Assembly (NCBI GenBank): GCA_017522125.1
Contig: JAFXAC010000063.1
Location: 1 to 52,630, forward strand
Direction of reading: 5' to 3'
Source: Clostridia bacterium
GTDB taxonomy: Bacteria > Bacillota > Clostridia > Oscillospirales > CAG-272
DNA length: 52,630 nt
The translations under genes and the position numbers were made by a program. Shown here piece after piece: positions 1 to 52,630 of this stretch. The notes below the pieces were generated by a model, which saw nothing but the letters and a program-made list of their open reading frames with translations, made no database searches and was not told where the DNA came from. Within the stretch, counting starts at the first letter, position 1. Each line of letters opens with the position of its first letter.

Positions 1-2
1 AA

Positions 3-71
3 GGTATAAAAGCGGGAGCGAAAGGTGTTGAGGCGGCAAGCAAGGCACACGGAGCTTCGCAAAAAATGTAA
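3..71 (+). CDS. 3' end of an upstream gene (partial, ...GIKAGAKGVEAASKAHGASQKM*)
   Basis: Open frame from the window edge to TAA at 69-71, which overlaps the AGGAG RBS of the next gene. Confidence 0.45.
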   Translation, partial: GIKAGAKGVEAASKAHGASQKM

Positions 72-82
72 GGAGTATTAAA

Positions 83-1231
83 ATGGGAAGACCAAAAAAC
101 TTTGCAGATCTGCTTGAACAAGCGAGATCGAAGCCCGACCTTCGCCGCGCGCTCGATGCGCGTGGTATTTCAATAAAAAAAGCAGGACGCGCACGTGCAG
201 GCTGGAGATGGCGCACGACCGACAAAAAGGGCGAGGACGGCGACCTCTCCTCCGTTGTGTTCATAGAGTGTGCGGACGGATCGTGGTTTGCCTACGATAA
301 TAAGCAACGCACGGGCAAGCTCACACTCGATGCGATAGACGTTATGACAAAGCTCGTAGGCGTTGAATTTGACGATGCGATATATCTGCTCACGGGCGGT
401 AGCATCGGATCTGCGCCGACTCCTGCGGCTGTGGAGAAGGTCAAGGCGAGGGTGGAGGCGGTAGCCTCCCTCCCTCCGCTAAGCTTTAAGGAAGCAGAGC
501 TGCCAAAGAAGAACCACGCGGCATTCAAGATGTCCTTTGCGTATCTGATGCAGACGCGCTGTATCCCGTACGCCCTTGTAAACTCGCTGATGGCGCAGGG
601 GATAATCTACGGCGGAACTAAAAGGAGCAAGAACTCCGATACCACACATCCCTACGTCGTGTTCCCCATTATAAACCGTTCAGGCAAGATAGTAGGAGCT
701 GATCTTCGCTCCCCTCTGAGCGGTAGCTCCTTCAGGCAGATAGCTTACGGTAGTAATCCAAATTACGCTTGGGGATTTAGATATTGCATTGACAAGATAG
801 AGCTTGACACTCCCATCTTCTTCTGTGAGTCGCCACTTGATGCGATGAGCCTGTGCGCCCTGACCGAGATCCCCGGCGTGTACATATCCCTCGGCGGTGT
901 GAAGGATATGACGATGAGGAGTATGGTTTTCAAGCTGGGAGGAACTCCCGTCATAACCGTTGATAACGACGACGGAGGAAGAAAGTTTGCGGCACGTAAT
1001 CCGAGTTACAACGATATGCTCACTCCGAGCGTGGAGGGGGTAAAGGATTGGAACGATCTATTGAAGCACTACATTGAAACGGGAAAGGATATCCCGATGA
1101 TGAAGTACGACAAGGTAAACGTTGCCCCGATCTTCGATGGGGATGTCGTCGGTATGGCAGACCCCGAAAATGAGCTTGAGGGTGACGAAGCCGAGCCGAC
1201 GGACGAAAGCGCAAACGACGAAACAGCATAA
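83..1231 (+). CDS. Toprim-domain primase-like protein (DUF3991/Toprim-like, ICE-associated)
   Basis: Toprim motifs FCESPLDAMS, TVDNDDGG and KDWNDLL; YLMQTRCI and VVFPI segments typical of DnaG-like mobile-element proteins; AGGAG RBS. Confidence 0.75.
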   Translation: MGRPKNFADLLEQARSKPDLRRALDARGISIKKAGRARAGWRWRTTDKKGEDGDLSSVVFIECADGSWFAYDNKQRTGKLTLDAIDVMTKLVGVEFDDAIYLLTGGSIGSAPTPAAVEKVKARVEAVASLPPLSFKEAELPKKNHAAFKMSFAYLMQTRCIPYALVNSLMAQGIIYGGTKRSKNSDTTHPYVVFPIINRSGKIVGADLRSPLSGSSFRQIAYGSNPNYAWGFRYCIDKIELDTPIFFCESPLDAMSLCALTEIPGVYISLGGVKDMTMRSMVFKLGGTPVITVDNDDGGRKFAARNPSYNDMLTPSVEGVKDWNDLLKHYIETGKDIPMMKYDKVNVAPIFDGDVVGMADPENELEGDEAEPTDESANDETA

Positions 1232-1234
1232 AGC

Positions 1235-1272
1235 AAGGCGCGCTCCATCACGGGGCGCGCCCTTTTTTCTTT
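1235..1272 (+). terminator. Intrinsic terminator
   Basis: Stem ggcgcgctcc/ggggcgcgcc followed by a T-tract just after the stop codon. Confidence 0.8.
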
Positions 1273-1332
1273 TGTTTCGGAACTCCCAACTTCTGCACCA
1301 CAGGTGCAGAAGCTCCCCTCGCGCATCACGCC

Positions 1333-1812
1333 AACTTCGGACCCACTGGGTCTAAAGTTACCTTGCGCGGAGCGTAGGGGTTAAAATTGTACCACCCCTC
1401 TTTTTCCTTTTGTTTCGGAAGCCCGCCGCAGGCGTCCGCCGAAAACGGCGGCACTTGGCGATGCTTCCGCGCCGAGCCTCGCGGGAGGACGCGGGGTATA
1501 AGGTACTTTTCTCTGTGCGAGAAAAGCATACGTCAGGGGCAGTCCCCCGACGTATTTTCAGATTAGCGCAAGATACGGATGTGTCGGACAAAAGTCCTCA
1601 CATCCCATCTTGTCGGCTGCGCCGAAGGCTTAAGGGGATCTTGCTCCCCTGACCCTCGCCGTACGGTACGTATGGTATGGTACGCCTTCGGCGCAGCTCC
1701 CTAACTTTGGACCCAGTGGGTCCAAAGTTGCTATGAGCCGTTCGCCTAACTTCGGACCCACTGGGTCTAAAGTTACCTTGCGCATAGCGTAGAGGTTAAA
1801 ATTGTACCACCC
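1333..1812. repeat. About 65-bp direct repeat (1333-1397 and 1748-1812) containing a 27-bp palindrome; a third palindrome copy at 1703-1729
   Basis: aactt(c/t)ggaccca(c/g)tgggtc(t/c)aaagtt occurs three times; two copies extend with accttgcgc..agcgtag.ggttaaaattgtaccacc. Confidence 0.9.
1529..1655. other. Candidate oriT
   Basis: Hairpin tacgtcaggggcagtcccccgacgta, inverted repeat caagatacggatgtg...cacatcccatcttg ending in a MOBP-like CATCTTG-T nic motif, then hairpin aggggatcttgctcccct. Confidence 0.4.
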
Positions 1813-1898
1813 TTTTCCCCTTGCTGCTGAACCTCGCGCCCTCGATGTCATACCAAACGGCGTTTAGTATGACATTTTATTTTTTGGCAAAAAACCAC

Positions 1899-1927
1899 TT
1901 GACTTTTTCAGGTGTGCGTATTATAAT
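1899..1927 (+). promoter_or_regulatory. Sigma-A promoter
   Basis: TTGACT-17 bp-TATAAT. Confidence 0.75.
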
Positions 1928-1934
1928 AAATTAT

Positions 1935-2100
1935 AAAACAAAAACGGCATCCACAAGGATGCCGCCCAAAGCCCGAAACACGTGACGTTGACGCGTCGCG
2001 CGCTTCACAAAGTCCACCGTTCTGAGCGGATAGACCTTGCTTGGCTGTGCTAAACAATTTCGGTTTAGCTCATCTGAATTGGAAGTAAAAAGTTTTTTAC
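1935..2100 (-). ncRNA. Putative structured ncRNA (about 165 nt)
   Basis: Consensus promoter at 2107-2135, three internal stem-loops, and terminator cggcatcc-ttgt-ggatgccg followed by tttttgtttt on the minus strand (1935-1964). Confidence 0.55.
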
Positions 2101-2106
2101 GTTCCA

Positions 2107-2135
2107 ATTATAGCATAAGTTTAAGTGTTTGTCAA
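2107..2135 (-). promoter_or_regulatory. Sigma-A promoter with extended -10
   Basis: Minus strand reads TTGACA-17 bp-TATAAT with TG upstream of the -10. Confidence 0.8.
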
Positions 2136-2467
2136 CGCCCTGCGGAGGATTTTAGACCGCAGGCTTTTTTGTTGCCTGCGCAGGCTCATTGACAACCGAA
2201 TAGCGTTGTTTTCTTCTTTCCACCTGCCGCCCCTTCAACAAGGGCAAGCCCTCGACCGACAAGCTGCGGCGCAGCTTGCGACTGTGAGATGCCTTCTCGC
2301 TTATGGCAATGACTTAGCAGGGGGACATAATGATACTTGGGACTCATACGAGTTTCGCTCCCGTAACAAAAAGGGGGCTGTCCGCATTAAGACTGCGGCA
2401 ATGCAATCGCAAAGGCTGCGATGAGAACACGGCGCGGGAACAGTCTTTCGTTTTTGTCAAATACCCA

Positions 2468-2487
2468 CCGTCGCATATTTGCGACGG
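2468..2487 (-). terminator. Hairpin downstream of tRNA-Ser (possible terminator)
   Basis: ccgtcgca-tatt-tgcgacgg hairpin about 11 nt past the tRNA CCA end; the U-tract is weak. Confidence 0.45.
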
Positions 2488-2498
2488 CGAGTAAATGT

Positions 2499-2589
2499 TG
2501 GCGGAGATGGAGAGATTTGAACTCTCGCGCCGGTTACCCGACCTACACCCTTAGCAGGGGCGCCTCTTCGGCCTCTTGAGTACATCTCC
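2499..2589 (-). tRNA. tRNA-Ser (anticodon GCT)
   Basis: GGAGATG acceptor stem, anticodon loop CTGCTAA, long variable arm, T-loop TTCAAAT, encoded CCA; 91 nt. Confidence 0.97.
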
Positions 2590-2628
2590 ACGTACCTTGT
2601 GGACGCCGGTTGCATAGTCCACTCGATT

Positions 2629-2657
2629 ATTATAACCCATCTTATCCAATTTGTCAA
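2629..2657 (-). promoter_or_regulatory. Sigma-A promoter of tRNA-Ser
   Basis: TTGACA-17 bp-TATAAT on the minus strand, about 40 nt upstream of the tRNA. Confidence 0.85.
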
Positions 2658-2933
2658 TACCTTTTTTTATTTTTTTCCTTTTGTCCCTTCGCGCCCACGA
2701 AAATGCGCGCTCGCGGGTGAGATGCGCGCTTTCGCTTGCCCAAGCGCGAATGCCGGAGAAAGGTGGTTTTTGTGGCACGAGGTGGACGAAAATGGGCAAA
2801 AATGACATTCCGTGTGGGCGAACAGCCGCCGCAAAAACCAAAAATGCACTCCTCGTATTTGTTCATTTTGTCCAAATCCTCGTTATTTTTTTATCAAAAT
2901 TGCAAGAATTGCACAAAAAATTTAAAAAAACAT

Positions 2934-2962
2934 TTGACTTTTTTGTTTCTTTATGTTAATAT
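2934..2962 (+). promoter_or_regulatory. Sigma-A promoter of the phosphoesterase cluster
   Basis: TTGACT-17 bp-TAATAT with extended TG. Confidence 0.6.
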
Positions 2963-3013
2963 GTATTGTGAATTAACGTTCGCTATTTTTAGCAAACCCG
3001 AAAGGAGAAAACG

Positions 3014-6000
3014 ATGAACACACAAGCTGTTTCGAAAAAAGGCATTTCACGCCTTTTCTCAGCTCTGCTTTCGTTCGTGATGTTTTGTTCGATGTTCGTC
3101 GGCGTTCTGGATTTCACGTCCATTGAAACGTCCGCCTTCGATCCCACATCCTACAGCATCCCCACGAGTGGCACGACGTCCTCGTACTACTTCAGAGCGA
3201 CCCCCACAGTATTTGAGATGGGCGACGGCTACGCCGTAATTTGGGTAACCAACTTTACGGGTACGGGCTACATCAAATACACCTATCAGGGCAAATCCTA
3301 CACCGTCTACGACGAGATGGCAGGTATTGTCAAGACCAACGAGAACATCCACGTTGTCAAGGTTCCCCACGAGCATATACTCGATAACACCTACACCGTT
3401 TATTCTCAGGTGGTCAGCGCTAACAACGCTACGACGCTGACCTACGGCACGACCGTTTCCTGCGGTCCTCTTAAGCTGAACAAGTACGCAAGCGAGGACG
3501 AATTCAACGTTCTTCAGCTTACCGATACGCACAGCTACCCCGACCGCGCGATGAAGGCGGCAAAGCAGTTCTCCACTCGCCCCGACCTTATCGCATTTAC
3601 GGGTGATATCGCAACGTATTCGAGAAACAAGGACGATATCATCAACAACGTATTCGGTCTTATCGGCAAAGTTTCCCGCGGACAGTTCCCCGTCGTTTAC
3701 TGCCGCGGTAACCACGAAACGCGCGGACGCTACGCCGCGATGCTCCGTGACTATTTCCCCACCGAGACGGGCGAGTTTTACTACGATTTTGAGTACGGAC
3801 CCTTCTACGGCGTCGTTCTGGATACGGGCGAGGACAAGGTCGATACCCACGTTGAGTACGGTGACACCGTAAACTTCAAGGAGTACCTTAAGAACGAAAA
3901 GGCGTGGCTCTCCACCCTTACGCCCTCCTCCAAGGCGTTCCGTATGGCTATCTACCACATACCCAACCTCGGAAACCTGAACGCAACGGGCATTTCCTTC
4001 GTTCCCCAGCTCAACGCTCTCGGACTCCACTTCGGTATCTGCGGTCACTACCACTCTACCTCGTGGAAGGCATCGGGCTCGTACAGCCTGAACTTCCCGC
4101 AGCTCATAATGGGCGGCGACCCCTACGGCACTACGGGTGACGTTACGGCGGCTCGTCTGACCTTTACGAAGGATTCCTCGGGCTCAAAGACGCTTGACAT
4201 TCGCGTTGCAAGCCAGAACGGTAACACAAAGCTTGACAAGTCGATCAGCATCGGCAGCACCAAGGCTTCCGCCTCCAAATACTCTCCCGTTGATTTCGGT
4301 CTCAACCAGAAGACCGCCATCACCTCCATCGGACTTTCCTTTACCGCACACCCCGTCGTATTCGAGACGGGCGACCCCGACTACTACACCGTTTGCTTCG
4401 CAACCAGCGCAAGAACTATGGGCTTTGTCGAATACTCGTATCTCGACACCACCTACAAGGTCTTTGACGAATCGGGCGGCGGACGGCGAACGTACGATAC
4501 GCTGCATACGATACAAATTCCCAAAGCGCACCTTAATAACAACGTTTACCGCGTCGGCGGTATCGAATGCACGCGCCACGACCCCAACCACCACGCAAAG
4601 GGCACGAGCTGTCTTAGCTACTACTACGTCTTTGAAAACAGAGATTCGGGCGAGGCGGTAAACGTATTTAACGTCCCCGACCTCGTATCCAGCGCTTCAA
4701 ACACCACCGAGGAGACCGTTGCCGCGGCAGTTGCGGCGCTCGGAACGAGCCCCGCGCTCATTATCGCCAACGGTGACTCCCGCGCTGTAAACAACAATGC
4801 AGATTCCATCGCAACCATGCTCGACGGTCTTGCCGACATTTCGGGCTCGGCGCACCCCGTCGTTTACGTGCGCGGCGACCGCGACAACCTCGGTCAGTAC
4901 GTATCCCAGCTTCCGAGATATCTCTCGCTTGACGATTTCTACTACACCGTTGATTACGACAACTACACCTTCGTCGTAGTCGATACCCTCTCTATCGCAA
5001 GCTCTCACAGCTCGCTCAACGTGGGCGGCACGTACCTTGCTGAACAGAATGAGTGGATAAACTCCCTCACTCTTGACGAGGACAAGACCACCGTCGTTCT
5101 TTCGCACATTCCGCTTGACACCTACGATGCAAAATCGGGCTATTCTTGGCGCGCGGCTCTTGAATCCAAGGGCGCAGACCTGTTTATGTCAGGTAATGAC
5201 AGCGCGGGAAGCTTCGGTGTCAGCATTACCGACGGCAACGTGCTTTCCGTCAAGGGCGGCGGCTACAAGTCCTCCTCCTCTGTCGGAACCGCAGTAAACG
5301 TCCTGCTTTCGGGCGATTACGCAAAGATAACCGCAGTTAACAACAGCGGCTCTACCGTTTATAACAAGACCTTCAGACTCTTTGGCGCGGTTGAGGTAAG
5401 CTCCTCCATCGCGGCAGTTGAGCCCACGCTCACGAACGGAGTTTACTCCATTACCGAAGCGGGCAACCTCGTTTGGATGTCCGAAAACGTCGGAAAAATG
5501 AACGGCTTTAAGGGCAAGACGTTCCGCCTTGACGCGAACGTTGATATGAAGCTCGTTCCCTTTACCCCCATCGGCGGTAATACTGCCGAGTACGTTGACT
5601 CGGGCGCGACCTGCAATAAGTTTATGGGCACGTTCGACGGCAACAATAAGACCATAAAGAACCTTTACATCGACCTTCCCAACAATAACAGCTACGTAGG
5701 CCTCTTTGGCTACGCGCAGGGCGCGACCATAAAGAACCTTACCCTCGCGGGCGGCTGTGTAAACGGCGCGATGTACCTTGCCGCACTCGTCGGACTTGCA
5801 GAGAACTGCACCATTACCGGATGCTTTACCTACGCTGAGGTACAGAGCGTCGGCACCAAGGTCGGCTCTATCGCGGGTCTTGCAACGGGTACTACCATCA
5901 ACTCCTGCGGTAACTTCGGTATAGTTTCCACTACCTGCAACGATTCTGCCATAGTGGGCGGTTTCGTAGGTCAGTCGTATGCGGACGAAGTAACCAACAA

Positions 6001-6844
6001 CTTCAACAACTCCTTTAACCGCGGACACGTTATAGTCGGCGTAGGTCAGGCAGCGACCCCCTCTAAGGGTCACGTCGGCGGACTCGTTGGCTACTCGGGC
6101 TCGTCCCGCGTAAATATCGCAAACTGCTATAACACGGGCGCTACCGTAAGCTATGCGGCAGGCGGCGCGGGTGTCGTAGGCTCTTACAAGGCTACGGGCT
6201 ATATGACCATCACCAACACCTACTACGTGCGCGGAAACGCATACTATCAGCAGGCATTCATGGATGCGTACAGCGATTGGTCGAATGCGGCAGGCTCCGG
6301 CACCGTTGAAAAATGGGATGCGTCGAGCATGAAGACGCAGAACTTTGCTACCACGCTCAACTCCAAGGTATTCATCTACAACGCAAGCATAAACGACGGC
6401 TACCCCGTACCCGCAGTATTCCTTAACATCGATACCTCGAACACAGAGTACTCCATAACCGTTGACGAAAGCTCGGGACTTACCATTTCGGGCGGCGTGC
6501 TTTACGGCGTGAGCGCCCAGACGCTTGCCGACGAGCTGCGTCAGAACATCACGAACGAAACGGGAATCACCATAAACGGCACGGGAACGGGCAGCACCGT
6601 AACCCTTACCGTTGACGGACTCGTAGTTGACACCGTTATCATCGCCATCGTGGGCGACCTTGACGGCGACGGTGACATCACCGCGAGCGACTACGTTGAG
6701 CTGAAGAACGCCATCGTTACCGACGAAGCCCCCCACGGCATCTACGCTTATGCGGCGGACGCCAACAGCGACGGCGTATTTACCTCGCTTGACCTGCTTC
6801 TTGTAAGCTCCTACGTTTCGGGCGTAGTAACCGTTATTGATTAA
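3014..6844 (+). CDS. Secreted metallophosphoesterase: intact plus degenerate calcineurin-like domains, GLUG-type repeat region, C-terminal dockerin
   Basis: Signal peptide; motifs TDTH/TGD/GNHE/H/GHYH; second copy degenerate (PDL/NGD/GDRD); FMGTFDGNNKTIKNL..YVGLFG segment; duplicated dockerin loops GDLDGDGDITASD and ADANSDGVFTSLD. Confidence 0.85.
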   Translation: MNTQAVSKKGISRLFSALLSFVMFCSMFVGVLDFTSIETSAFDPTSYSIPTSGTTSSYYFRATPTVFEMGDGYAVIWVTNFTGTGYIKYTYQGKSYTVYDEMAGIVKTNENIHVVKVPHEHILDNTYTVYSQVVSANNATTLTYGTTVSCGPLKLNKYASEDEFNVLQLTDTHSYPDRAMKAAKQFSTRPDLIAFTGDIATYSRNKDDIINNVFGLIGKVSRGQFPVVYCRGNHETRGRYAAMLRDYFPTETGEFYYDFEYGPFYGVVLDTGEDKVDTHVEYGDTVNFKEYLKNEKAWLSTLTPSSKAFRMAIYHIPNLGNLNATGISFVPQLNALGLHFGICGHYHSTSWKASGSYSLNFPQLIMGGDPYGTTGDVTAARLTFTKDSSGSKTLDIRVASQNGNTKLDKSISIGSTKASASKYSPVDFGLNQKTAITSIGLSFTAHPVVFETGDPDYYTVCFATSARTMGFVEYSYLDTTYKVFDESGGGRRTYDTLHTIQIPKAHLNNNVYRVGGIECTRHDPNHHAKGTSCLSYYYVFENRDSGEAVNVFNVPDLVSSASNTTEETVAAAVAALGTSPALIIANGDSRAVNNNADSIATMLDGLADISGSAHPVVYVRGDRDNLGQYVSQLPRYLSLDDFYYTVDYDNYTFVVVDTLSIASSHSSLNVGGTYLAEQNEWINSLTLDEDKTTVVLSHIPLDTYDAKSGYSWRAALESKGADLFMSGNDSAGSFGVSITDGNVLSVKGGGYKSSSSVGTAVNVLLSGDYAKITAVNNSGSTVYNKTFRLFGAVEVSSSIAAVEPTLTNGVYSITEAGNLVWMSENVGKMNGFKGKTFRLDANVDMKLVPFTPIGGNTAEYVDSGATCNKFMGTFDGNNKTIKNLYIDLPNNNSYVGLFGYAQGATIKNLTLAGGCVNGAMYLAALVGLAENCTITGCFTYAEVQSVGTKVGSIAGLATGTTINSCGNFGIVSTTCNDSAIVGGFVGQSYADEVTNNFNNSFNRGHVIVGVGQAATPSKGHVGGLVGYSGSSRVNIANCYNTGATVSYAAGGAGVVGSYKATGYMTITNTYYVRGNAYYQQAFMDAYSDWSNAAGSGTVEKWDASSMKTQNFATTLNSKVFIYNASINDGYPVPAVFLNIDTSNTEYSITVDESSGLTISGGVLYGVSAQTLADELRQNITNETGITINGTGTGSTVTLTVDGLVVDTVIIAIVGDLDGDGDITASDYVELKNAIVTDEAPHGIYAYAADANSDGVFTSLDLLLVSSYVSGVVTVID

Positions 6845-6853
6845 AATGAAAAT

Positions 6854-6883
6854 TGGGGCTTCCCACAGGAAGCCCCATATTTG
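6854..6883 (+). terminator. Terminator-like hairpin
   Basis: tggggcttcc...ggaagcccca followed by tattt. Confidence 0.6.
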
Positions 6884-6917
6884 ACTTCATTAAACCTAAA
6901 AACCGAAGGGAGAAAAA

Positions 6918-9719
6918 ATGAACGCAACAGCCATCCATACCAAGGGCTTTCACCGCCTTTTCTCCGCACTGCTTTCCTTTGTAATTTTCTGTTCGATGCT
7001 TGTTGGCGTAGTGGAATTCACGTCCTTTGAAACGTCCGCGTTTGACCCCACGTCATACGCGATCCCCACGAGCGGCACGACTGACTCGTACAAATTCAAA
7101 GCGACCCCCGCCGTCTACGAAATGGGCGACGGCTACGCCGTTATCTGGGCGACGAGCTTTGACGGCACGGGATATATCAAATACACCTACGGCGGCACGG
7201 AGTACACCGTGTACGACGAGGTGGCGGGAATCGTAAAGACCAACGACTACATCCACGTCGTAAAAGTCCCGCACGAGCATCTTCTCGGCAACTCCTACAC
7301 CGTTTACTCGCAGGTCGTCACCAACAACAACGCCTCAACTTTGAGCTACGGCACGACCATTTCCTGCGGACCGCTCACGCTTCGCAAATACGACAGCGAA
7401 ACGAGCATCGACATCCTTCAGCTGACGGACACGCACAACTACGCCGACCGCGCGCTGGCGTCTGCAAAGCAGTTTTCCACCACGCCCGACCTTATAGTTT
7501 TCACGGGCGACGTAGCAAGCTACATTCGTAGCAAGGATGAAATAGTAACCTACGTATTTTCCATTATGAGTAAAGTGTCGCGCGGTCAGTTCCCCGTAGT
7601 TTTCTGCCGCGGCAACCACGACGGCTGGGGACGCTACGGAGCGATGCTCCTTGACTACGTACCCACCGAAACGGGCGAGTTCTACTTTGATTTTGAATAC
7701 GGACCGCTCTACGGCGTTGTTATCGATACGGGCGAGGACGTAGCGCCGAGCAACAACGACCCCTACAATCAGGTCACCAATTTTGACGAGTATATGGCAA
7801 AGCAAAAGGCGTGGCTTTCCACCCTTCGCCCCTCGTCAAAGCCGTTCAGCCTTGCTATCTACCACATTCCGATATTGAACAAGCTCCGCAACACCACCAC
7901 GATGAACTATGCGCCTCTGATGAACTCGCTCGGCTTCCATTTTGGTATTTGCGGACACAATCACAGTACCTCTTGGAAAGCCAAGGGCTCGTACAACTTG
8001 AACTTCCCGCAGATTATCGTGGGCGGCGACCCCTACGCAAGCGACGTTACGGCGGCTCGATTGAGCTTCAACGTGGATTCCACGGGCACAAAGACGCTTG
8101 ACGTACGCGCCGCGAGCCAGTCGGGAACGACAAAGATCGACAAGTCGATAACGCTTGAGAGCGTAAAGGGCACACCCGACGAGGTCACGCTCGGCGAAAC
8201 GGGACGCGAACAGCAGATAAGCGTATCAAATACGGGGCTTACCTTTGCGACGAAGCCCGTCGTGCTTGAGGTCGGCGACCCCGAATACTACACCGTCTGC
8301 TTTGCAACCACCACGCGAGCGATGGCGTTCGTCGAATACACCTACGACGGCGTTAAATATCAGCATTTTGACAGCACCTCGGGTGCGCGGCGAACCTACG
8401 ACCCCATACACACGGTAAAGGTTCCCAAGGCGCATCTTGACAACAACAGCTACCGTGTGGGCGCATTAGAATACACAAAATACGACGCGCCGTACACGCT
8501 TAAACAAGGAAACGGATGTATCAGCGAGTATTTCGCGTTTGAATGCAAATCGGCATCCGACGAGGTGCGCGTTTTCAACGTTCCCGACCTCGTTTCCAGC
8601 GCATCCTCCGATACCGAGGAGACCGTGACCGCCGCTATCAAGGCGCTTGGCACGAACCCCGCGCTCATTATTGCGAACGGCGACTCGCGCGCATCGGTAT
8701 ACGATGCCGACGCGCTCGTTTCCATGATAGACGGACTTGCCGATGTTTCAAGCTCGGCTCACCCCGTGCTTTACGTTCGCGGTGACCGCGACAACCTCGG
8801 CTATTACACGGGTATGCTTACAAGATACCTGCAAAACGATAAGTTCTATTATACCGTAGACTATGCAAACTACACCTTCGTGGTGCTTGATACCCTCGCC
8901 GTGGCGGACTCCCACTCCTCGCTCCTTGTAAGCGAGAGCTACCTTGAAGCGCAAAACAAGTGGGTAAGCTCGCTTCGCGCGGATAGTGGCAAAAATCTCG
9001 TAGTAATTTCCCACGTTCCGCTTGACACCTACGATGCAAAATCGGGCTATTCTTGGCGCAAGACTCTTGAAGCCAAGGGCGCGGACATCTTCGTGTCGGG
9101 CAACGATACCGCGGGAAGCTTTGGAATTACCGTAACCGACGGCAGGGTGCTTTCCGTTGAGGGCGGCGGCTACAACGCCGCAGACGCAAGCGCGACGGTT
9201 GCCGACGTACTGCTTACGCCGAACGGCGCAAGCGTGCGCGTGCTTGACGACAGCGGCACGGTAGTCAGCGAGCGAAGCTTTACGCTTGCGGGCGCGACCG
9301 AAACGGGCACTCCGAGCGCGGAGTACGCTATATCCCCCAAGCAAGATTCGGGACTTTACGTCAAGGGCGGTATGCTCTACGGCGTAAAGGACGGCTCAAC
9401 GCTTGACGCTATACGCGCATCCCTTGCCAACACCGGCGGTGTAAGCATCAGCGGCGTGGGCACGGGCGCGACTATAACGCTCACCGTAGACGGCAGAGTG
9501 CTTGACACCGTAACGCTTAATATTTTGGGCGACCTTGACGGCGACGGAAGCATTGATGCAAGCGATTATATGGAAATGAAAAACGCCGTCATCGAGGACG
9601 AAGCACCGAGCGGATTTTCCGCCTACGCGGCTGACGCCAACGGCGACGGAATCATCACCTCGCTTGATCTGCTTCTTTTAAGCTCCTACGTTTCGGGCGT
9701 GGTGAAAGACCTAAGCTAA
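6918..9719 (+). CDS. Secreted metallophosphoesterase paralogue 2 with C-terminal dockerin
   Basis: Colinear with the previous gene but lacks the GLUG region; TDTH/TGD/GNHD/GHNH; dockerin GDLDGDGSIDASD...ADANGDGIITSLD. Confidence 0.85.
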   Translation: MNATAIHTKGFHRLFSALLSFVIFCSMLVGVVEFTSFETSAFDPTSYAIPTSGTTDSYKFKATPAVYEMGDGYAVIWATSFDGTGYIKYTYGGTEYTVYDEVAGIVKTNDYIHVVKVPHEHLLGNSYTVYSQVVTNNNASTLSYGTTISCGPLTLRKYDSETSIDILQLTDTHNYADRALASAKQFSTTPDLIVFTGDVASYIRSKDEIVTYVFSIMSKVSRGQFPVVFCRGNHDGWGRYGAMLLDYVPTETGEFYFDFEYGPLYGVVIDTGEDVAPSNNDPYNQVTNFDEYMAKQKAWLSTLRPSSKPFSLAIYHIPILNKLRNTTTMNYAPLMNSLGFHFGICGHNHSTSWKAKGSYNLNFPQIIVGGDPYASDVTAARLSFNVDSTGTKTLDVRAASQSGTTKIDKSITLESVKGTPDEVTLGETGREQQISVSNTGLTFATKPVVLEVGDPEYYTVCFATTTRAMAFVEYTYDGVKYQHFDSTSGARRTYDPIHTVKVPKAHLDNNSYRVGALEYTKYDAPYTLKQGNGCISEYFAFECKSASDEVRVFNVPDLVSSASSDTEETVTAAIKALGTNPALIIANGDSRASVYDADALVSMIDGLADVSSSAHPVLYVRGDRDNLGYYTGMLTRYLQNDKFYYTVDYANYTFVVLDTLAVADSHSSLLVSESYLEAQNKWVSSLRADSGKNLVVISHVPLDTYDAKSGYSWRKTLEAKGADIFVSGNDTAGSFGITVTDGRVLSVEGGGYNAADASATVADVLLTPNGASVRVLDDSGTVVSERSFTLAGATETGTPSAEYAISPKQDSGLYVKGGMLYGVKDGSTLDAIRASLANTGGVSISGVGTGATITLTVDGRVLDTVTLNILGDLDGDGSIDASDYMEMKNAVIEDEAPSGFSAYAADANGDGIITSLDLLLLSSYVSGVVKDLS

Positions 9720-9727
9720 AACCTTTT

Positions 9728-9762
9728 CGGGGCTTCCTGCGGGAAGCCCCCGTTTATATTTT
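9728..9762 (+). terminator. Intrinsic terminator
   Basis: ggggcttcc...ggaagcccc followed by a T-rich tract. Confidence 0.65.
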
Positions 9763-9861
9763 AAGGTAATAATTTCATTTTGATATTGACAAAGCGGTGT
9801 AAAAAATGATATTATTATTATAGATAAATATCTATACTCAAAAACTGCAAAGGAGAAAAAG

Positions 9862-12345
9862 ATGAGTAGACTGAGAAAAATCTTATCGGCATTTTTGTCA
9901 ACTCTTATGATCGTTTCCGCATTCGTCGGCGTGATAAGCTTTGGCGCGTCCGTCGCAAGCACGGTCGAGTTTGACGTAGACACCTTCGGCCTCAAAAAGA
10001 CGGGCACGAGCGCAAAGATAGACTTCCGCGCAAACCCCGGCGTTTACGAGGTCGGCGACGGCTACAACGTCATTTGGGTAACCACCTTCAAGGGTACGGG
10101 CTACATAAAGTACACCTACGAGGGCAAGGAATACACCGTTTACGATGAGGACAACGGCGTTATCTGCACCAATGAGGACGTACACACCGTAAAGGTTCCC
10201 CACGAGCATCTTGCAAACAACACCTACACCGTTTACTCTCAGGTAGTAACGGCTAACAACGCATCGGGCGTTACCTACGGCGCGACCATTTCCAGCGGCG
10301 AGATACCCTTCAAGGGCTACGACGGCTCGGGAACTGTAAACGTGCTCCAGATCACCGATACGCACGACGCGCACGCAGGTACGCAGGCAGTAGTCAGAGC
10401 GCACAAGGGTAAGGACGTTGACCTCGTTGCCTTTACGGGAGATATCGCAAACGACCTCCCCGAGCGCAAGGACATTCTTGACGACCTGTTCCCCCTTATG
10501 GCTAACGCCACGGGCGGACGCTTCCCCATCATTTACTGCCGCGGTAACCACGAAACGCGCGGTAAATACGGAACTATGCTGCTTGAGTATTTCGAAACCA
10601 AGACGGGCGAGTTCTACTTCGACTTCAACTACGGCCCCCTTTACGGCGTAGTTCTTGACACGGGCGAGGACAAGTCTGACTCCGATAAGGCGTACGGCGG
10701 ACTTGCCAACTACAAGGAGTACATAGCGGCTCAGGCCGAGTGGCTCAAGACCCTCACCCCCCAGAAGGATGCCGCGTACAGACTTGCCATCTACCACATT
10801 CCGCGCCTACAGACCCTTGCGGGTGGCGCTGTGGACATCTCAAAGAACCTCAATCCCCTCGGCTTCCAGCTCGGTATCTGCGGTCACGACCACTCCAACA
10901 GAATCGAGTACCCGGGAACTAACGGCGTTAACTTCGAGCAGGTAGTTCTCGGTCAGAGCGTCGGCGGACTTTACGAGTTCAACGGCGACAAGATAAACTA
11001 CGTTGCGACCGACAAGAACGGCTCGACTAAGATGAGCAAGGAATTTACCGTTCAAAGTAAGTTTGGCGCCGTTGGCACTGCAAAGACCCCCATTTTCGGC
11101 TTGAACCAGAAGACCGAAACGAGAGCGGGCGGCTCCAACGAGGTAACCGCCGAGCCTACCGTTTTTGAAACGGGTGACAATTACTACACCATCGTATGGG
11201 CTACCTCCAAGGACGGCGGCGCGTACGTTGAATACACCTACAACGGCAAGCAGTATCAGGTCTACGACGAGGCAGGCGGTTTCGTCCGCACTACCGACAC
11301 CATACACACGGTAAAAGTGCCGAAGGCGCACCTTAACAACAACACCTACCGCGTTGCGTGCTTCAATATGCGCTCGCAGTCGGGCTACACCTTCTCCCGC
11401 GGAAGTATGGCGGTGAGTAAGGATTATAAGTTTGAGAACAACGCAACCGCAACCGAGATCCCCGTTCTCGTTTGCCCCGATATCGGCGTTAACCTCGCAA
11501 GCGACGCGCTGACGCGCCTTTCCTCTGCGGTTGCCGCACTCGGAAGCAAGCCCGCGATAGTTTCGGTCAACGGCGACAGCGTTGCCGACATCGCAAAGAT
11601 GATGGGCATCGTTGGCGTTCTTCAGGCCACCCACACCGCATCGGGCGGTACTCACCCCGTAGTTTACACGCGCGGCGCGGCTGAGATGAAGGGCGAATTT
11701 GCATCTCGCCTCGGCTTCTACCTGCGCACCACCACGGGCGAGTTCTACTACTCGTTCAACACCACGAACTACACCTTCATCGTTCTTGACGACGCCGCAC
11801 TTTGCGAGCATTGCGCAAAGAACGCGGGCGAGCTTATTCTGCCCGAGGTCATTCGCGAAAAGCAGACCGCTTGGCTGAACTCTCTTGAAATTGCGCAGTC
11901 CAAGGATATCGTAGTCATCTCCCACGAGGCGGCTATCGACAACGAATGGATGGAAATTCTCCGCGCAAAGGGCGCACCCCTCGTTATCAGCGCGTGCAGC
12001 GGCGGCTTCTCCGTCGATGACACGCAGGGCGTTGTGAACGTCGAAGCAGGCGGCTTTAAGGACGGCAAGTACGTCGTTTCGATGCTCACCGTAAAGGGCG
12101 ACAGCGTTGACGTTAAGGCTACCGACAGCACGGGCGCCGTTGTTTACGAGCAGACGCTCTCGCTTGCTGAGTTCCCCCGCGAGGTAACTCCCCCCGCTGA
12201 CACCACCCCCGGCACCGACCCTGCTACCACCACTCCCTCGGCTACCGAGGAAGGCGGATGCGGCTCAAGCGTCGGCTTTGCCCTCGTTCCCGCAGTAATT
12301 GCTTCGGCAACGCTTTGCGTAAAGAGAAAGAAAAAGGACGACTGA
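9862..12345 (+). CDS. Secreted metallophosphoesterase paralogue 3 with GGCGS-TM-basic C-terminal tail
   Basis: Signal peptide; TDTH/TGD/GNHE/GHDH; degenerate second domain; Pro/Thr linker then GGCGSSVGFALVPAVIASATLCVKRKKK. Confidence 0.85.
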   Translation: MSRLRKILSAFLSTLMIVSAFVGVISFGASVASTVEFDVDTFGLKKTGTSAKIDFRANPGVYEVGDGYNVIWVTTFKGTGYIKYTYEGKEYTVYDEDNGVICTNEDVHTVKVPHEHLANNTYTVYSQVVTANNASGVTYGATISSGEIPFKGYDGSGTVNVLQITDTHDAHAGTQAVVRAHKGKDVDLVAFTGDIANDLPERKDILDDLFPLMANATGGRFPIIYCRGNHETRGKYGTMLLEYFETKTGEFYFDFNYGPLYGVVLDTGEDKSDSDKAYGGLANYKEYIAAQAEWLKTLTPQKDAAYRLAIYHIPRLQTLAGGAVDISKNLNPLGFQLGICGHDHSNRIEYPGTNGVNFEQVVLGQSVGGLYEFNGDKINYVATDKNGSTKMSKEFTVQSKFGAVGTAKTPIFGLNQKTETRAGGSNEVTAEPTVFETGDNYYTIVWATSKDGGAYVEYTYNGKQYQVYDEAGGFVRTTDTIHTVKVPKAHLNNNTYRVACFNMRSQSGYTFSRGSMAVSKDYKFENNATATEIPVLVCPDIGVNLASDALTRLSSAVAALGSKPAIVSVNGDSVADIAKMMGIVGVLQATHTASGGTHPVVYTRGAAEMKGEFASRLGFYLRTTTGEFYYSFNTTNYTFIVLDDAALCEHCAKNAGELILPEVIREKQTAWLNSLEIAQSKDIVVISHEAAIDNEWMEILRAKGAPLVISACSGGFSVDDTQGVVNVEAGGFKDGKYVVSMLTVKGDSVDVKATDSTGAVVYEQTLSLAEFPREVTPPADTTPGTDPATTTPSATEEGGCGSSVGFALVPAVIASATLCVKRKKKDD

Positions 12346-12716
12346 CAGCCTACGGCTGAGTGAAAACGCTCCGCGTTTTCAAATGATGCATTTGCCCTTC
12401 GGGCAAATATGATATACGCTTCGCGTATGATGAATGATGTATTTGCCTTACGGCAAATATGAAGGAAAAAAGAGGTTGAAGCCGCAAGGCTTCAACCTCT
12501 TTTGTTTTATTGAATGCTTTTTGCGGTAGCAAAAAGCTTCCTTAATTTGCGCCTACGGCGCAACATCATTGGGCGCAAGCCCACATCATTTGCCGAAGGC
12601 AACATCATTTGCGCCCACGGCGCAACATCATTACGGCAAAGCCGTATTTCACCCGACGAAGTCGGATTTCACTGTGAAAACGCGAAGCGTTTTCACAAAA
12701 CGCGAAGCGTTTTCAC
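12346..12716. repeat. Modular mini-hairpin intergenic repeat, full two-armed copy
   Basis: Terminal gtgaaaacgc.../gcgttttca(c) hairpins, hairpin arrays with tgatg/catca and atttcac linkers, central terminator-like and gctttttgc...gcaaaaagc hairpins. Confidence 0.9.
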
Positions 12717-12796
12717 TTTTCTATTGACAAAGCGCTACAAAAAATGGTAATATAAATCATCACCACACGAAACCCGAAAGGAGAAAATCAAGTAGA

Positions 12797-15268
12797 ATGA
12801 AAAAGTTTTTATCCGCATTTTTGTCGGCACTTATGATCGCGTCCGCATTCGTCGGCGTAATAAGCTTTAGCGCGTCTGCCGCAAGCACGGTCGAGTTTGA
12901 CGTAGACACCTTCGCTCTCAAAAAGACGGGCACAAGCGCGAAGATAGATTTCCGCGCCAATCCCGCCGTTTACGAGGTCGGCGACGGCTACAACGTAATT
13001 TGGGTAACCACCTTCCGAGGCACGGGCTACATAAAGTACACCTACGAGGGCAAGGAATACACCGTTTACGATGAGAGAGACGGCATTATTTGCACCTACG
13101 AGGACGTACATAGCGTAAAAGTGCCCCGTGAGCATCTTTCAAACAACACCTACACCGTTTACTCGCAGGTCGTAACCGCAAACAACGCCTCGGGCGTTAC
13201 CTTCGGCGCGACCATTTCCAGCGGCGAGATACCATTCAAGGGCTACGACGGCTCGGGAACGGTAAACGTTCTTCAGATGACCGACACGCACGAGGGTCTT
13301 AACACCACGCAGGCGGTTGCCAGAGCGCACAAGGGCAAGGACGTCGACCTCGTCGTGTTCACGGGAGATATCGTAAACGCTCTCCCCAAGCGCGATAATA
13401 TGCTTGACAAATTCTTTCCCCTTATGGCTAACGCCACGGGCGGACGCTTCCCCATCGTTTACGGCCACGGCAACCACGAAACTCGCGGCTCGTACGGAAC
13501 TATGCTCCTTGAGTATTTCAAGACCGAGACGGGTCAGTTCTACTTTGATTTCGAGTACGGACCTCTTTACGGCGTAGTGCTTGACACCGCCGAGGAGGCA
13601 GGCGACTTCTACGAGGGATACGGCGGACTTGCGAACTGCAAGGAATACGTTACGGCACAGGGCGAGTGGCTCAAGAGCCTTGCTCCGCGCAAGGATCTCG
13701 CGTTCAGACTTGCCATCTACCATATTCCCCGCCTCAACAACCTTGCGGGTAAGACCGTAAACCTTTCCAAGAGTATGGGCCACCTCGGCTTGCAGCTTGG
13801 TATCTGCGGCCACGACCACACCTTCAGATTCGAGGCAAAGGGCAACAACGGACTCCAGTTCGAGCAGGTAGTGCTCGGTCAGAGTGCCGCCGGACTTTAC
13901 GAGTTTAACGGCAACAAGATAAAATACGTTGCAACCAGCTCAAGCGGCTCAATAAAGGCGAGCAAGACCTTTACCATTCAAAATAAATTCAGCGCGCCCA
14001 GCACTCCCAAGACCCCCGTTTTCGGCTTGAATCAGAAGAGCGAAACGAGAGCGGGCGGCTCTAACAAGGTAACGGGAGGCCCTACCGTTTTCGAAACGGG
14101 CGGCGATTATTACACTATCGTTTGGTCGACCTCGATGACGGGAGGCGCGTACGTCGAATATAAATTCGGCGGCAAGCAGTATCAGGTCTTTGACGAGGCG
14201 GGCGGATTTATCCGCACGACCGACACCGTCCACTCGGTAAAAGTGCCGAAGGCGCACCTTAACGGCAACACCTACCGCGTTGCGTGCTTCAATATGCGCG
14301 CAAATTCGGGCTACTCCTACTCGCGCGGAAGCGTGGCGGTGAGTGATTATTACAAGTTCGAAAAGAACACCGCAACGAATGAAATTCCCGTTCTCGTTTG
14401 CCCCGATATCGGCGTTAACACCGCAAATGACGCGCTGACGCGCCTTTCCGCCGCAGTTGCCGCACTCGGAAGCAAGCCCGCGATAATTTCGGTAAACGGC
14501 GACAGCGTTGCCGATATCGCCGAAATGAAGGGCATTGACGGCGTGCTTCAGGCTACCCACGCGGCGTCGGGCGGTACTCACCCCGTTGTTTACACGCGCG
14601 GCACGGCTGAGATGAAGGGCGATTACGCATCCCGCCTCGGCTTCTATCTGCACACCGAAACGGGCGAGCGCTACTACTCGTTCAGCACCGCAAGCCACAC
14701 CTTCATCGTGCTTGACAACGCCGCACTTTGCGAGCATTGCGCAAAGAACGCGGGCGAGCTTATTCTGCCCGAGCTTATCCGCGAAAAGCAGACCGAGTGG
14801 CTGAAATCGCTCCAGATCGCCGAGTCCAAGGACGTCGTTGTTATCTCCCACGAGGCAGCTATCGACAACGAATGGATGGAGATCCTTCGCGCGAAGGGCG
14901 CACCCCTCGTTATCAGCGCGTGCAGCGGCGGCTTCTCCGTTGACGACACGCAGGGCGTCGTAAACGTCGAAGCGGGCGGCTTCAAGGACGGAAAATATAC
15001 CGTTTCCCTGCTCACTATAAAGGGTGACAGCGTTAACGTTAAGGCTGCCGACAGCACGGGCGCCGTTGTTTACGAGCAGACTCTCTCGCTCGCTGACTTC
15101 CCGCGCGAGGTAACTCCCCCCGCGACCGAAGCACCCGCAACCACTACCGCGCCCTCTACCAAGGAAGGCGGATGCGGCTCGGCTATCGGCTTTGCTCTCG
15201 TTCCCGCAGTAATTGCTTCGGCAACGCTTTGCGTAAAGAGAAAAAAGAAGGAACACCCCCTTGGGTGA
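12797..15268 (+). CDS. Secreted metallophosphoesterase paralogue 4 with GGCGS-TM-basic tail
   Basis: Close tandem duplicate of 9862-12345 with the same motifs. Confidence 0.85.
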   Translation: MKKFLSAFLSALMIASAFVGVISFSASAASTVEFDVDTFALKKTGTSAKIDFRANPAVYEVGDGYNVIWVTTFRGTGYIKYTYEGKEYTVYDERDGIICTYEDVHSVKVPREHLSNNTYTVYSQVVTANNASGVTFGATISSGEIPFKGYDGSGTVNVLQMTDTHEGLNTTQAVARAHKGKDVDLVVFTGDIVNALPKRDNMLDKFFPLMANATGGRFPIVYGHGNHETRGSYGTMLLEYFKTETGQFYFDFEYGPLYGVVLDTAEEAGDFYEGYGGLANCKEYVTAQGEWLKSLAPRKDLAFRLAIYHIPRLNNLAGKTVNLSKSMGHLGLQLGICGHDHTFRFEAKGNNGLQFEQVVLGQSAAGLYEFNGNKIKYVATSSSGSIKASKTFTIQNKFSAPSTPKTPVFGLNQKSETRAGGSNKVTGGPTVFETGGDYYTIVWSTSMTGGAYVEYKFGGKQYQVFDEAGGFIRTTDTVHSVKVPKAHLNGNTYRVACFNMRANSGYSYSRGSVAVSDYYKFEKNTATNEIPVLVCPDIGVNTANDALTRLSAAVAALGSKPAIISVNGDSVADIAEMKGIDGVLQATHAASGGTHPVVYTRGTAEMKGDYASRLGFYLHTETGERYYSFSTASHTFIVLDNAALCEHCAKNAGELILPELIREKQTEWLKSLQIAESKDVVVISHEAAIDNEWMEILRAKGAPLVISACSGGFSVDDTQGVVNVEAGGFKDGKYTVSLLTIKGDSVNVKAADSTGAVVYEQTLSLADFPREVTPPATEAPATTTAPSTKEGGCGSAIGFALVPAVIASATLCVKRKKKEHPLG

Positions 15269-15298
15269 ATGAAGTTGGGGCTTTGCCGCAACTTTACC

Positions 15299-15595
15299 GT
15301 GAAAACGCTCCGCGTTTTCAAATGATGCATTTGCCCTTCGGGCAAATATGATATACGCTTCGCGTATGATGAATGATGTATTTGCCTTACGGCAAATATG
15401 AAGGAAAAAAGTGGTTGAAGCCGCGCTTCAACCACTTTTGTTTTTATGAATGCTTTTTGCTCTGCAAAAAGCTACCTTAACATTTTGCGCAAGCAAAATA
15501 TTTCACATTTGCCCTTGGGCAAATATTTCACACGGCAAAGCCGTATTTCACCCGACGAAGTCGGATTTCACCGTGAAAACGCGAAGCGTTTTCAC
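15299..15595. repeat. Modular mini-hairpin intergenic repeat, two-armed copy
   Basis: Left arm nearly identical to 12360-12480; right arm is an atttcac-linked hairpin array. Confidence 0.9.
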
Positions 15596-15604
15596 TTTTC
15601 CCTC

Positions 15605-15633
15605 TTGACAACCCATCTCCCTTGTGCTATAAT
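15605..15633 (+). promoter_or_regulatory. Sigma-A promoter of the pyr cluster
   Basis: TTGACA-17 bp-TATAAT with extended TG. Confidence 0.85.
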
Positions 15634-15705
15634 TGTAAAGATAAGATAGGGGAATGCGGGCAGACGCACGCCAAGCCCCAAAAAACAGGAACGGAGGACT
15701 TTATC

Positions 15706-16923
15706 ATGCCTGCAAAAATGCTTAAAAATTCAGCATTCGGCGCACAGCACGGCACTAAGGCGTCCTCCTTTGATTTTTCCTCTTATGAAGGTGTTGAAGT
15801 GTTTGAAAATTCCGATAGCGTTATTATTCTTCCCGGCTTTTGTGATGTGCATGTGCATTTCCGCGAGCCGGGTTTTTCCTATAAGGAAACCATAAAAAGC
15901 GGCTCTATGGCGGCGGCACGCGGCGGTTTTACCGACGTTTGCACGATGCCGAACCTGAACCCCGTCCCCGACTCTGCCGAAAACCTCGCGCTTCAGCGCG
16001 ACATCATCGCGCGTGACGCCGTGATAGGCGTTCACCCCTACGGCGCAATTACCGTAGGTCAGCGCGGCGAGGCTCTTGCCGACCTTGCGGGTATGGCGGG
16101 CGGCGTTATCGCCTTTTCCGACGACGGCAGGGGCGTGCAGAGCGACGAGGTGATGCTTGCCGCAATGAAGCAAGCCAAGGAGCTTGGCAAGATGATAGTC
16201 GCGCATTGCGAGGTCAATTCCCTTCTGCGCGGCGGCTATATCCACGACGGCGAGTACGCGCGCGCGCACGCTCACCGCGGCATCTGCTCCGAGAGCGAGT
16301 ACGCACAGATAGCGCGCGACCTTGAGCTTGCCGCAAAGGTCGGCTGTGCCTACCACGTCTGCCACGTTTCCGCAAAGGAGAGCGTTGAGCTGATACGTCA
16401 GGCAAAACGCACGGGCGTTGACGCGACTTGCGAGACCGCGCCGCACTACCTTGTGCTTGACGATAGCGATCTTAAAGAGGAAGGACGCTTTAAGATGAAC
16501 CCACCCCTGCGCTCCGCCGCCGACCGCGAGGCGCTTATCGAGGGAATAAAGGACGGCACGGTGGATATGATAGCCACCGACCACGCGCCCCACTCCGCCG
16601 AGGAGAAATCCCGCGGGCTTGAGGGAAGCGCGTTTGGCATTGTCGGGCTTGAAACGGCGTTCCCCGTGCTATACACGCACCTTGTGCGCGGCGGAGTGCT
16701 GACGCTTGACGAGCTTGCAGCACTTATGTGCCACAATCCGCGCCGCCGCTTCGGCATCGAGTGCGGCGACAGCTACAGCGTTTGGGATATCGGGGCGGAA
16801 TTTACCGTCAACCCCGACGAGTTCCTTACGATGGGCAGAGCAACGCCATTTACGGGCGATAAGCTCTTTGGCGTGTGCCAAAAAACGGTATATCAGGGCA
16901 AAACTGTCTGGGAAATAAAGTAA
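15706..16923 (+). CDS. pyrC: Dihydroorotase
   Basis: DVHVHFREPG, MPN, KMNPPLR, ATDHAPH; start placed at the ATG after the GGAGG RBS. Confidence 0.93.
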   Translation: MPAKMLKNSAFGAQHGTKASSFDFSSYEGVEVFENSDSVIILPGFCDVHVHFREPGFSYKETIKSGSMAAARGGFTDVCTMPNLNPVPDSAENLALQRDIIARDAVIGVHPYGAITVGQRGEALADLAGMAGGVIAFSDDGRGVQSDEVMLAAMKQAKELGKMIVAHCEVNSLLRGGYIHDGEYARAHAHRGICSESEYAQIARDLELAAKVGCAYHVCHVSAKESVELIRQAKRTGVDATCETAPHYLVLDDSDLKEEGRFKMNPPLRSAADREALIEGIKDGTVDMIATDHAPHSAEEKSRGLEGSAFGIVGLETAFPVLYTHLVRGGVLTLDELAALMCHNPRRRFGIECGDSYSVWDIGAEFTVNPDEFLTMGRATPFTGDKLFGVCQKTVYQGKTVWEIK

Positions 16924-16940
16924 AACGGAGGAGATAAAAA

Positions 16941-19900
16941 ATGGCAAAAAGAACGGATCTTAAAAAGATACTCATCATAGGCTCAGGTCCTATCATCATC
17001 GGTCAGGCGGCAGAGTTTGACTACGCGGGCACGCAGGCTTGCTTGGCACTTAAGGAGGAGGGCTACGAGGTCGTACTCGTCAACTCCAACCCCGCGACCA
17101 TTATGACCGACACCACCATCGCGGACAAGGTCTATATGGAGCCGCTGACGCTTGAATATATTGCAAAAATTCTTCGCTACGAGCGTCCCGACGCCATTCT
17201 CCCCGGCATCGGCGGACAGACGGGACTCAACCTCGCTATGCAGCTTGAAGAGAAGGGCATTCTCAAGGAGTGCCGCGTAGAATTGCTCGGAACGAGCAGT
17301 GAGAGCATCGAGCGTGCCGAGGACAGAGAGCTGTTCAAGGAGCTTTGCCAATCCATCGGCGAGCCGACCATTCCCTCGGAGATAACCTACAGCCTTGAGG
17401 AAGCCAAGGTAGCCGCTAAGAAGATAGGCTATCCCGTAGTGCTTCGCCCCGCGTTCACGCTTGGCGGAACGGGCGGCGGCTTTGCAAACAACGAGGAGGA
17501 GCTTATCGAGATAGGCACTAACGCCTTCCGCCTTTCCCCCGTTCATCAGGTACTTATCGAAAAGAGCGTTAAGGGATATAAGGAAATCGAATTTGAGGTA
17601 ATGCGCGACGGAAACGACCACGCAATTACCATTTGCGGTATGGAAAACATCGACCCCGTCGGCGTTCACACGGGCGACTCGCTCGTCGTTGCGCCCATTA
17701 TGACGCTTTCCGACCACGACGTTAAGATGCTTAACGACAGCGCGATAAAGATAATCCGCGAGCTGAAGATAGAGGGCGGCTGTAACGTGCAGTTCGCGCT
17801 CAACCCCCACTCCAGCGAGTACTATCTCATCGAGGTCAACCCCCGCGTAAGCCGTTCGTCCGCGCTTGCGTCCAAGGCAAGCGGCTACCCCATCGCACGC
17901 GTTACCGCGAAGATAGCCGTAGGTATGGCGCTTGAGGAGATAAAGATTGCCAACACCAACGCCGCGTTTGAGCCGCGCCTTGACTACGTCATCGCAAAGC
18001 TCCCCCGCTTCCCGTTCGACAAATTCACCACCGCGTCCAACACCCTCGGCACGCAGATGAAGGCAACGGGCGAGGTAATGGGCATCGGCTCGAACCTTGA
18101 GGAATGTCTGCTCAAGGGCATTCGCTCGCTTGAGGTCGGCGTAAACCACATATACCACCACAAGTTTGACAATATGTCCGACGCGGACATTCTCGAATAC
18201 ATCTCCACCTTCCGTGACGACAACATCTTCGCCATCGCCGAGATAATCGCGCGCGGCACGAGCGTGGAAAAGGTACACGAGATAACGCAGATAACCCCCT
18301 TCTTCCTTGAAGCTATCAAGCACATCGTCGATATGGAGGAAACGCTCAAGGCGCATCCCTTCGAGCTTGAGACCCTCACCGCCGCAAAGAAGATGGGCTT
18401 TAGCGACAAATACGTCGCAAGAATGTGGAAATGCACCGAGCTTGACGTGTTCAAGTTCCGCAAGGAGCATAAGCTCTTCCCCGTTTTCAAGATGGTCGAC
18501 ACCTGCCACACGGGCGCGTACATTCCCTATTTCTACTCCTCCTACACGGGCGAGAACGCATCCGTCCTCACCGACAAGAAGAAGATAGTAGTTCTCGGCG
18601 CGGGACCTATCCGTATAGGTCAGGGCGTAGAGTTTGACTACTCCACCGTCCACGCCGTAACCACCATTAAAAATTCGGGCTACGAGGCAATCATCATAAA
18701 CAACAACCCCGAAACCGTTTCGACGGACTACACCACCGCCGACAAGCTCTATTTCGAGCCGCTCACGCCCGAGGACGTTATGAACATCATCGAGTTTGAG
18801 AAGCCCGAGGGCGTTATCGCCTCGCTCGGCGGACAGACCGCAATAAACCTTGCACAGCCGCTTCACGACCTCGGCGTTAAGATAATCGGCACGGATTGCG
18901 CCGCTATCGACCGCGCGGAGAACCGCGACGTTTTTGAAAAGCTCCTTTCCGAGCTTAATATTCCCCAGCCCCGCGGCGCGGCAGTTACCAACATCGAGGC
19001 AGGTGTCAAGACCGCGCGTGAGATAGGCTACCCCGTGCTTGTCCGTCCCAGCTTCGTGCTTGGCGGCAGAGCAATGCAGATAGTCGGCAACGAGGAGCAG
19101 CTCCGCCACTACCTTAAGACCGCCGTTGAGATAGACGAGGACAAGCCCGTTCTCGTTGACAAGTACATCAGCGGTAAGGAGGTCGAGGTCGACGCTATCT
19201 GCGACGGCAGAAACGTGTTCGTCCCCGGTATTATGGAGCTTGTTGAGCGCACGGGCGTTCACAGCGGCGACAGTATCAGCGTTTATCCCACCTTCTCGAT
19301 ATCCGACAAGGTCAAGGGCACTATCCTGCAGTACGCAAAGAAGCTCGGTCTTGGCATCGGCATCGTCGGTCTTTACAATATCCAGTTCATCGTCGACAAG
19401 GACGAGAACGTCTTTATCATCGAGGTAAATCCGCGCTCCTCGCGCACCGTTCCCTTCCTTTCCAAGGCAACGGGCTACAGCCTTGCGGACATCGCGACCG
19501 AGGTAATCCTCGGCAAGAGCCTTAAGGAGCAGGGTATTTTCGACATCTACCCCGAGGAGAAGAAGCGTTGGTACGTAAAAGTCCCCGTATTCTCCTTCAA
19601 CAAGCTGCGCGGACTTGACGCATACCTCTCCCCCGAGATGAAGTCCACGGGCGAGGCGATAGGCTATGACGATAAGTACTACCGCGCGCTCTACAAGGCA
19701 CTTCAGGCATCGGGAATGAAGCTGCAAAACTACGGCACCGTCTTTGCCACCATCTCCGACAAGGACAAGGAGGAGGCTCTGCCCCTTATCCGCCGCTTCT
19801 ACAACCTCGGCTTCAACATCGAGGCTACCGAGGGAACTGCTAATTTCCTTAAAAAGAACGGCATCAGAACGCACATTCTCCGCAAGCTTGACGAGGACAG

Positions 19901-20114
19901 CGACGAGATACGCGACGCTCTCTCGCAGGGACACATCGCGTACGTTATCAACACGCGCGACGTTGACTCCATAGGTCAGGCAAGCGACGGCGTGATGATA
20001 CGCCGCTACGCTACCGAGAACAACGTAACGATAATGACCTCGCTTGACACCGTCAGCGTCCTGCTCGACGTGCTTGAGGAAACGACGCTTACGATTTCGA
20101 CTATCGACTCGTAA
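16941..20114 (+). CDS. carB: Carbamoyl-phosphate synthase large subunit
   Basis: GSGPIIIGQAAEFDYAG, two ATP-grasp halves (EVNPR twice), C-terminal MGS-like domain. Confidence 0.97.
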   Translation: MAKRTDLKKILIIGSGPIIIGQAAEFDYAGTQACLALKEEGYEVVLVNSNPATIMTDTTIADKVYMEPLTLEYIAKILRYERPDAILPGIGGQTGLNLAMQLEEKGILKECRVELLGTSSESIERAEDRELFKELCQSIGEPTIPSEITYSLEEAKVAAKKIGYPVVLRPAFTLGGTGGGFANNEEELIEIGTNAFRLSPVHQVLIEKSVKGYKEIEFEVMRDGNDHAITICGMENIDPVGVHTGDSLVVAPIMTLSDHDVKMLNDSAIKIIRELKIEGGCNVQFALNPHSSEYYLIEVNPRVSRSSALASKASGYPIARVTAKIAVGMALEEIKIANTNAAFEPRLDYVIAKLPRFPFDKFTTASNTLGTQMKATGEVMGIGSNLEECLLKGIRSLEVGVNHIYHHKFDNMSDADILEYISTFRDDNIFAIAEIIARGTSVEKVHEITQITPFFLEAIKHIVDMEETLKAHPFELETLTAAKKMGFSDKYVARMWKCTELDVFKFRKEHKLFPVFKMVDTCHTGAYIPYFYSSYTGENASVLTDKKKIVVLGAGPIRIGQGVEFDYSTVHAVTTIKNSGYEAIIINNNPETVSTDYTTADKLYFEPLTPEDVMNIIEFEKPEGVIASLGGQTAINLAQPLHDLGVKIIGTDCAAIDRAENRDVFEKLLSELNIPQPRGAAVTNIEAGVKTAREIGYPVLVRPSFVLGGRAMQIVGNEEQLRHYLKTAVEIDEDKPVLVDKYISGKEVEVDAICDGRNVFVPGIMELVERTGVHSGDSISVYPTFSISDKVKGTILQYAKKLGLGIGIVGLYNIQFIVDKDENVFIIEVNPRSSRTVPFLSKATGYSLADIATEVILGKSLKEQGIFDIYPEEKKRWYVKVPVFSFNKLRGLDAYLSPEMKSTGEAIGYDDKYYRALYKALQASGMKLQNYGTVFATISDKDKEEALPLIRRFYNLGFNIEATEGTANFLKKNGIRTHILRKLDEDSDEIRDALSQGHIAYVINTRDVDSIGQASDGVMIRRYATENNVTIMTSLDTVSVLLDVLEETTLTISTIDS

Positions 20115-20115
20115 G

Positions 20116-20260
20116 GTGAAAACGGCTTTGCCGTTTTCACAGTGAAATCCACCTTCGGTGGGTGAAATCCGACTCCGTCGGGTGAAATACGCCTGCGGCG
20201 TGTGAAATATTTTGCTTCGCAAAATGTTAAGGTAGCTTTTTGCCGAAAGGCAAAAAGCTA
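20116..20260. repeat. Modular mini-hairpin repeat, single arm in reverse orientation, between carB and pyrK
   Basis: gtgaaat-linked hairpins ending in aaggtagctttttgcc...ggcaaaaagc. Confidence 0.9.
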
Positions 20261-20283
20261 TCCTATTAAATAAAGAGGAAAAA

Positions 20284-21018
20284 ATGAAACAATCCATATT
20301 CACGATAATTGAAAACGCGGCGCTGACGCGCGACGTTTGGCGTATGCGCCTGCGCGGCGACACGAGCGCGATAACGGCGGCGGGGCAGTTCGTCAACATT
20401 CAGCTTGACGGTCTTTTCCTGCGCCGCCCCATCTCCGTTTGCGACTGCGAGGGCGACGTGCTTACCCTCATTTACAAGGTCGTCGGCAAGGGCACGGCGC
20501 AAATGGCAAAAATGAGCGCGGGCGAGACCCTTGACGTTCTGACGGGACTCGGCAACGGCTACGACCTCTCCTGCGCGGGCGAGCATCCCTTGCTCATCGG
20601 CGGCGGCGTGGGCGTTCCCCCGCTTTATATGCTTGCAAAACAGCTCCGCGCGCGCGGACTTCGCGTGTCCGTAATACTCGGCTTTAACACCGAGAGCGAG
20701 ATATTCTGCCGCGAGGACTTTGCCGCCCTCGGCTGTGACGTTACGGTTACCACCGTTGACGGAAGCTACGGCACGAAGGGCTTCGTTACCGACGCTATGG
20801 GCGCGGATTACAGCTATTTCTACACCTGCGGCCCCGAGCCTATGCTCAAAGCGGTCTACCGCGCGTCGAAAACGTCGGGACAGATGAGCTTTGAGGAGCG
20901 CATGGGCTGCGGCTTTGGCGCGTGCATGGGCTGCTCCTGCAAGACGCTTACGGGCAACAAGCGCATCTGCAAGGAAGGCCCCGTTATGAGAAAGGAGGAG
21001 ATAATATGGGAAGACTGA
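20284..21018 (+). CDS. pyrK: Dihydroorotate dehydrogenase electron transfer subunit
   Basis: LRRPIS, GGGVG, CGPEPM, and the MGCGFGACMGC...C 2Fe-2S motif. Confidence 0.95.
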   Translation: MKQSIFTIIENAALTRDVWRMRLRGDTSAITAAGQFVNIQLDGLFLRRPISVCDCEGDVLTLIYKVVGKGTAQMAKMSAGETLDVLTGLGNGYDLSCAGEHPLLIGGGVGVPPLYMLAKQLRARGLRVSVILGFNTESEIFCREDFAALGCDVTVTTVDGSYGTKGFVTDAMGADYSYFYTCGPEPMLKAVYRASKTSGQMSFEERMGCGFGACMGCSCKTLTGNKRICKEGPVMRKEEIIWED

Positions 21019-21917
21019 GCGTAAACCTTCTCGGTATCGAGCTTGATAACCCCGTTATCCCCGCCAGCGGCACTTTTGGCTACGGCTACGAATTTGCCGA
21101 GCTTTACGACATAAACGTGCTTGGCACGTTCTCCTTCAAGGGTACTACGCGCGAGGCGCGCTTCGGCAACCCCACGCCCCGCATTGCGGAATGCTCCGCG
21201 GGTATGATAAACGCGGTGGGACTTCAAAACCCCGGCGTTGACGCGGTCATAAGCCACGAGCTTCCCTTACTTAAAAAATGCTTTAATAAAAAGGTAATGG
21301 CTAACGTTTCGGGCTTTTCCGTCGAGGATTACGCCTACGTTTGCGAGCGACTTGACGCCGAGGAGCAGGTCGGCTGGCTTGAGGTCAACGTAAGCTGCCC
21401 CAACGTTCACGGCGGCGGAATGTCCTTCGGCACGTCGCCCGAGGCGGCGGCAGAGGTGGTAAGGGCGGTAAAGGCAGTCACCAAAAAGCCCGTGATAGTC
21501 AAGCTCTCCCCCAACGTTACCGACGTCGTCGCTATCGCCAAGGCGTGCGAGGCGGCGGGTGCGGACGGCATAAGCCTTATCAACACCTTGCTCGGAATGC
21601 GCGTGGATATACGCCGCCGCCGTCCCGTGATAGCCAATAAAATGGGCGGCTTTTCAGGCCCTGCCATCTTCCCCGTAGCGGTGAGAATGGTCTATCAGGT
21701 GTCCCACGCGGTAAAGATACCCGTTATCGGAATGGGCGGAGTCGCATCCGCCGAGGACGTTATCGAAATGATGATGGCGGGCGCGACCGCAGTTGAGATC
21801 GGCGCGCAGAACCTTATCGACCCCTACGCGTGCAAGAAGATAATCGAGGACCTGCCGCGCGTTATGGACGAATACAAAATTGAAAATCTTAAAGATATAA
21901 TAGGAGTGATAGAATAA
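21006..21917 (+). CDS. pyrD: Dihydroorotate dehydrogenase (class 1B) catalytic subunit
   Basis: ASGTFG, NAVGLQNPG, NVSCPN, KLSPN; start at the ATG after AGGAGG. Confidence 0.95.
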   Translation: MGRLSVNLLGIELDNPVIPASGTFGYGYEFAELYDINVLGTFSFKGTTREARFGNPTPRIAECSAGMINAVGLQNPGVDAVISHELPLLKKCFNKKVMANVSGFSVEDYAYVCERLDAEEQVGWLEVNVSCPNVHGGGMSFGTSPEAAAEVVRAVKAVTKKPVIVKLSPNVTDVVAIAKACEAAGADGISLINTLLGMRVDIRRRRPVIANKMGGFSGPAIFPVAVRMVYQVSHAVKIPVIGMGGVASAEDVIEMMMAGATAVEIGAQNLIDPYACKKIIEDLPRVMDEYKIENLKDIIGVIE

Positions 21918-22615
21918 TGGGAAAAGACGTGATTATCGCGTGTGATTTTGACAGCGCGGAAAAGACATTTGCGTTTCTTGATAATTTCAAGGGCAAAAAG
22001 CCCTACGTTAAGATAGGTATGGAGCTTTACTATGCCGAGGGCCCGTCCATCGTGCGCGAGATAAAGGCGCGCGGACACAAGATATTCCTTGACCTTAAGC
22101 TCCACGACATCCCCAACACCGTTAAAAAGAGCATGGCAGTTCTCTCCCGCCTTGACGTGGATATGTGCAATCTTCACGCATCGGGTACTGTTCGTATGAT
22201 GGAGGCGGCGATCGAGGGACTTACCCGTCCCGACGGCACTCGCCCCCTGCTCATCGCCGTAACACAGCTCACCTCGACCGATCAGGAGAGCATGGAGAAC
22301 GACCTTCTCATTCACGAAAGGATCGACGAGGTAGTAATGCACTACGCCGCAAACGCCGCAAAGGCAGGTCTTGACGGCGTCGTTTGCTCCCCCCTTGAGG
22401 CAGAAAAGGTACACGCAAGATGCGGCGCAGGCTTCCTTACCGTTACCCCCGGCGTGCGCTTTGCCGACGGTGATATCGGCGACCAGAAGCGCGTTATGAC
22501 TCCCGCCGAGGCAAAGAGGATCGGCTCTGACTACATCGTCGTCGGCAGACCCATCACCGCCGCCGCCGATCCCGTTGCCGCATACGAAAGATGCGTAAGC
22601 GAATTTTGCGATTAA
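21917..22615 (+). CDS. pyrF: Orotidine-5'-phosphate decarboxylase
   Basis: FLDLKLHDIPNT, VTPGVR, VVGRPI. Confidence 0.96.
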   Translation: MGKDVIIACDFDSAEKTFAFLDNFKGKKPYVKIGMELYYAEGPSIVREIKARGHKIFLDLKLHDIPNTVKKSMAVLSRLDVDMCNLHASGTVRMMEAAIEGLTRPDGTRPLLIAVTQLTSTDQESMENDLLIHERIDEVVMHYAANAAKAGLDGVVCSPLEAEKVHARCGAGFLTVTPGVRFADGDIGDQKRVMTPAEAKRIGSDYIVVGRPITAAADPVAAYERCVSEFCD

Positions 22616-22633
22616 TTTTCGGAGGATATAAAA

Positions 22634-23293
22634 ATGGAAAGCTACAAGAGAGAATTTATACAGTTCCTTGAGTCCGCAGGAGTGCTGAAATTCGGTGATT
22701 TCACCGCAAAAAGCGGCAGAAAGATACCCTACTTCATCAACGCGGGCGATATAAAGACGGGCGACCAGATAGCAAAGCTCGGCGAGTTCTACGCAAAGGC
22801 GTATCTTGAAAAGGTCGGCAACAAAAAGACCGTCCTTTACGGCCCTGCATACAAGGGTATTCCGATCGCGGTAAGTGCCGCTTGCGCACTTTCAAAGCAC
22901 GGACTTGACCTTCCCTTCTTCTTCAACCGCAAGGAAGAAAAGGACCACGGCGAGGGCGGCGTTTTCGTAGGCTACAAGCCGCAGGCAGGCGACGAGATAG
23001 TTATCGTCGAGGACGTTATCACCGCGGGCACGGCTATCCGCGAGAGCATGGAAAATATGCGCTCCCTTGAGGGCGCGCGCGTCGTTGCCACCTTCGTAAT
23101 GGTCGACCGCAAGGAAAAGGGCAAGGGCGAGGACGGCAAGTCCGCTATGGCAGAGGTAGAGGCTGAATTCGGCTTCCCCGTTTACTCGGTAGTCGACGTT
23201 TACGACATCATCGAGTACCTTGAGGAGGACGAAAAGAACGCCGAAAACGTACAGAGAATAAAGAATTATCTTTCGGTAAACGGTGCAAAATGA
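22634..23293 (+). CDS. pyrE: Orotate phosphoribosyltransferase
   Basis: [29 protein letters not shown]. Confidence 0.96.
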
Positions 23294-24369
23294 GAAGCGT
23301 AATCGACACGCTCGACCTGACGGTCGAGGAAATACAATCCCTTATAGACACCGCCGAGGATATCGCGCATAACCCCCAGAATTATGCCGAAAAATGCAAG
23401 GGCAAGAAGCTTGCGACGCTCTTTTTTGAGCCGTCCACGCGCACGCGCCTCAGCTTCGAGGCGGCTATGCTTGAGCTTGGCGGCTCAGTCATCGGCTTTT
23501 CCGACGCGGGAAGCTCGTCCGCATCCAAGGGCGAGAGCGTTGCCGACACGGTAAAGGTCATAAGCTGCTACGCCGACGTCATCGCAATGCGCCATCCGCG
23601 CGAGGGTGCGCCCCTCGTTGCCGCGCACAATGCGTCCATTCCCGTTATCAACGCGGGCGACGGCGGACATTGCCACCCCACGCAGACGCTTGCGGACCTT
23701 CTTACCATTCACCGCGAAAAGGGCAGACTTGATAACCTTACCGTCGGCTTTTGCGGCGACCTTAAATACGGCAGAACGGTGCATTCCCTTATCGCCGCGC
23801 TGTCGCGCTACACGGGAATAAAGCTCGTTCTCATCTCCCCTGAGGAGCTTCGCGTCCCGGGCTACGTTACCAAGGGCGTGATAAACGAGGCGGGAATGCC
23901 CTACCGCGAGACCGAAAGCCTTGAGGACGCAATGCCCGAGCTTGACGTGCTTTATATGACTCGCATACAGCGCGAGAGATTTTCGGATATCGACGAGTAC
24001 GAAAGGCTCAAGGACAGCTATATTCTCACGCTTGAGAAGCTCGCAAGCGCAAAGAGCGACCTTATCGTGCTTCATCCCCTGCCCCGCGTAAACGAAATAA
24101 GCGTAAAGGTCGACGACGACCCCCGCGCTTGCTATTTCAAGCAGGTAATGAACGGCAAGCTCATGCGCATGGCGCTGATACTTAAGCTGCTCGGCGCGGT
24201 AGATGAGCCCGACTCGCACCCCATTCCCGACGGTGCGCTGATAAACGAGATATGCTGTCACAACCCCGCGTGCATCACGAAGGTGGAGCAGGAGCTTGAC
24301 CAGGTGTTCAAGCCCGTCGCCCCCGGCGTGTACCGTTGCATTTATTGTGAATCGAAAGCGAAGATATAA
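23290..24369 (+). CDS. pyrB: Aspartate carbamoyltransferase with C-terminal PyrI-like zinc-binding domain
   Basis: [17 protein letters not shown]; tail CHNPACIT...YRCIYCE. Confidence 0.95.
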
Positions 24370-24396
24370 AAAAAGCGGCGCAATGCGCCGCTTTTT
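24369..24396. terminator. Bidirectional intrinsic terminator
   Basis: aaaaagcggcgc-aat-gcgccgcttttt. Confidence 0.8.
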
Positions 24397-24563
24397 AAAT
24401 GATGCATTTGCCCTTCGGGCAAATATGATGCGCGCTTCGCGCATGATGCACGGCTTCGCCGTGTGATGTGTTTGCCTTGCGGCAAACGTTAAGGAAAAAA
24501 GCGGAAGAAACTCGCGTTTCTTCCGCTTTTATTTTATTTATGCTTTTTGCGAAGCAAAAAGCA
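24397..24563. repeat. Modular mini-hairpin repeat (left-arm type)
   Basis: aaatgatgcatttgcccttcgggcaaatatgatg... array, terminator-like hairpin, and gctttttgc..gcaaaaagc. Confidence 0.9.
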
Positions 24564-24610
24564 TTCGGTAAAATTACCATTCGGGAGCTTTTGAGTAATT
24601 ATATTCGTCA

Positions 24611-24713
24611 AAAAGGTATAAATACGAATTTTTAACGAATAATATACTTGACTAATATATGATAATATGTTAAAATATTCTATGAAAAGGTGTAAATACG
24701 AATTTTTGACGAA
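24611..24713 (+). promoter_or_regulatory. Promoter (TTGACT-17-TAAAAT, 24648-24676) bracketed by 29-bp direct repeats
   Basis: aaaaggt(a/g)taaatacgaattttt(a/g)acgaa at 24611-24639 and 24685-24713. Confidence 0.75.
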
Positions 24714-24724
24714 AGGATAGCGAG

Positions 24725-26020
24725 ATGATTGAAAGAAAACAATATTTGGATCAGCTCATTTCAAAAAAAGAAAACGGTCTGATCAAGGTGATCACGGGAA
24801 TCAGAAGATGCGGCAAATCCTATCTTTTATTTGAAATTTATCATAAGTATCTTAATTCCATAGGCGTTGACGATGAGCAAATAATCGAGCTTGCTCTTGA
24901 CGATGATGAAAATATCAGATACAGAAACCCCATAGAGCTTGGCGAGTATATTCGCAGTATCATTGCGGACAAGGATAAGACCTATTACATTTTCCTTGAC
25001 GAGATTCAAAAGGTCAAGACCGTGAAAAATCCTTATCTTGATGATGAAAACGAAACCGTCAGCTTCGTTGACGTGCTTCTTGGGCTGATGAAAAAGAAAA
25101 ATGCAGACGTGTACGTTACGGGCTCTAATTCCAAAATGCTCTCGTCGGATATTCTTAGTGAATTTCGCGGCAGGGGCGACGAGATCCGCGTTCATCCCTT
25201 GAGCTTTGCGGAGTTTTACGGAGCATATAAGGGAGATAAGCGCGATGCTTGGATAGAATATTATACCTACGGCGGTATGCCGTATGTGTGCAGTCTCGCT
25301 GAGCACAGGGCGAAAGCGCAATATTTAAGCGGTCTTTTCGATAATATCTATTTATCGGACATACTTGAGCGTCATAGCATTCGTGACAAGGGAATACTTG
25401 ACGAGCTTTTGAATTTGATCTCGTCCTCCGTTGGCTCGCTGACCAACCCCCGCAAAATAGCCGATACCTTTGCAAGCGTGGAGCGCATAAAGATAAGCCC
25501 TGATACCGTTTCTCAATATCTTGATTATTTTATTGATGCGTTTATGCTCAATAAAGCACAGCGCTTTGATATCAAGGGGAGAAAATATATCGGCTCGCCG
25601 CAAAAATATTATTTTTCCGATATCGGACTGCGTAATGCAAGGCTGAATTTCCGACAAACCGAGGAAAATCACATTATGGAAAATATAATATATAACGAGC
25701 TGATAATACGCGGCTTTACCGTTGACGTGGGCGTTGTAGAGTATAATTACAAGGATTCCGAGGGCAAAAGTAAAAAGACCAACCTCGAGGTAGATTTCGT
25801 TATTACCGACGGCGGCCGCAAGTATTATATTCAATCCGCACTTACGGTAGGTGAAGAGGACAAGAGATTGCAGGAGGTGCGCCCGTATGCAAGGATCGCG
25901 GACTCATTCAAGAAAATCGTTGTGGTAAAGGATAATATTATTCCTTGGCACGATGATAACGGGGTGCTTTATATAGGAATTGAAAAATTTCTGCTCGACC
26001 CCCGCGCGATGGAGCTGTGA
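24725..26020 (+). CDS. AAA_14/DUF4143 family ATP-binding protein (COG1373-like)
   Basis: Walker A GIRRCGKS, Walker B FLDEIQ, VTGSNS, KYYFSDIGLR, C-terminal EVDF..YIQS; more AT-rich than its neighbours. Confidence 0.88.
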   Translation: MIERKQYLDQLISKKENGLIKVITGIRRCGKSYLLFEIYHKYLNSIGVDDEQIIELALDDDENIRYRNPIELGEYIRSIIADKDKTYYIFLDEIQKVKTVKNPYLDDENETVSFVDVLLGLMKKKNADVYVTGSNSKMLSSDILSEFRGRGDEIRVHPLSFAEFYGAYKGDKRDAWIEYYTYGGMPYVCSLAEHRAKAQYLSGLFDNIYLSDILERHSIRDKGILDELLNLISSSVGSLTNPRKIADTFASVERIKISPDTVSQYLDYFIDAFMLNKAQRFDIKGRKYIGSPQKYYFSDIGLRNARLNFRQTEENHIMENIIYNELIIRGFTVDVGVVEYNYKDSEGKSKKTNLEVDFVITDGGRKYYIQSALTVGEEDKRLQEVRPYARIADSFKKIVVVKDNIIPWHDDNGVLYIGIEKFLLDPRAMEL

Positions 26021-26250
26021 AAACGCTCACGCGTTTTCAATGAAGTTGCGGCTTTGCCGCAGTGAAGCGCGCTCCGCGCGTGAAGCACGGCTTCGCCGTA
26101 TGAAGTGTTTGCCTTGCGGCAAACGAAAATGAAGCTTTTTGCCAAAAGGCAAAAAGCCACCTTAACTTTGCACTTTGCACTTTGCACTTTCTAAAACACC
26201 TGCGGTGTTTTAGAAAAAAGGTTGAAGCCGAGGCTTCAACCTTTTTGTTT
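26017..26250. repeat. Modular repeat with tgaag-linked hairpins and (ttgcact)3 heptamers
   Basis: Starts inside the TGA stop of the ATPase and ends in a ggttgaagcc..ggcttcaacc hairpin. Confidence 0.88.
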
Positions 26251-26253
26251 TTA

Positions 26254-27558
26254 TTACATCTTGATGTTGGAAAGCTCGGCGTCTGCCTTCGTCCAACCAA
26301 GACCCATGTACTTTCTCTCTTCCCAAGCCTTCTTTGCGATCTCGAAGGATTCGGGCAGAGGCTTCCAGTTCGACAGGGTTCTGGGGGGCATACCCGTGTC
26401 GTCCTGACCTTCCTTGCGGAAAGGAGTCCAGTGGTCGTTCTCGTACTTCTTACGATCTTCCTCGTCGTCAAACTTAGGAACATCGTAGGTGATACCGCCG
26501 TTGCAAGCGGACTTCCATGCGAGAATACCGATAGCGGACATTGCGCATGCACGGTATACGTTGAGCCAAGGCTGCTCGTTGTTTCTGATAGCCTCACCGA
26601 AGTAGTACATTACCCAGAAGTCGCCGCCGCCGTGGCCTGCCTTGTTAGCAAGCTCCTCGTTTGCGGGCCAGCTGGGAGAGTAAGCACGGAAGCCGGGCTT
26701 GTCGCCTCTGTTGGACTTGGTGTGCCATACGTTGAGGAATCCGCTTACGCGGTCCATCTCGCAGTTACCGTGAGTGCAGTGGAGGGTGGTGATGTTAGAC
26801 TCGTTACGGAACGCGCCCTGAAGGGTACGAACGACCGCACCGTTGGACATCTGGCAAACGATGATTCCGCCGCTGTCCTGAAGTCTGATCTCGCTTCCAC
26901 GGAAGCTCTGGTCCTCGATCTTGGGAACGAAGCCGTTGACCTTGGTGGGAACGGTGTTGGTGATATGCATGATGGGCGCAATTGCGTGCGTGCAGTAGTA
27001 GGTAGAGGGGATCTGGTTTCTCCAGTGGTAAAGTCCGGGAGCGATGTTGTGGGTGGTAGAGGGATCCATAGGATGGCAGTACTCGCCCTCGCCGTAGAGA
27101 AGCTCGCCAAGCTCGCCGCTCTCGTAAAGACGCTTCATCTCAAGGCGAACCTTGGTGAAGGGATAGTTCTCTGCGATCATGTAGATCTTGCCCGTTTCCT
27201 CAACTGTGCGGCAAAGCTCAACGCCCTCTGCGAGAGTGTTGATAGCGGCGCACTCGGAGAGAACGTGCTTACCTGCCTTGAGGGCCTTGATAGCCATGGG
27301 GGCATGCTCGTGGAAGTAGTTAGCAAGAGCGATTGCGTCTATCTCATCGTCCTTGAGCATCTCGTCAAAGTCGGTATAGAACTTCATCGGGCCCTTTCCT
27401 GCTGCCTCGCGTCTTTGCTTGATAATGTCGAGCTTATCGCCGCGATTGTCGCAGATAGCAACGGGCTTGAAGCCTGTGTCCTTTGCCTGGGACATAAAGA
27501 CTGAACCGCGTCCGGTTCCTACAACACCAAGTCTGATAGGTTGCTGTTCCATATCCAT
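26254..27558 (-). CDS. Gfo/Idh/MocA family oxidoreductase (GH109-like)
   Basis: GVVGTGRG Rossmann motif, AGKHVLSE, AENY, GEY.H, GHGGGDF; start at the ATG after AAAGGA. Confidence 0.85.
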   Translation of the reverse strand: MDMEQQPIRLGVVGTGRGSVFMSQAKDTGFKPVAICDNRGDKLDIIKQRREAAGKGPMKFYTDFDEMLKDDEIDAIALANYFHEHAPMAIKALKAGKHVLSECAAINTLAEGVELCRTVEETGKIYMIAENYPFTKVRLEMKRLYESGELGELLYGEGEYCHPMDPSTTHNIAPGLYHWRNQIPSTYYCTHAIAPIMHITNTVPTKVNGFVPKIEDQSFRGSEIRLQDSGGIIVCQMSNGAVVRTLQGAFRNESNITTLHCTHGNCEMDRVSGFLNVWHTKSNRGDKPGFRAYSPSWPANEELANKAGHGGGDFWVMYYFGEAIRNNEQPWLNVYRACAMSAIGILAWKSACNGGITYDVPKFDDEEDRKKYENDHWTPFRKEGQDDTGMPPRTLSNWKPLPESFEIAKKAWEERKYMGLGWTKADAELSNIKM

Positions 27559-27619
27559 AGTTAGTTCCTTTCTTTTGGGCACAAGGTTCATTTTTGATAT
27601 AATGCCCACAGTTTATTTT

Positions 27620-27648
27620 ATTATAATCCTTTTGGCATAATATGTCAA
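27620..27648 (-). promoter_or_regulatory. Sigma-A promoter
   Basis: TTGACA-17 bp-TATAAT on the minus strand. Confidence 0.75.
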
Positions 27649-27744
27649 GTAAAAAAGCCAAAAAAATAAATACTTTTAATAATACTTGCAATTTTTATAT
27701 TAATATGCTATTATTAAATAAATATGTTCTATGGGGGTGAGAGT

Positions 27745-28794
27745 GTGGCAGTCAAAGCAGAGCTTCGCGCGGCTATGACCGAGGCGGAATTTCGCAAGGC
27801 GGTAAAAAATCTCGGCGGCGCGTTCTTTTTCTTCGGTGACGAGGATTATCTGAAACAAAACGCCGTTGCCGTGGCTAAAAAAACGCTGTTTTCCGACGAG
27901 GGCGCGGCGTCGTTCGATATGATAAGCATTGACCGCACCGCCTTCTCTCCCGACTCGCTTGCCGCCGCGCTCGCGCCGCCGCCGATGCTGTCGGAGCGCA
28001 AGCTCATCGTAGTTTCGCTAACGCTCTCGGACCTTCGCGCCGCCGAGCAAAACGAGCTTTTCGACCTGCTTGAAACGGTGGGCACGGGCGATGACGAAAC
28101 GAATCTCTTAATAATAAATATGTCCGCCGACGGCTTTGACGCGGGTACGCCAAAGCGTCCGTCCGCAATTTACAAAAGGCTTGCCGCCGTCGCAACGCCC
28201 GTCCGCTTTGACCGCATAAATCCCGCGCGGCTTGCCTCGTGGGTGGCGCGGCACTACACCTCGCGCGGCGTCAGCGCGTCCGACCGCGTGTGCGAGGCGA
28301 CCGTGCGCCATTGCGGCACGGATATGTTCCGCCTTGCGTCCGAGGTGGACAAGATAAGCTATTTCGTCCTTGCCCGCGGCAGAAAAGAGGTGACGGCAGA
28401 GGATATTGCCGCCGCCGCGTCGTCGAGCGAGGAGTTTGACAGCTTTGCCTTTGCCAACGCGATAACGGCGCGTCAGTACGAAACGGCACTGCGCGTTCTT
28501 GCCGTGATGAAGGCGGAAAAGATAGAGCCTGTCAGAATTATGGCTGACCTCATTCGCGTTATCTGCGATATGCAAGCAGTTTTTGTCTGCCGCAAGGCGG
28601 GAATGATGCAAAACGAGATAGCCTCGGTGACGGGCATCAACCCCTACGTGCTTGGCAGATACCTTACCGCCATCGAGGGTATGACGGCGGAGCGTCTTTC
28701 CACGGCTCTTGCCGCTTGCCGCGAGGCTGACGCCGCCCTGAAGGGCTACGCGAAGGACTATATCCCCATCGAGCGCCTCGTTTGCTCGCTGTAA
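27745..28794 (+). CDS. holA: DNA polymerase III subunit delta
   Basis: FFFGDEDYLK, PPMLSERKLIVV, EVDKISYF, D..LK near the C-terminus; start uncertain (27724 or 27745). Confidence 0.85.
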   Translation: MAVKAELRAAMTEAEFRKAVKNLGGAFFFFGDEDYLKQNAVAVAKKTLFSDEGAASFDMISIDRTAFSPDSLAAALAPPPMLSERKLIVVSLTLSDLRAAEQNELFDLLETVGTGDDETNLLIINMSADGFDAGTPKRPSAIYKRLAAVATPVRFDRINPARLASWVARHYTSRGVSASDRVCEATVRHCGTDMFRLASEVDKISYFVLARGRKEVTAEDIAAAASSSEEFDSFAFANAITARQYETALRVLAVMKAEKIEPVRIMADLIRVICDMQAVFVCRKAGMMQNEIASVTGINPYVLGRYLTAIEGMTAERLSTALAACREADAALKGYAKDYIPIERLVCSL

Positions 28795-28864
28795 AACGGC
28801 GAAATTGTGCAATCCGCCGAAATTTTACTTGAATTGTAAATTTTGAAAAAAAGTTAAAAACAAG

Positions 28865-28951
28865 TTTTCCACACCCCAAAAAATGGAAAAGTCGAAAAAA
28901 GTCCTTGAAAACAGAGGTTTCCCACAATTCCCACATAGTTTTCCACAGGGG
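28865..28951. promoter_or_regulatory. DnaA-box cluster resembling oriC
   Basis: TTTTCCACA at 28865 and 28939; near-boxes at 28882 (inverted), 28918 and 28927. Confidence 0.7.
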
Positions 28952-29019
28952 TGAGACTAATTGCTAACATAAATACCATTCTAAACTAAATCGTCAAATT
29001 GCACAAAAAAGGTGATTTT

Positions 29020-29694
29020 ATGATAACGAAAGAGCTGCTTTCCCGCTATCGCGTGCTGTTTATTATGCTGATAATAGTGGGAATCGCAATAATTGTCCAT
29101 ATTGCCGTGTGGGGCGCCCAGCCGCGCACCGCCGCCGACTTCGGCTTTAGTGACGAGGTGTCGCCGTGCGACGCTGACGGCGACGGAGTGGACGATTTTG
29201 CCGATATGGTCGCGGGCGCGCGCGCCTACATCGCCACGAACCCCGTCTACGAAAGTAAATATTTTGCGGGCGGATACCCAACCGACGGCACGGGCGTTTG
29301 CACCGACGTCATCTGGCAGGCGTTCGCCGCCGCGGGCTATACCTTAAAGGATATGGTCGACGCGGATATCGGCGCAAACCACTCCGCGTACTTTCCCGAC
29401 GGAAAAGCGTCCGACTCGAATATAAATTTCCGCCGCGTAAAGACGCTTGCCGTCTTTTTCGAGCGCCACGCACGCTCCCTTCCCATCTCCACGGACGAGC
29501 CGTCCGATTGGATGCCAGGGGACGTGGTGGTATATGAAAAGCACATTGCCATCTGCTCCGACCGCCGCAACGCGCTGGGGCTACCGTACATAATCCACCA
29601 CGGCAGCCTTGAGGACGGGGCTGTTGAGGTCGACAGACTGACCGCCGCGAAGATCGTAGGACATTACAGATTTTACGGAAAGAGCGCGGCATAA
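29020..29694 (+). CDS. DUF1287 (YijF-like) membrane-anchored protein
   Basis: N-terminal TM; GGYP..GVCTDV, DSNINFRRVKTL, WMPGDVV, HIAI, IIHH. Confidence 0.8.
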   Translation: MITKELLSRYRVLFIMLIIVGIAIIVHIAVWGAQPRTAADFGFSDEVSPCDADGDGVDDFADMVAGARAYIATNPVYESKYFAGGYPTDGTGVCTDVIWQAFAAAGYTLKDMVDADIGANHSAYFPDGKASDSNINFRRVKTLAVFFERHARSLPISTDEPSDWMPGDVVVYEKHIAICSDRRNALGLPYIIHHGSLEDGAVEVDRLTAAKIVGHYRFYGKSAA

Positions 29695-29715
29695 AGCATT
29701 TTTCGGGGGTTTTCA

Positions 29716-31887
29716 ATGAAGATTCTTATATGCGCCACACGAATGAGCATCGGCGGTGCCGAAACGCACGTGCTGTCCCTTGCGCGCGCCCTGCGCGCGA
29801 TGGGACAGCTTGTTTGCGTGGCTTCGTCGGGCGGCGAGTACGTCGGCGCACTGCGCGAGGCGGGCATTCGCCACCTCACTCTGCCCCTTGACAAAAAAGA
29901 CCCCTCGTCCGTTATGAAATGTCGGAACGAGATATACAAAATAGTATGTGAGGGCGGCTTTGACATAGTTCACGCGCACGGGCGCATTCCGTCCTTCGTT
30001 TGCGACTCGCTTCGCGGCAAGGCGGGCTTCGTTCCCGTCGTCGTTACCGTCCACGGCATTTACGACCCCGCGCCGCCGCGCCGCCGCCTTTCAAAATTCG
30101 GTGACCGCGTAATCGCGGTCAGCGCGGATATCAAGGACGACCTTATCAACACCTACCGCGTCGACGGCGCGAAAATTTGCGTCATTCCCAACGGCGTTGA
30201 CACCTCAGCGCCCGCGCACGTTCCCGCGCCGCGACTTCGCATCTTCACCGCGAGCCGACTTGACGAGGACACGGCGCTTACGGCAATACTTCTTTGCGAC
30301 CTTATGCCGCGCCTGCGCCGCGATTTTCCGCACCTTGACCCGACGCTCACCATCGTTGGCGGCGGCAAGATGCTCCTTCGCGTGCGCGAGGCGGCAAAAA
30401 TGGCGAATCTGCAAGCCGAGGGCTCGGTCACCGTCTTGGGAGCTGTAACGGATATGCCGTCGATGCTTGCACGCGCCGACGTTTTCGTCGGCTCGTCGCG
30501 TGCCGCGCTCGAGGCGATGTCCGCCTCCGTCCCCGTCGTGCTTTGCTCCGACGCGGGCTGCGCGGGCGTGCTTGACGAAAAGACCGTTCTTGAGGCGGAG
30601 CGCACGAACTTCACCTGCCGCGGTGCGTCCGAAACCTCGTCGGAGCTTCTTCGCGGCGAGCTTGAGCGTCTGCTTTGCGCCACCGCACAGGAGCGCACGG
30701 CACTCGGAAACTTCGGCAGGGCGTATATTCTCCGCCGTGCCTCGACCGAGATAGTGGCGCGAAAAACGCTTGCCGAGCTTCGCGCCTGCCTTGACGAAAA
30801 GCGCGGCGAGATAATGCTTTGCGGCTACTTCGGCGCGGATAACGCGGGGGACGACGCCACGCTTGCGGCGGTCCTGCGCAGTATCTCGCAGATAGCGCCC
30901 CGCGCGAGGGTGAGCGTTATTGCACGCAACGGCGGCACGCTCCCACGCGGAGTCGAGCGCATTTCAAGGCTTGATATGCGAAAAATTTGCGCTCATCTTA
31001 AAAAAACGCGCCTTTTCGTCCTTTGCGGCGGAACCTTGATACAAAACAGCACGAGCAATCGCTCGCTCACATACTACCACACGCTGTGCGAGCTTGCCAA
31101 AAAGCACGGCGCGCGCGTGATGATATGGGGCGGCGGCGTAGGGCCTCTGTATGGCGACAACGCCGCAGACCTTGCCGCCGACGTGATAGAATGCTGTGAC
31201 GCGGCGGGCATCAGGGACGAGCGCTCGATTCGCGGCGCGAAGGCGCTCGGCATTGATACCGCGCACCTCTACCCGTCCGCCGACGCGGCGCTTCTCACGC
31301 CGCCGCTTCCGCTTCCCGCGGGCGGCTCACTGCGAAACGGGCATTGCTTTGCCGTTTGTCCGCGCTCCATCGCGGGGCTTCGCCGCGACGGTGAGGACGT
31401 AAACGAAAAGGATATGCAAGCCCTGCTTGTAAATTCGGTGCGTCGCATCGCGGATAAATACAAGATAACACCGCTTTGGCTTCCGCTTGCCGAGGAGGAC
31501 GTAGCCCTTTGCCGCAAGCTCTGCCGCAAATGCGGACGCGGCAGGGTGATGCCGCGCTTGCAGGCGGGCGAGATAGTGTCGCTTTTGTCGGGCTGTCTTT
31601 TCTCCGTGTGCATAAGACTGCACGGCGCGGTATTTTCCTCGTGCGCGGGCATTCCCGCCATCTGCCTGCCGTACGACCCGAAGGTCGAGGCGTTCTCTGA
31701 CCGCGCCGACCATCACTCCGTAGATATGAAGGCGCGTGACCTCTCACCGCTTTCGGTGATAAAGATCGCAGACCATATCCTCAGCTACCGCGACAGGCTT
31801 TGCGCAAACGTCAAGGCGCGCGCCGCCGAGCTTCGCCGCGCCTGCGCCGCCGACGTCGAGGCGGCAAGGAGGCTGTGGGAAGTGTAG
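29716..31887 (+). CDS. csaB: GT4 glycosyltransferase fused to CsaB-type polysaccharide pyruvyl transferase
   Basis: N-terminal GGAETHV/VHAH/IPNGVD; C-terminal GYFGADNAGDD, GGTLIQNSTS, RLHG, YDPKV. Confidence 0.82.
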   Translation: MKILICATRMSIGGAETHVLSLARALRAMGQLVCVASSGGEYVGALREAGIRHLTLPLDKKDPSSVMKCRNEIYKIVCEGGFDIVHAHGRIPSFVCDSLRGKAGFVPVVVTVHGIYDPAPPRRRLSKFGDRVIAVSADIKDDLINTYRVDGAKICVIPNGVDTSAPAHVPAPRLRIFTASRLDEDTALTAILLCDLMPRLRRDFPHLDPTLTIVGGGKMLLRVREAAKMANLQAEGSVTVLGAVTDMPSMLARADVFVGSSRAALEAMSASVPVVLCSDAGCAGVLDEKTVLEAERTNFTCRGASETSSELLRGELERLLCATAQERTALGNFGRAYILRRASTEIVARKTLAELRACLDEKRGEIMLCGYFGADNAGDDATLAAVLRSISQIAPRARVSVIARNGGTLPRGVERISRLDMRKICAHLKKTRLFVLCGGTLIQNSTSNRSLTYYHTLCELAKKHGARVMIWGGGVGPLYGDNAADLAADVIECCDAAGIRDERSIRGAKALGIDTAHLYPSADAALLTPPLPLPAGGSLRNGHCFAVCPRSIAGLRRDGEDVNEKDMQALLVNSVRRIADKYKITPLWLPLAEEDVALCRKLCRKCGRGRVMPRLQAGEIVSLLSGCLFSVCIRLHGAVFSSCAGIPAICLPYDPKVEAFSDRADHHSVDMKARDLSPLSVIKIADHILSYRDRLCANVKARAAELRRACAADVEAARRLWEV

Positions 31888-32027
31888 TGAAAACGCGGAG
31901 CGTTTTCAAATGATGCATTTGCCTTACGGCAAATATGATGCACGCTTCGCGTATGATGAATGATGCGTTTGCCCTTCGGGCAAACATGAAGGAAAAAAGC
32001 GGAAGAAACACAGTTTCTTCCGCTTTT
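31887..32027. repeat. Modular mini-hairpin repeat (left-arm type)
   Basis: Begins on the last base of the csaB TAG stop; same modules as the copy at 12360. Confidence 0.9.
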
Positions 32028-32142
32028 ATTTATTTCAAATTCATTTTTCACAAAAAAATCACCTTAAGTTTACCAAACGAACTATATTAATATGTAAAAT
32101 AATACCGTAAATAAAATCGGCAAGCACATTTAAGGAGAAATT

Positions 32143-33102
32143 ATGAAAAAGGGCATTTTGTCCGCCGTGGCGTTCATTCTTGCGCTGACGGCGTTCAGCG
32201 CGTACCTCTTGCTTGACACCTTCGTCATCGCGCGCGACGGCGACGCGATAGTGTCGATGGGCGATCTTACCTTCCCCACGCGAGAGACGAGTGGGAATGA
32301 GCCGTCGGGCACAAGCGGCGAGGCTACGCTCCCCGACGGGTGGGAAGAAAACTTCACCGACGAGGCGGTGTGGACGGACGATTCCTACACCGACAAGAAT
32401 ATTTCGGTAAAAATAACCGAGTACCGTCGGCACGATACCACCATCTACGTCGCGGACGTGCGCCTTTCAAGCGTCGAATACCTCAAGACCGCGCTTGCGA
32501 AGGGCAAATACGGCTCGAATATCAAGCAAAAGACCTCGGAAATGGCGAAAAATAACGACGCAATTATTGCCATCAACGGCGATTACTACGGCGCGCGCCG
32601 CGCGGGCTTCGTTATTCGTCAGGGCGTGCTGTACCGCGAGAGCGCGGCTGACGAGCGCGAGGCGCTTTCCATTTTCGTTGACGGCTCGTTCTCCGTCGTG
32701 GACGAGGAAAGCTCGTCCGCGCGTGAGCTTCTCGCCGCGGGCGCGTACAACGTCCTCTCCTTCGGACCGTCGCTCATCGTCGACGGCAAGGTGACGGTCG
32801 GCGAGCGCGACGAGGTCGACCAATCTATGGCGAACAATCCGCGCACGGCGATAGCGTACGTTGAGCCGCTTCACTACCTGCTCGTCGTGTCCGACGGACG
32901 CACGAGCGAGAGCAAGGGACTAAAGCTCTATCAAATGGCGGATTTTCTCCGCGAGCTTGGCGCGACCGTCGCGTATAATCTCGACGGCGGCGGCTCGTCC
33001 ACGATGTATTTTGGCGGAAAGGTCATAAACAACCCCACCACAAACGGCAAAAAGATATCCGAAAGAGAGGTGAGCGACATTGTTTACGTCGGTTACCGAT
33101 AA
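32143..33102 (+). CDS. Phosphodiester glycosidase (NAGPA/DUF2233) family protein
   Basis: AINGDYY, FGPSL, NPRTAI, DGR, NLDGGGSS; N-terminal TM. Confidence 0.88.
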   Translation: MKKGILSAVAFILALTAFSAYLLLDTFVIARDGDAIVSMGDLTFPTRETSGNEPSGTSGEATLPDGWEENFTDEAVWTDDSYTDKNISVKITEYRRHDTTIYVADVRLSSVEYLKTALAKGKYGSNIKQKTSEMAKNNDAIIAINGDYYGARRAGFVIRQGVLYRESAADEREALSIFVDGSFSVVDEESSSARELLAAGAYNVLSFGPSLIVDGKVTVGERDEVDQSMANNPRTAIAYVEPLHYLLVVSDGRTSESKGLKLYQMADFLRELGATVAYNLDGGGSSTMYFGGKVINNPTTNGKKISEREVSDIVYVGYR

Positions 33103-33481
33103 GGCGTGCCGCCGCGCACTCGGCGCGTGCCTTGCGTACCTTGCCGCCGCGCTTTTCTGCCTTCTTTTCGGCGCGGTCTACGAGCATTTCAGCCACGGCG
33201 TTTACTCAAACGCGATGGTGTACGCCTTCGCCTACCCCTTGTGCCTCGGCGTGCTTCCGTTTTTTGCCGCTTGCGCCTTTGGCAAAGAGCGCCTCGCCCC
33301 ATCGGGCGCGTCCGCACACCTGTGGGCGTACGGCGTTGCCACGCTGACGGTCGGCAGTATCCTTTCGGGCGTGCTTGAAATTTACGGAACGGACTCCGCC
33401 CTTCTCGCCGTTTACCCCATCGCGGGCGCGGCACTGCTTTTAGCGGCAGGAGTGGTGAAAACGCGAAGCGTTTTCAAATGA
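33080..33481 (+). CDS. Small four-TM membrane protein
   Basis: Hydrophobic segments, YEHFSHGVYS and EIYGT motifs; overlaps the previous gene. Confidence 0.7.
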   Translation: MFTSVTDKACRRALGACLAYLAAALFCLLFGAVYEHFSHGVYSNAMVYAFAYPLCLGVLPFFAACAFGKERLAPSGASAHLWAYGVATLTVGSILSGVLEIYGTDSALLAVYPIAGAALLLAAGVVKTRSVFK

Positions 33482-33771
33482 TGCATTTGCCCTTCGGGCA
33501 AATATGATGCACGCTTCGCGTATGATGAATGATGTATTTGCCCTTCGGGCAAACATGAAGGAAAAAAGTGGTTGAAGCACGGCTTCAACCACTTTTGTTT
33601 TTATAAACGCTTTTTGCCCTCGGCAAAAAGCTACCTTCATTTGCGCCTCGGCGCAACATCATTGGGCGTAAGCCCACATCATTTGCCGAAGGCAACATCA
33701 TTTGCGCCGCAGGCGCAACATCATTGTGAAAACGCCGCAGGCGTATTTCACTGAAACCGCTCCGCGTTTTC
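33455..33771. repeat. Modular mini-hairpin repeat, two-armed copy between convergent genes
   Basis: Left arm plus acatcatt-linked right arm; overlaps the 3' ends of both flanking genes. Confidence 0.9.
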
Positions 33772-34620
33772 CCCCCACACCCTCTCTGCGACCTCGGCGA
33801 TTTTCGCCGCCTCGTCGGGCGGGCAGGTCGTGAGCGTGCGCTTTTTCGGCTTGCCCCACACGTTGAAAAAGCGCGGGCCTATCCACTCGTTCACGCCGCA
33901 ATCCTCAAAGCAGCCGCGCAAAATAGACAGGCACGCCCTTTTCGGACGCATAAAAATGACCTTCATCGGGTGCTTTATCAGCGCGAAGATGACCTTCGGA
34001 TAATGCGCCGTTATGCCCGTAAAGCTGATGCCCGGGTGCGCCACGGCAAGTCCCGACGCGCCGCCGTACAGCGCGTAGAGCGAAAACATAAGATACCTTT
34101 TTGAATTCCCGTAGGCGTGGCTCGATTTTGTGCGCGTGGAGAAATCCACGTCGGAAAGATCGGCGCGGCAATAGTTGTGCGCGATGCTTCCGACCGCCAC
34201 CACCCTGCCGCCGCACGCGTCGATATGCGCCCTCAGCGCACGCGCAAGGCAATAGGGCGACACGAAATTTATCTGAAAAACGTTGTCGTAGCCCGTAGAG
34301 CATTTGTGGCGCGGGATATTGTACGCGCCCGCGTTTAGCACGAGCAGGTCAAGCGGCGCTTTTTTAAGCTCGTCTGCCGCCGCCGCGACCGAGGCTATAT
34401 CCTCCATATCCACGCGCAAATAGCTGACGGAGAGCGTGGGGAACTCGCCCACCAGCTCCGCGCCGAGCGCGCGCGACCTCTCGCCGTTGCGGTCAAGCAG
34501 TACAAGGCTTGCGCCGAGCGCGGCAAAATAACGGCACAGCGGTCTGCCAAGCCCGCCCGTCGCGCCGCTTATGGCAACTCTCTTGCCCGAAAGGGACTGC
34601 GTTTTTACACCCTTTATCAT
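33748..34620 (-). CDS. SDR family oxidoreductase
   Basis: SGATGGLG, LNAG, YGNSK catalytic motif, HPG. Confidence 0.88.
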   Translation of the reverse strand: MIKGVKTQSLSGKRVAISGATGGLGRPLCRYFAALGASLVLLDRNGERSRALGAELVGEFPTLSVSYLRVDMEDIASVAAAADELKKAPLDLLVLNAGAYNIPRHKCSTGYDNVFQINFVSPYCLARALRAHIDACGGRVVAVGSIAHNYCRADLSDVDFSTRTKSSHAYGNSKRYLMFSLYALYGGASGLAVAHPGISFTGITAHYPKVIFALIKHPMKVIFMRPKRACLSILRGCFEDCGVNEWIGPRFFNVWGKPKKRTLTTCPPDEAAKIAEVAERVWGENAERFQ

Positions 34621-35498
34621 TTCGTTTTGACCTTATAGCCGTCGGGAATGGGCTGCTCCTCGAAAACCGCCTTGTACGCCGCTTCCTTCATATCGGCTGA
34701 AATTTCCTCGCCCATTCCGCAGGTGTATTTCACCGTGCGCGGGTCGTGCATAAATATCTTGGCAAAAATGGTGTACGCCACGAGCGCGCTGCCCTTTGCG
34801 GACGGGTGGAAAAGGTCGTCGCGGTAGACCTCGATCTTCCCCTGCGTGTGAATGTCAAGCATCGCAACGCCCGCCAAAATGACCTGCGCCCCCACCTCCT
34901 CGGCGATCGCGGTGTACGCCGCGCGGAGCTTCATTTCCATTATCTTCGTCGTGCCGCCGTGGCTTGAAAGCTTGGAATATCCCTTTTTGTAGCCCCAAGT
35001 TTCGTAAAGATACAGCTCGGCACCGTTGTCCTTGACCTTTTTTGCAAGGTCGCGCACGCCGCCAAAGAAGCGGCTTCGGTTTGCGATGGGACAGCCGCTT
35101 TGCTCCTGCAAAATAACTATATCGTATTTATTGTTTTTCAGCGCCTTGTCCACCTTTGCGCCGTACTCGTCCGATGTGTCGGCAAACTCGGACAGAAAAT
35201 GTCCGCCGTTCGTTATCGCCTCGACCTTCACCTTGTAGCCCGCCGCACCGCAGAGGTTGCGGAAATACTTGGTAGGCATATCGTTGTAAAAGGTAAAGCT
35301 GTTGCCGATAAAGAGTATCCTCAGCTCCGTTTCCTTGTCGCGCAGGGCGGTGGTCTCCTCTGCCGTAGTCTCGGCGGGAGTGGTCACTGCGGGAGTGGTT
35401 TCGGGCGTTGTCGGCGCGGTAGTCTGCTCCGCCTCTCCGTTACAGGACGGAAGCACGAGCATCAGCGCGGCGAGCGCAAAAGTAAGCAGTTTTTTCAT
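34617..35498 (-). CDS. SGNH/GDSL hydrolase-like lipoprotein
   Basis: Lipobox LPSC, Thr/Pro linker, FIGNSFT, LQEQS, D.FHPS. Confidence 0.8.
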   Translation of the reverse strand: MKKLLTFALAALMLVLPSCNGEAEQTTAPTTPETTPAVTTPAETTAEETTALRDKETELRILFIGNSFTFYNDMPTKYFRNLCGAAGYKVKVEAITNGGHFLSEFADTSDEYGAKVDKALKNNKYDIVILQEQSGCPIANRSRFFGGVRDLAKKVKDNGAELYLYETWGYKKGYSKLSSHGGTTKIMEMKLRAAYTAIAEEVGAQVILAGVAMLDIHTQGKIEVYRDDLFHPSAKGSALVAYTIFAKIFMHDPRTVKYTCGMGEEISADMKEAAYKAVFEEQPIPDGYKVKTK

Positions 35499-35627
35499 TT
35501 TTTCACCTCAAACGGTAATTTCATTCCTATTATACATCATTTCGCGGCGGTTGTAAATGCTTTTCCCCGTTGCTTTTTTCGCTAAATTATGATATAATGT
35601 AGTTTAATACAAAAAGCAGGTGACAAA

Positions 35628-36647
35628 ATGGAATTTACCACTACGGCACGCGTACTGCGCGGAGTCGGCGGACTTTATCTTATAAGGCTTGCCGACGGCG
35701 CGGCTCATAGCGAAAAATACCCCGACACGCCCTCCCCCCTTGCGGGTAGGAGCGTCCTTTGCCGCGCGCGCGGCTCGATACGGGGCGGCGGCAAGCTGAT
35801 GGTGGGCGACCTCGTTACCGTGAAATACACCGACGCGTCCTTTGAGCTTTCAGGTGGCACAGCCGTGCCGTGCGACGACGCCGCGGGACTGCCAAACACG
35901 GCGATAGAGTCGATATTGCCGCGCAAAAACGCGCTTATCCGTCCGCCGCTTGCAAACCTTGATTTTATATTTATCCTCTGCGCGAGCGCCGCGCCCGCGC
36001 CCGCGCCCGAAACCATAGACAAGCTCCTTTCCGTCGCGGAATACCACGGCATCGAGGCGGCGCTCATTATCGGCAAAAACGAGCTTGACGGCGAAAAAGC
36101 CGCCGAGCTTGAGAGCGTCTACACCCGCGCGGGATACAGCGTTTTCTCGCTCTCGTGCGTAACGGGCGAAGGCATAGAGCGCCTTGAAAAATTCGTATCC
36201 ACCGCCCTCGTCGGCAAGATATCCGCGTTTGCGGGAGCGTCGGGAGTCGGAAAAAGCACGCTGATGAGCCGCCTTTTCCCCTCGCTCGCGCTTGAAACGG
36301 GCGAGATAAGCCGCCGAACCGAGCGCGGCAAGCACACCACGCGCACCGCCGAGCTTTTTCCAATTTCGGTAGGCGATGGCGAGGGCTTTCTTGCCGACAC
36401 GCCAGGATTTTCACTTGTCGACTTTGAAAACTTTGATTTTCTGCCGTTTTCCGCCCTGCCGTCCACTATGCGCGAGTTCGCGCCGTACCTCGGAAAATGT
36501 CAGTATGACGATTGCACGCACACGAAGGATCAGGGCTGTGCCGTGCTCCGCGCCGTGGAAAACGGCGATATCGCGCCCTCGCGCCACGAAAGCTACCTTT
36601 CGATGTACCGCGTGCTGAAGGCTAAAAAAAGCTGGGAGAAAAAATGA
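35628..36647 (+). CDS. rsgA: Ribosome small subunit-dependent GTPase
   Basis: RPPLANLD, GASGVGKS, RGKHTTR, DTPGF, C....C.H.....C zinc finger. Confidence 0.93.
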   Translation: MEFTTTARVLRGVGGLYLIRLADGAAHSEKYPDTPSPLAGRSVLCRARGSIRGGGKLMVGDLVTVKYTDASFELSGGTAVPCDDAAGLPNTAIESILPRKNALIRPPLANLDFIFILCASAAPAPAPETIDKLLSVAEYHGIEAALIIGKNELDGEKAAELESVYTRAGYSVFSLSCVTGEGIERLEKFVSTALVGKISAFAGASGVGKSTLMSRLFPSLALETGEISRRTERGKHTTRTAELFPISVGDGEGFLADTPGFSLVDFENFDFLPFSALPSTMREFAPYLGKCQYDDCTHTKDQGCAVLRAVENGDIAPSRHESYLSMYRVLKAKKSWEKK

Positions 36648-37270
36648 AAGCGTTTATCTATATCGGCGGGGCGATACACCCCGACACCATAACCGCGCAC
36701 CCCGCGGGTGACGACCTCGTTATCGCGGCGGATTCGGGCTACGAAAACGCCCTTGCCCTCGGTGAGAAGCCGTCCATTCTCGTCGGTGACCTTGACTCGC
36801 TCAAAATGGACGTCCCCGACGGCGTGGAGCTTGTGCGCTTGAAGCCCGAAAAGGACGTTACCGACACGCAGGCGGCGGCGCATATCGCCATACGCGAGGG
36901 CGCAACTGCCATCACCTTTATCGGCGGTCTGTCGGGCAGGCTTGACCACACTATGTCAAATCTTTCGCTCCTTGAGGAGCTGAACGCGCAAAATATCTAC
37001 GCCATCATCGACGACGGCGCGAACCGCGTGCGCTTTATCCGCAATTCCTCGGCGCTTATCGGGCGCAGTCATTACAAATATCTGTCCGTGCTTGCCGCCG
37101 ACGATAAGGTAAAGGGCGTGGACATCGACGGCTGTAAGTATAATCTTAAAAACGCCGTCATCACGCGGCGCGACCAATACGGCGTGAGCAACGAGATAAC
37201 GGGAAATTGCGCCCTTATCGCCGTGAAAAAGGGCGGCGTTTATATCGTCGAATCGCGCGACGCGAAATAA
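36644..37270 (+). CDS. thiN: Thiamine diphosphokinase
   Basis: AADSG, VGDLDS, EKDVTD, GRLDH, GVSNEI. Confidence 0.92.
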   Translation: MKAFIYIGGAIHPDTITAHPAGDDLVIAADSGYENALALGEKPSILVGDLDSLKMDVPDGVELVRLKPEKDVTDTQAAAHIAIREGATAITFIGGLSGRLDHTMSNLSLLEELNAQNIYAIIDDGANRVRFIRNSSALIGRSHYKYLSVLAADDKVKGVDIDGCKYNLKNAVITRRDQYGVSNEITGNCALIAVKKGGVYIVESRDAK

Positions 37271-37272
37271 AG

Positions 37273-37303
37273 TGAACTTATTTGCCCCCACGGCGCATAT
37301 ACT
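37273..37303 (+). promoter_or_regulatory. Possible mother-cell sigma-E/K type promoter
   Basis: CATATACT -10-like element (37296-37303) upstream of the small ORF and spoVM. Confidence 0.45.
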
Positions 37304-37331
37304 TTAGCAGTAGAGCTTGCGGGAGGCAGAT

Positions 37332-37484
37332 ATGAGAAGCACGAAAAGATTATGTAAAACGGTTGGCGCGCTTGCCCTGGCGTTTGGCGCGGGGATATTT
37401 CTGTCCTTTCTCCTGCCCGGGCGCGCCCTCGCCTTCGTTGAGGCGGCGGCACTGCTTACCGCAGGCTTTTTCCTACTGAAATAA
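37332..37484 (+). CDS. 50-aa two-TM small protein (not in the ORF track)
   Basis: GGGAGG RBS; MRSTKRLCKTVGALALAFGAGIFLSFLLPGRALAFVEAAALLTAGFFLLK. Confidence 0.75.
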   Translation: MRSTKRLCKTVGALALAFGAGIFLSFLLPGRALAFVEAAALLTAGFFLLK

Positions 37485-37499
37485 TTCAGGGAGCTTGTG

Positions 37500-37583
37500 A
37501 TGAAGATAGTAATAATGCGCTCACCGGGGCTTCTCGCCCCCATACTCCGCCGCTTTTTCGGCATAAAGAAAAATAAAAAATAA
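37500..37583 (+). CDS. spoVM: Stage V sporulation protein M (not in the ORF track)
   Basis: MKIVIMRSPGLLAPILRRFFGIKKNKK: 27 aa, Pro9, amphipathic helix; GGGAG RBS; rsgA-thiN-spoVM order as in Bacillus subtilis. Confidence 0.85.
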   Translation: MKIVIMRSPGLLAPILRRFFGIKKNKK

Positions 37584-37593
37584 ATATAATGAA

Positions 37594-37740
37594 GCTTTTT
37601 GCATAGCAAAAAGCCACCTTAACATTTTGCGCAAGCAAAATATTTCACATTTGCCGTAAGGCAAATATTTCACACGGCGAAGCCGTATTTCACCCATTCC
37701 GCAAGGAATGGATTTCACTGAAAACACCGCAGGTGTTTTC
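37594..37740. repeat. Modular mini-hairpin repeat (right-arm type)
   Basis: gctttttgc..gcaaaaagccacctt followed by atttcac-linked hairpins. Confidence 0.9.
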
Positions 37741-37753
37741 CAAAGGAAGTAAA

Positions 37754-39706
37754 ATGTCAAACAACACCTTTCTCCCCATCAGCCGAGCCGATATGGAGGC
37801 GCGCGGCTGGGACAGACCCGATTTCGTATACGTCAGCGGTGACGCCTACGTGGACCACCCGTCCTTCGGCGTTGCCATAATCTCGCGCGTGCTTGAGGCG
37901 GCGGGCTTCCGCGTGGCTATTCTCGCACAGCCCGATTGGCGCTCCACGGACGATTTTCGCCGCTTCGGCAAGCCGCGCCTCGGCTTTCTCGTTACAGCGG
38001 GCAACGTCGACTCGATGGTGGCGCATTACTCCGTTTCGCGCCACCGCCGAGGCTACGATTACTATTCCCCCGGCGGAAAAATGGGACTGCGCCCCGACCG
38101 CGCCTCGATAGTGTACTCAAACTGCATTCGTCAGGCGTACGGCGACGTGCCGATAATACTCGGCGGACTTGAGGCGTCCCTTCGCCGCTTTGCCCACTAC
38201 GATTATTGGGAGGACAGAATGCGTCGCTCGCTCCTTATCGACAGCCGCGCGGACCTTCTGACCTACGGAATGGGCGAAAACATAATTTTGCGCATAGCGC
38301 GTCTGCTTGACAAGGGCGTTCCCGTAAAGAAGATACGCGACGTGCGCGGCTCGTGCTACGTCTGCTCCGCAGACGCGCCCGAGCTTCACTACGAGGTGGC
38401 GGCTGAATTTGATTTCGAGCAGCTTAAAAACGGCGGCAAGCCCTACGCCGATGCGTTTGCCGCGCAATACCGCGAGCAGGACGCAATTTCGGGACGCGCG
38501 ATGACCGAAAGGTACGGCGACAAGCTCTTGGTACAAAATCCACCGATGCCGCCGCTTGAGCGCGACGAGCTTGACCGCGTATACGCCCTGCCCTACACGC
38601 GCCGCGTCCACCCCGTCTACGACAAGGACGGCGGCGTTCCCGCGATTGCCGAGGTCGCGTTCTCGATAACGCACAACCGCGGCTGCTTTGGCGCGTGCAA
38701 TTTCTGCGCGCTCGCGTTCCACCAAGGGCGCACCGTGCGCTCGCGCAGCGTCGAAAGCGTGGTCGCAGAGGCGCGGCTTATTACGAAAATGCCCGATTTC
38801 AAGGGCTATATTCACGACGTGGGCGGTCCGACCGCGAATTTCCGCGAGAGCGCGTGCGAAAAACAGCTCACTCACGGCGTTTGCGCCGCAAAGCGTTGCC
38901 TTGCGCCAACCCCGTGCAAAAATCTGCGCGTGGACCACAGCGAGTACAAGCACCTGCTTGAAGAGGTCGAGGCGGTCGAGGGCGTGAAAAAGGTGTTCGT
39001 GCGCTCGGGAATCCGCTTTGACTACCTGATGCTTGACACCGACGACGCATTTTTCAAAAAGCTCGTGCGCGACAACGTAAGCGGTCAGCTTAAGGTCGCA
39101 CCCGAGCATTGCTCCGCCGCGGTGCTTGGACTTATGGCGAAGGCGGATTTCTCCGTCTACCGCCGCTTCCGCGAAAAATTCTTTGCCCTCTCGCGCGAGT
39201 GCGGCAAGGAGCAATATCTCGTTCCGTATCTTATGTCCAGCCACCCCGGCAGCCGCCTTTCCGACGCGGTGGAGCTTGCGCTCTACCTAAAGCGCGAGGG
39301 GCTTAACCCCGAGCAGGTGCAGGACTTTTACCCCACGCCGGGCACGGCGTCGACCGTTATGTTTGCGACGGGAATCGACCCCTTTACGGGCAAGAGCGTG
39401 TACGTCGCGCGCGACGGACGCGAAAAGCGCCTACAGCGTGCGCTATTGCAGTTCAACCGCCCCGAAAACGCGCCCCTCGTGCGTGAGGCGCTCGTCGCGG
39501 CGCACCGCGAGGACCTTATCGGAAACGGCAAGGACTGCCTCGTGCGCGCGGGCAGACTGCCCGACGGTAAATCCGTCGGCTTCGCCGTCGGACAAAACGT
39601 CGGCGCAGCACCCAAATCACAAGCCCCGAAGGGCGCGAGTGCGAAGAAAAGCAAAAAGACCTCGCTTTCCAAGCACCTCGGAAACCGAAAAAAGGCTAAA
39701 AAATGA
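37754..39706 (+). CDS. ygiQ: YgiQ family radical SAM protein
   Basis: GDAYVDHPSFG, RGCFGACNFC, DVGGPTAN, QDFYPTP. Confidence 0.92.
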   Translation: MSNNTFLPISRADMEARGWDRPDFVYVSGDAYVDHPSFGVAIISRVLEAAGFRVAILAQPDWRSTDDFRRFGKPRLGFLVTAGNVDSMVAHYSVSRHRRGYDYYSPGGKMGLRPDRASIVYSNCIRQAYGDVPIILGGLEASLRRFAHYDYWEDRMRRSLLIDSRADLLTYGMGENIILRIARLLDKGVPVKKIRDVRGSCYVCSADAPELHYEVAAEFDFEQLKNGGKPYADAFAAQYREQDAISGRAMTERYGDKLLVQNPPMPPLERDELDRVYALPYTRRVHPVYDKDGGVPAIAEVAFSITHNRGCFGACNFCALAFHQGRTVRSRSVESVVAEARLITKMPDFKGYIHDVGGPTANFRESACEKQLTHGVCAAKRCLAPTPCKNLRVDHSEYKHLLEEVEAVEGVKKVFVRSGIRFDYLMLDTDDAFFKKLVRDNVSGQLKVAPEHCSAAVLGLMAKADFSVYRRFREKFFALSRECGKEQYLVPYLMSSHPGSRLSDAVELALYLKREGLNPEQVQDFYPTPGTASTVMFATGIDPFTGKSVYVARDGREKRLQRALLQFNRPENAPLVREALVAAHREDLIGNGKDCLVRAGRLPDGKSVGFAVGQNVGAAPKSQAPKGASAKKSKKTSLSKHLGNRKKAKK

Positions 39707-39746
39707 CCTTTTTCGCCCGTTCAACACATAAAATTCACATTAAAGA

Positions 39747-39775
39747 TTGACAAACTATTGATAATGTGTTAAAAT
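39747..39775 (+). promoter_or_regulatory. Sigma-A promoter
   Basis: TTGACA-17 bp-TAAAAT. Confidence 0.7.
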
Positions 39776-39829
39776 AAAAACTAAATATAGACTGCATAAA
39801 TACATAAGCAGTCGGAAAGAGGACTTTAA

Positions 39830-41395
39830 ATGAAGAAATTACTTATTATGGTAGGCTGCGCAATCATTGCGATAGCAATGCTCGTAACTGCTGTTTCCTT
39901 CCTCCTTTCGGGATCTCCCTATGATGAGATAGAGGCTATCCACTCCATTATCTACTCCCCCGAGGAAAAGGAAGCTTACGTGCTTTACAATGGTGAGGTA
40001 GTGGGCTCGCCCATCGAGTGCGATAAGTACAGCATCAAGGGCTACTCCGATGACCGCACCGTTTGCTTCTTCTCCACCACCAGCGGTGAGGGCGAGGACC
40101 AAGAGGTAAAGTATTACGTCGTTAACGAGGACGAAATTATCGCACTGCCCGACAACGACCTTGACTACGGTGCTATGTCCGCCGACGGCAAGAATATAAT
40201 TGCGGCAGAAACCACCGAAAACGAAGACGGCTCCCCGGAAATGACCTTCTACATCTACAACATAGGCGACCAGAGCAAGACCGAGTTCAAGTACTCGGGC
40301 GATATTCTTGACGAGGTTGAGCTGTCCAAGAACTTCGACTCCATTCTTTACACCTCTATAAGCGGCGAGGGCGAGGAAAAGACTACCTCCCTCTACCTTT
40401 ACACCGATGGCGAGAACGTAAAGCTTGCATCTGATATGTACCCCGTTGCAGTTTCCGACAACGCTAAGTACATTTACGCATATTCAAAGGAAAAGACCGA
40501 GGAAAAGGACGATGAGGGCGACAATGACTACGATTTCTCCTTCGACTTAACTTCCTCCACTAAGTACACCCTTTATATGCTCACTAAGGACGGCGAAAAG
40601 ACCAAGATCGCCGATGAATTTGACCGCTACTCTCAGTCCTTTAACAAGGATATGTCCCAGATGCTCTTCACTGCCGCTGATAAGGCATACTTCTACGAGA
40701 ACGGCGGCGAGAAGGTTAAAATAGCCAACAATGCTGACAGCATTTACGCTATGACTCCCTCCGCAGTTGCTTCGCTTGAGGACTTCTGCGGCGCTCCCGT
40801 TATAATTTACAACTCCTCCTCATCCTCCGCCAGCATTTACCGCGTAGAGGATAACGAGGCTGCTATCGAAAAGCTTGCCAGCGACGTTTCCAGCCGCTAC
40901 CGCTACCTCACCAACGACGGCGAGACCATCTACTTCCTTAAGAACGGAAGCCTTCGCCGCATAAGCGTTGACGATGCATCCAGCGATGAGATCCTCGTTA
41001 AGGACGGCGTAATCCGTATTCTCGTTTCCAATGACGGTGAGAACGTTTACATCGTAGATAAGGACGACACCCTCTACTACGTTGATGATTCGGGCGAGAC
41101 TTCGAGAGTTGCTGACGACGTTGAATCGGTAGAGATGACCATCGACGGCATAGTTCTTTACACCGACGAGGACGACGTTCTCTACTACACCGAGGACGGC
41201 GACAAGGGCGAAAAGATAGCTGATGACGTTTGCGAGTTCGAGGTTACGCTTGGCACTGTAATATACTTTGCTGACAAGAACTCCTCTACGGGACACGCTT
41301 CCGCCTTCATCGGTGACGACGGCACGTCCTTTGAAAACGTTGCAAGCGGCAAGGAATTCCGCCGCATCAGCGCTGATTACGATTACGATTATTAA
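39830..41395 (+). CDS. Acidic membrane-anchored extracellular protein, probable beta-propeller
   Basis: N-terminal TM; repeated LY....G...K(I/L)A.D(V) units; very Asp/Glu rich. Confidence 0.7.
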   Translation: MKKLLIMVGCAIIAIAMLVTAVSFLLSGSPYDEIEAIHSIIYSPEEKEAYVLYNGEVVGSPIECDKYSIKGYSDDRTVCFFSTTSGEGEDQEVKYYVVNEDEIIALPDNDLDYGAMSADGKNIIAAETTENEDGSPEMTFYIYNIGDQSKTEFKYSGDILDEVELSKNFDSILYTSISGEGEEKTTSLYLYTDGENVKLASDMYPVAVSDNAKYIYAYSKEKTEEKDDEGDNDYDFSFDLTSSTKYTLYMLTKDGEKTKIADEFDRYSQSFNKDMSQMLFTAADKAYFYENGGEKVKIANNADSIYAMTPSAVASLEDFCGAPVIIYNSSSSSASIYRVEDNEAAIEKLASDVSSRYRYLTNDGETIYFLKNGSLRRISVDDASSDEILVKDGVIRILVSNDGENVYIVDKDDTLYYVDDSGETSRVADDVESVEMTIDGIVLYTDEDDVLYYTEDGDKGEKIADDVCEFEVTLGTVIYFADKNSSTGHASAFIGDDGTSFENVASGKEFRRISADYDYDY

Positions 41396-41410
41396 TTGAT
41401 CGGTTAATAT

Positions 41411-41437
41411 AAAAACGGCGCGTAAGCGCCGTTTTTT
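41411..41437. terminator. Bidirectional intrinsic terminator
   Basis: aaaaacggcgc-gtaa-gcgccgtttttt. Confidence 0.8.
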
Positions 41438-41460
41438 AAACCTATTTTAAGGAGAATACT

Positions 41461-41982
41461 ATGGATTTTTTGGAAATTTCCCCGCGCGAGCTTGAATGCT
41501 CCAACGCCTTTAATATGATAGGCAAGGAGTGGTTTCTCATCTGCGCCGCCGATGCGGAGCGCGAGTGCGGAGCAAACGCAATGACGGCAAGCTGGGGGTA
41601 TCTCGGCAATATGTGGAACAAGCCCTCGGCGGTGTGCTTTATAAGACCGCAACGCTACACCTACCCCTTGGCGGAGCGCGCCGAGCGCGTGTCGCTGTGC
41701 TTTTTCGGTGAGGGCGAGCGCGAGATGTTTTCGTACTTCGGCACGAAAAGCGGCAAGGACGGCGACAAGGCAGCCGCGTGCGGATTGCACTACGACTATA
41801 TCGACGGCGTGCCGTATATCAGAGAGGCAAAGACCGTGCTTATCTGCCGCAAGCTCTACGTTGACGACCTGCGCGAGGAATGCTTTACCGACAAGAGCAT
41901 AATTTCCTCGTTCTACAAGGCGGGCGACTACCACAGGATCTACGCCTGCGAGATAGAAAAAGTGCTAAGTGCAAAGTGCTAA
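41461..41982 (+). CDS. Flavin reductase family protein
   Basis: NAMTASWG, IRPQRYT, GTKSGKD.DK, YHRIY. Confidence 0.88.
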   Translation: MDFLEISPRELECSNAFNMIGKEWFLICAADAERECGANAMTASWGYLGNMWNKPSAVCFIRPQRYTYPLAERAERVSLCFFGEGEREMFSYFGTKSGKDGDKAAACGLHYDYIDGVPYIREAKTVLICRKLYVDDLREECFTDKSIISSFYKAGDYHRIYACEIEKVLSAKC

Positions 41983-42186
41983 GTGCAAAGTTAAGGAAAA
42001 AAGTGGTTGAAGCTAAAGCTTCAACCACTTTTATTTTTATAAATTGATTTTTTCTACGAAAAACCTTAGTGTAGGTGCTTATTAATGCATTTTAAATTAA
42101 ATGAAAATTTCCGAGCTAAGCGAGGAAATTGTCCTTAACTTTGCACTTTGCACTTTGCACTGTAAAAACGGCTTTGCCGTTTTTAC
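41960..42186. repeat. Modular repeat with inverted heptamer arrays at both ends
   Basis: (aagtgc[t/a])4 on the left, (ttgcact)3 on the right, central ggttgaagc..gcttcaacc hairpin, terminal gtaaaaacggc..gccgtttttac. Confidence 0.88.
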
Positions 42187-42492
42187 TTATTCTTCCTCGT
42201 CGTCCTCGAAGTCAAGCTCGTCAAGCTCGTCGCAATCGCAGTCACAATCGCAGTCGCAATCGCAGTCGCAATCGTCGTATACGAACTCCTCGACCTCGCC
42301 GAGGTCCTGATCGATCTCCTCGATGTACTCACCGAGGTACTCGATATCCTCGTCGATCTCAGCGATAGCGTCGCTCATCTCGCCGAGAAGCTCGATCATA
42401 GCGGCAATAAGCTTGCCCTCTGCGGTGGTCTTATCGTAATCAAGGCCGTCTGCAAGGCCCTTGAGATATGCTGCCTTTTCAGTAAGTGCCAT
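42187..42492 (-). CDS. CD1247-N-terminal-domain-like acidic protein with a (DC)n tail
   Basis: AAYLKGLADGL...EGKLI...IEEIDQDL; lies directly downstream of efp. Confidence 0.8.
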   Translation of the reverse strand: MALTEKAAYLKGLADGLDYDKTTAEGKLIAAMIELLGEMSDAIAEIDEDIEYLGEYIEEIDQDLGEVEEFVYDDCDCDCDCDCDCDCDELDELDFEDDEEE

Positions 42493-42510
42493 TTTTGCTA
42501 CCTCGCTTAA

Positions 42511-43074
42511 TTATTTGCCTGCGCGAGAGAGATACTCGCCCGTTCTGGTGTCGATCTTAAGGATCTCGCCAACCTCGATAAAGAGGGGAACCTTGACCTC
42601 TGCACCCGTTTCAAGAATAGCGGGCTTGAGGGCGTTGGTTGCGGTGTTGCCTGCAAAGCCGGGGTCGGTGTCGGTAACCTCAAGCTCAACGAACGTGGGG
42701 GGCTCAACGCTGAATACCTTGCCCTTGTAGGAAACGAGCTTGCACATCATCTCTTCCTTAACGAACTTGAAGGAATCGGGAAGAACGTCAGCGTTAAGGG
42801 GAGTCATCTCGTAGGACTCCATATCCATAAAGTAATAAAGCTCACCGTCGTTGTAGGAATACTGCATATCGCGTCTTTCGATGAAAGCGCTGTCGAATTT
42901 ATCGGTAGGGCTGAAGGAACGCTCGATCACGGCACCCGTGATGACGTTCTTCATCTTGGTGCGGACGAAAGCCGCGCCCTTACCGGGCTTTACGTGCTGG
43001 AACTCGATAACCTGAAATACGTTACCGTCCATTTCAAATGTTACGCCGTTTTTAAAATCGCCGGCTACTACCAT
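42511..43074 (-). CDS. efp: Elongation factor P
   Basis: [31 protein letters not shown]. Confidence 0.97.
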
Positions 43075-43196
43075 GTTAATATACCTCCGTGGTTTTGGTT
43101 TTTTGTCTGGGTATTCATACTTACATATATTTTATAATATTTTCGCTCGGATTGCAATAGCTTTTTATAACTTTTTCGTTATTTTCGCGCTTTTTA

Positions 43197-44396
43197 TCAG
43201 AAAAACTTTGCAAGTCCGCCCGTTGAGGTCTCTCTGTACTGATGTCCGAGGTCCTTTCCCGTTTCGTACATCGTGCGCACGACGGTGTCAAAGGATATCA
43301 TTCGCGTGCCCGTAAGGAAGTTTGCAAGCGAGAGCGCGTTTATCGCGCGCATCGCCGCAACGGCGTTTCGCTCGATGCAGGGTATCTGCACGAGACCGCA
43401 AACGGGGTCGCAGGTAAGCCCAAGATGATGCTCAAGCGCCATCTCGGCGGCGTACTCTATCTGGTCGATACCCATATCGAAAAGCTCGCAAAGCGCCGCC
43501 GACGCCATGGAGCAGGCAGTTCCTATCTCCGCCTGACAGCCGCATTCCGCGCCCGAAATGGACGCATTCTGCTTGACTATGTTGCCGATAAGTCCGCCCG
43601 TGGCAAGCGCGCGTATCATCTTTTCGTCGGAAAACGATTTCTTTTCCTGCATATACACAAGCACGCTCGGCACTACGGCGCACGCGCCGCAGGTGGGCGC
43701 GGTGACTATCCTCTCGCCCGCGGCATTCTGCTCGGCGGCGGCAAAGGCGTAGGCGCAGACCATACGGTTCTCGCGCGTTTCGGGACGCTCGTCGATGTGT
43801 CCGCGGTTGTAAAGGAGCTGTGCGACGCGCGTAACTCCAAGCCCGCCGGGGAGCGTGCCCGTGGTGGTCAGTCCCGCCCGTATCTCGTCCTTCATCGTGC
43901 GCCATACGTCGTAGAGAAAATCGCGTATCTCCTCGCCCTCGTGGCGGAAAACGTAATCGCAAAGGCGGATATTCTCCGACTTGCATATCGCGCTTATTTC
44001 GGCAAAGCTATTTTCCGCGTAAATTTCGGGCTTTTCTATCTCGGGCACGCCCTCGACGCGGATATCTCCGCCGCCGACCGACATTATGCGTCGACGCGCG
44101 ACCTCGCGCTCGCCCTCGTAGGCGATAAGGTCAAGCGTATTTGCGTGCGGAAGCTCCGTTTCGGGCGTTTTTGTATCAAAAATTATCTCAACGCCCGTAG
44201 GGGCAAGCGTTTCAATTATCGCCTTGTCGGTGCAATGCCCCTTGCCCGTCAGGGCGAGAGAACCGTAAAGTATAGCCTTGAACGAATCGGCGCTCGGGCA
44301 AAGCTCCTTGATATACAAACACGCGCGCTCGGGGCCCATGGTGTGCGACGAGGAAGGCCCGCGTCCTATTTTATAAAGCTCACGAAGGGATTTCAT
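43197..44396 (-). CDS. sdaA: Iron-sulfur dependent L-serine ammonia-lyase (single chain)
   Basis: GPSSSHTMGP, TAPTCGAC, SISGAECGCQAE, LGLTCDP, QIPCIERN. Confidence 0.92.
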   Translation of the reverse strand: MKSLRELYKIGRGPSSSHTMGPERACLYIKELCPSADSFKAILYGSLALTGKGHCTDKAIIETLAPTGVEIIFDTKTPETELPHANTLDLIAYEGEREVARRRIMSVGGGDIRVEGVPEIEKPEIYAENSFAEISAICKSENIRLCDYVFRHEGEEIRDFLYDVWRTMKDEIRAGLTTTGTLPGGLGVTRVAQLLYNRGHIDERPETRENRMVCAYAFAAAEQNAAGERIVTAPTCGACAVVPSVLVYMQEKKSFSDEKMIRALATGGLIGNIVKQNASISGAECGCQAEIGTACSMASAALCELFDMGIDQIEYAAEMALEHHLGLTCDPVCGLVQIPCIERNAVAAMRAINALSLANFLTGTRMISFDTVVRTMYETGKDLGHQYRETSTGGLAKFF

Positions 44397-44411
44397 TTTT
44401 ATTCTCCTTAA

Positions 44412-45341
44412 TTACATTATAAGTCCCGCAAGAAGTCCGCCGAGGAGTCCAAACAGGTAAAGTGCTGCGCAAAGGGCGATATTTTTCTTCATCGCACCCT
44501 CGCCGCGATTCATTTTGAAAAGAACGAGCAAGCCAACGCCGCCGTTGACGAGAAGCCCCGCCATCATCTCGCCGACGCTGATGATGCCGCTAAGGTAAAA
44601 CTCGGTAAGCACGACGGAAACGCTGCAGCTTGGGATAAATCCGACGAGCGCGGCGACCGCCTCGCCAAGCACGGGAAGGTCGGGCAGAATATCAACGAGC
44701 CTTTCCTCGCCGATGAAATGCACCGCAAGGCTGACCGCAAAGCTGACCGCGAAAATGAGGAGCGCGGCGCGCAGGGTGTGGCGAAGCGCGGGGCGTAGTA
44801 CGCCGTCGTGGCACTCACAGCCCTCGCGGTGGCACATTTCGTGTATCTCGATGCCGTATTCCTCGCCGTGGGAATGCCCGTCACAGCACTCGCCGTAGCT
44901 CTTTGCGTGATGCTCGCGCGGCTTGCGCTTTCTGTAAAGATGAAGCAAGCCGTCAAAGATAAATCCCGCAAGGACCGCGAAAATAAGCTTAAATCCGAGC
45001 GTTTTGGCGATAAGGTCAACGCGCCCGTTGCTGATAAGCACGGGGAGCATCTCGTCCGAGGTGGAAAGCAGTACGGCAAGGAAGGTTCCCGCGGTGATGA
45101 CTCTGCCCGCGTAGAGATTTGCCGCGCCGCCCGCAACGCCGCACTGCGGTATTATGCCAAGCACGCCGCCGAGAAGCGGGCCGACCCTTTTCGCGCCGCT
45201 GATGCGCGAGAGAGTCTTTTCCCTTGCGTGATGCTCCAGCGCTTCCATTGCAAGATACGTAAAGAACAGTATCGGAAGCATAAGCGCAAGCTCCCCAAGG
45301 CTGTGAAGCAAAACGTGAAGTATATCGTGAAGTATTTCCAT
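44412..45341 (-). CDS. Putative metal transporter (putative manganese transporter/ArsP_2-like)
   Basis: Multiple TMs, PQCG and PSCS motifs, STSDEMLP, His/Cys-rich cytoplasmic loop. Confidence 0.75.
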   Translation of the reverse strand: MEILHDILHVLLHSLGELALMLPILFFTYLAMEALEHHAREKTLSRISGAKRVGPLLGGVLGIIPQCGVAGGAANLYAGRVITAGTFLAVLLSTSDEMLPVLISNGRVDLIAKTLGFKLIFAVLAGFIFDGLLHLYRKRKPREHHAKSYGECCDGHSHGEEYGIEIHEMCHREGCECHDGVLRPALRHTLRAALLIFAVSFAVSLAVHFIGEERLVDILPDLPVLGEAVAALVGFIPSCSVSVVLTEFYLSGIISVGEMMAGLLVNGGVGLLVLFKMNRGEGAMKKNIALCAALYLFGLLGGLLAGLIM

Positions 45342-45350
45342 TTTTTCTCC

Positions 45351-45818
45351 TTAATTTTTCAGCCTGTCGAGCAGATTTTGCAAAATTATCTCCGCCGAGA
45401 GCGTGTCGATGACGTTTTTGCGCTTTTTGCCGCGCGTGTCCGTTTCGTTAAGGTATCTTGACGCGACGACGGTGGTAAGACGCTCGTCCACCATTATGAC
45501 GGGAATGGACGCAAGCGCGGATAGCGCGGCGGCAAACTCGCGGCAACGGTCGGCGCGTGCGCCCTCCGTGCCGTCCATATTGCGTGGAAGTCCGACGGCG
45601 GCGCATACCGCGCCGCGCTCGATTGCTATACGCGCGACCTCCTCGGCGGTCTTTGCAAGTCCGCCGACCTTGACGTAGCCTATGCCCGACGCTAAAAACC
45701 TTGATGCGTCGCTGATTGCAAGCCCCGTGCGCACGTCACCGAAATCCACGGCGAGAATTTTTCCGCGCAAAGCCTTTATCTCGCCTATATCAGCAAATTT
45801 TGTCTTATCCTGTTCCAT
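45351..45818 (-). CDS. ruvX: YqgF/RuvX pre-16S rRNA nuclease
   Basis: LAVDFGDVRTGLAISD, VGLPRNMDG, DERLTT, ILQNLLD; start at MEQDK. Confidence 0.92.
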   Translation of the reverse strand: MEQDKTKFADIGEIKALRGKILAVDFGDVRTGLAISDASRFLASGIGYVKVGGLAKTAEEVARIAIERGAVCAAVGLPRNMDGTEGARADRCREFAAALSALASIPVIMVDERLTTVVASRYLNETDTRGKKRKNVIDTLSAEIILQNLLDRLKN

Positions 45819-45840
45819 ACCTTGTCCTCGTTTTTTTTGA

Positions 45841-45974
45841 ATGCTTTTTGCAAAGCAAAAAGCTACCTTCATTTGCGCCAACGGCGCAACATCATTGGGC
45901 GTAAGCCCACATCATTTGCCGAAGGCAACATCATTACGGCGTAGCCGTACATCATTTGCGCCGTAGGCGCAACT
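45841..45974. repeat. Modular mini-hairpin repeat (acatcatt-linked arm)
   Basis: Five hairpins separated by acatcatt; abuts the stop codon of the AraC gene. Confidence 0.9.
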
Positions 45975-46823
45975 TTACTTATCAAACACCGGCAGCATCG
46001 ACGCCGCCTCGTTCTTCTTTTCGGAGCGTCGGCGGTACTCGCTCGGCGTCATTCCCTTGTATCGCGCAAACGCGCGGTTGAAGGTGCGGAGCGTCGAAAA
46101 GCCCACCTCGCCCGCTATCTGCGTTATCGGCGTGTCCTCGCGCCTGAGCAGACGGCACGCGTGCGAGATGCGAAGCGAATTTATATAATCGTTAAAGCTA
46201 ACGCCGAGCTTGCCCGAAAACAGATGCGAAATGTAGTATTTGCTAAGGTGAAGCTCGTTTTGCAGTACGTCGAGGGACAGCGGCTCGCAATAATGCGCCG
46301 AGCAATAGCCGATTATCTCGCGCGTGGCGCGTGAGTCCACGTTCGACGGCGATAAAAAGTCGAAAAGCGGGAAAATATGCCCGAAAAACGCAAGCAGATA
46401 GCCCTTTATAAGCTGGTCGCGCATAGGTATTTCCTCGTCCTTGCGAAGAGATGCAAGCGCGCGCGCGATGCTTGCGATCTCCTCGTTTTCCATAGCTCCC
46501 TTGATAACGGAGCTTTTAGGAAAGCCGCACTCAAAGCTTATTTCGGGAATGAGGTCGGGGTTTATTATAAATAGGTAATAATCCTCGTCCGCCTCGCTGA
46601 CGTAGGAATGAACCTGATTCGGAAAGGTAACGAAAACGTCGCCCGCCGTAAGCGTGTATTCGTCGCTGTCCGTGATGGCGGTGGTCCTGCCCTTTAGCAT
46701 ACAGACTATCTCAACGTGATAGTGCAGATGAAGGAGCGCGTCAAGCCGACGCTTGCCGCCCTTGCTGTCTATGGAAATAAAATCCGTAGTCTTTTTTTCA
46801 AAAATCGGTGGTACTTGTAACAT
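45975..46823 (-). CDS. AraC family transcriptional regulator
   Basis: Cupin HLHYHVE; C-terminal IAGEVGFSTLRTFNRAF...GMTPSEYR. Confidence 0.92.
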   Translation of the reverse strand: MLQVPPIFEKKTTDFISIDSKGGKRRLDALLHLHYHVEIVCMLKGRTTAITDSDEYTLTAGDVFVTFPNQVHSYVSEADEDYYLFIINPDLIPEISFECGFPKSSVIKGAMENEEIASIARALASLRKDEEIPMRDQLIKGYLLAFFGHIFPLFDFLSPSNVDSRATREIIGYCSAHYCEPLSLDVLQNELHLSKYYISHLFSGKLGVSFNDYINSLRISHACRLLRREDTPITQIAGEVGFSTLRTFNRAFARYKGMTPSEYRRRSEKKNEAASMLPVFDK

Positions 46824-46824
46824 T

Positions 46825-48381
46825 TCAGCTCCAGTATTTTCTGTCAAGGCTGCGCAGGCTTATTGCCTCGGCGATATGCCCCGACTCTATCATATCCGCG
46901 CCGTCAAGGTCGGCGACCGTGCGGGCAAGGCGCAGTATCCTGTCGTAGCCTCTGCCCGAAAGACCGAGCCTCTCGAACGCCATTTTCATCGTTTCAAGCG
47001 CGTCGTCCGTCGCAATACACGTCCTTCGCGTGGCGGCGGCGTCAAGCTGTGCGTTGCAGAAGAAGCGCGAGGTGTCAACGCCCGCGGCGGCAAGGCGCGC
47101 ACGCATAAATTCACGCGCCGCAATAACTCTTTTCCTTATCTCTGCACTGCTCTCGCCGCTTCCCTTTTTGCCCGATATCTCCTCGAACGGAAGCGAGGGA
47201 AGCTCCACCTGAATGTCGATCCTGTCAAGCATCGGGCCGCTTATCTTCGATATGTAACGCTTGACGTCAAGGTGCGAGCAGGTGCATTTTCGCGTGGGGT
47301 GACCGAAAAATCCGCAACGGCAGGGGTTCATTGCCGCGACGAGCATAAACGAGCAGGGGTAGGTCACTCTGCCGCTTGCGCGCGTGATAGTCACCTTGCC
47401 GTCCTCAAGCGGCTGACGAAGGCTGTCCGTGACCGCCTTCGGAAATTCGGGAAACTCGTCAAGGAACAAAACGCCGTTGTGCGCAAGGGATATCTCGCCG
47501 GGCATCGGATTTATACCGCCGCCGACGAGCGACACCGCGCTCATCGTATGGTGGGGCGAACGGAACGGACGCGCCGTAATGAGCGATCTTCCGTCGGGCA
47601 GAACGCCCGAAACGGAGTGAATTTTAGTGCTGACTATCGCCTCGTCAAACGTAAGCGGCGGAAGTATGGTCGGCAGACGCTTGGCAAGCATAGATTTTCC
47701 CGTACCGGGAGGGCCGATAAGAAGGATATTGTGTCCGCCCGCGGCGGCTATCTCCATTGCCCTTTTTGCCGCCGCCTGACCGTAAACGTCGCAAAAATCA
47801 AGCCCTGAAAGCTCGTCGCACTCAGCGCAAAATTCGTCTGCTACGGTGGGCGCGATAGGCCGAACGCCGTTTAAGTGGTCGATAAGCTCCTTTATATCCT
47901 CAACGCCAAAGACGCGAATACCCGCGACAGCCGCCGCCTCGGCGGCGTTTTCGGCGGGAACGTATATCTCCTCAAAGCCGTTATCCTTTGCGGCGGCACA
48001 CATACAAAGCACGCCGCGCACGCCGCGCAGCTTGCCCGAAAGCGAAAGCTCGCCCGTAAAGCACTTGCGCGAAAGGTCAACGTCGCCGCGCAAGAATTTT
48101 CCACAGCGCAAAATGCCGACCGTCATCGGAACGTCGAATGCCGAGCCTTCCTTTTTGCGGTTTGCGGGGGCAAGATTTACGGTAAAATTCATATCGGGAA
48201 AGTAAAAACCGCCGTTGTAGCACGCGCTTTTTATCCTCTCCTTGGCTTCCTTTACCGCCGCGTCGGGCAAGCCTACGAGGTCGAAAACGCTGTTGTCGCC
48301 CGCCTCGATGCCGTCGACCTCAACGCTGACGATGAAGCTGTCTATTCCGTGAAGCCCTGCGCTGTATACCGTGGATAACAT
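46825..48381 (-). CDS. comM: YifB/ComM Mg-chelatase-like AAA ATPase
   Basis: VGLPDAAVKE, NLAPA, GPPGTGKSM, AHNGVLFLDE, MNPCRCG, ARTVADL. Confidence 0.92.
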   Translation of the reverse strand: MLSTVYSAGLHGIDSFIVSVEVDGIEAGDNSVFDLVGLPDAAVKEAKERIKSACYNGGFYFPDMNFTVNLAPANRKKEGSAFDVPMTVGILRCGKFLRGDVDLSRKCFTGELSLSGKLRGVRGVLCMCAAAKDNGFEEIYVPAENAAEAAAVAGIRVFGVEDIKELIDHLNGVRPIAPTVADEFCAECDELSGLDFCDVYGQAAAKRAMEIAAAGGHNILLIGPPGTGKSMLAKRLPTILPPLTFDEAIVSTKIHSVSGVLPDGRSLITARPFRSPHHTMSAVSLVGGGINPMPGEISLAHNGVLFLDEFPEFPKAVTDSLRQPLEDGKVTITRASGRVTYPCSFMLVAAMNPCRCGFFGHPTRKCTCSHLDVKRYISKISGPMLDRIDIQVELPSLPFEEISGKKGSGESSAEIRKRVIAAREFMRARLAAAGVDTSRFFCNAQLDAAATRRTCIATDDALETMKMAFERLGLSGRGYDRILRLARTVADLDGADMIESGHIAEAISLRSLDRKYWS

Positions 48382-48467
48382 AACTCTACCTCTAAAACAG
48401 ATTTTTTATATTATAGCACAGTATTTTCGATTTAACAAGAGGAAAAACGCAATATTTGTCCTGAATA

Positions 48468-49213
48468 TTAAAACAACTCCGTTGTTTTAATAAGTTCAAA
48501 GTGCAAAGTGCAAAGTGCAAAGTTGAGGTAGCTTTTTGCCAAAAGGCAAAAAGCATTCCTATTGAAAACGGAATAGCGCACTCTTTAGCGTCATCCCGCA
48601 GACGCGGCGCAATGTTCTGCGACGCGGCAAGTGGATCTCGCAAAAATTCCGCAGAATTTTTGCGCTTGATGTTTGCACCAAACTTTCCCTTTCGGACTCT
48701 CGCCGCGTGCTACGGCTACACGAAAAAGCGACGGTGTGCGTTTGCCTCCCTGCGGAGGGAGGGGGACCGCGAAGCGGTGGAAGGAGAGTGCGAGCATAAT
48801 GGAACAAGTGCTTGCCGTATCAAGACGCAGGCTCCTTCAGTCTCGCGTCCGCTCGACAGCTCCCTCTCGGAGGGAGCCATATATAGCAATCGCCTTTTGA
48901 TAGTTCGTAGCCGTATTTTTGGTGCTAAACCCTAATAAATCGGTCAGTGCAAACATCAAGCGCCGTTTTTCTGCGGAAAAACGGCGAGATTCGCTCGCTC
49001 CGCCGCGAAGCAGCTTGGCGGAGCTTCGGAATGACGCAAGTGGGTGCGCTGTTCGCTTTCTCAATAGGAATGCTTTTTGCCTTTTGGCAAAAAGCTACCT
49101 TAACATTTTGCGCAAGCAAAATATTTCACATTTCGCAAAGCGAAATATTTCACACGCCGTAGGCGTATTTCACCCGACGAAGTCGGATTTCACTGAAAAC
49201 GCTCCGCGTTTTC
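48468..49213. repeat. 745-bp nested composite repeat upstream of dnaA
   Basis: Heptamer arm, about 150-bp inverted repeat (48527-48680 vs 48947-49100), central ctccct...agggag palindromic unit, atttcac-linked arm. Confidence 0.88.
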
Positions 49214-49259
49214 CACACTGACGTTCTTTATAAAATTATAATATATTATAAAAAATATA

Positions 49260-49288
49260 TTGCTATTTTTAATAATATATGTTATAAT
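49260..49288 (+). promoter_or_regulatory. dnaA promoter, with a DnaA box at 49209-49217
   Basis: TTGCTA-17 bp-TATAAT with extended TG; TTTTCCACA upstream. Confidence 0.7.
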
Positions 49289-49327
49289 ATACTTTGTATA
49301 AATATTTGGCTGTGAAAGGAGCGTTCC

Positions 49328-50701
49328 ATGGCGTATATAGATATATGCAAGGAGGTCTGGCAGGAGATCCTCGAGGGTTTTCACGACAGTATGCCGACCT
49401 CTACAATTGACCTTTGGTTCAAGGATATAAAGCTTATCAGCTTCAAAAACGACGTCATTAAAATGACCATAAATTCACCTTTTAAGTACGACATTATAAG
49501 AAAAAAATATCTTGCGCGCATCGAAAAGGATTTTTCCACCCTGCTCGGCTTTGAGGTCACGGTAGACCTTGACTGCGACGAGCGAATGCCCGATGAAAAA
49601 AAGGAGGAAGCTCCCGCACCTGCGCCCGCGCCCGCCGTCAGAAAAGAGGACCTTGTAAACAATTGGGGCTCGACGATGCCCGCGTATAATTTTGAGTATA
49701 CGTTTGACAACTTCATCGTCGGAAATTCAAATAAATTCGCGCACGCCGCGTGTACCGCCGTTGCCGCAAACCCCGCGCGCAACTATAACCCCCTTTTCAT
49801 CTACGGCCCCAGCGGTCTTGGCAAAACGCACCTGCTTTACGCCATTACCAACGAGGTGCAAAAGAAAAAGCCCGACGTTAATATAATCTACATCAAGGGC
49901 GAGGATTTTACAAATCAGTTTATAGAGGCTCTTTCCGCTTCGATGATAAGCGAATTCCGCAACAAATACCGTTCCTGCGATATGCTCCTTATCGACGATA
50001 TCCAATTCATCGAGGGAAAGGTATCGACGCAAGAGGAATTTTTCCACACCTTTAACAACCTTTACGAGGATCACAAGCAGATAATCCTTACGTCCGACCG
50101 TCCGCCGCGCGATATGAAAACGCTTGAGGACAGACTGAAAACACGCTTTGAGTGGGGACTTATTGCGGACATTCAGCCGCCCGACCTTGAGCTTCGTATC
50201 GCGATAATCAAGAAAAAGGCGGAGCAGGTGGGAATCACGCTTACCGAGGAGGTGCTTACCTTCCTTGCGGAAAACTTGCGCTCTAATATCCGTCAGATAG
50301 AGGGCGCTATCAAAAAGCTCGGCGCGAAGGTATTCCTTTCGGGTCAGGTAATTACGATGGAGATCGCGCGTAGCTGTATTATCGAGCTGCTCGGCGGCGA
50401 GGAGCCCGTTACCGTTACCGTTGATAAAATTTATACCGCTATCTACAGAAAATACGGCATTACGAAGGAGGAGCTTGAAAGCTCACGCCGCACGCGCGAG
50501 ATAGCGATGGCAAGGCATATTTGTATCTATTTGATACATTCGATAACCGATATGTCCCTAAAGAGCATCGGAAAGCTGCTCAACCGCGACCATTCGACCA
50601 TTATCTCGTCCTGTGATATCGTTGAAAAGAAGATGATAACCGACCCGATAATGCGTCTTGATATCGAGCAGATGACCGAGGAGGTCACGGGAAGTAAATA
50701 A
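49328..50701 (+). CDS. dnaA: Chromosomal replication initiator
   Basis: YTFDNFIVG, YNPLFIYGPSGLGKTHL, DDIQF, TQEEFFHTFN, RDHST. Confidence 0.98.
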   Translation: MAYIDICKEVWQEILEGFHDSMPTSTIDLWFKDIKLISFKNDVIKMTINSPFKYDIIRKKYLARIEKDFSTLLGFEVTVDLDCDERMPDEKKEEAPAPAPAPAVRKEDLVNNWGSTMPAYNFEYTFDNFIVGNSNKFAHAACTAVAANPARNYNPLFIYGPSGLGKTHLLYAITNEVQKKKPDVNIIYIKGEDFTNQFIEALSASMISEFRNKYRSCDMLLIDDIQFIEGKVSTQEEFFHTFNNLYEDHKQIILTSDRPPRDMKTLEDRLKTRFEWGLIADIQPPDLELRIAIIKKKAEQVGITLTEEVLTFLAENLRSNIRQIEGAIKKLGAKVFLSGQVITMEIARSCIIELLGGEEPVTVTVDKIYTAIYRKYGITKEELESSRRTREIAMARHICIYLIHSITDMSLKSIGKLLNRDHSTIISSCDIVEKKMITDPIMRLDIEQMTEEVTGSK

Positions 50702-50900
50702 GGCTATGTGGAAGGGCTGTTGCTTTTCAACAGCTTTTCCACACCCAAAATTCAATTTTTTAAGGTTTTCCACACCCCTAAAAGCGTGGAAAATACAGGG
50801 AAAATTGAAATTTTGCCGACTTTTCCACCTTTTCCACAGGGTATAATATTATTGTTATTATTATATTATTTATTATATTTTATTTATTTTTTTATCGCGC
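50702..50900. other. Replication origin oriC
   Basis: TTTTCCACA boxes at 50735, 50766 and 50830; near-boxes at 50707, 50724, 50785 and 50821; AT-rich unwinding region with TAT triplets at 50842-50895; lies between dnaA and dnaN. Confidence 0.9.
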
Positions 50901-50939
50901 GCGTGCGCGTGAGAGAAATTCAGAAAGGAAGCTAACGTA

Positions 50940-52088
50940 ATGAAGATAATTTTCAACCGTTTGGAAACCATAAATACCATTTCTCCCCTGCTTTGCGCTG
51001 TCGGAAGGTCAAATATCCCCGCAGTTGAGTGCATTCTCATCGAGGCTAAAAAGGGAGAGGCTCTGACGCTTACCACCTTCGACCTTGAAAAGGGCGTAAG
51101 ATGCAGCTGCAACGCCACCGTTCTTGAAGATGGCTTTTATTGCATAAACGCACAAAAGCTGTTCCAAACCCTTAAGGTAATGGAAGGCGAGGAGGTCACG
51201 CTGACCGTAAACGAAAAGCTTGAAACTACCATTTCCTCGGGTAGGTCAACTTATAAAATGTCCGCCCTGCGCGGCGAGGATTTCCCGCAGATTCCGAGCC
51301 TTAAAACGCAGATGGGCTTTGAGCTTTCGTCCTCGCTCCTTCGCAGAACGATAGGAAAGATAAGCTTTGCAATGGCGCAGAACGATCAGCGTCAGGTGCT
51401 TAACGGTGCGTTTTTCCGCATCCGCGACGGTGAGATGCTTGCGGTCGCCTGCGACACCTTTAAGCTTGCAAAATGCGTTTGCACCGCAAATCTTATCAAC
51501 CGCAACAGCGACGGCGAGGCGCTCAGATACTCGTACATCGTTCCCAACAAGACGATAAACGAGCTTTACCGTATGCTCCCCGACGACGAGGAAGAAAACG
51601 TGACGATATACATCAGCCGCAAAACGATGGTATATCATTTTGACGGACTTATATTCTTTACGAAGATAATAGAGGGCGAATACATTGATTTTGAGCGTAT
51701 AATCCTTACAAATCACAAGATAATCGCCTACGCCGATAAGGATAAGCTGCTTGCCGCGCTTGAGCGTGCCGCCGTCGTTACCGAGGAAAAGATAGCGGGC
51801 AGCAACCGCACGCCGCTGAAATTCAGCCTTGAGGGCGACGTTCTGAAGCTGACCGCAAATTCGAGCGCGGGAAGCTCCTACGACGAGCTTGAGGTCGAGC
51901 ATACGGGCGACGATATCCTTATCGCGTTCAACAACCGCTTCCTTATCGACTCCGTCCGCGCCTGCTCCACCGCGCGCGTGAAGATCGAGCTTTCGACTCC
52001 GCTTTACAGCATCAATATAAAGCCCGTCGACCCCGAGGACGAGAGCGAGGACCTCTTCTTCCTCTTGCCCGTGAGAATGAAAAGCTGA
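50940..52088 (+). CDS. dnaN: DNA polymerase III beta clamp
   Basis: Follows dnaA; DFPQIP, RQVLNG, D.FKLA, IEGEYIDFERI, IAFN.RFLID, LLPVR. Confidence 0.95.
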   Translation: MKIIFNRLETINTISPLLCAVGRSNIPAVECILIEAKKGEALTLTTFDLEKGVRCSCNATVLEDGFYCINAQKLFQTLKVMEGEEVTLTVNEKLETTISSGRSTYKMSALRGEDFPQIPSLKTQMGFELSSSLLRRTIGKISFAMAQNDQRQVLNGAFFRIRDGEMLAVACDTFKLAKCVCTANLINRNSDGEALRYSYIVPNKTINELYRMLPDDEEENVTIYISRKTMVYHFDGLIFFTKIIEGEYIDFERIILTNHKIIAYADKDKLLAALERAAVVTEEKIAGSNRTPLKFSLEGDVLKLTANSSAGSSYDELEVEHTGDDILIAFNNRFLIDSVRACSTARVKIELSTPLYSINIKPVDPEDESEDLFFLLPVRMKS

Positions 52089-52630
52089 GTAAAAACACCT
52101 TTGGTGTTTTTACAGTGATATTCGCCTTACGGCGAGTGATATTCAACCTTGCGGTTGAGTGATATTCGCCCTTCGAGCGAGTGATATGTTTGCCTTTCGG
52201 CAAACGTTAAGGTAGCTTTTTGCTTCGCAAAAAGCTAATGAATAATGAATAATGAATAATATAGGTGGCTTTTTGCGCCGCAAAAAGCATTCCTATTGAG
52301 AAAAAAGTGTACTTTTAGCATATTGCTATGCGTTAAGATGGCGGGAACGGCGAACCCTTTAGCGTCATTCCGAAGGCGTTTAAAAAAAGGCGGGAAAGTG
52401 GCAATTTTTAGCGTATTGCTATGCGTTAAGGTGGCGGGAACGACGTACTCTTTAGCGTCATTCCGAAGTCGCGGAGCGTTGTTCCGCGCCGCGACGAGCG
52501 AATCTCGCCGTTTTTCCGCAGAAAAACGGCGCCCTATGTTCGCACCCAACCGATTTATTAGGGATTTAGCACTAAAAATCACGGCTGCGAACTATTAAAA
52601 GGCAATTGCAAACATAAGGCTCTCCCTCAG
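52089..52630. repeat. Composite repeat downstream of dnaN, running to the window edge
   Basis: gtgatattc-linked hairpins, (taatgaa)3, internal duplication of about 63 bp (52313-52375 and 52405-52468), and an inverted copy of 48871-49100. Confidence 0.88.

Follow-up and report, generated by a model that had tools for sequence, protein, structure and literature searches.

The intergenic spaces of this contig raise the question of what the strings of very short hairpins that recur in them are, and in which form, DNA or RNA, their pairing is kept. The window, that is, the whole stretch of 52,630 nucleotides analysed here, had been said in a preliminary description to hold a modular hairpin repeat matching no family that could be named. 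Sequence reading together with a perfect-stem hairpin finder located arrays of near-perfect mini-hairpins, with the modules claimed for them, at 12/12 of the starts given there (12346, 15299, 20116, 24397, 26017, 31887, 33455, 37594, 41960, 45841, 48468 and 52089); four borders shift by one nucleotide and one by two, and the copy listed at 24397 spans 24370-24564. An arm runs from a terminal hairpin T, (G/T)T(G/A)AAAAC..GTTTT(C/T)A(C), through a hairpin array on a fixed linker of 6-7 nt (ATTTCAC, (A)CATCAT(T), ATATCAC, CTTCA, or their complements) and an AAGG/CCTT junction to an inner hairpin A or B. The B hairpin is GCTTTTTGC-N-GCAAAAAGC, and A occurs as A1, GGTTGAAGC-N-GCTTCAACC, and as a second variant absent from the earlier account, A2, GGAAGAAAC-N-GTTTCTTCC. 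Some arms consist of heptamers only, without hairpins. A full element consists of two such arms that meet head to head at A and B, and the inverted orientation claimed for these elements was found in 10/10, the GTGAAAT/ATGATG-type arm being on the left and the ATTTCAC/CATCAT-type arm on the right. The best terminator-like sites of the window are A hairpins, and A is a predicted bidirectional intrinsic terminator.

The family had in part been named before, since the GTGAAAT-linked arrays match the Rfam Gut-1 RNA, RF01706. Five matches in the window are over the cut-off and there are nine in all at E<=1, while the source genome has 62, of which 40 are over the cut-off. Gut-1 RNA was described by Weinberg et al. 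in 2010, and a passage of that paper rates the motif 'Y' for being an RNA (PMC2864571). The Rfam orientation is the strand opposite to the ATTTCAC strand, which bears the c(GNA)g loops. The copies in the window, with their Gut-1 matches and strands, are as follows.

12346..12713, full element: small hairpin and T, arm linked by ATGATG with TTC/TTAC loops, TGAAGGAAA junction, predicted terminator hairpin A1 (12468-12503, the top terminator-like site), B (12516-12537), CCTTAAT junction, arm linked first by CATCAT and further on by ATTTCAC, with GNA/GNRA loops, and a partly duplicated T; weak Gut-1 match at 12641-12718 (-), 31 bits.
15300..15595, full element: T, ATGATG arm, A1 (15407-15439), B, CCTTAAC junction, ATTTCAC arm, T; Gut-1 match at 15520-15597 (-), 56.3 bits. 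A consensus TTGACA-17-TATAAT promoter follows at 15605-15633.
20116..20260, solo arm in the pyr operon between carB and pyrK: T, beginning 1 nt past the carB stop codon, four GTGAAAT-linked hairpins, GTTAAGG junction, B; Gut-1 match at 20140-20213 (+), 78.3 bits.
24370..24564, arm: terminator-like hairpin directly after pyrB, ATGATG-type array, GTTAAGGAAA junction, predicted terminator A2 (24497-24530), B; sub-threshold Gut-1 match at 24399-24474 (+), 36.6 bits.
26018..26246, arm: T, whose TGA closes the AAA_14/DUF4143 reading frame (d=-4), GTGAAG-linked hairpins, B, CCTTAAC, (TTTGCAC)x3 heptamer array, T-like hairpin, A1 (26215-26246); sub-threshold Gut-1 match at 26038-26111 (+), 43.5 bits.
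31888..32025, an arm in which T overlaps the GT4/pyruvyl-transferase stop codon (d=-1) and is followed by hairpins on the ATGATG linker, the TGAAGGAAA junction and an A2 hairpin.
33456..33775, full element that runs from T and an ATGATG arm over A1 and B to a CCTTCAT junction, a CATCAT arm and a T that is degenerate.
37594..37740, solo arm that opens with B; the CACCTTAAC junction leads to four hairpins on the ATTTCAC linker, with the loops GCAA, GTAA, GAA and GCAA, and to T, which is directly followed by the ribosome-binding site and ATG of a radical-SAM gene; Gut-1 match at 37637-37720 (-), 70.4 bits.
41960..42186, degenerate full element between convergent genes: AAGTGCW heptamers instead of hairpins, then the TTAAGGAAA junction, A1 with an odd spacer after it, the CCTTAAC junction, (TTTGCAC)x3 and T.
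45843..45972, solo arm without T, adjoining a minus-strand gene at its stop codon: B, the TACCTTCAT junction and five hairpins on the CATCAT linker; weak Gut-1 match at 45904-45981 (-), 27.1 bits.
48468..49213, composite: on the left a T-like hairpin, (AAAGTGC)x4 heptamers, GAGGTA junction and B; a second repeat family nested at 48557-49062; on the right, at 49072-49213, an arm not listed as a start before, with B, the TACCTTAAC junction, four hairpins on the ATTTCAC linker and T. Its two ends, B+ATTCCTATTGA, make up an inverted repeat of 50 nt (94%); Gut-1 match at 49118-49195 (-), 65.4 bits.
52089..52295, arm: T, beginning directly past a stop codon (d=0), hairpins on the GTGATAT linker, the GTTAAGGTA junction, B, an (AATGAAT)x3 heptamer run and a further B; the second repeat family occupies 52296-52630, up to the contig end; Gut-1 match at 52113-52192 (+), 53.6 bits.

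Hairpin clusters of at least three hairpins number 164 in the source genome and 20 in a Markov-shuffled genome, which places the pattern well beyond chance. Eight arm strands gave folding z-scores of -5.4 to -9.8, as DNA or as RNA, and 0/200 shuffles folded equally well. The claim that the repeat saturates intergenic space is apt for the window, where 15 of the 65 family clusters of the genome lie in 2.9% of its bases, but not genome-wide, where clusters make up 3.6% of the non-coding DNA. A module of the family was found at 16/198 contig ends as against 116/6026 (1.9%) of all 300-nt windows. Matches to RF01706 occur in 19/24 genomes of the same genus (0 to 73 per genome), in 8/16 genomes of other families of the order and in only 3/150 genomes drawn across the phylum. 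The metagenome-assembled genomes that bear the family are labelled Acutalibacteraceae, Ruminococcaceae, Oscillospiraceae or simply 'Clostridia bacterium'.

As had been claimed, the stems vary while pairing is kept: 98.0% of 344 cells pair compared to 80.8% after shuffling, and 64 cells are changed on both sides where 18.3 were expected. Neither value was reached in 500 shuffles, and slid controls gave 28-49%. The loop claim likewise held, GNA triloops being present in 56/90 folded hairpins of ATTTCAC-linked slots and GCAA/GTAA in 5, with C-G as the closing pair in 89/90. In a hand tally of the ATTTCAC and CATCAT rows, the commonest loop, GAA, varies 31 times at its middle base, 8 times at its first and once at its last. 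The same strand-specific bias was seen in other genomes, where 204 slots at 74 loci have 91 GNA loops and 170 C-G closing pairs. None of these loop counts are independent, because the copies share ancestry. The bias is limited to the short array hairpins, the long T, A and B stems having arbitrary loops, and the GNA hairpins are always on opposite strands in the two arms. According to a passage of PMC13037366, GCGNAGC-type hairpins of DNA greatly exceed the corresponding RNA hairpins in stability, and a passage of PMC3201870 makes their stability dependent on the closing pair. The c(GNA)g pattern on the ATTTCAC strand thus fits DNA mini-hairpins better than RNA loops; the evidence for single-stranded DNA is of this one kind, loop chemistry.

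The presence/absence check at orthologous loci revealed that the family is missing at two sites in more distant congeners, with spacers of 9-30 nt there. The spacer between carB and pyrK is 9-24 nt in eight congeners, and the arm is there only in the source genome and its relatives G023, G007 and G014. These same four have a filled site between the TPK and radical-SAM genes (the 37594..37740 site), while in G045, G049 and G047 this spacer is empty and 30 nt long. Since the evidence is presence/absence between species with 15-25% flank divergence, movement is inferred and not directly seen; every compared window site is occupied in all four closest species, with no sign of very recent movement. 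Between close species the internal arrays are reshuffled, and the change is by whole units: the carB-pyrK arrays differ in units in flanks that are 90-97% identical. At the 41960..42186 site the outer borders of the element are common to the four species, while linker family, A variant and A-B order differ, and in G014, G023 and G007 the hairpin arrays there use other linker families, A coming before B or after it.

No target-site duplication, transposase or autonomous copy was found in the source genome, at the compared sites, or at the multi-array loci and Y1 genes of relatives. The suggested RAYT/Y1 transposase did not find support, because a PF01797 match is absent from the source genome (92% complete) and strong Y1 matches occur in only 5/13 relatives with at least 20 Gut-1 matches. 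Three Y1 genes inspected in relatives are ordinary IS200-type genes with end hairpins of their own and were rejected as the transposase of the family. Nor were genes found enclosed by the arms, whether in the source genome or at the 29 multi-array loci inspected in other genomes. The DUF559 and GIY-YIG mini-genes suggested earlier occur at the same hot-spot spacers in relatives, beside other repeats and not beside the hairpin-array family.

REP sequences of E. coli block 3'-5' exonucleases. The arrays may act as RNA in the Gut-1 orientation: transcripts of the upstream gene would contain them as cis-acting hairpin strings, in the 3'-UTR or between cistrons, and there the arrays would likewise block such exonucleases, adjust termination at the stop codon that T contains and finish with the terminator A; the repeat would then be a portable 3'-end cassette, hence its dispersal. 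We consider this unlikely, but much of the placement agrees with it. Convergent gaps (133 in the genome) contain 24 of the 65 clusters, tandem gaps (1032) contain 28 and divergent gaps (149) just 1. T lies at or over a stop codon of the upstream gene in 29/67 cases: T itself supplies the stop codon (TGA/TAA), at its positions 2-4, in 13, T is within -3..+3 of it in 8, and the upstream frame ends 13-30 nt inside the element in 8. A is a strong terminator-like hairpin, the stems covary, the published rating is 'Y', and the arm geometry of the full elements means that a gene transcript entering one reads the Gut-1 strand first. In 17 solo arms of tandem contexts the Gut-1 strand is the mRNA sense 11 times, a count against the DNA-hairpin reading, but 6 arms face the opposite way. 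As RNA this strand has two further pairs per hairpin, A-U and U.G, which the linker contributes, and it folds 9-13 kcal/mol better than the other strand in 3/4 arms; these pairs, however, never vary and therefore prove nothing. Also against an RNA role, UUC, UAC, UGC and UUGC are not known stable RNA loops and the conserved G..A is on the other strand, non-Watson-Crick pairs are rare (6/562 in the slots of the source genome), hairpin-free heptamer arms exist, and copy number ranges so widely within one genus. Of 47 distinct one-mismatch stems, moreover, G.T falls 23 times on the ATTTCAC strand and 11 times on its complement, where it would be G.U in Gut-1, a weak bias (about p=0.06).

It is less probable still that the host uses the arrays as a single-stranded DNA platform, on which c(GNA)g mini-hairpin strings, borne by opposite strands in the inverted pair, would exclude SSB and be read at gene ends by a primase, helicase loader, topoisomerase or similar, e.g. 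for replication restart or supercoiling relief between convergent genes, in the manner of ssi sites or gyrase-binding BIMEs. The loop and closing-pair bias, its confinement to the short array hairpins, the strand arrangement and the enrichment between convergent genes favor this, and a passage of PMC13037366 describes mini-hairpins with poor SSB binding in N4 vRNAP promoters, at the ssiA/RepB' primase site and in the origin of phage G4. However, the partner protein is only putative, copy number differs wildly between sister species with 5/24 same-genus genomes lacking a match, which is odd for a core function, and orthologous sites are empty in congeners. With gene direction taken as a proxy for replication direction, the GNA strand of solo arms would be on the leading-strand template 11 times as against 6 the other way, the wrong side for lagging-strand priming. 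Finally, the structure could be unselected, the palindromes and loops being a by-product of how units are made or copied, e.g. by snap-back synthesis or intrastrand palindrome correction, and the family neutral junk tolerated behind genes. The stems are indeed nearly mismatch-free (152 perfect slots to 16 with one mismatch; in a larger set, 371 perfect slots to those 47 stems), and since the 152 slots use only 36 recurring stem types, much of the alignment covariation is different units in one slot; whole-unit variation and heptamer-only arrays agree with this. Nevertheless, it is very improbable, because the middle of the loop is free while G, A and the C-G closing pair are fixed across distant lineages, and because 14 pairs of stem types differ by exactly one base pair changed on both sides.

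The most likely explanation, to which we give a probability of about 0.6, is that the family is a modular and non-autonomous repeat, dispersed over the intergenic DNA of a gut Clostridia lineage, with Gut-1 RNA as one of its modules and not a free-standing sRNA gene. That the family is gene-less, structure-constrained and dispersed, as proposed at the outset, is borne out by the stem covariation, the strand-specific loop bias and the absence at orthologous sites of more distant congeners. Going by that presence/absence pattern, copies would have entered the spacers downstream of genes recently in the history of the lineage and been retained where they are of little harm or of use, namely, behind genes and between convergent genes. 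They often replace the extreme gene end, and because of TGA/TAA in the T stem and TGA in the linkers the interrupted reading frame closes at once. The arrays then change fast, by gain and loss of units between identical linkers, exchange with other copies and flipping of the centre. Since perfect small hairpins with c(GNA)g loops are kept on the strand running from the centre outwards to T, the results suggest that what is selected is the mini-hairpin which that strand forms as single-stranded DNA and which could be read by a putative enzyme or binding protein other than a Y1/RAYT transposase. For the host, neighbouring genes would gain stop codons, a terminator and stable 3' hairpins. A dispersed repeat of this description is of the same kind as the REP/BIME, BOX and Correia elements.

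All twelve loci that the preliminary description listed in the window are hairpin runs that obey one grammar, as was seen when each was read and then parsed by a script (perfect stems of at least 5 bp, loops of 3 to 5 nt). An arm begins at the element end nearest the gene with a terminal hairpin, T, of the form (G/T)T(G/A)AAAAC-core-GTTTT(C/T)A(C), and continues through an array of 2 to 5 small hairpins with stems of 5 to 8 bp and loops of 3 to 4 nt. These are joined by a linker of 6 to 7 nt that is identical throughout any one arm; the linker families on one strand are ATTTCAC, CATCAT, ATATCAC, ATATCGC, and CTTCAC, with their complements on the other arm. A junction, (G)TTAAGG(T/A)A or TGAAGGAAA, then leads to an inner hairpin of one of two kinds, B (GCTTTTTGC-N-GCAAAAAGC) or A (AAAG(T/C)GGTTGAAGC.. 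or AAAGCGGAAGAAAC.., preceded by a run of A and followed by a run of T). Elements are 150 to 370 nt long, and those in the window include the following.

Elements of the repeat family in the window
12346-12713, full element, head-to-head arms around A and B
15300-15595, full element, head-to-head arms around A and B
33456-33775, full element, head-to-head arms around A and B
20116 (start), solo arm
24370 (start), solo arm
26018 (start), solo arm
31888 (start), solo arm
37594 (start), solo arm
45843 (start), solo arm
52089 (start), solo arm
48468-49213, composite, two arms flanking a nested copy of another repeat

The proposal that complete copies have two arms in inverted orientation was confirmed in G000, the genome to which the window belongs, where all ten full elements are inverted arm pairs with the GTGAAAT-type array on the left and the ATTTCAC-type array on the right. 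Inverted pairing was also seen at 26 of 29 multi-array loci of other genomes; outside the genus it takes a simpler form (26 of the 29), in which a GTGAAAT array is followed directly by an ATTTCAC array without T, A, or B. G000 (1.82 Mb in 99 contigs, 51% G+C, 92% complete) holds 164 clusters of at least three hairpins compared to 20 in a Markov-shuffled copy, and when four arms were folded on both strands, as DNA and as RNA, z was -5.4 to -9.8 and none of 200 shuffles was as good. By a strict census there are 65 family clusters, which make up 10.4 kb or 3.6% of the non-coding DNA of G000, and 15 of them fall in the window, which has 2.9% of the bases. Thus, the statement that the repeat saturates intergenic space is apt for the window but not for the genome. 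A module lies within 300 nt of 16 of the 198 contig ends compared to 1.9% of all 300-nt windows, and because contig ends are enriched in modules the copy number in G000 is probably an undercount.

It had been stated that the repeat does not match any family that could be named. This does not hold for the GTGAAAT-linked arrays, which are the Gut-1 RNA of Rfam (RF01706), a model of three hairpins spaced by GUGAAAU; the arms with other linkers score under the Rfam cut-off. With the gathering score of 50 bits, an Rfam scan gave five matches over the cut-off in the window (53.6 to 78.3 bits), while the other-linker arms gave four weaker ones of 27 to 44 bits.

RF01706 matches over the cut-off in the window (Rfam scan)
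15520-15597, minus strand, Gut-1 match
20140-20213, plus strand, Gut-1 match
37637-37720, minus strand, Gut-1 match
49118-49195, minus strand, Gut-1 match
52113-52192, plus strand, Gut-1 match

Other Rfam families matched in the window (HrrF, sraA, Leu leader, and ar35) were rejected as chance-level, with E of 0.02 to 0.76. As listed by Weinberg et al. (2010, Genome Biol 11:R31; PMC2864571), Gut-1 is a non-coding RNA rated 'Y', probable, with the taxon 'human gut only', and comes from environmental sequences only and from no cultivated organism. Our literature search found Gut-1 or RF01706 mentioned only in that paper and in a 2026 machine-learning paper, and the Rfam type of RF01706 is 'Gene; sRNA'. 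The copies described here differ from this picture in several respects. There are 62 matches, 40 of them over the cut-off, in this 1.8 Mb genome; the GTGAAAT linker is one interchangeable family among ATGATG, GTGATAT, GCGATAT, GTGAAG, and bare heptamers; the array is embedded in a larger T/A/B element and faces either way with respect to genes; loops and mismatches favor the opposite strand; and, in contrast to 'human gut only', ruminant and chicken gut MAGs also carry the motif. Evidence against Gut-1 being a free-standing sRNA gene comes from how many copies there are, from their occurrence in both orientations, and from sites within operons and across stop codons. We propose instead, with a probability of about 0.6, that the family is a modular intergenic repeat, dispersed and unable to move autonomously, that belongs with the REP/BIME/BOX kind and has Gut-1 as one of its modules, that it lies behind genes to which it would bring stop codons and a predicted terminator, that its arrays turn over fast, and that the constraint on its hairpins points to single-stranded DNA of the ATTTCAC strand.

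The placement of the elements was examined with 1413 genes predicted in G000 by a self-trained ORF caller. Convergent gaps (133) hold 24 of the 65 clusters, tandem gaps (1032) hold 28, and divergent gaps (149) hold one. A census of 67 T hairpins with a following linker showed that in 13 of them positions 2-4 of T are the TGA or TAA that ends the upstream reading frame, in 8 more T is within -3 to +3 nt of the stop codon, and in 8 the upstream frame extends 13-30 nt into the element, some of these frames being closed by the first linker's TGA. Within T the stem partner tracks the stop codon, being ..TGA..TCA.. in one case and ..TAA..TTA.. in the other. The A hairpins at 12468-12503, 15407-15439, 24497-24530, and 26215-26246 were among the five best-ranked terminator-like sites in a scan of window positions 12000-31999, and module A has the pattern of an intrinsic terminator, in which a T run comes after a stem containing G+C; in A the stem is also preceded by a run of A. 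By this consensus match, module A is a predicted two-way intrinsic terminator. Since T is at stop codons and A is terminator-like, a stop codon, a hairpin string, and a predicted two-way terminator come with the element, which would settle behind genes and bring these with it. REP sequences near stop codons have been reported to cause ribosome stalling. Because of the order of the arms in the ten full elements, a transcript from either side encounters the Gut-1 strand first. Solo arms have no preferred orientation, with 19 one way and 19 the other, and in tandem contexts the Gut-1 strand is the mRNA sense in 11 and the other strand in 6, which is not significant.

At window positions 3014-15268 there are four tandem Metallophos (calcineurin-like phosphoesterase) paralogues of 1276, 933, 827, and 823 aa, the first two of which have C-terminal dockerin domains. 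Each of the last two is followed by a full element and a near-consensus promoter, and therefore the element was probably duplicated together with the gene. The two 382-aa genes at the window ends were considered as paralogues, and this was rejected because tblastn gave no cross match.

The constraint on the hairpins was examined in an alignment of 25 Gut-1 copies of G000 with 344 cells. Paired cells were 98.0% as compared to 80.8% after shuffling, both sides had changed in 64 cells where 18.3 were expected, and none of 500 shuffles matched either value; with slid partners pairing was 28-49%. The 152 perfect slots are filled by only 36 stem types and units move between slots, so part of this 'covariation' is due to different units being aligned together. 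Fourteen pairs of stem types differ by exactly one base pair with both sides changed. The loops had been described as mostly GNA or GNRA, closed by C-G on one strand, and this was borne out in the ATTTCAC arrays, where 56 of 90 folded slots have GNA and 5 have GNRA loops (GAA 35, GTA 10, GCA 6, GGA 5, GCAA 4, GTAA 1), 89 of 90 have a C-G closing pair, and only 3 of 90 loops are of the complementary kind. The CATCAT arrays (68 slots) have 43 GNA and 11 GNRA loops (GAA 33, GTAA 8, GCA 6, GTA 3, GCAA 3, GGA 1), with C-G closing in 67. Among one-step neighbors of GAA in these two kinds of arrays the change falls on the middle base in 31 instances, on the first base in 8, and on the last in one, counted over non-independent copies. 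In 204 slots from 74 loci of other genomes there are 91 GNA loops (GAA 51, GCA 24, GTA 11, GGA 5) and C-G closing in 170. The loops of T, A, and B are arbitrary. A weak signal in the same direction comes from 47 distinct one-mismatch stems, in which G.T is on the ATTTCAC strand in 23 and on the other strand in 11. The ATTTCAC strand is, in both arms, the strand running from the center to T.

DNA hairpins of the sequence GCGNAGC or GCGNNAGC are described as extraordinarily stable and their RNA versions as much less so (Hirao and co-workers; review PMC13037366). Natural mini-hairpins named in that review are at the phage G4 origin, the ssiA site of the RepB' primase, and the N4 virion-RNA-polymerase promoters, and mini-hairpins are described there as poorly bound by SSB; the stability of d(GNA) loops is reported to depend on the closing pair (PMC3201870). 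The array hairpins resemble GCGNAGC-type DNA mini-hairpins in being C-G closed with GNA or GNNA loops. They differ in that the published ones are single and belong to phage or plasmid origins and promoters, whereas here 4 to 5 are in tandem, in inverted pairs, and in tens of chromosomal copies. Taken with this published chemistry, the conserved loops and closing pairs match DNA mini-hairpins that would form on the strand opposite to that of the Rfam model.

An alternative is that the element acts as RNA, as a cis-acting 3'-end cassette in the Gut-1 orientation. In RNA form the Gut-1 strand gains two pairs per hairpin, one A-U and one U.G, out of the ends of the linkers, and it folds better by 9-13 kcal/mol in three of four arms; on the other hand, these extra pairs never vary and, being invariant, do not carry evidence. 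We consider this reading rather unlikely. A bolder reading, which we regard as unlikely, is that Gut-1 is not an RNA but a strand-symmetric DNA device, with tandem c(GNA)g mini-hairpins on the strand whose 3' end faces the outer border in both arms, and with an enzyme or binding protein common to many gut Clostridia and perhaps to other phyla. Such a geometry would be expected if the element, or the chromosome at gene ends, were handled as single-stranded DNA with nuclease- and SSB-resistant strings of hairpins, and the handler might be a new hairpin-guided mobilization enzyme or a priming/restart platform. That the arrays are a single-stranded DNA platform used by the host is in our view more doubtful still, and that the hairpins are purely a by-product of mechanism is very improbable.

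Orthologous sites were compared among congeners to examine the repeat as an insertion. The arm at 20116-20260 is between carB and pyrK inside the pyrimidine operon. In eight congeners the distance between these genes is 9-24 nt, and G000 and the three genomes closest to it (G023, G007, and G014) alone have the arm, with flanks that are 90-97% identical; other congeners have unrelated inserts there, such as DUF559-like or GIY-YIG-like small reading frames and other hairpin repeats. The arm at 37594-37740, upstream of a radical-SAM gene, is present in the same four genomes, while the site is a 30-nt spacer in G045, G049, and G047 and has other inserts in four further genomes. Judged from this presence and absence, arms appear to have been inserted at both the carB-pyrK and the radical-SAM site. 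No target-site duplication is visible at either filled/empty pair, in a comparison with empty sites of species that are 15-22% diverged and whose flanks are only 78-85% identical. Every window site that was compared is occupied in all four close species, and thus no very recent movement is seen. Short assembled contigs from the libraries of two RNA runs, in which DNA may be present, link carB to T (19922-20146) and the last hairpin plus B to pyrK (20218-20438); contigs of this kind do not reveal transcription, strand, ends, or level.

The carB-pyrK and TPK-radical-SAM spacers are genus-wide insertion hot spots (loci L011, L012, L016, L022, L014, L017, L019, L291, and L299), which in some species have DUF559-like or GIY-YIG-like reading frames, named by eye, and in other species MITE-like inserts with CCTCCCTC/CCTTCCCC hairpins at their boundaries. 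A second repeat family, unrelated to the hairpin elements, is at window positions 48557-49062 and 52296-52630 (the contig end) and at loci L009, L010, L008, and L040. It is about 500-800 nt long without a long ORF, has inner inverted ends of the form GCGTCATYCCGMAG, holds nested CTCCCTC..GAGGGAG hairpins, gave 33 partial blastn matches in G000, and matched no Rfam family in the Rfam scan. Its flanking hairpins are both B in the window and both T in G023, a placement that looks like targeting of the hairpin elements. At 24580-26020, where G+C is 44% compared to about 55% around it, a gene for an AAA_14/DUF4143 ATPase lies between two arms of the same orientation; since the G007 copy of this gene and the pyr operon are on separate contigs, the gene is possibly an insertion of its own. 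A 521-aa reading frame without a Pfam match is at 39830-41395, and in this region the DNA of the three closest relatives differs, with about 3.3 kb in G014 as against 1.7 kb in G000.

The content of the arrays changes fast. At 41960-42186, between convergent genes, the outer borders of the element are common to four species and the content differs. G000 has bare AAGTGCW/TTTGCAC heptamers where hairpins are expected, G014 and G007 have ATGATG/CATCAT-type arrays, and G023 has a GTGAAAT array with a nested second repeat; the type of A (1 or 2) and the order, A-B or B-A, vary by species as well. Between carB and pyrK, T and B are the same in four species and the units between them differ. Heptamer-only arms such as T-(AGTGAAT)5-B and B-(ATTATTC)4-6-T are found elsewhere in G000. 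In such tracts, tandem heptamers (AAAGTGC, AATGAAT, AGTGAAT, or ATTATTC, in 3-6 copies) occupy the slot of the hairpin array between B and T, and they look like linkers without their hairpins.

Heptamer tracts in the window and elsewhere in G000
26166-26195, window
41960-41990, window
42140-42163, window
48494-48522, window
52238-52262, window
8980-9013, contig C6 of G000
35184-35222, contig C98 of G000
36339-36367, contig C98 of G000
37537-37575, contig C98 of G000

On contig C98 a heptamer arm is directly before the ribosome-binding site at three consecutive genes. The array differences observed are what would be expected if units were gained and lost between identical linkers, if copies exchanged with one another, and if the center flipped between inverted arms. 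A joint in DNA contigs of X1 and X3 that skips 20139-20202 (three units) was rejected as an array-length polymorphism because its shorter side is only 22 letters.

In a draw of 40 relatives, Gut-1 matches were found in 19 of 24 genomes of the same genus and in 8 of 16 genomes of the order's other families, with 0-73 per genome, and of 150 other genomes drawn evenly from the whole phylum only 3 had matches. A pattern scan of contigs from one genome per species gave at least 118 loci. Among the matches listed, 55 have hairpins in both stretches between linkers, the labels are Clostridia, Eubacteriales, Acutalibacteraceae, Ruminococcaceae, Oscillospiraceae, Candidatus Coproplasma, and Christensenella sp. 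MAGs, and the hosts are roe deer, goat, cattle, buffalo, sheep, yak, chicken, and human. Also among these matches, GTGAAAT-hairpin arrays occur in one MAG labelled Akkermansia sp. and one labelled Bacteroidaceae, which are labels only and may reflect mis-binning; in the 'Akkermansia' MAG five of six matches are on a single contig. At locus L052 of this MAG (2150-3420), a unit of about 480 nt, made of a GTGAAAT-linked hairpin array and then a CGAGAT-linked one, is present in three tandem copies in DNA of 55% G+C; this points to either a relative of the family in another phylum or a mis-binned contig. In IMG/VR viral contigs only 7 of 119 pattern matches have hairpins in both slots, and blastn against plasmid and phage collections gave no match to a full element.

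The preliminary description had proposed a search for genes enclosed by the arms, a RAYT/Y1 transposase among them. Neither an enclosed gene nor a cognate transposase was found: G000, which is 92% complete, has no PF01797 match, and no inverted arm pair encloses a gene in G000 or at the 29 multi-array loci of other genomes, so that no gene-carrying, autonomous copy was seen in this set. A candidate enclosed gene in the long gap after position 7049 of contig C40 was an ordinary gene. Strong Y1 matches are present in 7 of the 40 relatives. Five of these belong to the group with 20 or more Gut-1 matches (13 genomes, counting G000) and two to the 28 genomes with fewer, a mild association in which 8 of the 13 high-copy genomes do not have a strong Y1 match. 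The three Y1 loci inspected are IS200-type, each with its own conserved end hairpin, and only the Y1 copy in G014 has an arm nearby, on one side, beside a convergent gene. Y1/RAYT was therefore rejected as the cognate enzyme, being absent from G000 and IS200-type in the relatives inspected. Upstream of an IS200-type Y1 gene in G014 (locus L318, contig C155, about 230-560) there are four spaced copies of a hairpin, CAACTTTA-GACCC.agt.GGGTC-CGAAGTT, which may be a REP-like partner of the IS200 itself.

If the proposal of a modular repeat is correct, RF01706, an orphan 'sRNA from the human gut' since 2010, is to be re-read as one interchangeable part of a mosaic repeat that is present tens of times per genome in uncultured Clostridia of human, ruminant, and chicken guts. 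It would then be a natural test case of whether 'covariation' in a multi-copy motif implies RNA: the stems covary, yet both the chemistry of the loops and the bias of the mismatches favor DNA and the opposite strand. For annotation, the element supplies the stop codon of roughly two dozen genes in G000 and gives predicted terminators to neighboring genes, and MAG assemblies break at its copies. A partner enzyme, if one exists, would be a new way to move or read hairpin DNA.

The family has the short extragenic palindromes, high copy number, and inverted doublets of the REP/REPIN pattern; a cognate Y1 (HUH) transposase flanked by the repeats, as in REP/REPIN with RAYT, was not found. Terminal inverted repeats shared with an autonomous, transposase-encoding IS, as in a MITE, were not found; the arms are inverted in grammar (T, linkers, and junction), with sides that often differ in linker family. 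Since the testable REP/RAYT feature is lacking and MITE status is not established, we do not file the family under either, and our literature search, of limited reach, found no published REP-type repeat for Oscillospiraceae. REP and BIME sequences are short extragenic palindromes in tens to hundreds of copies, arranged as mosaics with fixed linker motifs and concentrated behind genes and between convergent genes; their hairpins are thought to be handled as single strands, and their copy number varies among relatives. By description, the present family is like REP/BIME/REPIN in its palindrome mosaics, fixed linkers, placement behind genes and between convergent genes, and variable copy number. 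Unlike in the alternating BIMEs, the hairpins in one arm all point the same way, and unlike in REP/BIME generally, the stems are perfect and of 5-8 bp with GNA loops, the terminal hairpin has a stop codon, and RAYT was not found. BOX of Streptococcus pneumoniae and Correia of Neisseria are modular, gene-less intergenic repeats that can overlap gene ends and carry or affect terminators and promoters, BOX being built of constant end modules that enclose a varying number of an inner unit (boxA-boxB(n)-boxC), and to our knowledge neither has a dedicated transposase. Compared by description only, the family is like them in being modular and gene-less, with fixed ends, a variable inner unit, predicted terminators, and overlaps with the ends of genes, and differs from them in that its unit is a 7-nt linker plus a hairpin of 13-18 nt, that two inverted arms surround the terminator, and that linker families are swapped between copies.
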